From: Octopus bimaculoides
Taxonomy: Eukaryota
Direction of reading: 5' to 3'
Assembly: GCF_001194135.2 (NCBI RefSeq)
Contig: NC_068990.1
Coordinates: 88,774,286-88,838,285, forward strand
Length of the DNA stretch: 64,000 nt
Of this stretch, positions 1-64,000 are shown piece after piece. Under the pieces are notes generated by a model. It was given only the letters and a program-made list of their open reading frames with translations, made no database searches and was not told where the DNA came from. Both the position numbers and the translations under genes were made by a program. Position 1 is the first letter of the stretch, and every line of letters begins with the position of its first letter.

Positions 1-199
1 GATGTACCTGAGAAAAAATTGTGGAAAAAGAAAAACGTAACAGCAGAAGATTGTAAAGAAAAATGTTTGTCTGACAGAAATTGTTTATCATTTGAAATAA
101 CAAAAAAAAGTAAAAAATGTTACTTATCAAATCAACTTCCATATCCCTTCATGAAATTACTGCCAACCAAAGATAGAGATTACTACCAACGAATAAAAT
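1..199 (+). CDS. Exon A1 (partial), PAN/Apple type A
   Basis: Frame 1: DVPEKKLWKKKNVTAEDCKEKCLSDRNCLSFEITKKSKKCYLS...RDYYQRIK. PAN pattern CxxxC..C.SF..C; donor T|GTAATT at 199/200. Confidence 0.85.
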
Positions 200-3100
200 G
201 TAATTATTCTTTGTATTTTATCACTGGAATTTTCTTTTCCATTATTTCTGAAATTTATGATTCCATTTGTACTTCATCATCATCATCATTTAACATCCGC
301 TTTCCATGCTGGCATGGGTTGGATGGTTTGACAAGCTGGCTTTGCTGTATGTTTTGGTATACTGGATGTCCTTCCAAACAACAACCACCCCAGAGTGTGG
401 GGTTGGGGTATGCAGTGACTGGTAGAACTTGGGCCAGTAGAGGGGGTAGGGGACATCAGGATAGCAATGATACAGTGAGCAAGGCAATGAAGACAGGATT
501 GGAAAGCAAAAGATATGCATAAAGCATCAAAAAGATGAAATGTGAGGAAGAGGAGAGATGTTGTTTGGTTTGTTGGGGTAGGGTGTGGAAAAAGTTTTGT
601 TGCTTTTACATGTAGGTGGAATGCACAGTGCTCTCAGAACTCAGTTTCATTGAAGTAGGCAGGTCTTCTCAAGAACCTCATGTCACCAGACATCTCAGTC
701 CATTGTCATCTCCTCTATGATGCCTAACATCTTAAGATTAGTCCTCACTACTTCATCCCATGTCTTCTTGGGTCTCCATCTTCTACAGGTGCTATTCACT
801 CTCAGTGATCAGCACTTCTTTATACAGCTGTCTCCATTCATACACATATGTCCAAACAAATGTGCTCTTCTCTCTCTTTTGTAATAGCAGCTGCAAAATG
901 CCAACAAAAGTACTATGAGATAGACATCTCTAACAAAAAAGAGATGTTAGCCCAGGCCCACAAACTCATAAAAGAGAAAAAAACCTAGGCTAACCTTGCA
1001 CTCCCAGCCAAAGTGGAGGCAGAAATTGAGAAGAGGATCGTAAAGTATAGGTGCATCTCAGAGCAGTCTCAGAGAGCAGAACAACCCTCCCACTTTCAGG
1101 TGCCCGACGTTTTGGTACCATCTCAGTCCTTTTTAAAACAGAAGAGCTGGTCATGAAGCATTCGGTGGGACCCTGCAAAACTGACCAGCTTATAATCTAC
1201 CCATCCTACATGGGCAGAAGAACAATAAAAGTTCAAGTATCTGGAATAACACCAGGTATCAACATATGGTGGCTCATGGGATGTGTGATCGCAGAGGGTA
1301 GAAGGCCTCATTGCTTTACTTGTGATGAAGCAACACACCTACAAGCGCTCTGCCCTCAGCAAATAAGTACAAGGGTCCCGTTGCAGAAGTCAACCATAAA
1401 AACCAACACCTCACAACCAAGCTCAACAACCCCCCCTCTCACAAACAAGCACACAGAAAAAGATACATATACAAACACAAATTCACTTTCACACAGAGAG
1501 GAGGCTGTTGCTGCAGACACTAGTTCTACCACATTGAAGAATGATGATGAGGGGGAACAGAGTAAATAAAAATAAAACGAAAAGTCACAGAAGTGAGACA
1601 TCTTGTCCTGCACCAAAACAAGATGTCAAAGAAGCACTCATACCCACAACAATTGCAGATACTCAGACAACTCCTACATTATCACAATCATCAACTAAAG
1701 CACCAAAAACCCCACTGCAAACTAAAAAAAATCCCAAAAGGTAACTCACACCACAAATACAACAAGAACAGCAACAAACAATGACNNNNNNNNNNNNNNN
1801 NNNNNNNNNNNNNNNNNNNNNNNNNNNNNNNNNNNAGTTCATGATAAGCTCTACAGTCAGACGGGTTTGTATGAGATGTATGCAGAGCAACGAAACTATT
1901 CTGAAAACTCTCATACAGTGTCCATGCATTGCTGACTTGTGGAGCTTTGTTGAACAGTTATTGTCATGTGTAGGACAGATCTAGCTATCATCTGAGTCTA
2001 TCAGAAAGATCTCGCTGTCTCCTTTCTTTGGCCCGGAAGGACAAGCACTTTTTCTGTCTGGTGGCTATGGCAAAAGGGGTCGTGTGGTGGATACAATTGA
2101 AAGGTTTGAAGACAGATACCTTCCTCTCCAGCCAAGACCTCATTGACTTTTTCAGGTTCCATCTGAAAAGGATAGTGAGGCTGGAGAGGGAGGTACTGTC
2201 ACCCAGTAAGTTTGTTGAAAGGTGGGTGAATGTGGCCAGAATAGCCCATGTGAATGGGCCTATTTTAAGTGTGTGCCTGTAGGCCAGATAGAATGAGGAG
2301 GAGAGGGGTGCTTACCTTATGTTCCTTTGGTGTTAGGGAGTCCAAAGTGTGTGAGTTTCCTTTGGTTACCTCTCAGTGGAACTCCCCCTTGTTGCGGGAG
2401 TACAGTATTGGTTTAATCTCCTTGTTAATTGTTGTGGGGTTTTTTTTCTGTTTGCACATTTAACCCCACTGTCCCTCATCTGTGTATCATCCTTCATGCT
2501 TTGTGTCAGCCCTGGTGGCCAATAGAGAATCATCATCATCATCATCATCATCATTATTATTATTATTATTATTATTGATTTGACTCAGGTTTGGTCTTAT
2601 TCCTGGCATCATTTATGTGGGCAGCAGGTACTACTTGTAACCATAGGTACCCACTAGCTTTCAATAGTCTTTCAAGTCCAGGAACTTTTTTTGTATCACC
2701 TCATGTAACAAATAGGCCATTTCAGAATTATGCACCACATGCATTATAATGTTTAATGAGTGTGTGTGTTTGTGTATGTGTGTGTGTGTGCACGTATGCA
2801 TCTGTTTTGAGGGTGGGTATAAAATGTAATATTTATTTTCTTTTTTTTCTTCCAGTTAACGGTCACAAAATTAAGCTTTCTAAAGTTAGCATACCTGGGC
2901 AGGATGCTTTAAGACAGCTTAAGAATATGAGCTTAGATAAGTGTGATGAAGCTTGCTATCAACATCCAGAATGTAATTCTTATGAGTATAATGAGAAAGA
3001 AAAGCTCTGTAATTTGAATGATGCTACTCAGTCAACTGATAAACTTAAACCCAACAATGACAATTGGGATACTATCATCATTGATACAGGTCAGTAGAGT

Positions 3101-6100
3101 ATTTTATTTTATTTTTATGTGCATGTCTGTGCATGTCTTGTGGAAAGCATTGGCAATGATAAATCATATTACAGTACTTCAGACTCATGGAGTGCTGTGC
3201 ATAAAATATATTGTGCTTTTTGTGTGTGAGTGACAGCAGAGTACTTGAGAAGAACCATACATAATCGCAGCAAAAATGATGTTCTAAAATCATTTCATTT
3301 ATTCTTGTGCATGCTAGGCTCTGCCCCTAAGCTAATGCTGCTTCATCAAGCATTCCCCAAATCTCATTGCACTAACTTCACCTTAACACCTATCCCTTCA
3401 TCACTTCTCTATTTGTAGCACAAATTAACACCTGCAGTGACTTGAGAGCAGAGTTCGCATATATCATTTCCCCCATCCATTCTTTGTGCTACCAGGTTCC
3501 GCCTTCCCTTCCCCCATCCCCTACTGGTACCACATCCATCCTTCATTCTTGTTATCTTCCCTTTCCACACTATTTTCATTGGTCACTTCCTCTCAGTCAC
3601 TTCACTTCTCTCTCCCTCTTCTCTGCTATACTCCATCATAACACTTCACATATTTGCTATCCACCAACCATAAGTACCCCAATATCTCTTTCTCCAATAC
3701 TGGAACAAAGTATGGCTGAACTTGGGATCATGCGGAGAGAATACAAACTCTTAATTCATATGCTACAAATGATTGTAATATTTAGGACTATAAAAATCTG
3801 CAAGGCCTTCTTAAGATTTAAAGGATAATGTTTAATAGGAGATGCTTTCCTTCATAACCTTGCTACCATGTAGGTGGCTGGTCAAAATTTACCCTCAAAT
3901 TAAAAAGAGAAGGAGAAGAACATACATACATACTTTTTTATATGTATGTTTGTATGCAGATGTCTTCAGATTGTTTCACTCAATACTTCTGATTGTAAGA
4001 TTGTCATCTCTTTATTCTCACCCTCCTCCAAATATACTCTCACCCTTGGTACCAATTTCTGCTTTCAATTTCAGATTACACCAAAATTAACTGTGGGCCA
4101 CCAAAAGACATTGTTGGTGCTGAGAAGTCCTACAATACTACCACCTATAAATCTGAAGTGATCTACACTTGTCCAGAAGGAGACAAGCTAAAGTCAATAT
4201 GTAAAAAGGATAGGAAATGGTCTCCAGTAAATTCTACATGTAAAGGTAATGTAAATAGCTTCTGTTTTGTTGCCACTGTCAGGGTAATTTTATTTTATTT
4301 TCATGCTAAATGTCTTTGTCAGATGAAGTCTGGCTGATTCTGACAACTTACAGTGTTTGTAGCTGGTGGAAGAGACAAAGGAAGCTGTCCTCAGACCAGA
4401 TACCACCCCAAATGCTTGCAACAGAGTGGACATCATTGACTTTTTCCAAAGGCGAAGTATTAAAGTCTCCCAATGAAAAAAGGGAAATATGGTAGACTGT
4501 TCCCTCCAGAAGACATCCATACAGTTTCCATTTACCAGATTTCATCCTTAGTTGTGAAGCAAATTTTTAACCAATTTTTAACCACATAACCAAGATTCCA
4601 CCCAAGACCACAGTATTTTGAAGTAACCTCCTTAACCTCACAGTCATACCAAGGGTATCTGTGTAGATCTCTTAATTTCCAACTTGACCTTTTTCATATG
4701 ATGCCCCCCCACAAGTCCTTCCTCACTAAAATTCAGCAATCCTTTGAAATAGCCTTCCAGTGCTCTAACAATTCTTCTAATCCACCATCCACCACACTTA
4801 ATTATAATAAATGCAATTATTATTAATGATGGGTTTGATTTAATTTTTGATGGCAGGAGTTCAATCTTTACCCTCAACTTCAGTATTCGAATGGTACTGA
4901 ATTTTATCAATACCTGAATGGCTAACAGACAAAGTTGCATTTGAATTCAGAACATAAAGAACCTGAATACATAATGCAACAGGATTTTGCCAACGTTCTA
5001 ATCATTCTTTGAGTGAACAATTCTTAATTATAGAAATAATAACAATGATTATTAACATATAAGAGCACATGATATACACTTAAAAAAGGGATGATGATGA
5101 TGATGATGATGACAATGGCAACAATAATGATACCAATGTCTACAGGGAGATTTTTTTATATCACCAATATTGTTGAGCTTGCCATGCAGCTTGCAAGGCT
5201 ATAAACCCCAAGGGAGAGTTGGGACAGCTTTATGTTAAGGAATGAGGGATTAAAGTGAGGTAGAAGGGGATAGTGGGGCAAAGCAGATTCTTGTGGGAGA
5301 GAATGATTAACAGGAGCTGCAATTAGACAGATATTAGAGATGAAGTGTCCAGGTGACCCCTGAAAGTAAGTAAAAATGGGTGGTGGATTTGCATGATTGT
5401 ATGAGGTGGAGGAGATGAGGGGATGCGGAGGCAACATGCAACCGTAAAATATTAGGTAATATTGAAGAGCAAGCACTGATCGTTCATAAGTTGGGGAAGA
5501 GAAAGGGATGCAAAAGAGTGTGGGTGGTGTTGAGAGCAAAAGGATAGTAATAATATCAGTCTTCTCTTTTGCTCATTCCATATTATTCCTCTTTTACTTA
5601 ATTTTCTTCTCAACACATTTGCACTTTCTATACAGGCACACTGATACTGCACATTCATTAGAGCACACTAGCTTCATTCCTCTCTAGTCTTTGCATATGG
5701 CCTTCATCTTACTGTCATGTTGTATAGCTGGTCAAATACAAGCAACATACAATCTGCCTTTCACTTGTTGTGAGAGGCCTTTTGTTTCCACCAGAGGTTA
5801 TAGCTTACTGAACTTACTCCATCCTATTATTCTAGCAACAATACACTTTGAANNNNNNNNNNTTTGAGAAAATTCAGTTCCTGTGTGCCCAGTGCACTTC
5901 TGATGAGTCCATATGTTGCACTGGATACACCATATGGAATTCCTACCAACACCTTTCCTATATATTGAGCAGAGCACACACATAATATTCATGCAACATT
6001 GGTATCAATTTCTGTTCTTAATTTCAGTTTATGCAAAAATTAACTGTGGCACTCCAAAGGAAGTTACTGGTGCATCAAAGTCCTACAAAACCACCACCTA

Positions 6101-9100
6101 TAAATCTGAAGTGACCTATACTTGTCCAAAGGGAGAACAACTAAAGTCAGTTTGTGAAAAAAACAATGAATGGACTCCAGTGGCAGAAGCCTGTAAAGGT
6201 AATGTAAATAGCTCATCTCCTGATGTTTTTGTCTATGTAATTTTGTTTTATTTTTGTATTAAATGTGTTTGTCAGAGGAATACTAACTGAAAATATGACA
6301 AGTTTGTCAGTGTTTGTGGCTGTTGGTTGGGAAGAACTAGTTATCCTAAGACCAGAGATCTTACATATGCCCACAACAGAAAGTGGGCTGATCTATGGAA
6401 AGTAGTATGAACAGGAATGATAATGAGAGGGAGAGGTAACTGGTAGTGCCATAGGTGAGGATGGAGTATGTATTGATTCTGCTCACTGACTTCAGCAGCT
6501 AAGTTGTACCATGTACATATGGACTGTAAAGATGAGGATGGGATGCAATCCTTTTGAATGTAGAATAATCTCTGTCTAGAAACTGTTTAAGAAACCCAAC
6601 ATCAAAGATCACCCTGAACTTCAACGTCAAGTGTCCTCTCCAATTATTGCTCTCTGAGCTACAGGTCTATGCACTTTAATAGCCATCCACTCAAGCCATT
6701 TTTACCACTCTCATCTTGCTTTCAATAATTTCCTTCTTTTCCATCCTTCCCTTCTTTACAAGTGAAATTTAAAAATGCAGATGAGGGATTGACCAAGGAG
6801 GGAATCACCATTGTCTGACATTTCAAACTCATTCACTGCACAATCTCGTTTGCTATAGCTACCAGACAGAGGTAAACTACTTCCTCTGTCCAGATAAAGA
6901 AGGGTTTGAGGTAATCATTCCACACATAATAACAGGTGGTTTTTAACATAACTTCATGACCCAGATATGTTTGGATGTGGAATGAAAGCATGCAAAATGA
7001 TTTTGTTTTATTGCATGCATCTCAAAGAGCTCTGTCCTAGCACTTCATTGACTGTAGATTTTATTTTGAACCAGGAGAGCCCTTTGTTAGCACTGCCAAA
7101 ACAAGGACTTAAGGAAGTTTCCCTATGTTATTCCCTGAACAAAAAGTCCTTCAAAACAAACTTAGCAAATCATTGTCATTGATGACCAAAGGAACCATGA
7201 GAATGTCTGCTTTATCATGCCATTAATTCTCAATAGATTGTTAAAGTGGAACATCCACCAATCCTATTGCCTAGGTCATGTTTCATCCTGCATACTGTAT
7301 CTTCTGAAATCCTTTTGATTACATTAGATAATGTAAAATGCCTTTTTTAAAAGATGGCTGGGGATGATTGAAAGAAGTTTTGTTAATATTTCTAACATAT
7401 TGGGCATCCACATAGGGATTTCATTCAGCTAGTTGTGGTGATTGTGGTGGACAATACTTGGTCACTGTTTATATATTTATTACAATATCAAACATTCAGA
7501 TTGACTCACAGATGCTCAAGTTTGGCATAATGACATGAATCACACAAGTGTCGATAAGTGGGTGGCCCAGGCATTTCATGACATCATTGTTTCTGCGGTG
7601 ACTAGATTTTAAAAGCCATGACTGCCACCTCAATGTAATCAATTATTTATCCATTATTTAGGGACATGGCAAAACATAATTAATGAAAGCAATGAGATCG
7701 TGTGAGATTCATGTCTTTCTCAAGGACACTAACTGTCTATTTAAAATGAACTGATTTAGATAGAGAATCAAACCTTGATTATTGACTCACCCTGCTCAGT
7801 CCATATTTATAATAAAAGGAATACTAGGGAAAAATTCTCAGGGTCACTTCCTGCGTGGATAACAAATATAGTTAATTAAGGTTTCACCCTCAGTAGGGGG
7901 TAAAATTATTATGTTATGGTCTTATTCTGGTCATGAAATTCAAAAGTTACAACCTTGTAAAGATAAACACTCTTTTTCTTCATTTCATTAAAAGTATAAT
8001 TTTAGTGAATTAAAATTTCTTAGCTTGCTACATTAAGTTGTGAATGTCCACATTGCTACATATTTATATTTATTCACTAGATTATGATAGAAAAGAATTA
8101 TTTATTTTTGTTTTCCCAGGAAAAACATTGTAAAAGAGTCAAGTGATGGGTTATAGACCTTGCCATTACTAATTACATTTAGTTACATCCTTTTACATTC
8201 TGGGTTCAAATCCCACCTGGATGTACTTCACCTTTCATACTTCTGAGGTTGATTAAACAAGTGCTGAAGTCAATGAACCTTTGTGTATTCTCACTGCAGA
8301 ATCCGTGGCATTGTGTTTATTATTAAAATTAGTAACCTCAGCAATGATTATAATTATTCTTGTATTTTAGGGTGATAGATTGACAGAATCATTAGAGCAT
8401 CAGACAAATTGTGATATTCGTTCTGGCTCTTTTAATGTCTAACTTCTAATCCTGCTGATGTTAACTCTACCCTTCTAGGGCCACTAAAATACAATACCAG
8501 TCAAGTTTATAGGCCAATTTGATTGTTTAACTCCTACCTCATATTTTTGTTGTTTTCTCTATATTAGAAATTATTACTATTGTTGTTATTTTCACTCAGC
8601 TAAATTTTCCTTTAATTCCAGTTGCTGAAATCCATTTTGTGAAAGTAAAAGATGCAGCTCTGGATGTATCTGAGAAAATATTGTGGAAGAAGAATGTAAC
8701 AGCAGATGCTTGTGCAAAAAAGTGTTTCGCTGACAAAAATTGTTTATCATTTGAAATAAACAAAGAAAATGGAAATTGTTACTTTTCAGAAAAAAATGCA
8801 GCTTCCTCCAAGAAAATGAAAACAGCCAAAAGCAGAGATTACTACCAACGAGTAAAAGGTAATTATTCTGTGCATTTTATTATTGCAATTCTCTTTTCCT
8901 CTTACTTCTGAAATTTGTGATTCCATTTGTAATTCATAATGTACAGACAACCATTTCTGTAAAGACATTGACATGTCTCTGTCTTTACAGAAAGACAGAG
9001 ACATATTCCTGAAAAACAAAGAGCAATATTAGGAAATGGAAATACTGTTAGGACATTCTCATAGAGAATGTGTTCCTCTTGAACGCTTTTATGTATACCT

Positions 9101-12100
9101 TCAATTATAGTTTCATGTAAGAAAAGAACCTCATGGTGTTTTTCTTAAACCCAAAGAGTAATAGTATTAGTATTACTAGTAGTAGCCATGGTGGTGGTGG
9201 TAGCAGCAGGAGCAGTAGCAGTAACAGCAGCGACAACAGCTTTTTCTTCATTTCTTCTTGTTGACATGGCTTAAACAGTGCTATTACAACACAGTGTCTC
9301 ATCAGTAGTTGTCCTTCGTAATCTGCCATACAAAATAACAGAAAAAGTACTATCAATCTATGTAGTCATGTATTTGCTACATTTTGTCATGGTTATTAGA
9401 GCAAGATGACCTTCTTGTATTCAATCACGTCTGTTTGTTTGTCCTTGGACAAGATATCTCAAGAACCACTGGATGGATTTTGATGAAACTTTCAGAGATG
9501 TTTGGCCTTGTGACTGGCACAAACTGATTAAATTCTGGAATCGATCCGGTACTGGACAAGGATTCTCAATTATTTTTGCTGGGTTTTTTTTTTTACTTCC
9601 TTGTTGAGAGCAGTCAGGTTTGTTTTTAGTATTCTCGTTTGTGAGAGCAGTCAAATTTATTTCAGATATTCTCATTTCAAAAATCATCTCTGGCTAATCG
9701 TTGAGAGGACATTGGTGTTGCCTTGGTGCAGGTTTGCGCTCTCTGAGTGCTCTTGTTATTATTATTATTTTTATTATTTCTCTTTATCACAGATTTTGTT
9801 AGAGCTCTAAGAGTCTTACATGTACTGAGTTCTAATTCTGCCAAAGTCGACTTCTCCTTTCATCAGTTTTAGGGATCAATGAAATAAGTACCAGTTGAGT
9901 ACCAGGACTGATGAAATCGACTTGCCCCCTCTCCCCAAAATTGCTGGCCTTGTACCGAAATTTGAAATCATCATGACTACTACTACTACNNNNNNNNNNC
10001 CTAAATTTGAAATCATCATGACTACTACTACTCCTACTACTACTACTACTAAAGATGTTCTATAGCTCACATGGATTCTGATTAGGGTGACATTTTGGGT
10101 ATCAATTATTTCTTTATTACAAATAATCCTTTTACAATATTTTGCACAGATACTTTACAATATCTAATATATGAATGTGGTGTCTGCGTGTGTGCGTGTG
10201 TGCGCACGTGCGTGTGTATGTGTGCGTGTGTGTGTGTGAGTAGTAGTTGGAGGAGTATAAAATGTATTCCTTGTTCTCTCTTTTTCCAGCTAACAAACCT
10301 GTTATGTTTAAAAAAGTTAGCGTGCCAAGCAAAGCTACTTTAGAACAGCTTAAGAATAAGACCTTAAAGGAGTGTGAAAATTCTTGTCAACAATATGTAG
10401 GATGTAATTCATACCAGTACAATGCTGAAGCTAAGTTGTGTGATCTGAGTAATGTGACTCAGTTGAATGATGAACTTAAACCCAATGATGGAAATTGGGA
10501 TATATATTTGATTAACCCAGGTTAGTAGAATGTTTCCATTTTATTTATTTTGTGCCTGTGTATTTACATATATGTGTGTAGTGTGTATGTGTATATATAT
10601 ATATTTATATATATATATACGTGTATATATATCATCATCATCATTATCATCATTTAACATCCGCTTTCCATACTAGCATGGATTGGATGATTTGACTGGG
10701 GAATGGCAATCCAGATGGCTACACCAGACTCCAATCTGATCTGACAGTTTCTACAGCTGGATGCCCTTCCTAACGCCAACCACTCCGAGAGTGTAGTGGG
10801 TGCTTTTTACGTGCCACTGGCACGGAAGTGAGACCACTGCTCTGGCAGTGATCCCACTCGGACGGTACTGTTAGCGCTCCACTGGCACAGGTGGCAGTCA
10901 TCGATCCTCATCAGTCATGAACCTCATCAGGTGTTCAGATGTCTTGAGTTTGTTTTAGTCAATATTTTTTTTTCTAAATTCGTCCTGATCTCCTTGTTCT
11001 CAACCACTCCTGGTATACATGCACCACTGATATCAATTCCTCTTATCTTTCAGTTTACAAAAAAGTTAACTGTGGACCGCCAAAAGACGTTATTGGTGCC
11101 AAGAAGTCCTACAAAACTACCACCTTCAAATCTGAAGTGACCTATACTTGTCCAGAAGGAGAAAAATTAAAATCAGTATGTAAAGAGGATCATAAATGGT
11201 CTCCTGTAGTGTCTGCTTGTAAAGGTAAATTAATGTAAACAGGTTCTCTCTTGATGTCTCTGTTTCAGTAAATTTGTTTAATTTTTTTTCTTAAATATCT
11301 TTGTTAGAGGAAGAAAGATTGATACTTTGTCAATCTTCATGGTGTTGTTGGCTGGTGTGAGGGATTGAATAAGCTATCCTCAGACCAGGGACATCCCCAA
11401 ATGCATGTAACAGAACAGATTTCATTAAACTCATCCAAGTTACAGGTTATGCTATTAAATTTGATAATGGATTAAATCTGCTGACCAAAAGTAGTAAGTG
11501 TAGCAGCATGTCCTCCCCAGCAGGTTTCCACATAGTTTCCATGCATCAAATTTCATTCACAGGGCTTAGTTGTGAAGCAGATACAGCCATAAATTCTCAC
11601 AATACCATATTGTTAACTTACAGTTCAGCTCATCTCTGTCATTTTCCACTTCATTTCTAACTTTTCTTTTTTTTCACCCATTCTTCATGTCATCACCTGA
11701 AACTCTGTACAATACATAGCCTTGAGTACTTCTTTACTAGAATTCAGCAACTGACTGAAAGATTTCTGATGCTTTACTGATCTTCCAGTTCACTATTCTA
11801 AATTATGATAATCCACCACCCAACCTTTTTTGTCACAGCAACAAAACAGAAAAACTGCTTTCTCTGCTTGATTAAAAATGCCTGGACATTCAACATGCGC
11901 ATGTAAAATTAGTTTGTTGTAATGTATATATTTCAGACAGGACTGTCTGATAGCACCTCAGTGACTGTAGATTATATCTTGGACTAGTAGAGCCCTTTGG
12001 TAGAATCTGTTCGTAGTATTCTCTGAGTAAAAGGTTATCTTTCAAATGAATTTTTCACCTCATTCAAATCAAAGCCCAGAGTGTCTCTGAGAATGTCAGT

Positions 12101-15100
12101 GCTCTTTCCCCACCACCAATCTTCTATAGATAACTCAAGTGTAATACCTACCAATTTCATTGCCTGGGTCAGGTTTGATCCAGTATTTTTGGGACCACAT
12201 TAGATAATCTGGCCTTCCTTTAATGGAGTGTGATTGAGAGAGTTTTTATTAATGTCTAGCAAGATGGTTATCCACCATGGTGGCCAACAGTAAATGTTGA
12301 ACTTAAAACTGCAAGCTAACAGATATGACATGGCTTATCATCTGGTATAATATTTTGTTAGCTTCAGCACCACTCCCTGACACTTCAGCTCGTCAAGGTG
12401 ATGGAGGTGGACAATACTTGGTGCAATGTTAATATATTTATTGCAATAATAGACGCTGACATTGATCCCACCAGATGCTCATGTTTGACATTGATCCATG
12501 GCCAGCTCAAGGTACCAGCAACTCGAGCAGTTACCCAGGGTGCCATGTGCTAGAGGGCACCAAGGAGGGTATGACAAAGACAAGGAAATTTCCACAATCA
12601 TCAGCTTGTACACACTGAAATTCAACTTGCCCAGGGTGCCAGCAACCCTGTGGATGGCCTTGCATTGATCACATTAATCTTATAAATATAGGAGGGAGAG
12701 CAGCCTCAGAATTTCAGGACAGCTATTTTTGTCACAGCTAACTCATTGAAAGATATAAGAGCTACCTCCTTTTAATTAGTTATGTATTCATTATTAAGGT
12801 AAATGACCAAACATAATTAGAGAAAGCAATGAAATGAGTGATATTCATGTCTTACTTAAGGGTAGTGACTGTCTATGTAAAGTGAACTGATTTGGACTGA
12901 GAATCAAACCCAGATTACTCACTCAATTCATATATATGTACTAAAACAACAATGCAAGGAAATTACTCAGGTCACTTCCTGCACGAAAAACAAATAGTAA
13001 AGTGGCTACTTATCGAACCAAGGTATTANNNNNNNNNNTGGACTGAGAATCAAACCCAGATTACTCACTCAATCCATATATATGTACTAAAACAACAATG
13101 CAAAGAAATTACTCAGGTCACTTTCTGCACGAAAAACAAATAGTAAAGTGGCTACTTATCGAACCAAGGTATTATAATTAAAGTTTCACCCTCAAAGTCT
13201 GGTAAAATTATTGTTAATGACTCATTCTGGTCATGAAATTCTGAAGAGGCACCCTCATAAAGATAAACACTTTTCTTTTGTATTTCATAAAAAGAATAAT
13301 TTTGATTAATTAATATTTCGTAGCTTGTTACATTAAGTTGTGGCTGTCCACATTAACTACATTTATATTTATTCACTAGACGATGATGAAAGTGAAATTA
13401 TTTTAGATTTTCCAGGCAAAAAGATTGCAAAAAGTGATGGGTTCTAAGCCTTCTCATCACCAGCCATATTTAGTTATGTCCTTTTACATCTGGGTTCAAA
13501 TCACCCCTGGATGTACTTTTAGTTGATAAAGAAAGCATTAGTCAAGTAGCAAGATACATTTCTTCATATATATTCTCACTGCAGAATGTGTACCCTTGGT
13601 CTCTCACACCAATCCTAAAATATCATTCTAAAGATTACTAGCCACCAATCTCATAGCTACAAGATAATGCAAGATTAATTCAAAACTTGAATAAATAAGC
13701 TTTACATTAGACAGAATAATGTCAATGAAAAATGGCTGTTAGGAACCATTATCGTTAATATTGTTAACATCTTCTGTTAAGGATGTATTCATAGAATCAT
13801 TTGAGCATCAGACAAATTGTGTTGTGGTATTAGTTCTGGCTTTTCAACTTCAAAGTTCATATCCTGCTGATGTTAACTTTGCCCTTCCAGGGCCAATAAA
13901 ATATAATCCTACAAAGGTGTAGAGGCCAGTTTAATTGATCACATTGTTCCTCAAAGTTTTGACCTTCTTTCAATGTTAGAAATTATTATTGTTGTTGTTG
14001 TTGTTTTGTTTCCAATTGTCTCAATCTTACTTTAATTCCAGCTACTAAAATCCATTTTGTGAAAGTGAAAGATGCAGTTCTGGATGTATCTGGGAAAACA
14101 TTGTTGCACAAGAAAAATATTACAGCAGATGCTTGTGCTAAAGTGTGTTTGTCTGACAAAACTTGTTTGTCATTTGAAATAAATAAAGGAAACAAAGAGT
14201 GTTACTTATCAAAGCAAACTGCAACTACCTCCAAGAAAATGAAATCAAGCAAAAGCAGAGATTACTACCAACGAATAAAATGTAATTATTCTTTGTATTT
14301 TATTATTGAAATTCTCTTTTCCTCTTTTTATGAAATTTATGATTCCATTTGTAGCATGTCTGTACTAGCATTAGTTTAACATATACATTTTTAATCTCAA
14401 GTAGGCTCAAATGACACTGTAAGCTTACAGCTCTATTCAGTCTGTGATTGGCCAAACAATCAGGCGCCTTCTAAAAGGCTCCCTCTATTACATCTAGTTG
14501 TCACTTATATAATGTGGCTGTGGCTGTGGCTATGTTTAATTGAGTTCCTTTACTTTGTATCTCTAAAGACTCCTGGCATGTAATTTGCGATAGAATCTAG
14601 CAGTATCGACCAAACTCAATGCTGATATCTCTCATGTTTTTGTAGAAACACTTTCATCAAGTCTCTTTCTATATACACAAAGTACATCTAATGTTTTCAC
14701 ACATTCATTCACCACCATCGCACAATAGACATCTCTATAAAACACAAATGACTTCTTTACAGAAATCTTATGCAAGGCATTTCACATTGTATGTAACCTA
14801 CTGCTGTCAATAAACTTTGCTATTGAACAAGTTGAGGTTTGTCCGTCTGTCTCAGTATACTAATTACTATTGAATGAACACACAGACACAGCTACCATCA
14901 CTTCAACCAGACTGTGGATACTGCATCATGTTATAGCAACAAGATACACATTAGCTATGAAGTAGTGACCACCTCACTATATTGGTGACCCCCTTCGCTA
15001 TACTGGTAACCCCTGACTAAAGGAACTTCCATTACCAGAGAGAAAACAAACGAAATTTCTTGAACCACCATTGTGCTGTACGTTCATTAGTGGTTCTTGG

Positions 15101-18100
15101 GCCAAACGCATCATTGATATCGCAGGCTGTTTCAGCAGCTTTTCGGCCTAGCTTGAACTGGAATAAGAAAATTGTGTGAATTTGCTTTTTGTCCATATTG
15201 TATTCAACATTCTGGAAAAAATGGTCTAATTATTCAAAAAGAAAAAGAGTAACACGATTAAATAGAGCGAAAAATGGGCTTTAAAATGATATGTAAAGTC
15301 AAAGTAATTTAATGAAAATTAATTTCAAAATACTTCATTTAAAACCAAAATTAAAAATTCCACAAGAACTTTCTTGACAACCTAATACTATACCAACTTG
15401 CTGAATCAATTATAAAAGGTTACCAAAACACCCAGGAAAATTGGTAAGAGTGGTCTTGTTTCATCAGGTCGATGCTCCAGCACACAAGTCCTTGGTTTCA
15501 ACGGCTGCTGTGTGTGACAGTGGCTTTGAAATGGTTGATCACCCTTGACCTGGTTGATCACCATCGAGGAAAACATTGATTATGTTCACCAAATGGTGAT
15601 GGATGACAAGTGATTAACTATAAAACAAATTGTCAGTATTATTAATATTTTCTGTGAGAGAATATCCTGCACAATGAACTTGGCATGACAAAAATTTCTG
15701 CTTGGTGGGTGCCACACCTTCTGACACCTGATCAAAACCACACCATGATGATCACATCACAGTAAAATATGACATTGTTTGAGGCAGATCCAGCTGGTTT
15801 CCTTGAAGGTTTCCTAACCCAATGTTATGAACATGCATGTAAACATCAGGTGTAGGAATAGTATTACCCAATAAATATTTGGATGTGGTTGTCTAGTATA
15901 ACCGATCACAGGAATATTATCTTTACACAGAATACACTCCGTATTACTCCAACATAGTTATGATATTAAACTAACACAGTAACCAATATGGATGATCAAT
16001 GCTGCCAACTGCCACTGACGGTTCACACAGTTCTATATTTATTCAAATCCGTTTAATCCACTCTCAGTCACATGGAAGTGAATGAGTATTGGCTTCACTT
16101 TGGGATCAGAGACAAAGAGACAATCCATGCAATGGAAACACCCTTCCTTACCTGCTCCAAAGAAGGACATGGTTGTTTCATCTGCAGAGAAGGTGATGGC
16201 CTCAGTTTTTGGGGATATAAAATGCCTATTGACTATCTTCAAAAGGGCTACACAATGGCGAATAATATGCCAACTTGCTGAATCAGCTACAAAAGGCTAT
16301 CAAGACCAAATACCCAGAGAGGGGTCTTGTTTCATCAGGACAATGCTCCTGCACATAAGTCCTTGGTTTCACTGACTGTTGTGTCTGGCAATGGCTTTGA
16401 ACTGGTTGATCACCCTTCTGACTACCATCTATACCTCAACATGAAAAAACGCTTGGCTGAAAACCAGTGTTGCAGTGATGATGATGTCATAACTACTGTT
16501 GATGACTTTTTTGACTAACAGGATGAAAGCTTCCTCACCAATGGAATCCAACCACTGCAACACCAACATAAGAAGTTTGTGGACCACAAGGAGAACTGTG
16601 TTGAAAAATAAACCTAATTTGGTTACATTCCATGAGAATATTTTGATCAACCTATGAACTTTTCAACCAACCCTCGTATTTGTTTTAAATTCTACATTTA
16701 AAACGATCTATGCATTGGATGCTATATAATTTCTAATTTGTGTGTGGGAGTATAAAATATATTGTTTCTTTCTTTTTTTTCTAGCCAAAGATGATCTTTT
16801 GATAATTAAAGGCACTGCCATACCAGGGCATGATACATTTGAGCGGCTGGAAAATGTGAGCTTAAAGGAGTGTGGTCATGCTTGTCATCAAAATCCAGGA
16901 TGTAACTCTTATGAGTATAATAAAAAAGATATGCTCTGTGATCAAAGTAATGCGACTCACTTGACTCAGGACCTTCTGCCCAACACCTGGGCATGGGATA
17001 CTTACATCATTAACCCAGGTCAGTAGAGTGTTTTTATTTTTTTTGGTTTGTGTACTTGCATATCTATGTGCTTGCATGTATTTACATATACATACTTGTG
17101 TGTCTATAATGTGTGTGTGTGTGTGTGTATGCCCATGCTTGCTGTAGAGAGGGTGTCTCCCTTGTCAGTACAGAAAACTGTGCTTTGTTCGTAGCTAAAG
17201 AGTCATGGTTGAACTTTTCCCTTTTGATTTTAAATTGCATCTAGCCACCTTAATCATTTATTAATATATAGATAGATAGACATACATACATATATATACT
17301 TATATATATGTGTGTGTGTGTATTAAAGTAATAAAGTTAATGTCTGGTCATAGAGTGATTCATCCATGAAGGTTGTAGCTTTGTGGACAACTTATTAGAC
17401 TCTAGTCCGAAGACAAATTTAACTCTTCACCTCTCAGAGCTGGAAAGTTGTTACAGTCGTTGATCAAAAGGTCATCAGAGAATAAAAAGTCCAGCGTTAG
17501 TGAGGACAGGTTATATCCCCTAGACCAGCTATTTGGAGAGGGGAATAAGAGATCTCTCCCTTAGCCTGCTAATGGATCATAAGGACTCTTTCAGGTTTAG
17601 TTAGTGAACAAGGAATCCCATGTTTTCAGCAGGAAGCACTTGAAAAGAATGTATGGTATGAAGATTTCTTGGTGAATATTCAGCAACCCAGATCTCAGGG
17701 AATTTTTAAGTATTTTAGCTTGCTCTGCTATGCAGAGCTTGCAGTGTCCACTGCCGTTGATGTAGGGTCCAGTCATTCTAAGATCTTCCACTTGATATCA
17801 CATGGGATCCCTTCAACTTTGAGGCACTACTCATGGCTGGCCAGGGTCATCTTTCTGGGACCCTAAAGGAGGACTTGTGGTTGTACAAGTCGCTTGAATG
17901 CCATACTAGCTGATCTAATGTATTTCCAGGTTTGAATGTTGGCTGTGTTCACATTACTTACACTTTTACTTGTTTCGGTCATTTTGACTGTGGCCATGCT
18001 GGAGCACTGCCTTTAGTTAAGCAAATCGAACCCAGGACTTATTCTTTATAAGCCTAGTACTTATTCTATCGGTCTCTTTTGCCAAACCGCTAAGTTATGG

Positions 18101-21100
18101 GGACGTAAACACACCAGCATCGGTTGTAAAGCGATGTTGGGGAGGGGGACACAGGCACACAAACATGTACACATACATATATACATATATACGACGGGCT
18201 TCTTCCAGTTTCCGTCTACCAACTTCACTCACAAGCTACTTACCACACAGCCACTCCTACGCCTATATATAATACATACATAAAATACATGCATGCATAC
18301 ATACGTACATATGTACATATGTACATACACACACAAACACATACATAGATACATACCTACATGCATGCATGCATGTAGGTATGTATTATATCTATGTGCA
18401 AATTTCATCAATTTGATTCACTCAGTATCTTTTATTGTAACACTGTCGTTATCTCTTTATTCTCATCCTGTTCCTAATATTGATATCAATTTATTTCACC
18501 AATTTCAGTTAACTCAGAAATCAAATGTGGACCACCAAAAGACATTGTCGGTGCTGCGAAGGACTACAAATCTACTGACTATAAATCTGAAGTGACCTAT
18601 ACTTGCCCAGCGGATGAAACGATAAAGTCTACATGTGAAAAGAACAACAAATGGACTCCAGTACCACCTATTTGTAACGGTAACATAAATAGCTTCTCTC
18701 TTGTATTTGTCTATGTGATTTTGTTATATTTTTTTACTAAATGTCTTTATCAGAGAAGGACTGGCTAACTCTATGGCAATTTCCACAGAGAGGAATCTAT
18801 CCTCAGACCAGAGACCTCTCTAAATGCTTGTAACAGATTGAATTCCATTAATTCTGCTCAAGGGAATGGTAATGCTATTATATCAAGTGATGGATTAAGT
18901 ATGCTGATCAAGAACTGGAAGTTTGAATGCTTGTTTCCTGTAGGCTTCCACATTGACCTTTCTCTCCAATACTTTTTGTCATCATCCAAAATTCTGTACA
19001 GTATAATGCTCTGAATCCTTCCTTACTAAAACTCGGCAATCCTCTGAAACAGATTTCTGATGCTCTTGCTATCTTCTAATCCACCACCCTTAGTTATGAT
19101 AATCCTAATAATGATGGTTCCTGATTTAGGTTCAAAGCAAACACTTTTTGATAAATGTTTGTTTTTTCAGTACCACAATCCCTACAATTTGACTAGTATA
19201 TTATGTTATATATCCCTGCAAGTAAAATTGACCTCANNNNNNNNNNNNNNNNNNNNNNNNNNNNNNNNNNNNNNNNNNNNNNNNNNNNNNNNNNNNNNNN
19301 NNNNNNNNNNNNNNNNNNNNNNNNNNNNNNNNNNNNNNNNNNNNNNNNNNNNNNNNNNNNNNNNNNNNNNNNNNNNNNNNNNNNNNNNNNNNNNNNNNNN
19401 NNNNNNNNNNNNNNNNNNNNNNNNNNNNNNNNNNNNNNNNNNNNNNNNNNNNNNNNNNNNNNNNNNNNNNNNNNNNNNNNNNNNNNNNNNNNNNNNNNNN
19501 NNNNNNNNNNNNNNNNNNNNNNNNNNNNNNNNNNNNNNNNNNNNNNNNNNNNNNNNNNNNNNNNNNNNNNNNNNNNNNNNNNNNNNNNNNNNNNNNNNNN
19601 NNNNNNNNNNNNNNNNNNNNNNNNNNNNNNNNNNNNNNNNNNNNNNNNNNNNNNNNNNNNNNNNNNNNNNNNNNNNNNNNNNNNNNNNNNNNNNNNNNNN
19701 NNNNNNNNNNNNNNNNNNNNNNNNNNNNNNNNNNNNNNNNNNNNNNNNNNNNNNNNNNNNNNNNNNNNNNNNNNNNNNNNNNNNNNNNNNNNNNNNNNNN
19801 NNNNNNNNNNNNNNNNNNNNNNNNNNNNNNNNNNNNNNNNNNNNNNNNNNNNNNNNNNNNNNNNNNNNNNNNNNNNNNNNNNNNNNNNNNNNNNNNNNNN
19901 NNNNNNNNNNNNNNNNNNNNNNNNNNNNNNNNNNNNNNNNNNNNNNNNNNNNNNNNNNNNNNNNNNNNNNNNNNNNNNNNNNNNNNNNNNNNNNNNNNNN
20001 NNNNNNNNNNNNNNNNNNNNNNNNNNNNNNGATGCCGTTCTTGATGTGATGGGGAAAAAATTGTTGAAAAATAAGAAAGTAACAACAGAAACCTGTATAG
20101 AAAAATGTTTGTCTCATAAAAATTGTTTATCATTTGAAATGACAAAAAGTGGAAAATGTTACTTATCAAAGGAAACTGCAGCTACCTCCGAGAAATTAAA
20201 GTCAGCCAAAGACAGAGATTACTACCAACGAATAAAACGTAATTATTCTTTGCATTTTATTACTAGAATTCTCTTTTCAATTATTTCTGAAATTTGCAAT
20301 TCCATTTGTATTTCATAATGTATAGACAACCATTTCTGTAAAGCCATTGACGGAGTTATCTTTCAAATAAGTCTGAAGATGTTCTGCAACTTACATGAAT
20401 TCTGATTAAGGTGTCATTTTGTGGATCAGTTTTTTGTATATAACAAACAGGTCATTTACTAAATTATGCACCACATACTTTATAATGTTTTATATATATG
20501 TGTGTGTTTGTGTGTGTATGTAAAATATACTTCTTGTTTTCTTTTTTTCCCAGCCGATGATAAGCAAATTACGCTCAAAGAAGTTAGCATACCAGGCAAG
20601 GATATTTTAGGACTACATAAGAAAATGGATTTAAAGAAGTGTAATGAAAGTTGCCAGCGATATCCAGAATGTAACTCTTATCAGTACAATGAGAAAGATA
20701 AGATGTGTAAGTTGACAAAGGCGACTCACTTGACACATGAACTTAAAATCAGCAAGGGAATTTGGGATACTTACTTCCTTAATCTAGGTTAGTAGAGTGT
20801 TTCCGTCTTATTTACTGTGTATATTGCCATGTGTACATGTGTGTGTAGCACACCTTTATATTGGAAAGCATTGGCTATGATGAATCATATTACAGTGCTT
20901 TGAAATTCCTGAAGTGTTGTGCATGAAATATATATTATTTGTTTGTGTGTGTGACAGTAGACTGCTTGAGAAGACCCATCCATTCCAGCAAAAATGATGT
21001 TCTAAATGTATTTCATTTACACTGTCCAAGACATTACCCATTACAATTCGTCTTGGCCTAACAGCCCTTAACGTTTGTCTTCATTGATTGTTTACTCTGT

Positions 21101-24100
21101 ATGTCTACTCTATCGTCGTTTGTTCATTCGAAGCTCTAACTCTCCATGAATTTTATATTGACTTACTTGATAACCCTGCCAGTGCTGGTGTCATGTAAAA
21201 AGCATCCAGGCCTTTTTCAAGTTGATTCACTCATTGTCTTTTATTTGTAACATTATCATTACTGCCTCATTCTCACCCTCCTCCTAATCTGCACTCACCA
21301 TTGATACTATTTTCTCTTATCAATTCCAGATTACTTAGAAATTAACTGCGGACCTCCAAATGATGTTACTGGTTCAGTGAAGTCCTACAATTCCACCACC
21401 TATAAATCTGAAGTGAACTATACTTGCCCAGAAGGAGAAAAATTAAATTCAGTATGTGAAAAGGACAACAAATGGACTCCTGTAGCATCTGTTTGTAAAG
21501 GTAACATAAATAGCTTCTCTCTTCTTGTCTCTGTCTTTCATTTTTCTGTCTTTCATTTTTCACATGCCACCAGCACATGTGCTGGTAGGATGACTCTGGC
21601 AACGATCATACTCAAATGGTGCTTTTCACATGCCACTGGTATGGGGGCCACTCCATGGCCCTGGCAATGATCACGCTTGGATGTGTTTTAACATTCCATT
21701 GGTATGAGTGCTAATCAGGCGGTACTGTCATCGGCTACGTCAGCAATTTTGATTTTGATTTCACTTGCCTCAATAGGTCTTCACAAGCAAAGTTTATTGT
21801 CCAATGAATGAGGGGTATTCATAAGTGGGCTGGTTACACCCACTGGCATAGGCCATGAGCCATGGTCTCACTTGGCTTGTTGGGTCTTCTCAAGCACTGC
21901 ATATCTCCAAAGATCTCAGTCACTAGTCATTGCCTCGGTAAGGCCCAATGTTCGAAGGTCATGCTTCACCACCTCATCCAGGTTTTCCTGGGTCTACCTC
22001 TTCCACCTCAACTGCCAGGGTGTGACACTTTTTCACACAGCTGTCCTCATTCATTCACATGTATTTGTGTATGTGTATCTTTAAGTTTATATTTCTATAA
22101 ATATGTAGATACACGCACACAAATATGTATATACACACATATATAAATATGTATATGTAAATATACATATATGTATATATTTATATATATTTATGTCTAA
22201 GTGCAGATTTCTTCAGTTTGTTTCACTAAATATTTTTTATTCTAAATTTGCTGTTATCTTCTAATTCTTATCCTCCTCCTGACATGTACTCATAATCAAA
22301 ATCAATTTCTGTTTTCAACTCCAGCTTATGCACACATTAACTGTGGAAATCCAAAAGATGTTGCTAGTGCATTGAAGTCCTACACTACCACCACCTATAA
22401 ATCTGAAGTGACCTATACTTGCCCAAAGGGAGAAAAACTAAAGTCAACATGTGAAAAGGACAACAAATGGACTCCAGTAGCTTCTGCTTGTAAAGGTAAT
22501 GCAAATAGTTTGCTTTCTTGTTGTCTCTAAGTACTTTTGTTTAATTTTTGTGTTAAATGTATTTGTTGAAGAAAAATGACTGACTCCATGACAATTTTTC
22601 TACAGCATTTGAGGCTGGTGGGAGGGAGAGAGGAAGCCAGAGACCTCCTCAAATGGATGATGGATTAAGTCAAGTACTAGGCTTCATTTACTTTCATGTA
22701 TCCTCACTGTAAAATATGTGGCCTTGTGTTTAAGTTAGGAATCGTTATCATTAATACTGTTGCTATCAACAATAATTATAATTATTCTTATTGTTAAGGG
22801 TGATGTATTGAGAGAATCAACAGAGCATCAGACAAAATGTGTTCTGCTATTTTTTCTGCCTCTTTAACTTCTTTCTTCAAATTCTGCTGATGTCAACTGT
22901 GCACTCTCAGGAATAATAAAATACAATCCCAATCAAGTGTAGTGGCCGATTTAATGAACCAACTTCTACGTCAAAATTTTGGCTCTTGTTTATGTTAGAA
23001 AATATTATTCTTATTGTTGTTGTTAATATTCATTAGTCTCAATTTTATTTTTTCTCTAGATATTAAGATCCATTTTATGAAAATAAAAAATGCAGTTCTG
23101 GATGTAGTTGGAAAAATAATATTAAGTGGTAAAAATATAACAGAAGATGACTGTGCAGAAAAATGTTTGTCTGACGAAAAGTGTTTATCATTTGAAATAA
23201 GTAAAAAAGGTGGAAAATGTTACTTATCAAAGCAAACTGCAGCTTCTTCCAAGAAAATGAAGTTAGACAAAGACAGAGATTACTACCAACGAGTAAAATG
23301 TAATCATTCTTTGTTTTTATAGGAATTTTCTTTTTGTCTTTTTCTGAAATTTCTGATTTCATTTGTACTTCATAGTATATAGAAACCATTTCTGTAAAGG
23401 AATATGGCTACGTCTGTCCTTTGAGGACAGACGTAGCCATATTCCTGATAAAAAGTGCAATGTTAGGTAGTGTAAGTACTGTTAGGGTTTTTTCACCTTG
23501 AACACTATATGCATGCTTTCAATTGTCTTTTTATGTAAGAAAGGAAGCTCTTGTTGAATTTCTTAATCCTGGATGTTGGTGATGGTGGTGGCAGCAGCAA
23601 CAGTAACAGTAAAGATGGCAGTGGCTGTGGTAGTGGTGGTAACTTCAGCTTTCTCTTCATATGTTTATGTTGACATGGCTTAGTGCTGTTAAAGCACTGT
23701 TCTCACATAATCTGATATACAAAACAAGAAAATTGCAGCAAAGCTGTGTGGAAATGGTGTCAGACATAGCATGAAGCTAGAAGTAACAACTTAATTTATG
23801 GTAAACACCTTGTTACATGCATTTATCTCAGGTTTCAGAAGTCCTCAGACTCTGCTATAACACTCCTTCCTGATCTTCTCTTTCATTTTTCATGCTTGCA
23901 TGCTGAATACCAGAACCTTCATTTATTCCTAGGTGTGTATAGGTTTGTTCCTGCTCAAGTTGTTTTATAACTGTTTCAACATCTCACTTGACTGAATTAG
24001 AGTTTATTATTGTTGTTGTTGTTACTGCTACTGCTACCATTGTTGTTATTGTTGTTGCTATTATGTCATAGTTATTTTTTAAATATTAGATAATTATGTA

Positions 24101-27100
24101 AAAATCCATGCAGTTAAAATTTTTAATAAAATATAAGAAAATCACTTGGTGCATTGTTTTATAAATGTACAATATATTATGAAAAAAAAAAACTGTCCAT
24201 CTAGAAAATTATTTTTCAGCATAAGACACCCACCCTTCTCAGAATTAATGTGGATTCTAGTACATCAAAATGTTGCTTGAGTGTTTTGGTAGTAGATAAT
24301 CCATTTGTACATCCTTCTGATAGTGTGCTTTTTTTTTAGATTGAATGACCATAATAACACTTTACATTTTATGGGTATACTGATCCTAAAAAAGAAGACC
24401 ATTAGAGAAGAGATATACAAATGTTTTGTCTGCAACTTAAGTACTGAGATAATTTTTTGAATGTCTGAAGATGTTCTACAACTCACATAAATTCTGATTA
24501 CAGCATCATTTTGTGAATTAGTGGTTTATAATAAATTTTCCATTTACAAAATTATGAATCATATGCTTTACAATATTTAATAAATGTGTGTGTGTGTGTG
24601 TACTTGTGTGAGTGTTTGGATTGGGATGGATGTTAATAAAATGTAATTCTTGCTTATTGTTTTTATTCAGCCACTGGGGAGCCAGTTACAGTTAAAAAAG
24701 TTAACCTACAGAAGGCGGATACTTTGGGACGGGTTAAGAATAAAACCTTAAAGGAGTGCAACAAAACTTGCCAGGAATATCCAGGATGTAATTCTTTTCA
24801 GTACAATGAAGAAGCAAAGTTATGTGATCTGAGCAATGTAACTCAGTTGACTGATAAACTTCAGCCCAACGATGGAAGTTGGGATATATTCGTGCTTAAC
24901 CCAAGTCAGTAGTGTTTCTATTTTACTTATTATGTTATTTCTCTATGCATTTACATTTACATATATGTTTGTATAGTATACATATATACATGTGTGTGTG
25001 TGTAATAAAAATTCTTTTAAATGAGTACAGTGAACTTGTTTTTAAGAGTAGAAGATATGTTTTGGACAGAGTCCTTCTTCAGAGGAAAAGTTGAAAGGAG
25101 AGAAATTAATGAGAGGCAGCAGAGTCTTACACTCTCTAACTTAAAATAAAAATCGACTGTGACTGATACGGAACACAGGACCATGTGAGCTTTATATGTA
25201 AAGAAGAAGTGGTAGAAGAAAAGGTGTGAGGAAGAAGAAGGAAAATGTAATAGAATGAGGTAAAGCAAAGTCAAGAATGAGATGAAGGTAAAAGAAGAGT
25301 TGATGGGTAAGAAAGAGCTTAAGGAATTGAGTGGAGGTGTAGGAGTAGGCGGGAAAACATTCATTAAATCTGTCAGTGACATGGTGCTGAGTTCAAATAT
25401 ATAACATTATTCTTTGTTTCCTTGAGAACATGGATCCACGATGCCTTACACTAATAAGTGAGTGATGGAATGACTGGTAATGTTGAAGTAGGGTGACAAC
25501 AATCTTGTAAACCAAATCTCAAATCTGATTAGCCTATTATTACGTAACATGCTTCACAATTTTAGTATACATACCTTATTAGTATTTCCTCCTAAGTTCT
25601 ATATACTCTGGGAATGTATTAAAGCTCTTTTCAGGGTTACCTTATTTGAATTCTTACTATCGGGTAATTAACTTCATGTTAATTAACTTCATAACTTATT
25701 GAGAATTCCTAAAAACAAGATCCTGTGTAAGACAGTTCGGTATTCTCAATGAATGCACAAAAACCATTTTAAGGGCTACATACTTTGTATTGTTGTTACT
25801 GGATTAGCAAAACAATTACGAGAACAGAACCAACAGATAAGCCCCACTTTCCCAGCTAGTATATATATACATATATATATATATGTATGTATGTATGTAT
25901 GTATTTATATCTATTCTCAATTTCCTTCAGTGTATTTCATTAAATGTATTTTGTTCTAAATTTGTAATTATCTCCTTGTTCTCACCCTCCTCTTAATATA
26001 TGCTCATCATTGATATCAGTTTCTATTATCATTTCTAGCTTTTACGCAAGTTAACTGTGGATCACCAAAAAGTGTTATCAATGCTAAGAAGTTCTATAAA
26101 ACCATCACCTATAAATCTGAAGTAACCTATATTTGTCCAGGGGGAGAAAAATTCAAAGCAACATGTAAAGACAATAATAAATGGGATCCAATAATACCCT
26201 CTTGTAAAGGTAACATAAATAGGTTCTCTCTTTTTGCTAATGTCTAGATAATTTTGTTTTATATTTGTGTTAAATGTCTTAGTCAGTGGAAAACCAGCTG
26301 ACAATTTCCACTGAATGTGTGGTTTGTGGAGGAGAGAAGATGATATCGTCTGTCTAGAAACCACTTCAGATGCTTGCAATACAGTGGGCTACATTAAAAC
26401 TATCTGGGGGCTAAGTAAGGTATTAATTTAGCAAATGACTTATGTATGCCACACAAAGAAACAGGAAGTGTGGACAAATTCTTTCAAGAAGGCTTCCACA
26501 TAGTTCCTATTTTATTGACAAGGCTTTGTTGTGAAGTTTTAACTATGCAACCAAAATCCCACCCAATACCACATTGTTTAGTGAACTTATTACATCCACA
26601 ACTATACCTTGGCTCATCTAGGTCATTTTTCTCTTTTAATTTCTAATGTGACTTTTCTCACCCATAATTTGTCATCATCCAAAACTCCATACAATATAAT
26701 ACCTTGAGTCCTTCTTTACTAAAACTTGACGATCCTCTGAAATAGGCTTCTGGTTCTCTCGTTATCCTCCAACCCACCAATCTTAATTACCATAATGCTA
26801 ATAATAGTAATGCTTCCTGTTTTGTGCTCAAAGCCAAAATTTTTATGAGAGTTGTTTAATAGATACCATGAATCCTACTATTTGACTGGTAGTTTACAAT
26901 ATTATCCCCAACAAGTATGAAAGCAAAGTTGACCTTGGCTTAATCTAAACTGATAACCAATAGAGCCTGAATACATTCTGTAATGCATTCAATTCTCTAA
27001 TTAGCACACGTGTATACATTGAAAATAAAGATGAGGATGCCGAAGGATTTCTGTTTCAGGCCAACTGAAGAAACCCTCCATCGAAGATCCCCATGAACTC

Positions 27101-30100
27101 CTTGGATGAGTGTTCTCGCCACTTCTTGTGCCCTGACCTACAGGTTTATGCACTGTGTTCCCCATCCACTCTTGCCACATTCACCTCACTTTCAATCATT
27201 TCCCTTCAGGTCAATCTTCCTTTCCATTCTTACCTTCTTTATATGTGAAGTTTTAAAATTCAGATGGGGGAGTGACCAAAAGGGAATCTTATATGTACTC
27301 CCACCACAGAATATGCTCAAGTTAGAAGATATTATAAATATTGTTGCTATCAACAATAATTATAATTATTCTTCGGGTTAAAGATGAAATCTTTTAAGCA
27401 TCAGACAGAATGTTTTTCTATTTCTTGAACTTCTTAGTTCAAATCCTTCACTGAGTCAATAAAATGAAATGCCAGTTAAGTGTGGGGGGGCCAAATTAAG
27501 TGACCAATTCTGACCTCAAAGATTTCACCTATATTCTATGTTAAAAATTATTATTGTTGTTCTCAATGGCCTAAATTTTACTTTTATTCTAGCTTCTCAG
27601 ATTCATTTTGTGAAAATACAAGATGCAATTCTGGATGTACCTGGGAAAACATTGGCAGACAAGAAAAATGTAACAGCAAATGACTGCGCAAAACAGTGTT
27701 TGTCTGACAAAACTTGTTTATCATTCGAAATAAATAAGCAAAGTGGAAAATGCTACTTTTCAAAAGAAAATACAGCTACCTCTAAGAAAATCAAAACAAC
27801 GAAAAGCAGAGATTACTACCAACGAATAAAATGTAATTATTCTTTGCATTTTATCACTAGAATACACTTTTCCATAATTTCTGAAATTCGTGATTCCATC
27901 TGTACTTTAAAATATATAGACAACCATTTTTATAAAGACATTGACTGGTTTACCTATAAGGACAGGCATAAGCACATTCCTGATATAAACAATATTAGTA
28001 ACTGTGAATACTATTAAGACATTCTCATACAGCATTTGTTTACTTTGAACATTTTATGCATGTTTTCATTTTTTTTATCTAAGGAAGGAAACTTGTTTTC
28101 TTAAACCTGAATAGCAGCAGCAGCAGCAGTGGAAGTAGTAGCAGTAACAGCAGCAGCACCAGATATGATTTCAAATTTTGGCACAATACAAGCAGTTTGG
28201 AGGTGACAAACCATCAATCCAAGTTCTTGACTGTTCTTGTATCTACACCAGGAGAATGAAAAGCAAAGTCAACCCTGGCAGAGTTTGAAGTTAGAATGTA
28301 ATGAGATGGAATACTGCTAGGTGGCATGGCTTAAGCACAGAATCTCCCCTTTTGTTGCTGTCCTTCATAATCTGATATAGAAAATAACAGAAAGTAGCTC
28401 TCTCTCAAACCTCTGCTGTTATTTTTGATGCAGGTTTAATGCTGAGAAAAGTATGGGAACCTCAAGGACATTTGAGATGATGTTCACAATATGGCATGAT
28501 ATCACTGCCAGCTGATAATCAAGACAGACTGAGTGAGTGACGTGAACATGATCTTTACATGTCTTGCACCAAGCAACCGAGGATTTTAGGTTCAATTCTA
28601 TATTTTGCTAAAGGTTTATACTAAATATGCTTTACTAAGAATGAGGGAAGAAGCTGAGATGTCTTGGAGATGTCAAAGTAATCCATGTCTTCTTTTTGTA
28701 TGGAGTTCCCCCTTTAATATTCAGAGTGGAATATCCTGCTTTGGAGGATTTCTTTTTATTTATTCTGAGCTGTCATTTTGTGGATCAATTATTTGTAATA
28801 AATTGTTCATTTAAAACAAATTATGCACCAGATGCTATATAATATTTAATATGTATGTGTGAAAGTATAAGATAAATTTCTTGTTTTCTTTTTCTATTTT
28901 CTCTAGCTGATGATGAGCTTCTTATATTTAAAAGAACTTCCATACCAGGGCAGGATACTTTTGGCCGGCTGAAAAATATAGAGTTAAAGGAATGTCATCG
29001 TGTTTGTCATCAAAATCCAGGATGTAAATCTTATGAGTACAATGACAGAACAAAATCCTGTGATCAAAGTAATGCGACTCACTTGACTCAAAACCTTCAG
29101 CCTAACAAAGAGGGTTGGGATACTTACATCATTAACCCAGGTCAGTCGAGTATTTTCGTTTTAATTGTTGCATGTGTCAATGTGTGTTTGTATGTATTTG
29201 CATGTATGTACAATACATACTAAATGTCATGGATATGAAACACTCGCATTCAGAATTGTAAGTTTCTGAATGGTGATTCAATGCTCACTGCACTTCCTCA
29301 GCTTTTGCAAGTTTAATGCATGTTTAATGTGTGTTTAATACAGGAGCAAACACCATCAGTAGATCCAAGTTATCACCATATTTTTTCATCATTCAACTTT
29401 TCTAGAATGGATTATAAGATTTAGGCAAAAACAAACAAAAAAAAAAAAACTTTTTATGCATTTGTGTATGGTTAAGACTGAAATAAAATAAAATGAAATA
29501 TATTAAATAAAGTAAGATAAAATGAAAGGATTTGAAATAGTAAGTAAAATAAAATTTAAAATAAAAAAAAATAAATTGCTTGCAACTATGGAAAAATGGA
29601 CATACAATGGGTTAAATGTGTGTGTGTATATATATATATAAACAATATATGAGTATATGCATATATATGTACATGTATGTATATATGTTCATCTACATGT
29701 ACATATAGATACATAACTGGATACATGACGTGGCAAAAGAACAAGGACAAAATGGTAAACAAGGTGCAACAAACAAGCAGGCCACATAGAAACATCCCTT
29801 TCATCAGCTGCCACCATTAAAACTCCGATGTTTCGAAGAATTAAGGCAGTACGCATCGTTAAAATGGTTCTTCCCACAAACACAAATTAAATTGTTTTCG
29901 TGGAGGGTAGTGGCGGACGGAAAACAAGACAGGAAAACGAAACGGTGAAATAAACAAACAAAAAGGCTGTACAGCCAGACGTGAAGTGTGTATGNNNNNN
30001 NNNNGGAGGGGCAAAGAAGTACGTGCGAGCTTGGTGATTCCAAGAACGGAAAGAAATAGCAGCCGGACACACGTGACCAAGGCTGTGTGAAGAGAAAGAG

Positions 30101-30869
30101 TAGCAGAGGGAAAAGGAGGGGAGGAAGTAGAATAAAAGTGAGCAACGAGAGGTAGAGAGAGAGAGAGAGAGACAGTAGTAGTAATGGTCAGAGGCGAAGG
30201 ACGAGTAACAAGAGATAGAGAGAGAGAGACAAGTAGTGACAGGTAGAGGGAAGAATGAGACGGGGAGATAGAAATAGAGAGAGTCGCGTTAGAAAAATAG
30301 TTAACTGTGGTGGTGGGGGGTGCAAATTTCAAGTTTGTTTCACTTGATATCTTTTGTTCTAAGGCAGCGAGCTGGTAGAAACGTTAGCATGCCGGGCAAA
30401 ATGCTTGGCGGTATTTTGTCTGTCTTTATGTTCTGAGTTCAAATTCCACTGAGATTGACTTCGCCTTTCATCCTTTCGGGGTTGATAAATTAAGTACCAG
30501 TTGCATACTGGTGTTGATCTAATCAACTGGCCCCCCTCCCTAAAAATTCCAGGCCTTGTGGCTAGAGTAGAAAAGAAAAGAATATCTTTTGTTCTTAATT
30601 TGTCATTATCTTGTCGTTTTCAATCTCCTCCTAATATACATGCACTATTACTGTCAATTTCTTTTAACAGCTTCACCTACTGCAGAAGTTAACTGTGGAC
30701 CTCCAAAAGACATTGATGATGCAACAAAGTCCTACAAAACCACCACCTACAAATCAGAGGTGACCTATACTTGTCCATTAGGAGAAAAGCTAGTATCAAT
30801 ATGTGAAAACAGCAGTAAATGGAGTTCAGTAGAGACTCCTTGTGAAGGTAACATATATAGGTTCTCTCT

Positions 30870-30910
<41 letters not shown>

Positions 30911-33067
30911 AATTATTGTATACAGTGCTCAGGTGCACTTCAACTTGTCAAAAGTGCGTATAAAGCATATGCAGTAATGTACAAATGTCTGGAAAGTGAA
31001 CAGTGTATGAGTCAGATCCATGCTTGCATGTGTATGGAGGGGAGAAAATCAGGTGTAGTGTTGGCGAATCTCAGGAAGCATGGAAGTTTTGAAGGATGCA
31101 GTCCTCCGACAACTAACAACTGATGCTGGTAGTTTGTTCCATACTTCAGCAACTCTTAGCGTGAAAAAAATGTATCCGAAAGTCATGGGAGCTGTGCTGT
31201 TTTCTGACTTTGTAAAGATGTCCACAGATGTTAGACAGGTGGTGTTTGAAAAGGTGCTCAGAGTTAGAAACTATTATTATAAATATTGGTAAATTAGAAA
31301 ATTACTATTTAAATCTCACAATGAGAGATATTCAGCAACAGTACTTTGGAGTAAAGATTTTTACTAACATAATATGGCAGTCCTGGTTTAGGATGAATGT
31401 TGCTGTAATTTAGCCCCAGGAGACAGTCTCCAGCTGGCTATATGACATGATCTGTGTTCTTATTTCCCTTGTTCGAAAATATAAGGACACAGATTGTGTC
31501 ATATAGCTAGCTGGAGACAATGTCTCCTGGGGTAAATTACAGCAACATCCATCCTAAACCAGGACTGCCATGTTATGTTGGCAAAAATCTTTACTCCAAA
31601 TATTATTAACATCAACAATAATAATTATTGTTGTTGTTATTAAGAGTGATGGATTCTCAGAATCATTGGAGTATCAGACAAAATGTCTCATAGTATCTGT
31701 TATGGCTCTTTACATCTGAGTTCAAATCCAGCTGAGATAAACTTTGATTCCATTTTTCCAGGACTAATAAAATGTAGCACCAGTTAAGTACAGGGGCCAA
31801 CTTAATCAACCAATTCCAACTTCAAATTTCTGGCTTTCTGTCTATTTTATGAATTATCCTTGTTGTTGTTGTTGTTGTTACTTCTCATTGGTCTAAATTC
31901 TACTTTAACTCTAGATATTCAGAATCATTTTGCGACAGTAAAAGAGGCAATTCTGGATGTAAAAGGGAAAATATTGTGGAATAAGAAAAATGTAACAAAA
32001 GAAGCTTGCTTAGAAAAATGTTGGTCTGACAAAAATTGTTTATCATTTGAAATAAATAAAGAAAATGGGGATTGTTACTTATCAAAGAAAACTGCAGCTA
32101 CCTCCATGAAATTAAAGGCAGCCGAAGACAGAGATTACTACCAACGAGTAAAATGTAATTATTTTTTGTATTTTGTGTGTGTCTGTGTGTGTGTGTGTGT
32201 GTGTGTGCACGCGTGCATACATGTATTTTCACAAAAATTATTCAATTAAGCAAAATTGAAATGACAGAAGTTGTGCATGATAAACATTTCCCAACTAAAC
32301 ACAGATACTACAGGTTATTCAACAGAGACGACACAACATCAGCTACAGTTGCACAAAAAACATAAAACTTACCATGTAATCATTAAACAATAACACACCT
32401 AGACACACACAACACTGAACAAAGATGCAACTGCACAAAAAGTAGGACATGCTCATTGCACAGAAATTGGTTACAAATTAACATAGTCTATGAAGCAAAA
32501 GTTTCATAGAAAGGACAAAGAAAAAGGAACTATATCAGCGCTCCTAGCAGAACCATTAAAGACAGATACATACAACATACACAGACAAATTGGACCACAT
32601 ACAAAAAGATTGAAACATCCCTGTCCAAACAGTTCTGGGAATTTAAAAGAAAACAACATCACCACAAACATAAAATGGGAAGTTATAGACCATGAACCAT
32701 CATATCTAAATGGCTCTAGTATCTGCTCTTTCTTCGCTGTAGAAAAATACCACACAATCATGCAAGACATACACAATCCTAAAGAAGAAAAATTATATCA
32801 TCTCACAATGCAGGCACCAAAGAAAATTCATTTTCAAAAAACTGTCCAAACACTAAATATCTATACATATGCCCACAGGCATAAACATTAAACAGATATG
32901 AATATGGACACACATCCGTACACATACAAAATAAGACCCACATGCACATGACATGCAAAAGAACACACCTACTACCATAAATTCAAAACTACACACTATG
33001 TAAAACATTTGTCTATAAGTGTGCATCTGTGTGTGTGCATATGTGTCTGTATATATTTATGTATACT

Positions 33068-33122
<55 letters not shown>

Positions 33123-33753
33123 NNNNNNNNNNNNNNNNNNNNNNNNNNNNNNNNNNNNNNNNNNNNNNNNNNNNNNNNNNNNNNNNNNNNNNNNNNNNNN
33201 NNNNNNNNNNNNNNNNNNNNNNNNNNNNNNNNNNNNNNNNNNNNNNNNNNNNNNNNNNNNNNNNNNNNNNNNNNNNNNNNNNNNNNNNNNNNNNNNNNNN
33301 NNNNNNNNNNNNNNNNNNNNNNNNNNNNNNNNNNNNNNNNNNNNNNNNNNNNNNNNNNNNNNNNNNNNNNNNNNNNNNNNNNNNNNNTACAAAAAAAGGT
33401 GGATTTTTTTGTATGATTGTGTATAGAGGAATATATTATTTTGCTTAAAAGAGTTCCAACACTGTCTGTTTTTTATGTTTTATTTATATTCCTGCAGAAC
33501 TAATGTGGGGTATAGAATATGGAATATACAATATATAATATAATATACAATATATAATATAAAATAAAATAAAAATGGATGGCACCATGAAATAAAGTAT
33601 TGAATGTAGATGAAATATTGAGTGTTCAATATAAAGGATCAAATATATAAATATATAAATATAAATATATATATATAAAGGCGACTCGAGTTTCAGGGCT
33701 ATTTCCCTTCGTCATGGCCGGTATGACAGTCTTTAACAGACTGTGGTTCACTC

Positions 33754-33786
<33 letters not shown>

Positions 33787-33787
33787 G

Positions 33788-33830
<43 letters not shown>

Positions 33831-36800
33831 TGAAGTTGCCTAGTAATCTGCAAGATTTAAAATTGTTCATTTAAAACAAACTATGCAGCAGATGCCTTCT
33901 AATATTTGACACATATGTGCATGTATAAAACGTGATTTTTGTTTGTTTTTTTCTAGTTCATGAAGACTTTATTGTATTTAAAAAAGCTCGCATACCAAAA
34001 CGTGATCAATTCCAACGGCTTGAAGATGTAACTGTAAAAGAGTGTAAAAAATCTTGCAAGAAACATGCAGATTGTACTTCCTTTCAGTACAAAAAGAATT
34101 CTAAAGTCTGTAGTTTGAGTAATGTGACTCACTTGACTCTTCAGATTAAACCTGACAATAAAGATTCGGATATTTACATTACTAGCGCAGGTCAGTAGCA
34201 TACTTTTATTTTATGTTTTGTGTGTGTGTATATGCAATATATATATATAAGTTAATAAATCATATGGTATACACCTGGTAGTTTACCAGTAAAGCACATT
34301 CCCTTTCTGTATTCCTTGGGTATTTGATTAACGAGAGACAGAAGATGTAAGATACAAGAATGTAGTAATCAATAAACATCCTCATATCTTACATCTTCCA
34401 TCTCACTCATTAATCATATATATATATATATATATATATCATCATCATCATTTAATGTCTGCTTTCCATGCTAGCATAGGTTGGACGATTTGACTGAGGA
34501 CTGGTGAACCAGATGGCTACACCAAGCTCCAATCTGATCTGGCAGTTTCTACAGCTGGATACCTTTCCTAACGCCAACCACTCCGAGAGTGTAGTGGGTG
34601 CTTTTTATGTACCACCGGCATATACATATATGCACACATATTGAAATGCCTTAACATTGTTAAGGCATATTTCAGTAATTCTGGTTCACTCTATGTTGTG
34701 CACAACACACACACACACACACATTATAGTCCTCCAAGCTATAAAATATGCATTTAAGGCTAGATACCCATGTGAACTACTGTATAACAATAACCTCATT
34801 TTAAAAGCTGAATCTTTTGTAGAATTAGAAAAGAAATTTTAGGTGTGGAAGCAAAACCTAGAATCAAAGGACTCAAAGTTAACTTAGCAAACACTGAAGT
34901 TTTAGTAAGAAAACAGATAGCACTCTACTCCCATCAGGAAAATTGCTTTGGTATGTAGAAAAGCAGTAGCTAGATATTCCATACAGTGTACCTTGTACAA
35001 ACTATGAATGTGTAAGAGGTACAATGAAATTACAGACAGGTTAACAGAGAAAGTAGACTTTGTATGTAAAATACCCAATTTTTCTCTCAAATCAGTTACA
35101 CTCTGTCATATATGAACTCTGACATTAACCATCCATTGGAGCATACTGGCTTCTTTTCTTTCAAGCCTTTGCATATCCTCAGTAGTCACAGCCCATGTGT
35201 CACTGCCATGTAGCATAGTTGTTCATACGCAAAAGCAAAAGGGAATAAAATGGCATATGTGTGTTTTAAATCTCTACTTAAAATTTTATATTATTATTAT
35301 TTTACAGAACCTACTTCATGCAAAGAAATGAAAAAGTGTGGCAAAAATGTAACTGATGGAGAATACTGGATCTACCCCTCTGTTCTTAATCATAAAAGAT
35401 TAAAGGTTTACTGTTACAATATGAAAACAGATACTCCAAAAGAATATATCACCTTACCACATGAAAATTTTGCATCTTTATCAACATTGAAACCACTCAA
35501 GATATGTGCGAAACTCTTTAACAATAGAATAGACAGACCAGGGAAAATTGTATTTCGGAAAGTTCGAATTTTCCCACAGGTAAATGTTTCATTGTTTGTT
35601 TTATTTTCATGATGTTTCTTATAAATATGAGAAATTAGGGATTTGTTTATCAAGAAATTTTATCCTTTAGCACAATTTTAGCCAAGAAATCTAATTTGGC
35701 AAACTTCAGAAGGAAATAAAAATATTCACTAGAGTTAGTACAATAGTAACGTTGCACTAGCTAAATCTGGATATACAGAGAAAATTGAAAGTATTCCATT
35801 TAGGTGCTTCTCTAAGTAAAGCTGAACAGATATGTAACCCAACATATGGACTTGTGAATGCTGTCAGACATGCTAATGATAAAAAGATGGATAAATGTAG
35901 CAATGTTAATGATAGTAATAACATAGGAATCCGCAGAAGACTAGAAGGAAGAATCGTTTTATTGAAAATAACCACACAAAAAAAATGAACAAAAAATTTA
36001 TTGTCATACAATTAACAGTTTCTCTAATGCACGATATGAGACACATGCAAAGTAAGCAAACAACATAAACATCAGGAAGTTTATAGAAATATACAAGTGG
36101 AACTACACAATAAGAATGTAAATTGATTAATTATGCATACATTCAAATGTTTATACAGTTTAATGTCCACAGGATTACACATACACTCTAATGTTTACCC
36201 AAATACATAGATTTTACACCATACACACATACATGAAAGCATGAAAGAATTTGGCTGCAGCTGTGGAAATTTCAAAGTTTACTGAATTTTTTTTTAATTT
36301 GGTGTATTAATGTAGCTTTCCAAGCTGAATCTCAGGAGATATTTCACTTTTTTCAGAAAAATTTTTTAAAACAGTTATTGAGGTTTAAAGTTTGATAATT
36401 TTCACCCAATCAGAAAGCAGGATTTGGCAGCTGTCATTTTGTGCGTGATGTTTTAATATGAATCAACTTCTCCTATACACACAACATATAACCCTTCATA
36501 ACTTTTTAATTTTTTGGAATTTTAGAAAAGTTTTGAGAATTTGCATTCTACACTCAGGAATTCATACAATTATGCAAAAACCAAACAGAAAATTGAGGGT
36601 TGTGTGATTTAAGGCCTATTTAGCATCAATGAACATAAATTAATATTTATTAATTAAAAATTAACAAACATCCTTTACAGCTGTTACAATTCCAGACCTT
36701 CAGAAAATTAACTACTTAAAAGCCAAATCACTTCACAGGTAGATACAGATATACAAAATAGGTGTTCAATTCCTGCATGTTGAGCAAATGGCTGCAATCC

Positions 36801-37192
36801 ATTAACATATATACATACATACATACATATATATATATATATGTATGTATGTATATAACATACATACCTATATATATAATATATATACAAACTCCTTCAT
36901 TTACCAAATGCCACATATCAGAGGAGGTTCCAAATAATGGTGTAGCTCAGTCAATGGTGGTACTCCAGCATGACCACAGCTTTGCAGCTGAAACATTTTA
37001 AAATAGTTCAAATAAATACACACACACACACACACTTTTAAATATACTCAAATACCCAAAATTTCAAGGACTTCCTGCCTTAAAAACAGGAACAACACCA
37101 AAGTTATTTTGTGTTCTTTGCTACATTGGTTTCTATTAACCCATTTATTCTATCCGAAGAATTATTATTCATTAAGATAGAAGAAATACATA

Positions 37193-37224
<32 letters not shown>

Positions 37225-40200
37225 NNNNNNNNNNNNNATATAATATTTACATACATATATATGTGTGTGCATGTGTATGAATATATTCTTTCTGCAGCTG
37301 TATATAATGTCGGTATGTGTGTGTTTGTACACACACACACACACAATTGAGCTAATCATGATATTTATCATCATTTTTTCTGTCTATAGGATATGAGTGT
37401 TGACAGACATGATTTAACATTCTCAAATCGAGGAAATGGCAAAATAAAAAGCAGACAAGGTTTCGGTGATGCTGGAGATTGTTTGTATAAGAAAAAAGCT
37501 TACTGTTTCAGTAAAGGTTCAATGATTGTAAACCTGCAAAACACTGGCCTAGTCGTTGGAGATATGGTATGATGATTTCCCTTTTATTGTTGTTAATTTC
37601 ATAAGTTCAAATTTTATACATTTTATTTTACTTGGTACAGTCAAATGTGTAGATGATGAGTACACCTTTCCAAATCTTACAGCAACTTATAAAGAAATTG
37701 GGTATATTGTTCAGTAAGGTGTATGTGTAATGTCTGTGTGTGTATGCATGTGTTGTATATATATATGTAGATATGCATTCATTCCAGCCTCGCCACTAAC
37801 CTTTTTTCTTCTTTCCAATCATCTTTTCTCCTGTTTTATATTTTTCTCTTCCTTTTACCTACATTATTTCTTTGTATTTTATTCTGTATTTATAGTGTTT
37901 CACATTATATATATATAAAGTCTAACTGTATTTATCTGTATTACTAGTGCCATATCAGCTTCATCTGAATTTCTCTTATAGCTACTCTTGAAGATGTAGG
38001 CCTTGCCCCAAATGAAGAGGTTGGAGCTTAAGTTCAAATTCATTCAAGCACTATTATGTGTTTTCTATACTGAGATTATCTAGCTCTCACCTATTGACAG
38101 TGTGTGTGTGTGTATAACAGAGAGAAAGCTGTCAAAAATCCATAAGTTAATAAAGTTGTGTATTCATTAAGAGTAGGTATATTAATATTGGTAAAATATT
38201 AGTAGTAGTCATAAACGTTAATATGCTAACAAGAGATGGGCCCTGAACACAGACAATTTGAGAAGACTGGAAAGAAATGAAATGAGCATGCTCCATTGGA
38301 TGTGCAATGTAAGTGCACATGAACAACATACCAAAATGTGCTGAAAGAAGAAATTTGGCATAAGAAGAATCAGTAGTGTGCTGGTATGGACATGTGATAT
38401 ATATATGGATGAGGACAGCTATATAATGAAGTGCCAATCACTTAATGTCGTTGGAGCTTGTAGAACAGAGAGATATATGACAAAATGGTGAAACCTGATC
38501 TTGAACCCTAAGTCTCATAGAGAAGAGGACAAAAGACTGGGATAACTGGTGATGTGTAGTTCTTGAGAAGACCTGCCCACCTTGACAAAACTAAATTCTC
38601 GAAGCACTGTGTATGTATATATGTATATGCACAAATGAGCACCTTGCCCATTCTCCTCCTCCTCCCATCAATCCATTTCTCACACTCCAAACCTCCCTTG
38701 ACATCACTTATTTTTCTTGTTACCCAAAATCATTTCACTTGTTAGCCAGTCTTCATCCATTACTATTGTTTTCTCCACTCTTTGTTATATTGGTCATTCC
38801 CCTGCAATGAAACACCAAATACTCCCTCCTCATGGCCTATGCCAGCCTCTCTTCCCCTCTACTACTGCTACCTGTCTGACAACACATCATCTCTCTCTTG
38901 TCTCCTGATGTCAACTGTATCATTGTTACTATCCAACTGCTCCTCCAATTCTCTCTTCTGCATTTATCTACCTTCCTCAACTCCTGCATCAGTGGTTATC
39001 CTCCTCCTATTATCCACCACTCTCTACATCCACTTTTTAACCTACTCAATGGAAACCTCAGTAAGCTATAAAGAAAGCAGAGACATACTGGAAATACTAG
39101 GAGATGGTTGGAGTAGTCTATCAAAGATGGCTAAGACTTGACTGTTACAGCACCAAGAGTGGAAAAATACTGATTCCAGGAACAAGAGATAGCTCACAGT
39201 GCAAAGGATTTGTGATCCAACAGAGGAGGATCACAGAATGAAGGTGGTAGGGCTTGACTACCAGGAACAATGGACACAGTAGGATGAGGCACTCAAGCAG
39301 CCACTGTACTGGAAAGAACTCTGAAGCACTGATCAGGGATGGTTGTCCTTCCCTTTTCATGCTGTCACCAACCTCTTGCCAACTTCAAATAACCTTAAAA
39401 TATGGGGCAGACTCATCCAGCAAGCAGTATGGAGCAACTTTTTGCACCCTAAACTACATTTTGATCAGATGCCCCAGGGCACTGAGGGAAGGCCAATACA
39501 AGTGAGATGTGACTGAACTCAGTGGAAGGACAGAGTTGATATTTCCCACCAGGTAAAGAAAACAAAATATTAGGACATCATTGACAAGGCCCTTGTCAAG
39601 GGATGGTATGTGGCCACATTCCCCACTGAAGGGGGCTGTCATAGCTTTCTCACTAGATCTGTGTGCTATTTCCAACAGAAAATAGGTTTGGAATGCAGAC
39701 AACTGAAGAAATCTATCAAGGAGAAAGACATGGCAGTTGAAACAAGCTCAAATGGCTAAGGTTGAAAAGAGATCGAAAGTGGAGCCCGTCAACAGGTGAA
39801 GACTAGTTCAGTCCCCATTACCCCACTCAGGTAAAGTGTACAGTGCAAGGGGTGAAACACTTGTGACCCTGAAATACTTACTGACAATACAGCAATGGAT
39901 TTAGAAGAGCTTGCAAAACATCTTAGTAGCTCCTGCAGTTATTGCATACCACAAATCATTTATAATGTTTACTTCACCTAAGGATTATGTAGGCTGAATT
40001 GTCATGGTTGGAATACCTTTGTTTTCTTTTTTTAAAGTTATTACATATCTAAAATCTCGGGAAGAATGAAGTATCAGGATTACAATGTGTGATGTGTCTT
40101 ACTCAGAGATCCAACACAAAATCTGAACTCATGACCTTATAGTTTGTAGTTCACATGATTTACGTCACTTCCATTGGGATTCCTAAACATCTTTTTTTCA

Positions 40201-40588
40201 AAATGTTATTTTATATGATTATTGTAACTTCCTGACCATCCCACCCCTTTTTTATAACTTCAGGTTAAATGGGAAACATATGGGGTACAGACACGCATAA
40301 ACAGTTTAATGTACTCTGTAAATAGGCAAGTAGTGACAGCTTCATGTGAAGGAAAATGTGGTGGATGTAAACCTAATAAGTTTATAGTGCAACTTAGTTC
40401 AGATGGTAAGTGAAATAAATTTCATCTCTATATGTTTTTATATCATGCATTAAGCTCACTAAACTCCTTATCAGAGCCAGACTAAAGCCAAACGATATCC
40501 TAAGCACTATTGAACATTCGTATTTCTTCAATTCTTTTCAGACCATTCTCATAAGCCAAAACTCACAATTATATTAAATATACTGTAA
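1..40588 (+). CDS. Large multi-exon gene (5' end upstream of window) encoding a probable extracellular mosaic protein: 14 PAN/Apple + 8 Sushi/CCP + C-terminal GON domain
   Basis: 26 exons reconstructed by hand with polypyrimidine-AG acceptors and GT donors. The 22 domain exons are all phase 1-1 and join without stops; about 5,250 coding nt are visible. No signal peptide or start codon is in the window. Confidence 0.85.
273..890 (-). mobile_element. RTE-clade LINE 3' fragment with (ATG)n tail
   Basis: Minus strand reads degenerate ...FGHM..N.DSCIKKC.SLRV...RPKKTWDEVVR.NLKMLG...EKT. The 3' terminus is the complement of catcatcatttaacatccgctttccatgctggcatggg. Confidence 0.6.
990..2578 (+). mobile_element. 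Degenerate Tx1/L1-clade non-LTR retrotransposon (ORF1 zinc knuckle, ORF2 C-terminus, 3' UTR, microsatellite tail)
   Basis: ORF 1051-1569 has CFTCDEATHLQALC (CCHC knuckle). 1850-2282 reads CMRCMQSNETILKTLIQC...LWSFVEQLL and AMAKGVVWW..., typical L1/Tx1 ORF2 C-terminus. (CAT)n(ATT)n tail at 2529-2578. Confidence 0.7.
2856..3089 (+). CDS. Exon B1, PAN/Apple type B
   Basis: Acceptor ttttcttccag|, donor CAG|GTCAGT, 234 nt. Reads ...LDKCDEACYQHPECNSYEYNEKEKLCNLN...WD. Confidence 0.88.
4075..4245 (+). CDS. Exon S1, Sushi/CCP domain
   Basis: tttcag| ... AAG|GTAATG, 171 nt. DYTKINCGPPKDIVGAEKSYNTTTYKSEVIYTCPEGDKLKSICKKDRKWSPVNSTCK; 4 Cys plus Trp CCP pattern. Missed by the ORF track. Confidence 0.85.
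5700..5995 (-). mobile_element. RTE LINE fragment (PHD-like Cys/His insert)
   Basis: ORF 5798-5992(-): CSIYRKGVGRNSIWCIQCNIWTHQKC. Sits about 35 nt upstream of the S2 acceptor. Confidence 0.55.
6028..6198 (+). CDS. Exon S2, Sushi/CCP domain
   Basis: atttcag| ... AAG|GTAATG, 171 nt. YAKINCGTPKEVTGASKSYKTTTYKSEVTYTCPKGEQLKSVCEKNNEWTPVAEACK. Confidence 0.85.
8370..8580 (+). mobile_element. Old degenerate SINE upstream of exon A2 acceptor
   Basis: gacagaatcattagagcatcagacaaa...ttctaatcctgctga...ttaactctaccc...; decayed version of the young SINE at 30361. Confidence 0.5.
8622..8858 (+). CDS. Exon A2, PAN/Apple type A
   Basis: ttccag| ... AAG|GTAATT, 237 nt. AEIHFVKVKDAALDVSEKILWKKNVTADACAKKCFADKNCLSFEINKENGNCYFS...RDYYQRVK. 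Confidence 0.88.
9421..9757 (+). mobile_element. Helentron-associated non-autonomous element (HINE/DINE-like)
   Basis: ctgtttgtttgtcc...gatatctcaagaaccactggatggattttgatgaaactttcag; 3' end ccttggtgcaggtttgcgctctctgagtgctcttgtt with a small hairpin at 9736-9750. Confidence 0.4.
9800..9968 (+). mobile_element. tRNA-related SINE (octopus-type), 3' part
   Basis: ctgagttctaattctgccaaagtcgacttctcctttcatc...aaataagtaccagttg...ggccttgtaccgaaatttgaaa; same family as 30361. Confidence 0.6.
10290..10520 (+). CDS. Exon B2, PAN/Apple type B
   Basis: tttttccag| ... CAG|GTTAGT, 231 nt. ...LKECENSCQQYVGCNSYQYNAEAKLCDLSNVTQ...WDIYLINP. Confidence 0.88.
10633..10930 (-). mobile_element. RTE-derived 3'-end element inserted in a (TA)n tract
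   Basis: catcatttaacatccgctttccatactagcatgg...ggatgcccttcctaacgccaaccac; roughly 85% similar by eye to 34439-34620. Confidence 0.6.
11054..11224 (+). CDS. Exon S3, Sushi/CCP domain
   Basis: ctttcag| ... AAG|GTAAAT, 171 nt. YKKVNCGPPKDVIGAKKSYKTTTFKSEVTYTCPEGEKLKSVCKEDHKWSPVVSACK. Confidence 0.85.
13790..13985 (+). mobile_element. Old degenerate SINE upstream of exon A3 acceptor
   Basis: tagaatcatttgagcatcagacaaa...atcctgctgatgttaactttgccc; paralog of 8370-8580. Confidence 0.5.
14042..14281 (+). CDS. Exon A3, PAN/Apple type A
   Basis: ttccag| ... AAT|GTAATT, 240 nt. TKIHFVKVKDAVLDVSGKTLLHKKNITADACAKVCLSDKTCLSFEINKGNKECYLS... Confidence 0.88.
15051..15387 (-). mobile_element. Hsmar1-like (cecropia subfamily) mariner 5' end with TIR
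   Basis: Minus strand has TIR TATTAGGTTGTCAAGAAAGTTCTTGTGG at 15387 and ATG at 15196: MDKKQIHTIFLFQFKLGRKAAETACDINDAFGPRTTNERTAQWWFKKF, very close to the recalled Hsmar1 N-terminus. Confidence 0.82.
15400..15825 (+). mobile_element. Scrambled mariner transposase fragment
   Basis: A C-terminal piece (HQ.DAPAH-like) is followed by N-terminal HTH/linker ...LGMTKISAWWVPHLLTPDQ (mariner WVPHEL motif). Confidence 0.72.
16078..16678 (+). mobile_element. Mariner transposase C-terminal half and right TIR
   Basis: ETKRQSMQWKHPSLPAPKK...KVMASVF...FHQDNAPAHKS...FELVDHP with frameshifts; ends cctatgaacttttcaaccaaccctcgTA. Confidence 0.82.
16785..17018 (+). CDS. Exon B3, PAN/Apple type B
   Basis: ttttctag| ... 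CAG|GTCAGT, 234 nt. ...LKECGHACHQNPGCNSYEYNKKDMLCDQSNATHLTQ...WDTYIINP. Confidence 0.88.
17590..17860 (-). mobile_element. Penelope-like element GIY-YIG endonuclease C-terminal fragment
   Basis: ORF 17597-17791(-): GPYINGSGHCKLCIAEQAKIL, the Y...C.LC..E...I motif of PLE endonucleases. Confidence 0.5.
17960..18260 (-). mobile_element. SINE (second octopus-type family)
   Basis: cttttacttgtttcggtcattttgactgtggccatgctggagcactgcc...acgacgggcttcttccagtttccgtctaccaac; head portion related to the + strand copy at 55955. Confidence 0.6.
18509..18679 (+). CDS. Exon S4, Sushi/CCP domain
   Basis: atttcag| ... ACG|GTAACA, 171 nt. NSEIKCGPPKDIVGAAKDYKSTDYKSEVTYTCPADETIKSTCEKNNKWTPVPPICN. Confidence 0.85.
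19237..20030. other. Assembly gap (794 N) hiding the acceptor and first ~29 nt of exon A4
   Basis: Run of N. Sequence resumes mid-exon at DAVLDV, which lies 29 nt into the paralogous exon A3. Confidence 0.9.
20031..20238 (+). CDS. Exon A4 (5' end in gap), PAN/Apple type A
   Basis: DAVLDVMGKKLLKNKKVTTETCIEKCLSHKNCLSFEMTKSGKCYLS...RDYYQRIK; donor C|GTAATT. Confidence 0.85.
20554..20787 (+). CDS. Exon B4, PAN/Apple type B
   Basis: ttttcccag| ... TAG|GTTAGT, 234 nt. ...LKKCNESCQRYPECNSYQYNEKDKMCKLTKATH...WDTYFLNL. Confidence 0.88.
21330..21500 (+). CDS. Exon S5, Sushi/CCP domain
   Basis: ttccag| ... AAG|GTAACA, 171 nt. DYLEINCGPPNDVTGSVKSYNSTTYKSEVNYTCPEGEKLNSVCEKDNKWTPVASVCK. Confidence 0.85.
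21560..22065 (-). mobile_element. RTE LINE 3' fragment
   Basis: Minus strand reads MNEDSCVKKCHTLAV...GRPRKT-like...VVKHDLRTLGL. Confidence 0.5.
22325..22495 (+). CDS. Exon S6, Sushi/CCP domain
   Basis: ctccag| ... AAG|GTAATG, 171 nt. YAHINCGNPKDVASALKSYTTTTYKSEVTYTCPKGEKLKSTCEKDNKWTPVASACK. Confidence 0.85.
22797..23010 (+). mobile_element. Old degenerate SINE upstream of exon A5 acceptor
   Basis: gagagaatcaacagagcatcagacaaaatg...aattctgctgatgtcaact; paralog of 8370-8580. Confidence 0.5.
23060..23299 (+). CDS. Exon A5, PAN/Apple type A
   Basis: tctctag| ... AAT|GTAATC, 240 nt. IKIHFMKIKNAVLDVVGKIILSGKNITEDDCAEKCLSDEKCLSFEISKKGGKCYLS... Confidence 0.88.
24671..24904 (+). CDS. Exon B5, PAN/Apple type B
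   Basis: tttattcag| ... CAA|GTCAGT, 234 nt. ...LKECNKTCQEYPGCNSFQYNEEAKLCDLSNVTQ...WDIFVLNP. Confidence 0.88.
26039..26209 (+). CDS. Exon S7, Sushi/CCP domain
   Basis: tttctag| ... AAG|GTAACA, 171 nt. FTQVNCGSPKSVINAKKFYKTITYKSEVTYICPGGEKFKATCKDNNKWDPIIPSCK. Confidence 0.85.
27380..27540 (+). mobile_element. Old degenerate SINE upstream of exon A6 acceptor
   Basis: agcatcagacagaatg...agttcaaatcc...; paralog of 8370-8580. Confidence 0.45.
27593..27832 (+). CDS. Exon A6, PAN/Apple type A
   Basis: tattctag| ... AAT|GTAATT, 240 nt. SQIHFVKIQDAILDVPGKTLADKKNVTANDCAKQCLSDKTCLSFEINKQSGKCYFS... Confidence 0.88.
28160..28335 (-). mobile_element. Degenerate SINE
   Basis: atttcaaattttggcaca...atgaaaagcaaagtcaaccctggcagagtttgaagttagaatgtaa; reverse complement of the 30361 family. 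Confidence 0.45.
28907..29140 (+). CDS. Exon B6, PAN/Apple type B
   Basis: ctctag| ... CAG|GTCAGT, 234 nt. DDELLIFKRTSIPGQDTFGRLKNIELKECHRVCHQNPGCKSYEYNDRTKSCDQSNATHLTQNLQPNKEGWDTYIINP. Missed by the ORF track. Confidence 0.88.
30361..30581 (+). mobile_element. Young full-length tRNA-related SINE with 14-bp target-site duplication
   Basis: aaggcagcgagctggtagaaacgttagc...ggccttgtggctagagtagaaaag, flanked by ATATCTTTTGTTCT at 30347-30360 and 30582-30595. Confidence 0.82.
30671..30847 (+). CDS. Exon S8, Sushi/CCP domain (second in-frame acceptor possible at 30686)
   Basis: ttttaacag| ... AAG|GTAACA, 177 nt. SPTAEVNCGPPKDIDDATKSYKTTTYKSEVTYTCPLGEKLVSICENSSKWSSVETPCE. Confidence 0.82.
30870..31265 (-). 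mobile_element. CR1-clade LINE 3' end with (ATT)n tail
   Basis: Minus strand reads ...KQHSSHDFRIHFFTLRVAEVWNKLPASVVSCRRTASFKTSM..., the CR1 FF..RV...WN.LP..VV motif. Tail lies about 23 nt after the S8 donor. Confidence 0.7.
31294..31600. mobile_element. Foldback/MITE-like element with ~120-bp inverted arms
   Basis: Arm 31345-31465 (tttggagtaaagatttttactaacataatatggcagtcctggtttagg...) is the near-perfect reverse complement of 31477-31600. A second copy lies at 41749. Confidence 0.68.
31645..31850 (+). mobile_element. Old degenerate SINE upstream of exon A7 acceptor
   Basis: cagaatcattggagtatcagacaaaatg...ctgagttcaaatccagctgagataaactttg; paralog of 8370-8580. Confidence 0.5.
31915..32154 (+). 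CDS. Exon A7, PAN/Apple type A
   Basis: actctag| ... AAT|GTAATT, 240 nt. IQNHFATVKEAILDVKGKILWNKKNVTKEACLEKCWSDKNCLSFEINKENGDCYLS... Confidence 0.88.
32490..32830 (+). mobile_element. Penelope-like element GIY-YIG endonuclease fragment
   Basis: LKENNITTNIKWEVIDHEPSYLNGSSICSFFAVEKYHTI matches PLE LK..NI...I.W.I....Y......C.LC..EK..I. Confidence 0.52.
33123..33387. other. Assembly gap next to a (TA)n microsatellite
   Basis: Run of N preceded by a long TA repeat. Confidence 0.9.
33680..33719 (-). ncRNA. Degenerate minimal type I hammerhead ribozyme motif (Penelope type)
   Basis: Minus strand GGC-C(A)UGACGA-AGGG-AAAUAG-CCCU-GAAAC-UCGA-GUC-GCC: 4-bp stem II, palindromic stem III (ACUCGAGU), GUC triplet and 3-bp stem I, with one extra A in the CUGANGA core. 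Confidence 0.55.
33957..34190 (+). CDS. Exon B7, PAN/Apple type B
   Basis: ttttctag| ... CAG|GTCAGT, 234 nt. ...VKECKKSCKKHADCTSFQYKKNSKVCSLSNVTH... Confidence 0.86.
34439..34620 (-). mobile_element. RTE-derived 3'-end element in a (TA)n tract
   Basis: Same family as 10633-10930. Confidence 0.6.
34750..35075 (+). mobile_element. RTE LINE reverse transcriptase fragment
   Basis: ELLYNNNLILKAESFVELEKKF (mutated YADD), then WKQNLESKGLKVNLANTEVLV and a Cys-rich insert. Confidence 0.6.
35308..35579 (+). CDS. GON domain exon 1
   Basis: tttacag| ... CAG|GTAAAT, phase 1-0. PTSCKEMKKCGKNVTDGEYWIYP...LKVYCYNMKTDTPKEYITLPHENF...GKIVFRKVRI matches the SC.E...DGEY...K.YC..M....PKEY.TL motif of the ADAMTS9/20/GON-1 GON domain (recalled). 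Confidence 0.82.
37390..37566 (+). CDS. GON domain exon 2
   Basis: tctatag| ... ATG|GTATGA, 177 nt, phase 0-0. DMSVDRHDLTFSNRGNGKIKSRQGFGDAGDCLYKKKAYCFSKGSMIVNLQNTGLVVGDM carries the GON D.TF...FG.AGDC...G...NL..TGL motifs. Not in the ORF track. Confidence 0.82.
38190..38600 (+). mobile_element. RTE LINE ORF2 C-terminal fragment
   Basis: WALNTDNLRRLERNEMSMLHWMCNVS...WYGHV..MDEDSY.MKC...EKT. Confidence 0.62.
39050..39745 (+). mobile_element. Hero-clade (restriction-like endonuclease) LINE fragment
   Basis: QEQWTQ*DEALKQPLYWKEL*...LLPTSNNLKIWG; TLNYILIRCPRALREGQYK; then ...DKALVKGWYVATFP.E.GC, the Hero C-terminal motifs. Confidence 0.6.
40264..40405 (+). CDS. GON domain exon 3
   Basis: aacttcag| ... 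ATG|GTAAGT, phase 0-1. VKWETYGVQTRINSLMYSVNRQVVTASCEGKCGGCKPNKFIVQLSSD carries the GON terminal W...G...C.G.CG.C.P motif. Confidence 0.82.
40542..40588 (+). CDS. Probable terminal coding exon (DHSHKPKLTIILNIL*)
   Basis: Strong acceptor tatttcttcaattcttttcag| in phase 1; TAA at 40586-40588; AATAAA at 40646-40651. Confidence 0.5.
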
Positions 40589-41748
40589 GGACTGTGTGAT
40601 GCAAGGTGATGAGAATGGTTCTTTAGTGCATCACACAGTCCTTACAATAAATATAAAAAGAATAATACATATATGTGTCAGCCAGAAAAGAGAGACACTA
40701 CTGAGTAGAATGTTTAATAGAAGATTTATTGATATGTTAACATGTGTGTCTGTATGTGCATCATGTAAACAGAATAATAGACAGGCAGTATTATGACTTA
40801 GACTGCACTGAAGCTGAAGAGATCCCATTAGTCTGAAATAGTACTTTTTTCAACTGCTAGACTCACATGTTCCACCAAAGAGTCATAACCTCAAAACTGC
40901 CTTTGATAGGGCTGGAAATATATTTCATTGTTTGTTTTCCACTCTGAGACTTTGCTTCTTCCATTTTTACATTCCTTTATGAAGAAGGTAGAGATACTGT
41001 GACATTAAGAGGAGAGATAACTAAGCTTATAATCGTTGGTCTGAATGTTACTATTGTTGCAGTCATTATATTATGTACTTGGGCAATACTCATAATTCTT
41101 CTTACTTCAATTTGTCTAATTTACTATTGCGTAAGATTGATGAATTTTGATCCTGGTAGATTTCTACGTTACAATATATTTGTGTTAAGATAGATAAGAT
41201 ATTCCATAATCATGTTCTATTTTTAAATAAATAAAGGTAACAGAGGGCAGAATTGATAGAATGATGGATAAAATGCCTTATGGTTACATCACATTTTGTT
41301 CAAATCCCTTGAAAGTCAACTTTACCTTTTGCCCTTCCTGGGTCAGTAAGAAATGTACTAGTCAAATACCAAAGTTGATTAAACTTAACATAGCACTCCC
41401 TCAAAATTTGCAGTATGAAATCATTATAAAATAATTTAAACTGTTTTCTGTTGTAAATCTTTCCAGAGCCTTCAAGTAATGGTGTGAAAAGCTGCGCAAG
41501 CCTGAGACGAATACAATGCTCCCAGTCTGAAGATGAATGTTGAAACGAAACAAATTTTAAAACATAATGTCTTGTGAAATATGAAATAAACAGTGATGTT
41601 GCATGATATGAAAAATGCAATCGGACAATATTTTTTGAAATGTACAATGTAAAAATTTAATAAAAGTTTTGAGAATTAAAAGATGTAGAGTTATTGTTTA
41701 TGAAATTGTAAAATATTGAAGTCTTGTAAAATCTGAAATGTCACATCG

Positions 41749-42130
41749 CAGTCCTGGTTTAGGACGAATGTTGCTGTAATTTAGCCCCAGGAGACATCGT
41801 CTCCAGCTGTCTATATGACACGATCTGTGTTCTTATATTTTTGAACAAGGGAATCTAGCACCCCCACTCAGCTTGAAACATATATTGTTTTAAATTATAG
41901 GGACACAGATCGTGTCGTATAGCCAACTGGAGACGATGTCTCCTGGGGCTAAATTACAACAACATTCGTCCTAAACCNNNNNNNNNNAGACGATGTCTCC
42001 TGGGGCTAAATTACAACAACATTCGTCCTAAACCACGACTGCCATGTTATGTTGGCAAACAATCTTTACTCCAAAGTACTATTGCTGAATATCTCTCGTT
42101 GTGAGATTTAAAAATAGTAATTTTCTAAAA
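41749..42130. mobile_element. Second foldback/MITE-like copy
   Basis: gcagtcctggtttaggacgaatgttgctgtaatttagccccaggagac...; its right end is the reverse complement of the left end of copy 31294. Confidence 0.65.
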
Positions 42131-42139
42131 AAATATATT

Positions 42140-42900
42140 GCTTAAGCTTTGAACGAACGGGTTATCGCCCTTAGATCGGTCAGGTCAGTATATCATTCTG
42201 GTTGTTAGGATTAGATACCACCACAGCCACATCATATACAACACCTTCGAATCGGATTAGCTTCTCACAGGACATTCATTGTACTCCCTGCATGAGCAAC
42301 CGGCCTCTGTCTGACGTTTTAGGGGTGTAAAAGAGCAAGAGGACTTATGGAATCTTAACTTGGGAATGATGCCCAGTCGTTCCGCGTTGAAGGCTTCGAG
42401 TTCATTGATTCTGAGCGGGAGTCTTCTGGATTTCATCCTGGCCAATGCGAGGCAGAGGGTGTCGGAAATGAGGCTGTGATAACCTGTCCCATTTAAGGCC
42501 CAGATATTTCTTCTCATTCTTTACAAATTAACTGACCGCAAGGGTTTTCGGTCAAACTAAAGCGTTTGACTCGGTGGGAAAAAGAAAAAAAAAATTCTAA
42601 TAGGTGTTTTACAACTTGCTGCGAACGAATATGAAGAAAAAACGCGCGCTCGCGAACGTCGAGAGGCCTCGGAACATTCACATCCTGAATGTTCCGAGAC
42701 GCCTCACCGGAGCCAAGAAACAGAAGAAAACTAGTGTAAGAGATGTATCTTCACGACTGGCGTCTGTTACTACTCGCGTCCCCAAGAAAAACCAAACGCT
42801 GGGGAAAACTTTTCTTTTCACTTGCTGACTTGACGTCATCTCTCGTCGCTTCCAGTCTTCATTCTACCGTGAGGTTTACCAATGATGTTGCCACACACCT
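42140..42900. promoter_or_regulatory. CpG-rich island with CRE and CCAAT motifs (orphan promoter-like region)
   Basis: High CpG density against the background; perfect TGACGTCA at 42831-42838; CCAAT at 42879-42883; 13-bp perfect hairpin at 42668-42698. Confidence 0.35.
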
Positions 42901-43722
42901 ACACCAGTTTCTTGTATTTTGCGTTTTTACCTTTTATAATGCAAATTATTTAATGAAAGTTTAAACGCGAGAGTATTTCCAAGGTACGTAACCGATCACG
43001 AGAAGCATTCAACTACTAAAAATTTGAGTTATTTCCCTTGGACTGCAATCGTTAGAAACTTTAAAACGAACATGCATCGTCCATGTTGCAGGATGCAAAT
43101 TATTCACATGGATTTGGTCAATGAAGGATAAAGACAGTATTAGGTGACTTGATAGAAATAGCTTTCCACAATCTCCTGCAAACCATATATCATTGTTTGA
43201 AAAAAAGAATGGAGATACGGAATAACATAGCTTTAGTTACACTGTGCCTATTATCATAAATTCACTTAGGGCTAAACAACAAAAATGTAATATAAAACCA
43301 TTCTTAACAATACACAAGTAAATTATAATTGAAACATATGCACCAAATGTACAATAAGAGGGCATGATAATTCCATTAGTACGTATATAGGAATTAGTGA
43401 AAATAAACACAAAACAGAAGTCATGCCAACTAAGGTAAAACAGGAAATAGCAACTAACACTCGCTCAACCATCTAAAATAAAAAGAGAAGAATGCACAAT
43501 AGATAATGCACTCCTAGTTATACCTCCCCCTTAAAAATATAGGATGGTCATGACTAAAAATCTAGTGGTCATAAATTTTCTTGCTCAAGGATGATGCCGT
43601 GCTAAAAAGCAATCATTATAAGATTAGAACTTCATTTGCTATCACAGAAAGATGCACTTGATGTCATAGGAAAGTTGGTTATACATCATTAGATGTATAC
43701 CTGACTTTCCTATATAAAATTA

Positions 43723-44096
43723 TGAATATAACGGAACGCTGAACTCCAGACTATCAACCTAAACAACATTTATTCAGGTGGTAAATATATACATCTTTAG
43801 CTCTTGTTGTTACAGCTTCTGTGTGTGTGAGCATAGTTGTTGGGACGTTGTTATGTAGATGTAAGCGAGCTGTCGAGTGTAAGTCCGAAAGATAGAGAGT
43901 GACAGCTAAACACGTCCATGCTCTATTGCTGGCCAGCAAGAAAGAGACTGTCTCCAGAGTTGGAATGTTGGAGACACTGCTTGACATGTCCATGCTCATG
44001 GCCGGCCGACTGAGAAAGAGAATGAATGGAGCGGGAACGCTTGGTTGTTTAATTCCACGCATGCGTGAGACTACGCATGCGCACGGCGTTACTACA
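43723..44096 (-). mobile_element. Possible solo LTR
   Basis: Minus strand starts TGTAGTAA, has AATAAA near its 3' end and ends ...TTCA; CpG-rich. No TSD found. Confidence 0.3.
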
Positions 44097-44349
44097 ATGT
44101 CATAGGAAGAAATTTCTCCTGATAAACCAGAAGAATTCTACTGAGCGACAGATCATATCTTGCTGATATCGCATGATAGGTCAGTCACTTATCAACCATT
44201 TCTAAGTCTACTTCATATCCACTGAGAATCCTTCGTATGTATATGGATATATTTGTGAAACTGTTATAGAAATTTTAATTTATAATTAGTTGCATAGATA
44301 TGCACACACATATATGTACTTATATATATATATACACACACACATATAT

Positions 44350-44625
44350 GCCATACTTGAGAAGACCTGTCAAGTCAACTGAGATCATAGTTGTGGCCAA
44401 TGCCAGTGTTTTATAACTGTCACCCATGCTGATGGCACATAAAAAGCACCCACTACACTCCTGGATTGTTTGACAGTTTCCAGTGAGCTGAAGAACTGCA
44501 TCAAACTCCAGTGTCTGTTTTGGCATCATTTCAATGACTGGATGCCTTTTCTCATGTCAACCACTCTACAGGGTGTACTGGATGCTTTTTTTCACGGCAC
44601 TGGCACTTGTCAGGTTGCCAAGCAA
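44350..44625. mobile_element. Two opposed RTE-tail fragments
   Basis: ggcacataaaaagcacccactacactc (+) followed by ggatgccttttctcatgtcaaccac...ggatgcttttttcacggcac (-). Confidence 0.45.
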
Positions 44626-47199
44626 TTTGCAAGACAAAGAAAAGAACCCTTGGGTGAGAAGGGTTACGTATATGCACATGCACATGCATACACACACACA
44701 CTTATACATTTTTATATATTTTTTATTCATTCATTCGTTTTACTCCCATTTTTTTCTATGCCAATATAGGTTGGACAGATACTTATTTGAGGTAGTATTT
44801 TTCTGCCAGATGCTCTTCCAATCACCAACCTTTACCTGTTTTTCAAGGAAGGGATATATTTTTTTTATTCTACAACAATTTGTAATTTCAGAACTACAAT
44901 AATTAATGTTGACTGAGAATATAAATACAACACTGTTTGTGGTGTTGTGTGTGTGTAAATGCATTTGTATGAGTGCATGTGTTTGTATGTTTGTGGGTAT
45001 AATTTATGATGATCATACTAACAATTACACCTGATTTTGAGATGGCAGGAAATAATGCTGCTTTGTAAGACATTGTACATTCCAAACAATTATTTTGCAT
45101 TTTCCCGAAACTTCTGCCATCAAAGTTCCTTATTAATATTGTATGTAGCATTTGTATTCATTGCTGAGTTGAAAGGAAGTATGAATGCAGTCTGGCCTGA
45201 TTTGATTCCCAGCTGAATAAGCCAGTGGTGGCAAAAACATCTACATGTCTAAGAAATGTTTACCATAAGGTAACAATACACATATTTTCTTTATTTAGGT
45301 ATATTCATAGTCACTCTTTCCATTTATGTATTTCACAAAGACTTTGGTTCTGGCGCTAATTTCTAATTAGTTGTGGAATATACAGTGAATAAATGTAATA
45401 TGATGAATTAAAATGTTCCTTGTGAGGTTCCAATGTGTCTAGTTACTACACAAATTACTTAATATCTTCTTTAGTGAAGTACTCTGGAGGTATTTTCATT
45501 ATTTGGTTAGGCAAGATTTTTTTTTTTTTTTTCGGTGGGGGAGAGTTGCATACAAATAAGCTCACTTCATTCTCCTGGTACATTTCAGTCACCGTATAGT
45601 TAATCCCTTAAGGCTATCTGCTACTTATAGCAAAGCTTTACAGGAACCTACTTCTTTTAACACTGGTTGAAGAAATGAGTGGCTTCTCCAAAAGTCTCTA
45701 AGCTACAAGCAGTGACATTGTTATCATTTCCCTCATCAAAAAATCACCTGTGAGGCTTTTACTTTTGAGGACGTGTAGAATGAGTATTCTGACGCGAAAA
45801 TAAACGGTTAGTGATTGGAAAGGCAACTAATCAATGAGTCGATAATATATTCGTCTAACTCATGCGGACACGGAATACAGACGTAAAATGTGAGAATTGT
45901 TACTTCTGTATGGTTGCTATATCATAGAGGTAATGACTTTATGATGTCAGTTACATAGCTCATGTAGAACTCACCATTATTTGAAAGCTAACTGGACACC
46001 GTATGAATTGATGAAGTCTCGGTTGCTATCCATAACCCTCTCTACTTGGTAATTCCTATTATGTCTTAACAGTTTCTAAGACCAAAGTACTAATTAACAG
46101 CTATTAAATTGTGGCTACTCCACTTTAATAAATTGGAAGCATTTCTTAACTTGACGTGAATCGTAAAAGTTCCCGTAATCAGGAACAACTCATTCTCAGT
46201 TTATCTTTAACTATATGCTATAACGAATTTTGTTTCGAAGCACATATCCCACGCCTAAGTGTTACTTTAATGACTTTTATCGGTTACAACAAGAAAGAAT
46301 TGAAACAGGCTCGCAGACACAATTTGCCATGAATCAAACTCATCATTATTACAACGGGAAATAAGCAATAGTATTGCAAGTAACAGTGCCATCTAGAGGA
46401 AAGAGTAATGAAACTGGAGCAACTAAGGGGAGGTAATCTCGGCAGTGGCTAACTTGGTTTATTAAGTTCCTCGAGCAGTCAGTGGACAGTCTTAATGGAC
46501 TTGAGAGATAGCGATGAGACACTTCAACTGGATTGCTGCTATATAAGATTTCTACCTCACACAATTAATTATCCAGTGATATTTTAATTTCCTATTATTT
46601 ATAATTATTCCGACCATGTACATTATGATCTGTTAACATTCAGATCTACATTAAGGATTTATAACTTTACCAACTATTTCTACAAAACGGAATATTGTAT
46701 TTACACTCTGATTCTTCTCCATTTATATTTTTAGTGTCGGTTTGCAAAATATATTTTTCTCCTTTTAAACTCTGATTTTATTCTTCCTACAATAATGCTT
46801 TCTTAAATGGAATACTTATTCAGAAGAAAATTGTGTTTTTAATGTTTTAATTAATAATTTACACGTTGAGTTGAGATTAAACATTTGGCAAGTGTTCATT
46901 TAACCGTGTCACTTAAGCATAGCATCATCTATGTTCGCTTCAACATCTTTCTCGATATTAGCAATAATTAGATGTAATACATATATAAACACACTCTCAC
47001 GTAATGTATTGTATGTATAATATTATTTTGGCTAAAAAGGTATTTTTGATGAATGAAGCATTTTCTGTGAAACGCATGTTAAGATAAACATTCGGCAAGA
47101 GTTCGTTTATGTCTCATCTTCAATTAATATAAACCTACTGCTTTTTATTGATTATATATATATATATATATATTTATTGTATACACACACATATATATA

Positions 47200-47463
47200 T
47201 AGCGCACACGCGTATACATACATACACACTCTTGGTGCCTAATGAATCGCTGTACGGAAGAAATGTTTTACTAGAGTAAACAATTAACAAGTAATTGTTT
47301 AAGCGGACCATTTACACACTCGCGCGCGCGCAAATACACTCTTGCACGCGGACCACATACACATATATATATATGTATATATACATATATATATCTAGCC
47401 ATACAATTTTGTCCCATTTGACCAAATGCTTCTTGAAGCCTGTTCGGTTGTTGTAGCAGCAAG
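47200..47463 (+). promoter_or_regulatory. Putative CACHD1 proximal promoter / 5' UTR
   Basis: Locally CpG-enriched (cgcgcgcgc at ~47322) directly upstream of the start codon. TSS not determined. Confidence 0.35.
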
Positions 47464-48045
47464 ATGGCGGTTAAACTTTATTTCAGTATAGTCCGACTGG
47501 TGTTTCTTTGCACCACATTATTTATATGTGCTTTAGCTAACAGCTCGTCTTCGTCGAATGGCATTGATTTACTGAAAAAGAAGAAAGAGGACTTTTTACC
47601 AACTTCTTTGCCAAGTGAACCATCTTTAATTTCCAGTGCATCTCCTTTACTACGGCCATCATCATCACCTGGTTTACCAACGTCCCCGGTTGGTAATAGT
47701 GGTGATAACACGTTCCTTTCCCAGACGGGACCTTTATCAAAACCGATCACTTCAAAAAAGGAAACGTTCACTACTACGCACAGTGAGATCGATATTCCTA
47801 AAGATCCGAAGGACGGGAAGCACGAGGGGAATTCTCGGAAAGCGAAACATGGCAAATCTCAGTACAAGAAATCGAGAATGAAGGGTATTTATGATGACCG
47901 TTTCTACCGGGACAATAGCCTTACCGTTCAAGAACCAATTAATCCTAAAGACTTTGGAGGAATTATTATAGAACATGAAGCTCAACGTTTGTCTGCACAC
48001 CTAAGGAGGCTGACCAACGAAGAAATTGGAGTTACTACTATGCAG
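47464..48045 (+). CDS. CACHD1: Exon 1 of VWFA and Cache domain-containing protein 1 (alpha2delta-like)
   Basis: Kozak aagATGG; signal peptide MAVKLYFSIVRLVFLCTTLFICALA. The exon ends IIIEHEAQRLSAHLRRLTNEEIGVTTMQ|GTAAAT, matching recalled human CACHD1 SILDEAQVLASQMRRLAAEELGVVTMQ. Confidence 0.8.
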
Positions 48046-49817
48046 GTAAATACAACTTAGATGTTCAAATGCTCTCGGTTAAATTGTTGGGGAATCATTA
48101 CTTCTATGTGGGTATGCGTATAATTCAACCTATGACAATATATATTAAATATCCTATCATTTGTGTATGACATGAATTCTTACAGTTAATTGCTTGTTGG
48201 AGTTCTTTATGTATGCTGTTATGGGGTTACAAGAGGCTTTAAAAAGCGGCCACATGTCAAACGAAGACTATTTAAGGATTCCCTTGATAAAATCCTTGCT
48301 GTTGTTTAGTCCCAAATCAACATTAATCGAATACGCTTGTGATTAAAAACATTTCAGTAATGACCGTCCCAATTTTTGAGGGATATCTAGAACTTTACTA
48401 TCCTCTTATTTGAAAGGGTATTACTTCAAGCGTGTCGAGTGACGACCTGGAGGCTTTCTCGTTTACATGGTTTGCGGGTATTATCAGAGAAATAAAACTT
48501 GAGAGTCTATATTTATATCTGTCTATTTTGCCGTTTCATTTGTGCATTCTTGTAATGGCTAGTCTATCACCTTGCAGTGTAAATATCTTCCCAGCTATCT
48601 TCTTGACTTGCTCATAATCTATGTCTTTTATATGACAATCATCCTATATCTGTTTATCAAATAATACGTCTGTATATTTTATAATCTTGGTATTTACTAT
48701 TTATCTAGTATCATGTAATGAATCTTTCTGTTTGTCTGTCTGTCTGTCTGTCCATCCATCCATCCATTCACGTATCAAGCTATCTATCTTATATCCACGA
48801 ATCAATCTATTTGTCTTCATGCCTGCCTACCTAATATATGTATAATGCCATATAATGTATAAACCCTCATATATTGTGTTTGTTAATTACATAGAAAATT
48901 TTATTGCAATGTGCGTGTGTGAATGGATGATTTATATGAATTCTGTATTGTCTTTTGCATATTACAATTTATGTAGATATCTGTATTTTGTCTTCGTCGT
49001 CGTCTTAAATGTTTAGTATTTGTGTTGCCTATCCCACTCCAAAAATTAAAAATGCATATTATAAAGAAACAAATTATTGTCGAAATTGACTTAGTCTTTC
49101 AAATTTCTGATGCTTTATAAAAAAAAATCCCAGTCATACGCTGGGGTCGATTAAATCGACGATGCTTTTCCTCTAGAATGTGTAGCCTTATACCAATCAC
49201 AACTCCTTAATAAAATCTGTGCTAGCATGCCTGTATGTGTAAAATAGTTTTATTAGGTCAAAGACGACCCCTAAAGTAGGTTAATAGATTTGAGCTAACT
49301 TACAATAGGGGTAAAACGTTACTCGCTGCTGTTGCTACTATTACTACTACTACTGTTACTACAGCTATTGTTAATATTGTTAATGGTGGTACTACTACAA
49401 ATAATATTACAACTAGTACCGATACTACTTACTGATGTTTCTATTTACTGTAGCTGCGTCTACTACTGTTTTTACTATTGTACTACTTCTACTGTTTTTA
49501 TTGTTACTATTATTACTACTCTTGATCTATTACAAAAACAAGAACCACTACTACTGTTGCATGTATTTACAATTACCATTACTACCACCAATACTACTAC
49601 TTGTTAAGTTTCTATAATGCTCTTGGGAAACGTTTGGACATCATAACTTCCCCAGTAGTAAACATGCAGTGTTTCTGTGTAAAAAGATTATTATTTATTT
49701 GTTTTAAACGTTTAAATTCATATTTGTGTGAGTTGGTACAAATTTACCAAATTTACTTCTTGTTGATAAAAATCCTTGGGTTTGATCTCACTGATTGGCA
49801 GAACAATTGTCTCTTAA

Positions 49818-49929
49818 CTTCATTGAGGCTGTGTGAGTGAAAATGATTGATGAATCTGCAAGGAAGCCTGTTAGCTTCATTGAAGCTGTGTAAGTGAAAA
49901 TGATTGATGAAACTGCAAGGAAGCCTGTT
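49818..49929. repeat. 57-bp direct tandem duplication
   Basis: cttcattga(g/a)gctgtgt(g/a)agtgaaaatgattgatgaa(t/a)ctgcaaggaagcctgtt occurs twice. Confidence 0.8.
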
Positions 49930-50648
49930 GGATAGTGGTGTCCATAACTCGATGCCAACCTTGTCTCACGCACTGCATGCTGATCCTACCATGAGAATTA
50001 TATTAGGTTACACGTGTCTTTGGAATACTCAGCCACAAATAATTCATTGAGTAACTAGTTCAGTTGAAATCAACAGAAGATCCATTTAGTTGTAAGCACG
50101 TATATACATACACGTTATATATGTACATGCAGACTGAATATTTATGAGTGCAAACACGTCCGTGTTTATTGATATAGTAACACATCAAAGAGGACTGTGC
50201 TATTCTGCTGCTGACAATCTCTCTGGTACCAGTAGCATGATAAAATATGTACAGTCTATGTTGTAAAGTGGTTGATGATAGGGAGGGCATTCACCAGTAT
50301 ATACCAAAATATAACCTACACCACCATAGAAATGGTTGATTTTTCCTGTTGGTGTTTGTGTCAAATGATAAAGGACCATGAGTAGTATATTAGCATATAA
50401 AAAGGTCATGGCATCCTCCATCTAATAAAAAAAATTTGGCTGTGGTTGCTTGACCTGCTAGAAATAGCAACCAAACTATCCTGGGAGTTGAAAAATAGAG
50501 CACATTAAATAATGCAGTGTGAGTACACTATATTTGGGGTGGGGGAAAGGAAAAAGCTAGATGGTCATGGAATACAGTTGATCATAAGTTTGCTCAATCA
50601 GCCCAATCTAGGTGTAAATGACAAATACTTATGTATCANNNNNNNNNN

Positions 50649-50697
<49 letters not shown>

Positions 50698-51034
50698 GGT
50701 GGGGGTTGTAATGTATATATGCAAATATACAAAGAGTCAACCAAATTGCCTTAGAGTATTTAGTAAGAAACCAACTTGTAAATATAGCATGACCAGCTAG
50801 ATTTCAGTTTCAACTGATAAATTAACTTGTCTTGATGTTTCATGGTTTAATTTGTCAGAGAAGTGGTGGTTGTGGTGATCAGAGAATTGAAAGTTAAGCT
50901 GGTGTTGTTCACACTTCTATCATAGTTTTAACTTGTAAACTAAATAAACACTAATGGGTTTTACAGTGGTGAACAATTTCACCTCTGTTACCACAGTATC
51001 ACTACAGCATGGCTTATAAATAAATATGAATTCA

Positions 51035-51300
51035 GAGTGCCATGTAAAAAGCACCCATACTGGTGCCAAGTAAAAGCACTTGTGCTGGTGCTATGTAGAA
51101 GCACCCGATACACTCCGTGTAGTGGTTTGTGTTAGAAACCATGTCAAAAGCAAGCATGGAACTTCGGCACCTCTTCAGCTGGCCAGCTCCTGTCAGACTG
51201 TCACCAAGTCTGACCTTTTTCCAAGTAATGTAATATTTCTCCATGACCATATATGTTTTCATGGAACATTGGAAATGGACACCACTTGCATGATGGTAAC
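51035..51300 (+). mobile_element. RTE-tail element, degenerate
   Basis: agtgccatgtaaaaagcaccc...acactccgtgtagtggtttgtgttag. Confidence 0.45.
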
Positions 51301-52584
51301 ACTCACAACAAACACATGTTGATTTGGCAAGGACACACTAACACCCCACCACCACCACCACCAATGTACACATGTAGACAGTCTTTTCTTCAGTTTCTAT
51401 CCACCAAATCCATTCTCAAGGTTGTGATCAGCCTGGAGCTATAGTCAAAGACACTGGCCTAAAGTACCATGCAATGAGACTGAAGCAAATTTCTTACCAT
51501 GCAGCCTACTTTATATACATATATATATATATATATATATTTTAGTCCATCTATATTGTATTCTTGATGAAGACACTCATCTAACAATAGGATGGTACTG
51601 TAGTTGGCATAGTTACCATAGTTTGGACTTGACAAAGTACACTTCTGGAATTCTTAGATGCAACAGGGCACTAAATTATGGAATGACAGTAAGCAGGGAC
51701 AGCACTGCAAAATTAATGAGTACTTCATTAGCTCACAGTACTAGGTTCACATTATCCTGTGGAGTTTGGCTGTAGATGCAAGTACTATCAGCTCAGTGGC
51801 TCAGTTCTACAGCATTGTCTATTTCAGTGGACTATGTGAATGTCAAGAGCCCTGACTAGACTAAGGAGCCATTTCTGTAATCTGATTTGTTGCAGCTATT
51901 TTGCTTCAGTTATGTTCCTAAATCCCTTAGAAAAAGGGCTGAATGCCACAACCTCACATAAATCTGTTTGTATTTCTCATAAGAGTAATGTGCCATCTTT
52001 GAAATTTAGCTTCTCAGAGGGTATTTAGTTGGACCATACTATTGTTTACTCTCCAACTATGATGGGGTTTATTTGTATTTGGCATGTTGTCTTAGGGATT
52101 AGAGCTACTAACATGTGTTCTGAACAGAAAATGCTGCTATTAACATATGTTCAAAGCTTCAAATGCTGCAGGTAATACATTTTTCAAGTATCAAACATTG
52201 CAGATATTTGTTTTGGGGGAATATTTTAGCTGCTGTATCTCTCTTAAGCTTTGCTTACCTTTCTTTTTCTTATTTTCACTGACTCACCAGGCACTAATTC
52301 TGTCATTTATGTTGCTTTTTCTTTTGGTTTTCTTTTTTGGGGTTTGAAGTAGTCCATATTAAAAGAACAATGGATTGTCAAAATCTCTAGAACATCAGAA
52401 AAAGTCCTTTGTGCATTTTAAACTTTTAGTGAGGAGGAAAAGCAGTGTCTGTGACTTGTTACAGGGCCTCTGAGACTGGTTGGAGGGAGGGAGAATGGTA
52501 TCCTGAAATTTGTGCCTCTGAAGGGACCTTCCTAGGTGCAATCCCATGGTCATTTGTGACCATAGGGAGTCTTTAATATATATT

Positions 52585-52800
52585 TCATCATTATCATTAT
52601 TTAACATCTGTTTTCCATGCTGGCATAGTTTGAATGGTTTGACAGGAACTGGCAAGTCAGAAGACTATTCTAATCCCTGCTGTCTACTTTGGCATGGTTC
52701 CTATGGCTGGCTGCCCTTCCTAATACCAATTACTTTAAAGATCTTACTGGATGCTTTTTATGTAGCACCAGCAATAGTGAGATCACCAAGTAACTTGCAA
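52585..52800 (-). mobile_element. RTE-tail element
   Basis: catcattatcattatttaacatctgttttccatgctggcatagtttgaatggtttgacagg. Confidence 0.55.
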
Positions 52801-54464
52801 GAGATGACCTCAATTGTTGGGGTGAATGGTATTGAGGGACAGAAAAAAAGCCCTGCATTAGAGGGGAAACATGGCTACCTAACATGGGAATAGAGTTCGA
52901 AGAGGGTAAAGATGTGACGGGTGGGGTGGGGGTGGCTAACGAAATTGTGAAAGGAGAGTGGTAAATGGAGGAAAGGATGTAACAAGTAGTGGGAGGGGTA
53001 TATGTATTTGCATTATATATATGTTTCATTGGAGTATATAAACTCATTTGATTAAACATGTGAAATAAAGGGGTGGTTAAGATCAGGAGTTCATATCAGC
53101 TGCAGGCATATATTTTGATGTGTGTAAGAGCACTTTATTCTATACAGCCTCAGTCTATTTACTTGATAGTTTGGGAATATTTTTTGAAAGAGACTGACAG
53201 AAGTACATATACCTCTCATCATCTACAATTAGTCACTAGTGTTTACATTACATTTATTATCCCTTACTAACAGAATTTATCCAAAACTAGATTTTTTTTT
53301 CTTTATCTTTTGGTGTTTTGAAACCTTCCTTTCTTTCCTCCTTATTTGCATTTTTTTTCTCAAATTTTTATTGGGAATAAAATTTCTTTCACTTTGTAAT
53401 CTCTCTTTAACCCTTGATAAAAACTCCTCTATTTCTTAACATCCTACTTATATTTGTATATTATATTTTAATACTATCAGTATAAAACAGCAGCAGTAGT
53501 AATGGTGGTAGGAGTAGGAGTAGTAAAACAAACCTCAAGCAAACTAGTTATTTGGATATAAAAGCTAAATGCATGAGAAGTAGGTTGTTCACATCAAAGA
53601 ATTTTGTTCTTAACAATCTGTGACCAGTTTTCATATTCTGAAACTACTGGATAAATGGTGAATACTCTTTGATCTATCCGCTCATTTCCTTTTCTTTGAA
53701 ATCTTCTGAAAGCCATATTATATGTTATTTCCTTTGAAAATTATCGCTCTTGTATGAAATATTCATCAGTCTATAACAGTTTACTAACAATCCTGTTGTT
53801 TGAGCTTGTAGTTTATCCTTTTCTTTCTCATCATCATCATCATCTGAGAAAAATGACTTTTGGTGTTGAGATGCTGTGAGCAAGCCTGGACTTGGCAAAT
53901 ACATTTTTCCTTTGTAATTTGAAAGACTGCAATTTATATATTAATATAGAATAAAAGATTTGTATGTTTGTGTGTTCACATACACTTTTTATCTTTTATT
54001 GATTTCTATGAAATTGGACAGCGTTTGTTCTTAGGCAATGCCTACAAGGGTTTACATGATCATGCTGAACTCGGTACTTATTATGGTGTGGTATTTTATC
54101 AATAGTTTTATTTAACGATTATTTTATTGCTATCTATTTGTTGAACCATTAAATTACAGAATATAAATAGACAACATAAAATACACTGGTTTTTAGACAG
54201 TAAACGTAAACACAAATATGAACACAGACACAATACATGTCTATACGGCAGGGTTCTGAATAGTTTTGTCTTCACAAAATGTTGGTCAATCCAAGGCTAT
54301 AGTGTAAGTCATATGTCCACTATACCATTTATTTGGATGGAATCCATGCAGTTAGAAAGTGTACTTCTTAAGCTATCAGCCATGTCTGGATTGATGCATT
54401 GTTCATTCATTTGCCAAAGTACATGTTACTACTGCTGGAGAAACTCCTTTCTCAACTCTGCCCA

Positions 54465-54660
54465 GGATCGGCTGAAAAGTTTGTAGGGTGACCAAGATAC
54501 TCTCATGGAATGTGACCAAATGAAGTTTATTTTTCAACAGTCAACTTTACGGTCCACACACTTACATCGGTGTTGCAGTGCTTGAATCCCATTCTTGAAG
54601 AAGCTTCCATCCTGTTGGTCAAAAAAAAAAGTCATCAACAGCAAATATAACACCATCATC
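54465..54660 (-). mobile_element. Mariner 3' end fragment (same family as 16078-16678)
   Basis: ggctgaaaagtttgtagggtgaccaagatactctcatggaatgtgaccaaatgaagtttatttttcaac is the reverse complement of 16560-16670. Confidence 0.7.
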
Positions 54661-55189
54661 ATTTAAATATAATATTTAAGCAATGTGTTCGTGAATGGTT
54701 AATGGATGGTTAAAAGAAAATCTGTAGATAACTTTAAAATGTAATTGAGTTGCACTGCTGATACTGTAATGTATGTATGTTATACATGTGTATGTATATG
54801 CATTGCTATCCAGTGCCCCCCCCTCCACTCTATACACCCAGTTTTTCACCACTCACTATATTCCCTTCCCCCACTCACGCTTTTTGGGCAATGCCCTGCC
54901 ACTTATATTATGACCCTCATACCTCAAGGGTATACCCTAGCACCTGCCACCATCTATCTCTCTTACTTGACCATCCCATTTATAGTCTGATCACTATCCC
55001 CACCATCTCTCTCCTACTCTCTTGTACTCCTGCTGTTTCCCCACTCTCTCTCCTCTTACTCTTTCCTCAGGTTGGGTAACCATGTATCTCCTTTACGCCT
55101 GTTTCTGTCTCACTATAACCTTTCATCATCTAAAAGAGATCCTGTCCCCTAGTGCCCCCTCACTTCTCAAAGGATCTTTGTCTTGCAAG

Positions 55190-55325
55190 GAACTTGGTGA
55201 CCCTGCCAGTGCTGGTGCCACTTAAAAAGCATCTAGTCCACACTGTAAAGTGATTGGTGTTAGGAAGGGTATCCAGCTATAGAAGCCCTGCCAAAACAGG
55301 CATGGAAGGCAGACGTTAAACAATG
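55190..55325 (+). mobile_element. RTE-tail element 3' end
   Basis: ccagtgctggtgccacttaaaaagcatc...ggtgttaggaagggtatccagc...gcagacgttaaacaatgatgg. Confidence 0.5.
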
Positions 55326-55954
55326 ATGGTGTGTGTGTATATGTATGTGTGTCTGTGTGTGTCTATATATGTGTGTATGTTTGTGTGTGTGTGTATATGT
55401 ATATTCTCATTAAATCCTACCCTATAAGCTAGTTAGTTATTGGTTAAATCAAGCAAAATCTAAGTTAAGAAGTTGTTTCTTAAAGTTGGCTTTCTCTGCT
55501 ATCTTTGAATGTCAGTATTGTGGAGGTGACTATTCAGGCTGTGCTAGGTGAACACCTCACACCCAGCAAAGATGGTAAATTCATCATAAATATTAAGTTC
55601 ACACAGTTAATATAATCTCGGATCATAACAGGAAACTAACTTTTCTGTTTACTGTTTGTGAAATAGTGTGCAAGTTGTTTTTCAGATAGCACTGTAGCCA
55701 CAGCTATCTGATATTACTGGGCATATGGCAAGATAAAGGGTGAGTTATAAAAATAAGGACTGAAGGCAAGCAGCATTTCACTAGCATATATCCTCTTTAT
55801 TGATTTTGCATATTTCATTTGAACAAGACTTACAGATAAAAGTACTCAATACTTCAGTGAGTAGTGTGCCATATTCTATTTTTTAAGTTACTTGTTTCAG
55901 TTCTCAGATTTAGACTAGCTTTCAAATCTGGAAACTGAAATGAAATTTTGTAAA

Positions 55955-56120
55955 CAAGTAACCTAATGTGTGTGGTTGTGTGATAAGTTTGCTTCCAATC
56001 ACATAGTTCTGGGTACAGTTCTACTGCTTGGCACCTTGGGCAAATGTTTTTTATTATAGCCCTGGGCCAACCAAATCTTTATGAATAGATTTGATTGATG
56101 GAAACTGAAAGAAGGCTGTC
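55955..56120 (+). mobile_element. SINE head (tRNA-derived)
   Basis: tttgcttccaatcacatagttctgggtacagttctactgcttggcaccttgggcaaatg...ggaaactgaaagaaggctgtc. Confidence 0.5.
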
Positions 56121-57289
56121 CAGGGAGGTAGATTAGATTGGCACAATTAACAGAGCAATGCCTGAGGTATCTTGCAGTATCTGTTCTAGCTCTTGGTTTT
56201 CTGACAGCAACATTTGCAAGAATATTGGTGCTAAGCTATATTGGCACCAGTGTTGTTGGTAGCAGGTTAGTCTTTCCCTTGGAGTGGAGAAAGGAGTCTG
56301 GCATGCATGGGCAACTTCCAGTCTTCAACCAATGGGGGCTCTAGCAGAGACAAGCAGTGAACAGAAAAACAGCTCAAAGAAGCTATGGCTGCTATTTTTT
56401 TAGCAGGTTGAGTATCCATGTTGAGCAGGCTGGGGAACTCCTTGCCTGCAGGTAACACCTTTCCTACATTAAAATTTGGAACTGTCTATTAAGGATATCT
56501 CTAATAAACCCACATGAAAGGAAACAGTTTAAGCTTTCAGGTCAAAACAGAAATTTAATATAACTTGTGAACATAAACAGTTATGTCTCTCAGTACAGAT
56601 GCCTCATTTAGAATTTACCCCTGGTACTAAAAAGGCTCTCCACTTTTGATGGAGAGGGTCTCGTTTTTTGAGGTTGCTCTCTTCTAGTTTATAATGTGGA
56701 TATAGACAAAAGCACACTATAAGTGAATATAAAGCACAATTTCCCTATAAAACTTTATGCATACCTCTTGTGATTCAAATCTCAGCTTGATGTATAAACA
56801 AACATATGGAACTAATTAATGTTTATTGTCTGAGATGTTTCTGGAATAGTGATGTAGGAAACCCCACCTTTAATTTCTCTTATTTTAGCTGTTTTCCCAG
56901 TTGAAAAAAGTATTCAAAGAACATTTTATGGGGTTATGTGGCAAGGGAGGGATGGTGTCTGATTGTTCTGTAAATTCATTAACAGATTGTAAAACATTAT
57001 CTTAAAACATTTATAATTCTAATTAAATGCTTCAGAATGTTTTTTTTTTTATTTGAAAACATTGCCAAGGAATTTGTATCTTCGTTTCCTCTGGCTTATA
57101 TTTTAAACACAGTTTGGAAAAATAACTTTACTTGTTTTTGCTTATAAGTTACTTGTATATTGAAAAATTCAGTGTCACTTGCTTAAGTATCTGAATTGCT
57201 ATGCTGGAAACCCTTCTGTACCATCAGTAGGTATCTCAAGGTCACAAGCGTTTTGCCTCTTAGTCTGTATGTTTCACCTGAATGAGGCT

Positions 57290-57740
57290 GTGAAGACTGA
57301 ACTAGTCTTCAACTACAGAAGGATTCTACTTGCTGTCTTAGATAGCCACCTTGAGCTACTTTCAGCTGCTGTGCCTATCTCCTTGATAACTTTCTTCAGT
57401 TGTCTGGGTTCCAGACCTATCTTCTGTAGGAAATAGCACGCTGAACAGCTTGGAAAGCTGCAGCAACTGACTTCAATGGGTAATGAGGCCACATGCCCTC
57501 CCTTGATAAGAGCCTCATCAACTATTTCCTGATATTTTTTCTTTACTTGATTGGAAGTATCAAGTCTGTCATCCCAAGACACTGAGTTCAGCCACGATGA
57601 TGTTTTTGTATTCCTGGAGATTGATAAGTACCAGTTGAATATTGTGCTTGATAGAATTGGCCATAATCTCCACACAACATCTGGTCATTGGTCATTGTTA
57701 GAAATCAGTATTCCATCTCGTCCTTGTATATTGTAAGTTT
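57290..57740 (-). mobile_element. Hero-clade LINE endonuclease C-terminal fragment
   Basis: Minus strand reads IIVAELSV.WDDRLDTSNQVKKKYQEIVDEALIKGGHVASLPIEVSC...EIGTAAESSSRWL, the ELTVPWE...KY...IEVGCRGF-type motif. Confidence 0.62.
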
Positions 57741-58007
57741 AAACTTTCTAAAATGTGGCAGTTGGATATATTCCAAAATTTCTTTAAAGGATACAAAATG
57801 TAAACAAAATTAAGTATATCCTTTCCACTTACTACAAGCTCTTCTGTTGGCCGTTCCTGTTTTGCCCTTCAGCGCTAACAAACAGGATTATTATTTGATG
57901 TCTCTTGTTTGTTTTGACTTCTTAGAATCTAATGTTGGCAGATGTCTATCATCTGAAGTAACGCAGTCATTTCACTGACTTTTTTCACTGGAATAGTTTT
58001 ACCATAC

Positions 58008-58029
58008 TCTCTCTCTTTCCCTCTCTCGT

Positions 58030-58105
<76 letters not shown>
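58008..58105. repeat. (CT)n microsatellite
   Basis: Direct reading; one of many TA/CA/CT/ATT/CAT tracts in the window. Confidence 0.9.
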
Positions 58106-60844
58106 GTACATACATGCAAAATGACTTGGACTATAAACTGCTCAACTATATATTTAGAAGCAAGATGGCTGAAAGAATGAGTGAGTGAGATTGTGGTTTA
58201 CCTTCAAATAGAGCATGAATTTAAATCCACTTCAAGAATGCTTTATTCTACATTACCTCAGTTCAGAGTAAATCTTAATGCCATGTTACTCTCTTGGAAC
58301 TGAGGTAAGATTTGTTTTTAATTAATAAATGAAATAGGTATGTCAGCAACTGGTAACTAGTTAAATGGGATGTAGTGGAGTTGATTATTTCTTTTTGTTT
58401 TGTTTTTTTATCAAGCAATCTTTCTAGCTGTTGTGTTGACAATAGAAGGAGCATGAATTTTTTGTCAAGAATGATGAGTTACATTTAATTGATAGATTCT
58501 GTAGTATAAGTGAAAAATCAAGGGAAATGCAATAATAAAACTTTGTTGTGTGGCTTTTTATTCCCTTTCTAGACCCATTGTCATCATCAGTGTAGAAACA
58601 TGTTTTCCTTTGCTAGCATTAGTGTGGCATCTCACCATTGTTATTGATCTAGTGTTACCTCATCTGTGAGGCCCAATATTCAGAAATCTGACCTTACTAC
58701 TTCTTCCCATTTTTCTGTCTTTGCAAACCACAATTATCTCTCCCAGTTATCATACCCATTTTGATAGCATTTTTGTAGGGTTTAGTTTTGTTTCACTCCA
58801 AGTTCATCCTGCAGAGGTAACTTTGCCTATTATCTTCCAGAGGCTGATTGCATAAATACTAGTAATATAATGTGGTGATTTTAATTGACATAGTATTCAT
58901 TTTTCCTTTAAAAACAAGTCAATATTTTTAAAACTGTCATATCATCTTTAGATTTACTTGTGTACATTTCTAACAATATGCATTTGATAACTCTATTCTA
59001 AGCTGTTATTTTAACAGTTGTGCAAAGATAGAAAAATGATTTTGTTATCTGATGGGATATGAAAAGTTATTGAAAGCGAAAAGTGTCAAGTGGCTCAATG
59101 AAGCACATAAATTATAATTGATACGGTGATGATGATAACCCTTTCATTACTCTATGTTAAAAAGAGGCTATTTTAAAACAATATTAAGAATAACAATGGG
59201 ATATTTACTGATGGATGACTATACTGAGAGTAGTCAAATTTATTATTACGATCCAAGTTCACTTGGACTTCACAATTATCAATTCATTTTTTCCCCACTG
59301 ATCTTTGAAAAAGATATTGCAAATGAAAGATTTTTAACTAACCTTATTATTAGTATATTGAAAGATTTAAGGAGATAAATAACCCAAAGGAAAATTAGTC
59401 AGATTTGAAGAGGAAGAGATAGATAGAAAAAGAGAATTGTGGTAGTAAAAAAAGAGTGGTCATTGGAGAAAGAAATAATGAGAGAGAGAGAAAAGGAGAG
59501 TGAGAGGGGTCTGTGTGATGGTGGTGGCAGAGAAAAAAACAGGACAAAGAAGAAATGGTCTGTTAAGCAGATTTGTGGCAATGTGGGAAAACATTAAATG
59601 TTTTCCCACATTGCCACAAATCTTTGATGCCAAAGCCTTAGATGTTCTCTTTGTAATAAATTCAAAGTTCCAAAGGGAATTTTACCAACTTAGGCATAAT
59701 TAGTGCATGAGAGAGAGAGAGAGGGAGAGAGAGAGAGAGAGGGAAAGAGAGAGAGAGGGAGAGGGAGAGAGAGGTGTAGAGTAGAAGATAGATTGTGAGT
59801 AGAAGGATTATGTTATTCAGTATTTGTTAGTTACAATCAACTTTTCATGTTTGATAATCCTCAGTTCTAAACTACCAGCTGAACTTGATGAAATACATCA
59901 ATAAGACCTGTGTGTTTTCTTAGCATTATCTTTCTCTCACTGAAAAACCCTGTGGTGTCCCACTTTCTGTTCTTTGCACTTGCAGTGAACCACATCATCT
60001 TTGTACTAAGGCTTTATCTGCTTTTGGTGAAGCAATGAACGAAACATTTTACTGTATTTACTGACATCTTGTGTTTGCTACTAGGGGCTGTCTTACTCAG
60101 AGATGCAGTGAATTGTCTGCACCAGATTTGAAATCATAACCTATGGGTAGGCTATCTATTACCAAATCCACACAGTCAATTTTTTTTTTTTTTAATATTG
60201 ACTAAAATAGTATTAACACTTGATTAAAGAGCATATAAATCCACTTGCAGTTATACAACTGTAAATTACATAATAATAATAATAATAATAATATAACAAA
60301 TAAATAAGTAAGATGCCTGGGTATTTAGTTTCTTTTACATTTGATTTCGAATCTCACAGGAATAAACTTTGTTCCGCTTCTCAGGCAGTGCTGTTGTGGC
60401 AGCTCACAAAATCTTTGACTGTAACTCCTGTATTTGTACTAATAATATATTTCTTATATTAATTGGAAGACCACAACATACATATACAGTTCAAATCATC
60501 ATGTTACTTTTTAGTACTTTAACTTTTGATAATGTTTCATTTTAAAAGCTCTGCAATTGGGTCTTTTGTAGATATTATTTATTGAAGAAGTTGCTTATGA
60601 TTAAGCTTCGGATAAAACTTTAAAAAATTAAAAAGAACTTGTAAGTAATAAGGTGTGATTTTGAGGGGGAGTTGGTTGCTAATTCTAACCTGTCAATGAC
60701 TACTTAGTTCTGTAATTGGCTCCATTTGTTTTTGGATTTGAGTATTTATCCCCAAAATATGTAATTTTGTTATTCCATTTCATTGTTGGCATTTGCTGCC
60801 TTTGTAAAAAAAAATGTATTAACGTCATGATCTTAATAATCCTT

Positions 60845-61574
60845 TCTACTATAGGCAAAGCTTGAAATTTTCGGGGAGGAGGTTTAAGTTGATTACATTG
60901 GCTCCACTACTTGACTGGTACTTATTTAATTGATGCCAATAGGATGAAAGGCAAAGTTGACCTTGGTGGCATTTGAACTAAGAATGTAAAGCTGGAAGAA
61001 ATGTCATCCAGCATGTTAATGATTATGCCAGCTCACTGCCTTGATGATGATGACGATGATGACAATTTCAAATTTTGGTGCAAGGCCGGTAATTTTGAAG
61101 AAGTGAGTAAGTTGGTTACATCAGCCCCTGTGCTCAACTGGTTCTTATTTTATCAACCCTGAAAGGATGAAAAGTCAATCTCAGCAGAATTTGGACTCAA
61201 AGTGTAAAGACCAATGAAATGCCACCAAGCATTTTGCCCATTGTAACAATTCTGCCAGCTTGCTGTAATAATAATAATAATTATAATTAATAACTCTTTC
61301 TGCTATAGGCATAAGGCTTGAAATTTTTGTGCAGGGAGCTAGTTGATTAGGCTAGTCTATTAGTGCTCAACTGGTAATTATTTTATTGACTCCCAAAGGC
61401 AGTTGACCTTGGCAGCATTTGAACTCAGAACATAAAGCCAAAAGAAATAACTACCTGTCATTTACGAGTGTTAAATAAACAGTTATACACGGGTTGATAT
61501 AATCGACTTATCCCCTCCCCACAAATTTCAGGCCTTGTACCTTTAGTAGAAAGGATTATTATTAATCATTATTA

Positions 61575-61617
<43 letters not shown>

Positions 61618-61830
61618 GGCAGCATGCTGGCTGAACTGTTAGCATGTCAAGGCAAAATGCTTAGCAACATTTCATCCCACCTTTCAAACTGTTCAAATTC
61701 TGCCATGGTTGACTTTACCTTTCACCCTTTTGGGGTCAGTAAAATAAATATCAGCTGAGCTCTGGGGTTGATTTAATCAACTTGCCCCATTTTCCAAAAT
61801 TGCTGGCCTTGTGCCAAAATTTGAAATTAT
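60845..61830. mobile_element. Cluster of ~5 SINE copies in both orientations
   Basis: Minus-strand copies at ~60845-61022, 61065-61266 and 61293-61450. Plus-strand copies at ~61485-61555 and 61617-61828. Separated by (AAT)n/(ATT)n tracts. Confidence 0.65.
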
Positions 61831-64000
61831 TCTTTTCATTCTTTGAACTCTGGTTTTGTTGTAACTCCTGGGGTCTTGCATGCATAGTGGGCTTGCTATC
61901 TGCAGCTTACAGTACCATGCTTTCTGTTCTCTTCAACTATCTAATATTTTCCTGATGATTCTGGATGTGTTAAGGAGATAAACTTTTTTTCAACAGCTCT
62001 ATTGAGCACCCTATTCCCATTTCCTTTATATTCTTCTTAATATCTTCTGATACTGTTCTCAAGGCCCCAACAATAACTGACACTATCTTCACTTCCTTCA
62101 GTTTCCACAATTGGGTTCTCTCATATTTAAGAGGATTGTATATATTGTCTTGCCTTTCTTCTTAACTATTTTTGGGTCAAAGGGGCATGCAGCACCAACT
62201 GTAGAGCACATGTGGTTCACCTTGCCCACCACCACTTGTGCTCAAGCTCCCAGTCTGTTTGAATTGGGAAATCTCACAGGATTTGGCACAATGAAGACAA
62301 TTGCCCATTTCCAATTTGTTGCCAAAGCTTGTGTTTACACTGTAAATAGTGTTCTCAATATCCTTGTTAAGTGCTCCTTTCTTTAACAGGTGGGACACCT
62401 GTTCTCCAGCAACTTCTGTTGTGGCTACTGTACTTCTTGTTTTGTTTTTTCCATTTTTTCTACTTTCAATTATTATTAAAGGTGATGGAGGAAATATCGT
62501 GATATTTACTTACAGTGTTTCCTTTACATTATGACTTCAGATTTTGCCAGTTCATCTTTGCCTTTCATCCTTTCGAGGTGGGTTGAAGTTTTTGATTGAT
62601 TTACATATCTGGCAAAGACTGTTAACTGTTTATTTGACTGTAACCTCTTTCCTCAAACATTTGTGACCTTGTGCCTTTGTTAGAAATCCTTATTGCAAAT
62701 TGCAGAATTGCTGGGAATAGGAGATGAAATGCCTTGCAGTATTTATGTCCCTTTACATTCTGAGTTCAAATCCTGCAGGAGTCAACTTCACATTTATTTT
62801 TTTAGGGGACTTATACAATACTAGTCAAATACTGAGATCTTTTGAATTACTTATATTCCATCTCACCTCAAGGTTCTGTTTATATGTGTATATTAGCATA
62901 CTTGTAGAAGTAAAAATCAAGTGACATTCCTTGTGGTAATAAAGATCAAGTGACATTCCTCCTCTTGGAATATTATATATTTTGATTGTTTTTAATTTCA
63001 TTTTAACACCACCCCCACTTTTCCTAACCCTGTAATATCCCCCTACCCATTGTCCTTGTAGCAGTAATAAAAATTATTATTTCTGCTTTAAAAGGATCAA
63101 TTGATCTTTTCTCCCTATTCAAATCCCTTCTCTCATCTCTCGTCTTTTTCCTACCTTTGTAGTTTTCTCATCCTAAAATTAAAAACACAACAACAAAAAC
63201 CAAAACACATCAATTGAAACTATCACACACACACATATGCACTCTCTATCCCTCTCTTTCTCCTGTTTCTTTCTCCTCCTCTTTCAAATTTCCTTCCCCA
63301 CTCTTTCTCTATTTGTCATCCTTTTATAGTCCCCTCACCACCAATCTGTATATGTTTTATTGCTGGTTTTCATGTGTTCTCAACTATCTATTGATGCTGC
63401 CCCTTGCAGCCTTATAGCTCCATGGCAAGCCTATAATCAAATCATTCAGCCTTCTTAGATACAATTAAAAAATCAAAGCTCCCTACTCTACTCTCTGTTG
63501 CCCACTCATGAAATCCCTAACTTTTATTACAGTACTGTGGTATTTGTTTAGTTCATCCTTTATCAACAGATGATCAATGAAACTTACCTGAATGACCTCA
63601 AATAATATTTTTTGTTATCTTTAACTGATTTCTGGCAATTTTTCTAACACTGCATATATATTTGAATGAATTTTCAAAATAATCAAGTTTTTTTATCTCT
63701 TGCATTTAAAGGATTGCTTTCATACTATTTTGATCAGTTTGGTCTTCAATCATTACCAAGTGTCATATAATCCTGAATGTAACTAAATGAATTAGAAACT
63801 ATGGATATTGACACCTGAATAATGAACATTTTTTAGGTTATTTATATTCACCTTTCAGTGAAGGTTACACATTGATCTTGGGTTAATAGCAAGCATTATA
63901 TATACTACTATTTCAATTTTTTTTTTAATATTCTACTATGATTCTCTATCAGTTACAGGAATTTAATTCCTTAGTGGTATATATTTTCATTTCTTGCATC

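Follow-up and report, generated by a model that had tools for sequence, protein, structure and literature searches.

Gene content of the locus

The window analysed here, a 64,000-nucleotide stretch of Octopus bimaculoides chromosome CM046610.1, carries the 3′ end of one gene on the forward strand, from position 1 to 41543 (about 88.774-88.816 Mb). We found in it the final 26 exons of this gene: seven encode A-type PAN domains, seven B-type PAN domains, eight Sushi domains and three a GON domain, followed by one terminal exon. All lie on the + strand, with AG/GT splice sites at every junction of the exon model (Table 1), and every PAN and Sushi array exon is of phase 1-1, has a length divisible by three and contains four cysteines. 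When spliced, the model is an exact match to RefSeq XP_014770611.2 and to the tail of the upstream RefSeq fragment P0002. The encoded chain is of the secreted type, disulfide-rich, Lys-rich (14-16% Lys, pI of about 9) and N-glycosylatable, with basic A domains and acidic B domains.

Neither a transmembrane segment nor a ZP domain was found in the window. Pfam found no domain in ten further ORFs on both strands of the window, among them a hydrophobic ORF at 40948-41190 that had been considered as a transmembrane exon, and the Rfam and tRNA scans of the window were empty.

The preliminary description of this locus had outlined a 26-exon model, of which the last exon was not retained. Despite its compatible phase, the segment proposed as the last exon is used by neither the RefSeq nor the Octopus vulgaris model; the terminal exon is instead the one annotated in RefSeq, which is conserved in O. 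vulgaris. The C-terminal tails of homologs resemble the octopus tail in being acidic and in containing cysteines.

Table 1. Exons and other features of the PAN-Sushi-GON gene in the window
Feature	Coordinates	Strand	Remarks
A1, A-type PAN	1..199	+	5′ part lost at window start; donor T/GT, phase 1; within P0002; O. vulgaris ortholog 82% aa
B1, B-type PAN	2856..3089	+	234 nt, phase 1-1
S1, Sushi	4075..4245	+	171 nt, phase 1-1
S1b, second Sushi of unit 1	6028..6198	+	171 nt; double Sushi also in O. vulgaris ortholog
A2, PAN	8622..8858	+	237 nt; PAN_1 E 1.2e-10
B2, PAN	10290..10520	+	231 nt; PAN_1 E 4e-08
S2, Sushi	11054..11224	+	171 nt; Sushi E 9.7e-05, 23.1 bits vs cut-off 20.7
A3, PAN	14042..14281	+	240 nt
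B3, PAN	16785..17018	+	234 nt
S3, Sushi	18509..18679	+	171 nt; final true exon of upstream annotation fragment P0002
A4, PAN	20031..20238	+	acceptor and ~10 codons missing in 794-N gap; O. vulgaris P0173 has the complete exon between its S3 and B4
B4, PAN	20554..20787	+	exon model
S4, Sushi	21330..21500	+	exon model
S4b, second Sushi of unit 4	22325..22495	+	no gap in S4-S4b interval
A5, PAN	23060..23299	+	exon model
B5, PAN	24671..24904	+	exon model
S5, Sushi	26039..26209	+	exon model
A6, PAN	27593..27832	+	exon model
B6, PAN	28907..29140	+	exon model
S6, Sushi	30671..30847	+	177 nt
A7, PAN	31915..32154	+	exon model
B7, PAN	33957..34190	+	most divergent B exon (30-38% to others); spliced straight to GON
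GON exon 1	35308..35579	+	phase 1 in, 0 out; C..DGEYWIYP..C motif, common to procollagen C-propeptides
GON exon 2	37390..37566	+	phase 0-0
GON exon 3	40264..40405	+	phase 0 in, 1 out; CGGC motif
True terminal exon, (E)PSSNGVKSCASLRRIQCSQSEDEC	41467..41543	+	stop TGA 41541-41543; 84% identical in O. vulgaris P0173
AATAAA polyadenylation-type hexamer	41585..41590	+	candidate from sequence only; 42 nt past stop
Last exon of the preliminary description (DHSHKPKLTIILNIL*)	40542..40588	+	phase-compatible; absent from RefSeq and O. vulgaris models; probably no exon

Domain identity and repeat organization

In Pfam searches, the PAN_1 profile (PF00024) matched an A exon with 41.5 bits and a B exon with 33.4 bits (cut-off 21.4), and six stretches were matched in a 686-aa part of the model. 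The Sushi profile (PF00084) was matched over its full length (1-56/56) by one S exon, with a score barely above the cut-off (23.1 bits vs 20.7), and all eight Sushi exons carry four Cys and a K/E-W motif. The three GON exons matched PF08685 over profile positions 1-191 of 199 (E 1.1e-34, 120.6 bits vs 22.6); in an alignment with 32 homologs, C5, C36, C67, C122 and C130 do not vary and the CGG.CG.C motif is preserved. Pfam and the exon count thus bear out the at least 14 PAN and 8 Sushi domains, followed by GON, that had been read from the translations.

Each of the 14 PAN exons encodes exactly four Cys, as opposed to the six of the apple subtype found in factor XI and prekallikrein. The PAN fold is supported by a predicted structure, an AF2 model of A2-B2-S2 (pLDDT 87.8), for which Foldseek (probability 1.00) returned the apples of factor XI and prekallikrein, TgMIC4, the lectin SML-2 of Sarcocystis, HGF N and plasminogen PAp, while the A-B-S sequence gave only marginal matches to PDB sequences (E 0.014-0.1). 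The fold is held in common with the tandem apples of factor XI and prekallikrein (four each) and Toxoplasma MIC4 (six), with Foldseek E-values of 6e-6 to 5e-5, and HGF N and plasminogen PAp superposed on the octopus PAN model with an rmsd of 2.3-3.4 Å over about 85 columns. In these proteins the PAN fold binds proteins or carbohydrates; unlike the octopus chain, none of them has a two-type PAN plus Sushi alternation or a terminal GON.

The domain order in the window is (A-B-S-S)(A-B-S)(A-B-S) twice, then A-B-GON. We therefore had to abandon the strict A-B-S grammar initially described, given that units 1 and 4 carry a double Sushi (S1/S1b and S4/S4b) and the last unit carries none. The repeat unit consists of a basic four-Cys A PAN, an acidic four-Cys B PAN and one or two Sushi, with one symmetric exon per module, and the chain ends with A-B-GON and a short acidic tail containing three Cys. 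Since the B domains pair in their identities as B1 with B4 (48%), B2 with B5 (64%) and B3 with B6 (69%), ten exons form a higher-order repeat.

Continuity of the gene across assembly gaps

RefSeq cuts the window locus into two fragments at a gap of 794 N (19237-20030), and the start given to XP_014770611.2 is an internal ATG at 20049, inside exon A4. All the domains had been described as joining in frame. The frames do join, but array exons that are uniformly of phase 1-1 join in frame in any order, and for this reason we rejected in-frame joining across gaps as proof of continuity. The O. vulgaris gene model CAI9728796.1 (P0173, 4283 aa), annotated on assembly GCA_951406725.2 where the three loci read hold no N, has the same 22 domain exons, GON and tail, collinear with those of O. 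bimaculoides and with 84% amino acid identity, and it joins S3-A4-B4, which is the site of the 794-N split. Because the same domains occur in the same order in this single model, the window holds one gene, and the two RefSeq fragments are parts of it interrupted solely by the gap. At the gaps at 9990, 13029 and 41978 the contig ends are duplicated on either side; together with the collinear ortholog, these duplicated contig ends indicate that only about ten codons of A4 are missing. The O. vulgaris annotation carries the label "ADAMTS20-like", which is a misnomer, since the name rests on the GON domain.

The order and number of the window exons would be unreliable if repeats had been collapsed or falsely duplicated across N gaps. 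The window has ten N runs, one of which takes away part of an exon (A4), the duplicated contig ends are unpolished joins, and a gap in an upstream locus (L002) is flanked by one duplicated partial Sushi exon. However, the highest nucleotide identity between any two copies in the window is about 86%, the independent O. vulgaris assembly matches exon order and number one for one, and the same grammar occurs in a 43-kb upstream stretch (L004) in which the tblastn mapping listed no gap. We find an assembly artefact hardly credible on these grounds.

The array upstream of the window

It had been proposed to extend the sequence upstream until a signal-peptide exon was found. Followed in that direction, the array runs on for at least 527 kb beyond the window start; neither its 5′ end nor a signal peptide was reached, the array being already under way where the uppermost locus read begins. 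The same exon classes recur, on the same strand, in all upstream stretches that were read, the farthest of them reaching back to 88.248 Mb or beyond, so that the same-strand array spans at least 568 kb in total (sampled stretches, with about 320 kb between them unread). The upstream models P0003, P0004 and P0007, as well as neighbouring models of 1865 and 4083 aa, are on the + strand of the same chromosome, and further A, B and S exons were found ahead of P0003 and in the intervals separating models, with L004 among the stretches that contain them. When 82 exons were put through a naive test (AG/GT, no stop, four Cys), 73 passed and the remainder were boundary offsets or exons cut by gaps.

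The annotation chops this array into seven or more models, with a RefSeq split even within L004. None of the models examined has a signal peptide, each begins mid-domain, and their ends read into introns. In O. vulgaris the inter-model spaces measure 0.5-5 kb and do not exceed intron lengths. The summed model lengths reach at least 11,300 aa in O. bimaculoides and at least 18,100 aa in O. vulgaris, and in the models of both species that were read GON is present only in the last model of the array. The array, at least 568 kb long, is most likely a single transcription unit throughout, which gene predictors have broken up. Since the same-strand exons extend that far, the product may rank among the largest extracellular proteins known.

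A tandem cluster of separate PAN-PAN-Sushi genes of about 700-4500 aa each, with GON in the last one only, would also produce several models in the RefSeq and O. vulgaris annotations alike, and the window would then contain the end of one gene and the GON-bearing gene. The RefSeq split within L004, where no gap is listed, fits such a cluster, as do the small stand-alone relatives elsewhere (the 291-aa GON-Sep-2 and limpet proteins of about 400 aa) and the ease with which phase 1-1 exon arrays duplicate as blocks. What speaks against separate genes is that the models lack signal peptides, start mid-domain and end by reading into introns, that intact unannotated exons lie between them in spaces no longer than introns, and that the O. 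vulgaris model, in which S3-A4-B4 are joined, contradicts a break at the 794-N gap. We consider a gene cluster unlikely, though it deserves to be kept in mind.

A search with a profile built from 18 A-B-S units matched four octopus fragments only, without any squid or cuttlefish array among the matches. We obtained no transcript, EST or proteomic support for the array; the Logan-derived matches were single genomic exons with intron read-through and nothing else.

Sequence evolution and selection

In L004, 19 exons have one-to-one collinear orthologs in O. vulgaris, to which they show 86-96% nucleotide identity as compared with 70-88% to the best paralog. From the 17 ungapped orthologous pairs (1054 codons) of these upstream exons, rather than from the exons of the window itself, we obtained a dN/dS of 0.72 with a dS of 0.10; between paralogs, dN/dS ranged from 0.35 to 1.1. 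Exons and introns have diverged to the same degree (7.4% vs 7.3%). In stark contrast, no stop codon was observed where 12.9 were expected, and 66 of 66 Cys were kept where 54 were expected to be, neither outcome having arisen in 5000 simulations. The exon length differences are all multiples of three, with about one indel per 100 bp in the intron flanks, and O. bimaculoides, O. vulgaris and O. sinensis have all retained the splice sites.

These numbers bear on the idea that the locus is a graveyard of decaying or unexpressed exons left by runaway segmental duplication, of which only the last few would make a short PAN-PAN-GON or GON-only product. The equal divergence of exons and introns, the dN/dS values among orthologs and paralogs, the absence of transcript support in the matches obtained, and an in-frame ATG at 35250 that could begin a GON-only product would all agree with such decay. 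Decaying exons, however, would have accumulated stops, lost cysteines and acquired frameshifting indels like those of the intron flanks, and they would not be expected to keep their splice sites in three Octopus species with each exon retaining its own ortholog, and we hold this reading to be very improbable. Since it is without stops and has retained all its cysteines despite a dN/dS of 0.72, this is a real, fast-evolving coding gene, in whose product the disulfide scaffold is fixed and the surfaces are free.

Selection on the exons thus maintains the open frame, the splice sites and the cysteines, and leaves nearly everything else free to vary. Module redundancy, with weak selection on each module, best explains the high dN/dS; the alternative is diversifying selection. 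A sequence that is weakly expressed and in part dispensable would likewise give a dN/dS of 0.72 and equal exon and intron divergence. The selective regime is an unusual one: the reading frame, the splice sites and the cysteines are strictly preserved, the rest drifts at the rate of introns, and each repeat retains its own ortholog.

A GON domain without a protease and its relatives in molluscs

Like ADAMTS9, ADAMTS20 and GON-1 of C. elegans, the octopus protein has a C-terminal GON (PF08685), but it differs from them in having no propeptide, Reprolysin, disintegrin-like, TSP1 or spacer modules. A PAN exon directly precedes GON, with no TSP1, Cys-rich or spacer modules in between, and Pfam gave no match to Reprolysin or propeptide in the window model, RefSeq P0001, the O. 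vulgaris ortholog of 4283 aa or its neighbours, nor to TSP1 in the window model or this ortholog, the far 5′ end being unread. The protease-free GON cap noted at the outset was therefore confirmed for both species, and the description of a lineage-expanded, multivalent extracellular PAN/Sushi protein agrees with the domain content. A GON without a protease is not unusual in itself: among the 95 nearest GON cluster representatives, Reprolysin occurs in 4, PAN_1 in 18 and Sushi in 8, and protease-free GON is common in molluscs, with PAN as its most frequent partner.

The architecture had been presented as unrecognized. No characterized protein has it, and in this sense the statement holds, but small uncharacterized PAN-Sushi-GON proteins do exist in molluscs. 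In the limpets Lottia gigantea (V4AAD3 / XP_009055358.1, 396 aa) and Patella caerulea (A0AAN8JGS7, 411 aa) a signal peptide is followed by PAN-Sushi-GON, and the cuttlefish Sepia pharaonis has a PAN-Sushi-Sushi-GON fragment (CAE1175485.1) whose PAN is clearly of the B type. They share with the octopus protein the same three domains in the same N-to-C order, the C-terminal GON and a short Cys tail, with 33-46% identity in GON. Each has a single PAN accompanied by one or two Sushi within about 400 aa, as against 14 PAN and 8 Sushi in the octopus window alone, and we infer hundreds of PAN/Sushi modules for the whole octopus array. The last octopus unit, A7-B7-GON, also differs from them in having no Sushi before GON, and is the same in O. 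vulgaris. Because such small PAN-Sushi-GON and Sushi-GON proteins exist in limpets and cuttlefish, we rate the octopus gene as a hugely amplified variant of an existing, uncharacterized mollusc family.

The closest GON found (46% identity) is that of GON-Sep-2 (UniProt R4FJA6, 291 aa) from the cuttlefish Acanthosepion (Sepia) pharaonis, a secreted protein with a signal peptide. It resembles the octopus protein in being protease-free and in its acidic Cys tail (..ECEEL). A Sushi stands immediately ahead of its GON, and it differs from the octopus protein in lacking PAN modules and an array. Its name presumably follows the convention of the coleoid posterior venom-gland transcriptome survey of Ruder et al. 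2013. Literature searches recovered no text about GON-Sep-2, and those on GON in cephalopod venom, on PAN, Sushi and GON in molluscs and on the LOC identifiers returned nothing usable and no mention of the loci.

Comparison with other giant modular proteins

Two other protein families follow the same design, a chain with tens to hundreds of alternations between two or three small disulfide modules. CSMD1-3 are CUB-Sushi arrays that end with a run of Sushi, a transmembrane segment and a cytoplasmic tail, without an assembly domain. Drosophila Dumpy, a chain of about 23,000 aa, is built of EGF-DPY arrays and has a ZP domain and then a transmembrane segment near its C-terminus, the ZP domain occupying a position comparable to that of GON in the octopus. 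The octopus modules are of other types than those of CSMD and Dumpy, and homology is limited to Sushi.

Over its first ~64 profile positions, GON resembles the C-propeptide of fibrillar procollagens (PDB 5k31, E 4.8e-6; 4ae2, E 3e-4), with which it has the motif C..C..DGEYW..P...V.C.M in common, and both end very long secreted chains. The Pfam match to COLFI (PF01410) was partial and below threshold (20 bits vs 26.2, profile positions 32-70 of 233), not full-length. The likeness is confined to the N-terminal third of GON, and the Ca-site residues of the C-propeptide are not evident in GON. In the AlphaFold model of GON (pLDDT 84.8), the remainder beyond the COLFI-like part is a beta sandwich, and Foldseek of this model against PDB found nothing significant (best E 0.06), with no COLFI structure among the matches.

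Possible function and significance

The best overall explanation, and in our view a fairly probable one, is a single giant PAN-Sushi-GON gene encoding a multivalent fibre in which GON serves for assembly or export. The product would be a very long adhesive or matrix fibre, mucus-like or apical-matrix-like, with hundreds of lectin-like or protein-binding PAN modules spaced by Sushi modules, and the single C-terminal GON would take part in the assembly and/or ER export of this giant cargo. We suggest such a role for GON by analogy, because the GON of ADAMTS9/GON-1 acts within the ER and serves ER-to-Golgi transport in a protease-independent manner (PMC3338439), and because the first third of GON resembles the procollagen C-propeptide.

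A bolder and rather doubtful extension would have the array of at least 568 kb as one gene for a titin-scale extracellular protein of about 15,000-25,000 aa, with several hundred phase 1-1 cassette exons that are alternatively spliced into a somatically diversified, GON-anchored recognition or adhesion repertoire. Isoforms would then carry different sets of individually conserved, fast-evolving PAN/Sushi binding modules, for example in immunity, mucus, sucker or gamete recognition.

Current octopus annotations split the locus into many spurious genes that are "uncharacterized" or misnamed ("ADAMTS20-like", "SVEP1-like"). The locus offers a natural test case for the role of the poorly understood GON domain without an attached protease. 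If the array is one gene, it would rank among the largest protein-coding genes described in any animal, as would its product among secreted proteins, and it would represent an innovation specific to the octopus lineage that arose by amplification of a small ancestral mollusc PAN-Sushi-GON gene.

Exon organization of the array

The window is AT-rich (36% GC), has ten N runs and carries, on the + strand of chromosome CM046610.1 (assembly GCA_001194135.2, ~88,774,286-88,838,285), the gene LOC106869402, and the spliced query was 100% identical to RefSeq XP_014770611.2, "uncharacterized protein LOC106869402 [Octopus bimaculoides]". Public annotation already has this locus, split into uncharacterised fragments; we found no paper that mentions it. 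When stop-to-stop reading frames were examined on the + strand, three recurring Cys-rich exon types were found, two of PAN type (A, 237-240 nt; B, 231-234 nt) and one Sushi (S, 171-177 nt). Their boundaries are clean and conserved: acceptors have a polypyrimidine tract and AG, donors read G/GTAAT or T/GTAAT in A, G/GTCAGT in B and G/GTAA in S, and AG...GT occurs at every junction of the exon model. All array exons are in phase 1-1, with two split-codon bases at the start and one at the end, and exactly four Cys occur in 22/22 domain exons.

Pfam assigned the A and B exons to PAN_1, the S exons to Sushi and the three tail exons to GON (E 1.1e-34, profile positions 1-191 of 199). Except for a 5'-truncated A exon directly past the 794-N gap, tblastn of the exon peptides revealed no further copies in the window. 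One A-B-S unit, modelled with AlphaFold (pLDDT 87.8), resembles tandem apple/PAN structures, matching factor XI/prekallikrein (E 6e-6) as well as TgMIC4, the SML-2 lectin, HGF N and plasminogen PAp. Exon boundaries, tblastn and Pfam all bear out the domain count of the preliminary description (seven A, seven B and eight S) and Pfam its terminal GON domain, but the strict A-B-S grammar proposed there is contradicted by the exon order, A B S S / A B S / A B S / A B S S / A B S / A B S / A B GON, with its S S units and A B GON end. Since B1 and B4 share 48% identity, B2 and B5 64% and B3 and B6 69%, with other pairs at 30-48%, a 10-exon higher-order repeat is indicated.

Several B exons have a (TG)n/(CA)n microsatellite at most 100-200 bp away, and A7 and B3 are followed by one; these repeats may have helped unequal crossing-over, or simply mark assembly breakpoints. 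Two mutually related palindromic elements, one in the S6-A7 intron and the other adjoining the gap at 41978, look like MITE-type inverted-repeat elements. One copy of an interspersed repeat lies within the intron between GON exons 2 and 3; both copies hold open reading frames (..KGG.VA..P.E..C.SF......QKIGLE.RQLKK.IKE..) for which we found no Pfam match.

Features of the window other than the complete array exons
Feature	Position	Strand	Remarks
(TG)n/(CA)n microsatellites	2750-2800, 10150-10230, 17060-17140, 20490-20520, 32170-32215		translate as CVCVCV
10-N gap	9990-9999		same sequence on both flanks; diagonal offset ~35 bp, run of 17 shared 14-mers
10-N gap	13029-13038		same sequence on both flanks; offset ~136 bp, run of 81 shared 14-mers
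Read-through tail	18862-19011		end of P0002, the upstream RefSeq fragment
794-N gap	19237-20030
Palindromic (self-complementary) elements	31345-31600, 41745-41977		~230-260 bp, arm identity 82-86%
ATG in frame with GON exon 1	35250	+	in the intron just upstream; 35250-35307 would add MAYVCFKSLLKILYYYYFT before GON
GON domain	35308-40405		spliced
Interspersed repeat	39509-39892	+	73% identical to the other copy over 390 bp
Interspersed repeat	57216-57595	-
Hydrophobic open frame	40948-41190	+	between GON exon 3 and terminal exon; long hydrophobic stretch (LIIVGLNVTIVAVIILCTWAILIILLTSICLIYYCV)
Terminal exon	41467-41543	+	RefSeq splice from GON exon 3; encodes (E)PSSNGVKSCASLRRIQCSQSEDEC*
10-N gap	41978-41987		same sequence on both flanks; offset ~47 bp, run of 34 shared 14-mers
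CACHD1-like gene	47464-64000	+	next downstream, runs past window end; 1431 aa, dCache_1 and CACHD1_C domains
CACHD1-like gene, first exon	47464-48057		signal-peptide-like start MAVKLYFSIVRLVFLCTTLFICALA

Continuity across the assembly gaps

The preliminary description also noted that all exons join in frame. The phases do join, but with every array exon in phase 1-1 they would do so in any order, and the observation is uninformative on continuity. The identical flanks of the three 10-N gaps in the table indicate unmerged contig overlaps from which no DNA is missing, and the gaps at 33123 and 37225 are located in AT microsatellites. A similar contig join, in the upstream stretch L002, has left part of a Sushi exon in two copies (203-361 / 556-609).

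The C-terminal series of the O. vulgaris protein CAI9728796.1 (4283 aa), A B S S A B S A B S A B S S A B S A B S A B GON tail, is exactly that of the window. The two are collinear, with 84% of amino acids identical, and the O. vulgaris series has a complete A4 between S3 and B4, so that the window lacks only ~10 codons of A4. This protein was compared as a model; three other loci of its assembly (GCA_951406725.2), read as DNA, hold no N. The collinearity of CAI9728796.1 argues decisively for continuity across the window gaps. P0002 ends in a read-through tail and XP_014770611.2 begins at an internal Met in A4; since the O. vulgaris series is collinear across the 794-N gap, these two annotation fragments represent one gene. 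An assembly artefact, contradicted by the collinearity across species, is most improbable.

Extension of the array beyond the window

On this chromosome and strand, at 88.258-88.46 Mb, there are further O. bimaculoides models, P0003 (1133 aa), P0004 (709 aa) and P0007 (761 aa), with neighbours 1865 and 4083 aa long. The DNA of these loci has A, B and S exons without a break, including the spaces between models; such exons also fill the 10 kb 5' of the first model and run across L004, a 43-kb stretch spanning three models in which mapping listed no gap. A naive exon test (AG/GT at predicted positions, no stop, four Cys) was passed by 73/82 exons; in the nine failures either the boundary was offset or a gap cut the exon. 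The models begin at chance Met codons inside domains, with no signal peptide at their starts, and end by read-through into introns, and GON is limited to the last one. O. vulgaris presents a like pattern: its models (4470, 861, 857, 3597, 4087 and 4283 aa) are separated by 0.5-5 kb, spaces not larger than the introns there. That the locus holds a cluster of separate genes rather than one gene is a reading we regard as unlikely, though it deserves consideration.

From 88.248 to 88.816 Mb, the O. bimaculoides array extends over at least 568 kb, and its annotated pieces total at least 11,300 aa; those of O. vulgaris reach at least 18,100 aa. The 5' end of the array was not found in the upstream stretches read.

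Selection on the array exons

In L004, 19 consecutive exons have one-to-one collinear O. vulgaris orthologs, with 86-96% nucleotide identity to the ortholog versus 70-88% to the best paralog, indicating that the repeats keep their individuality, without concerted evolution. This stretch occupies ~36 kb in O. bimaculoides versus ~106 kb in O. vulgaris (L005/L006 on OX597823.1), and with the exons one-to-one the introns of the array gene are ~3x longer in the latter.

For 17 ungapped orthologous exon pairs (1054 codons), dN was 0.072, dS 0.100 and dN/dS 0.72, and exon divergence (7.4%) equalled that of the intron flanks (7.3%), which show ~1 indel per 100 bp. Differences in exon length are all multiples of 3. 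No stop codon was found, versus 12.9 expected from an equal number of random substitutions, and 66/66 Cys positions were kept versus 54 expected; each outcome occurred in 0/5000 simulations. A decaying array of pseudo-exons, contradicted by this conservation of open frames and Cys, is very improbable. Among paralogous window exons dN/dS was 0.35-1.1, and similarity reaches some hundred bases into the introns. From these comparisons we conclude that the array is coding sequence, in which frame, splice sites and disulfide scaffold are under strong selection, and that selection elsewhere is very weak or diversifying. That the gene is real, and that it is under this selective regime, is strongly supported.

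The GON domain and the carboxy-terminal tail

The preliminary description had placed the last exon at 40542-40588, which is phase-compatible, but RefSeq instead joins GON exon 3 to the terminal exon in the table. The tail encoded there is 84% identical in O. vulgaris and resembles the acidic, Cys-bearing tails of cuttlefish and limpet homologs; an AATAAA hexamer lies 42 nt 3' of the stop codon. The hydrophobic open frame upstream has no Pfam match, is absent from the RefSeq and O. vulgaris models, and is probably due to chance rather than a transmembrane exon. The ATG at 35250 is a conceivable alternative start of a short GON-only secreted product resembling the small GON proteins of cuttlefish; what it would add is a poor signal sequence.

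A HMMER search with the GON domain yielded 372 relatives, and among the nearest 95 only 4 carry Reprolysin, while PAN_1 occurs in 18 and Sushi in 8, with C-type lectin, kringle and F5/8C among the others. Of the nearest named relatives, cuttlefish GON-Sep-2 (291 aa, 46% identity) consists of signal peptide-Sushi-GON and a Sepia pharaonis genomic model of B-type PAN-Sushi-Sushi-GON, and limpet proteins of ~400 aa carry PAN, Sushi and GON besides a signal peptide. This domain make-up indicates that protease-free GON and PAN-Sushi-GON are old and widespread in molluscs, though uncharacterised. The O. vulgaris name "ADAMTS20-like" is based solely on GON.

When the GON profile was compared with the PDB, procollagen C-propeptides matched over the first 64 positions (5k31, E 4.8e-6; 4ae2, E 3e-4), and the first ~60 residues have the motif C..DGEYW..P...V.C.M in common with fibrillar procollagen C-propeptides; Pfam COLFI matches are weak. 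For the GON AlphaFold model (pLDDT 84.8), no fold in the PDB matched significantly. The best hits were N-terminal subdomains of fibrinogen-like domains (E 0.06), a weak resemblance limited to the first ~60 residues, and the rest of the confidently modelled domain has no PDB counterpart.

Proposed product and mode of action

The product is Lys-rich (14-16% K, pI ~9), with 1.2-1.6 N-glycosylation sequons per 100 residues and basic A/S modules alternating with acidic B modules. We propose that it would be a very long secreted chain, possibly a multivalent adhesive or matrix fibre of mucus-like or apical-matrix-like character, in which PAN modules may bind glycans or proteins and Sushi modules may serve as spacers. 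In ADAMTS9/GON-1 the GON domain is reported to take part in ER-to-Golgi transport, acting within the ER and without dependence on protease activity (PMC3338439). The single C-terminal GON with its Cys tail could here nucleate assembly, enable ER export of giant cargo, or both. The near-neutral rate per module would fit redundancy among hundreds of modules, and a stop or frameshift would cost the chain all that follows it, GON included, and this would account for the kept frames. The gene is an extreme new variant within a known, uncharacterised domain family.

Follow-up and report, generated by a model that had tools for sequence, protein, structure and literature searches.

The locus raises the question of why a long row of PAN and Sushi exons keeps one and the same reading-frame phase, and whether this uniformity points to combinatorial splicing. 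The window, i.e. the whole stretch of 64,000 nucleotides of Octopus bimaculoides DNA that was analysed, lies at 88.77-88.82 Mb of CM046610.1 and matches O. bimaculoides XP_014770611.2 with 100% identity. The original prediction described 22 symmetric exons in positions 1-34190 and read them as cassettes that might serve Dscam- or FREP-like diversification.

We searched the window by tblastn, using a single query peptide for each exon type (A, B and S), and read the splice sites directly. Exactly 22 repeat exons were found in positions 1-34190, in agreement with the original count: seven A and seven B exons (both PAN) and eight S exons (Sushi). All of them are on the plus strand, in the order ABSS-ABS-ABS-ABSS-ABS-ABS-AB, followed by four GON-domain exons on the same strand. 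The first unit comprises A1 (1-199), B1 (2856-3089), S1 (4075-4245) and S2 (6028-6198); the second A2 (8622-8858), B2 (10290-10520, with its acceptor at 10290) and S3 (11054-11224); the third A3 (14042-14281), B3 (16785-17018) and S4 (18509-18679). The next three are made of A4 (20031-20238), B4 (20554-20787), S5 (21330-21500) and S6 (22325-22495); A5 (23060-23299), B5 (24671-24904, last nucleotide A) and S7 (26039-26209); and A6 (27593-27832), B6 (28907-29140) and S8 (30671-30847). Finally, A7 (31915-32154) and B7 (33957-34190), the final repeat exon, stand ahead of the GON domain. This last unit is thus an A-B pair without an S exon.

Each of the 20 complete repeat exons lies between an AG acceptor and a GT donor, measures a multiple of three nucleotides and is in phase 1-1, that is, two nucleotides ahead of the first full codon and one nucleotide past the last one. 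The lengths, 171-240 nt overall, are 240 nt for A exons (237 nt in A2), 234 nt for B exons (231 nt in B2) and 171 nt for S exons except S8, with 177 nt. The S8 acceptor at 30671 is used in the NCBI model XP_014770611.2 (P0001) and conserved in the O. vulgaris model P0008 ('ASPTAEVNCG'); from another AG in the same frame, the exon could start at 30686 instead. The two incomplete exons are A1 and A4. A1 loses its 5' end to the window start and is present in full in the O. bimaculoides v1 model P0017, while A4, visible over 208 nt, has its acceptor and the first ~29 nt in the gap 19237-20030. Both terminate in phase 1, and the spliced reading frame is open through all exons of the array.

The exon boundaries are the boundaries of one protein module, for PAN and Sushi exons alike, as had been proposed. 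Every A and B peptide tested passed the PAN_1 gathering score; the best alignments of the exon peptides (77-79 aa) cover profile positions 3-74 of 76, and some peptides cover less. All S peptides matched Sushi, and the first one, the 56-aa peptide displayed in full, covered profile positions 1-56 of 56. Downstream of the repeats, the GON domain (Pfam PF08685, E = 3.5e-13) is encoded by exons at 35308-35579 (272 nt, phase 1 to 0, beginning with AA), 37390-37566 (177 nt, phase 0-0), 40264-40405 (142 nt, phase 0 to 1) and 41467-41543, the last of which carries the stop codon TGA.

The claim that skipping would be frame-neutral is arithmetically true. Among the 243 possible ordered exon joins, 238 are free of a stop at the junction. 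The five others are all of the kind named in the original prediction, the joins of T-ending A exons (A1, A3, A5, A6 and A7) to GON exon 1, which create TAA; A2 and A4 end in G and C, respectively. Such permissiveness is what one would expect of a library of cassette exons, in which regulated combinatorial skipping would yield many secreted PAN/Sushi-GON isoforms with differing binding surfaces, in the manner of Dscam or FREPs. The donors of the A exons, which are weak (AAT/GTAATT), also speak for a library of this kind.

Still, the uniform phase probably has another source. According to Patthy's exon-shuffling rule, class 1-1 module exons typify extracellular mosaic proteins; PAN and Sushi modules are regularly encoded by symmetric 1-1 exons, and these are the precondition of tandem exon duplication. 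For this reason they carry no prediction of alternative splicing. The exons of the window fit this class, each being a whole disulphide-bonded module, divisible by three, with phase-1 introns on both sides, and the reading frame survives the duplication, insertion or deletion of such modules. There is no difference in kind. Only the scale is unusual: the O. vulgaris orthologue has 60 modules or more, and the O. bimaculoides array is present in every stretch sampled at 88.25-88.82 Mb. The link between symmetric class-1 exons and exon shuffling or duplication, which had been drawn before, is therefore correct and is the main explanation of the pattern.

A likely starting point of the duplications survives nearby. 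LOC106874924 (P0012), 650 kb upstream in the same orientation on this chromosome, encodes 465 aa with the architecture SP-A-B-S-GON; its A, B and S exons match those of the window in length (240, 234 and 171 nt), and the GON domains of the two genes share 61% identity. The same SP-PAN-PAN-Sushi-GON type is represented by GON-Abd-1 and GON-Abd-2 of Abdopus aculeatus (UniProt R4G2C1, R4G7D0), which share the module types, their order and the one-domain-per-exon layout; B7 plus GON of the window are 46% identical to GON-Abd-1. These short octopod genes have a single A-B-S unit and a signal peptide, whereas the window gene has at least seven units here and dozens in total, the last one lacking S. 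GON-Abd-1 is presumably known from a salivary-gland cDNA. Ruder et al. (2013) reportedly described the octopod GON family on the basis of transcriptomes of the posterior salivary (venom) gland of coleoids.

Within the window a super-repeat is visible: the nearest pairs among the B exons are B1 and B4, B2 and B5, and B3 and B6, and the longest self-matches, introns included, occur at offsets of 12-18 kb. We consider it highly probable that tandem duplication of A-B-S exons built the giant Octopus gene, with the uniform 1-1 phase inherited and serial inclusion as the default. The ancestor would have been an eight-exon gene of the type surviving as LOC106874924, with a signal-peptide exon, A, B, S and four GON exons. 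Its A-B-S exons would have been duplicated in tandem, latterly as a ~15 kb block of ten exons (ABSS-ABS-ABS). All copies would then derive from the same three exons, and duplication within a gene without breaking the frame is open to symmetric exons only; from these two circumstances it would follow that every copy has 171-240 nt and phase 1-1. Since the exons are paralogues, their uniform phase does not represent 20 independent events. It would be an inherited property combined with a survivorship effect of exon duplication, and not a splicing device. Descent accounts fully for the uniform phase, which speaks against the cassette reading.

Long arrays of this kind have precedents. Complement receptor 1 and other CCP arrays have long homologous repeats, and titin and nebulin have super-repeats. 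The window gene resembles them in the tandem duplication of a multi-exon block (ten exons here, ABSS-ABS-ABS) of frame-neutral exons; it differs in interleaving two PAN types with Sushi, and the sequence kinship is limited to the Sushi fold.

We observed that the copies have diverged considerably, by 15-40% at the nucleotide level, and that dN/dS among paralogues is high (A, 0.73; B, 0.65; S, 0.46). The divergence is mostly in polar, non-core columns, while the columns of Cys, Trp, Tyr, Gly and Pro do not vary, so the proposed surface divergence of the paralogous domains holds. Fast change of the repeats outside the core (dN/dS 0.46-0.73) is in line with a cassette library. The product that we envisage for the duplicated gene would be a giant multi-module binding protein, presumably secreted, with repeats that evolve fast outside the disulphide and aromatic core. 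The flanking introns can be aligned over hundreds of nucleotides at 62-76% identity, which is close to the synonymous divergence, and therefore no added intronic constraint is seen past the first ~25 nt. This lack of conservation beyond that of synonymous sites argues against regulated skipping.

The intactness of the exons also bears on whether the region is a single gene at all. For 20 of 20 complete exons to stay open under neutral drift with intron-like divergence, the chance is 1e-12 to 1e-21; this intactness is incompatible with neutrality, and every exon is in use. The NCBI annotation conveys a different picture, as it cuts the region into many 'genes', leaves B2-S4 outside all genes called in the current assembly and has no current protein covering A1-S4. 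Two upstream exons look defective: the one at L003:34667 is a truncated S, the other, at L004:32087, a B. One could suppose that the region consists of several shorter genes, or of repeats that are in part decaying, and that some of the 22 exons are untranslated pseudo-exons. We regard this as very unlikely: open frames and canonical splice sites are kept in all 22 exons of the window, far past the neutral expectation, and the spaces annotated as intergenic carry exons as well. The NCBI breaks examined coincide with an assembly gap (P0001), with the truncated S exon at L003:34667 or with read-through into an intron, and a single O. vulgaris model spans all 22 exons and the GON domain.

That model, CAI9728796.1 (P0008), has 4,283 aa and at least 60 modules; its gene spans 252 kb in a gap-poor assembly. 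Its C-terminal part reads ...ABSS ABS ABS ABSS ABS ABS AB-GON, colinear with the window, and the A, B and S profiles tile the protein as far as the GON domain. The number and order of exons are conserved 1:1 between the two species, with a per-exon identity of 71-93% and almost no indels. This conservation, with each exon kept open, fits constitutive use, although it is compatible with skipping too. Consecutive segments are separated by exactly one junction residue across the 22 segments, with the exception of S4-A4, where the spacing is 11 residues (ten extra), matching the missing start of A4. It follows from the one-residue spacing that the gaps of the window hide no extra domain.

The O. 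bimaculoides assembly is based on short reads and has ten N-runs in the window, which invites the suspicion that scaffolding mis-joined or duplicated repeat units over gaps. The gaps at 1786, 5853, 9990, 13029, 29995 and 33123 are intronic, and the sole exonic gap is 19237-20030, with ~29 nt of A4. At three of the 10-N gaps the flanking sequences overlap or are repeated. For example, a 30-nt repeat abuts both edges of the gap at 9990, like overlapping contig ends, and a 50-nt repeat lies across the gap at 13029, its right-hand copy 86 nt inside. With these flanks, with copies 15-40% apart and hence neither collapsed nor duplicated reads, and with exon order and number exactly equal in the independent O. 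vulgaris assembly, an artefact appears extremely improbable.

The gene models give further indications on splicing. We compared four of them: P0001 (NCBI XP_014770611.2), its earlier version P0009, P0017 (v1 model of O. bimaculoides) and P0008 (EVM model of O. vulgaris). In each of these, all exons within its coverage follow one another in series (these being models, not reads), and no isoform label is attached. There is no annotated isoform for LOC106869402 or its O. vulgaris orthologue, nor for the O. sinensis relative. The O. vulgaris annotation drew on Iso-Seq and PASA (PMC10700109), and even so no isoform was recorded there, which weighs against the cassette library, as does serial inclusion in every model. 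By default, all exons would be included serially, and splicing of the giant gene would be constitutive.

Two observations favour some variation. An in-frame internal T/GT donor in the second Cys codon shortens A exons in models of two species, namely P0002 of O. bimaculoides and three A exons of P0008 of O. vulgaris; as a feature of gene models, it could be real alternative 5' splice-site use. Besides, a related molluscan Sushi-GON gene has a RefSeq isoform without exactly one Sushi module (58 aa), and therefore such exons do get skipped in the wider family. Splicing diversity of the array is conceivable.

The comparison with Dscam and FREPs does not go far. Both have in common with the window gene a tandem arrangement of paralogous exons or domains, along with binding surfaces that diverge fast. 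In arthropod Dscam, however, one exon per cluster is chosen, mutually exclusively, through docking/selector RNA pairing, whereas here A, B and S alternate instead of forming homogeneous clusters, and all copies are used in series in the models (not reads) of two species. An inverted-repeat scan of positions 1-35300 for docking/selector elements returned microsatellite matches and one local transposon-like pair only, another point against the cassette library. Snail FREPs combine IgSF domain(s) with a C-terminal fibrinogen domain, and their diversification takes place in the DNA itself; the window gene has neither domain, Pfam giving PAN, Sushi and GON only. Taken as a whole, a cassette library seems unlikely. 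Of the original interpretation, frame-neutral skipping, the shuffling link and the divergence stand, and the cassette label and the Dscam/FREP analogy are left without support, given the serial models, the missing isoform labels and the absence of the Dscam and FREP hallmarks.

The name 'ADAMTS20-like' of the O. vulgaris orthologue is likewise a transfer at the domain level only. It was given because of the C-terminal GON domain (PF08685), shared with ADAMTS9, ADAMTS20 and C. elegans GON-1. Unlike these, the window gene models lack a reprolysin metalloprotease, a disintegrin-like domain and thrombospondin type 1 repeats; none was found in P0001 or P0008, for which PAN, Sushi and GON were the families listed (among the first eight entries in the case of P0008).

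The array appears to extend well beyond the window. Exons of the same kind continue in three sampled stretches of ~45 kb at 88.25-88.46 Mb, also where NCBI has no gene model, and these stretches may belong to one array with the window; 64 of 66 exon matches there are intact with phase 1-1 (L002 and L003, two of the stretches, overlap, and the total therefore includes some exons twice). What the window shows is the 3' tail of a much larger PAN-PAN-Sushi repeat gene ending in GON, a point absent from the original prediction, and a gene of this size is found in Octopus species only. Its 5' end lies outside the window; no signal-peptide start was found among the models of the giant gene, and neither were a 5' end or a promoter. 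A binding function of its product, like the tissue of expression, is a surmise.

A bolder reading is that the A/B/S array, present in every stretch sampled at ~88.25-88.82 Mb of CM046610.1 and perhaps continuous, forms a single transcription unit of maybe a few hundred symmetric exons, from which skipping and internal donors, e.g. in the salivary or venom gland, would produce a large and individually variable repertoire of secreted PAN/Sushi-GON binding proteins. We think this improbable. If true, such a PAN/Sushi-GON repertoire would represent a new way for a mollusc to generate diversity by splicing.

On the forward strand of the window (G+C 36%, 10 runs of N), tblastn searches with one query peptide per exon type located 22 exons between positions 1 and 34190, in the 5' to 3' order A B S S / A B S / A B S / A B S S / A B S / A B S / A B, where A and B are two types of PAN exon and S is a Sushi exon. 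The exon flanks were read directly, with the start of B2 set to 10290 and that of S8 to 30671. The 20 complete exons all follow a pyrimidine tract and an AG acceptor, stop at a GT donor and measure a multiple of three nucleotides, and all are in phase 1 at both ends, with two bases ahead of the first full codon and one behind the last. The lengths are 237 or 240 nt for A, 231 or 234 nt for B and 171 nt for S, except for S8 (177 nt). The two incomplete exons are A1, truncated by the start of the window, and A4, whose acceptor and first ~29 nt fall inside a gap of 794 N (19237-20030). Spliced in order, the exons give an open reading frame without interruption. The array is followed by four exons encoding the GON domain, at 35308-35579, 37390-37566, 40264-40405 and 41467-41543 (+ strand), the last with the stop codon; these coordinates come from rebuilding the NCBI protein exactly. 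The symmetric phase 1-1 anatomy originally predicted for 22 exons is borne out by the flanks of the 20 complete ones.

All A and B peptides tested passed the gathering score of Pfam PAN_1, with alignments that at best cover profile positions 3-74 of 76, and all S peptides matched Sushi (the first S match, shown in full, covers positions 1-56 of 56). Given these assignments, the statement that each exon carries one domain holds. In a PDB search, the S-exon profile also matched DAF, CR2 and other CCP structures. We tested all 243 possible ordered exon-exon joins for stop codons. Only five produce one: the T-ending exons A1, A3, A5, A6 and A7, when joined to GON exon 1 (which starts with AA), give TAA, precisely the exception that had been foreseen. 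We also observed that S8 offers a pair of AG acceptors, both in frame and spaced by 15 nt (30671-30686). The upstream one is used by the models of both species (…ASPTAEVNCG…); from the downstream one the exon would begin with AA, and a T-ending A exon ahead of it would yield TAA as well.

PAN and Sushi modules are known to follow the class 1-1 rule of phase (Patthy's class 1-1 modules). Because the 20 complete exons descend from three ancestral exons, they are not 20 independent observations, and uniform 1-1 phase is expected since only symmetric exons can be duplicated within a gene without loss of frame. Symmetric phase-1 exons that can be skipped in frame are textbook PAN and Sushi behaviour, and as stated the observation contains nothing new.

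The spliced product matches O. bimaculoides XP_014770611.2 (LOC106869402, 1,067 aa) with 100% identity. This model begins at an internal Met right behind the 794-N gap and then strings A4 to B7 and the GON exons one after another. The window lies at ~88.774-88.838 Mb of CM046610.1, + strand. Exons B2 to S4 lie outside all genes called on the current O. bimaculoides assembly, and our searches found no current NCBI protein of this species that covers A1 to S4 (window 1-18679, ten intact exons). These ten exons are contained only in the old v1 model (P0017, 1,730 aa), which has them in series at 100% identity and reaches further upstream, and in the O. vulgaris orthologue. The current annotation thus fragments the giant gene and partly misses it.

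The orthologue, CAI9728796.1, belongs to the 90%-identity cluster of LOC106869402 and bears the name "ADAMTS20-like". The protein is 4,283 aa long, its gene spans 252 kb, and it comprises at least 60 modules (61 by tiling with the A, B and S profiles), ending in ABSS ABS ABS ABSS ABS ABS AB-GON. Exon by exon, the two species are 71-93% identical and differ by hardly any indels; the means are 81% for A, 83% for B, 90% for S and 86% for GON. A protease or thrombospondin domain is absent from every model of the gene, so the ADAMTS name reflects the GON domain only. The literature searched contained no coverage of octopus GON proteins or of this locus. The next gene, from 47464 onward on the + strand, has a signal-peptide-like first exon (MAVKLYFSIVRLVFLCTTLFICALA...) and encodes a 1,431-aa CACHD1-like protein, for which the precomputed annotation lists Pfam dCache_1 and CACHD1_C.

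The orthologue also bears on the assembly gaps. Those at 1786, 5853, 9990, 13029, 29995 and 33123 are all intronic. In the O. vulgaris protein the segments encoded by the 22 exons are all present and their order is unchanged, and consecutive segments are spaced by exactly one residue, the junction codon, except for S4-A4, where the spacing of 11 residues is accounted for by the junction codon and the ten A4 residues hidden in the O. bimaculoides gap. From this spacing we conclude that no domain is hidden in the gaps and that the frame is continuous over all of them. At each of the 10-N gaps 9990-9999, 13029-13038 and 41978-41987, a sequence of 30-50 nt is repeated across the gap. The repeat adjoins both edges at 9990 and 41978, like unmerged overlapping contig ends; at 13029 the copy on the right sits 86 nt into its flank.

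The B exons form three types by similarity, B1 pairing with B4, B2 with B5 and B3 with B6; B7 stands alone. The longest self-alignments of the window (400-900 nt including introns, at offsets of 12-18 kb) join A2-A5, B2-B5, S3-S7, B1-B4 and B3-B6. Together, these pairings indicate that a 10-exon block, ABSS-ABS-ABS, is present twice and makes up 20 of the repeat exons. The likely archetype of the giant gene is LOC106874924 (465 aa), which lies on the same strand ~650 kb further upstream (CM046610.1 88,124,138-88,134,746, positions 10001-20609 of the stretch L005). Its eight exons encode a signal peptide, A, B, S and GON; the A, B and S exons measure 240, 234 and 171 nt, and its GON domain is 61% identical to that of the window gene. 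At 90% identity it clusters with GON-Abd-1 of Abdopus aculeatus (UniProt R4G2C1), a protein that reportedly comes from a posterior salivary (venom) gland transcriptome study (Ruder et al. 2013). The giant gene has grown by super-repeat exon duplication from this short SP-PAN-PAN-Sushi-GON gene type.

Three stretches sampled between LOC106874924 and the window (L002, L003 and L004, ~45 kb each, 88.25-88.46 Mb) hold the same A/B/S array, which also occurs in the 'intergenic' spaces among the NCBI models LOC128248837, LOC128248838 and LOC128248840 and two larger ones, of 1,865 and 4,083 aa. Intact, phase 1-1 exons made up 64 of the 66 matches, some counted twice as L002 and L003 overlap by ~12 kb. 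If continuous from these stretches to the window, the array spans ~560 kb and could hold a few hundred exons, and it may be several times larger than the O. vulgaris model. In a full HMMER search, giant arrays appeared in Octopus species only; shorter combinations of PAN, Sushi and/or GON were found in a cuttlefish, Argonauta, gastropods and amphioxus. The window gene is a giant PAN-PAN-Sushi-GON repeat gene of a size so far seen only in Octopus.

For column conservation, we pooled 23 A, 24 B and 33 S exons, comprising those of the window and paralogues from the upstream loci. Columns that hardly vary hold Cys, Trp, Tyr, Phe, Gly, Pro and a few motif residues. Polar and charged residues predominate in the most variable columns, which agrees with the predicted divergence at surface residues, residue type per column serving here as a proxy for position on the 3-D structure. 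Among window paralogues, dS is ~0.3-0.6 and pairwise dN/dS is high: 0.73 for A, 0.65 for B and 0.46 for S. Nucleotide differences between the exon copies amount to 15-40%. Outside its structural core the gene evolves fast.

Under a neutral model with substitution at 10-20% of sites, the range implied by intron divergence, one exon would stay open with probability 0.09-0.25 and all 20 with probability 1e-12 to 1e-21. Exon length changes occur in multiples of three only. The 20 open frames set against these odds, together with the length changes in threes, imply that each exon is translated often enough for selection to see it.

The diversification proposed for such an array would have exons chosen in varying combinations, and we looked for its traces in gene models and in introns. 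Four models, from two species and three pipelines, each include all the exons they cover in series, and none has annotated isoforms. The O. vulgaris annotation pipeline used Iso-Seq, RNA-seq and PASA (PMC10700109). Word-indexed protein searches, cluster listings and the full HMMER search found no alternative isoform or transcript-derived fragment of the gene. Intron flanks are alignable for at least 100 nt, within homology stretches of 400-900 nt around the exons, with identity of 0.62-0.76 (0.75-0.85 in the first 25 nt past the donor). We rejected this conservation as a signature of alternative exons: identity is about as predicted from synonymous divergence, except in the ~25 nt beside the splice sites. 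A scan for Dscam-like docking/selector complementarity found none and returned microsatellites only.

Several observations hint in favour of the splicing idea. The A exon donors are weak (AAT|GTAATT), and nearly all A exons contain, at their second Cys codon, a candidate internal donor in frame, T|GTTTG (for example, window 8622-8858 and L002 14983-15222). The O. bimaculoides Gnomon model P0002 and, in three A exons, CAI9728796.1 stop the exon at the internal donor although the full exon is open; this may be either true use of an alternative 5' splice site or a predictor artefact. A third hint comes from a distant relative, a Sushi-array and GON gene of a RefSeq mollusc, whose isoforms (XP_046362262.2, XP_046362260.2 and XP_046362263.2) differ by exactly one 58-aa Sushi module. 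Within the wider family, these isoforms are a precedent for a symmetric Sushi exon being used as a cassette.

Taken together, we consider extensive, regulated combinatorial splicing of the array very improbable. It is more likely that some exons are skipped now and then, which would be unremarkable. The observation behind the original prediction was accurate and carefully made, and its points on frame-neutrality and exon shuffling stand; the analogies with Dscam and with FREP fail on the defining features of each, and splicing-based diversification is unsupported for this gene.

The introns showed some further features. Perfect hairpins with stems of 14 and 23 bp lie ~115 nt 3' of A2 and A5 (8973-9004 and 23399-23445), two super-repeat counterparts; the stems differ in sequence, each being perfectly self-complementary, and may result from template-switch palindromisation. 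No such hairpin occurs in the other A-exon introns folded (23 in all), which carry unpaired ancestral sequence there. Hairpins downstream of A exons were rejected as a general mechanism, since they follow only A2 and A5. An inverted repeat in the S8-A7 intron (31345-31600; 72-nt arms, 93% complementary, 112 nt apart) looks like a small MITE-like transposon. The pyrimidine tracts before A6 (27538-27592, with an ATG at 27538) and before A7 (31860-31914) are open in the exon frame with a hydrophobic reading. This is probably a mere effect of T/C-rich sequence; the tracts could also supply a signal-like N-terminus if transcription began within the intron.

A giant octopus repeat gene is moderately interesting for cephalopod biology and of modest general interest. 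If long reads revealed extensive exon choice, its importance would be much greater. The window gene is a clean example of gene growth via super-repeat exon duplication. It shares its ancestral gene type with the GON-Abd-1 family, presumably posterior salivary (venom) gland proteins, and could encode a very large secreted protein with an adhesive or binding role in the saliva or mucus of octopuses.
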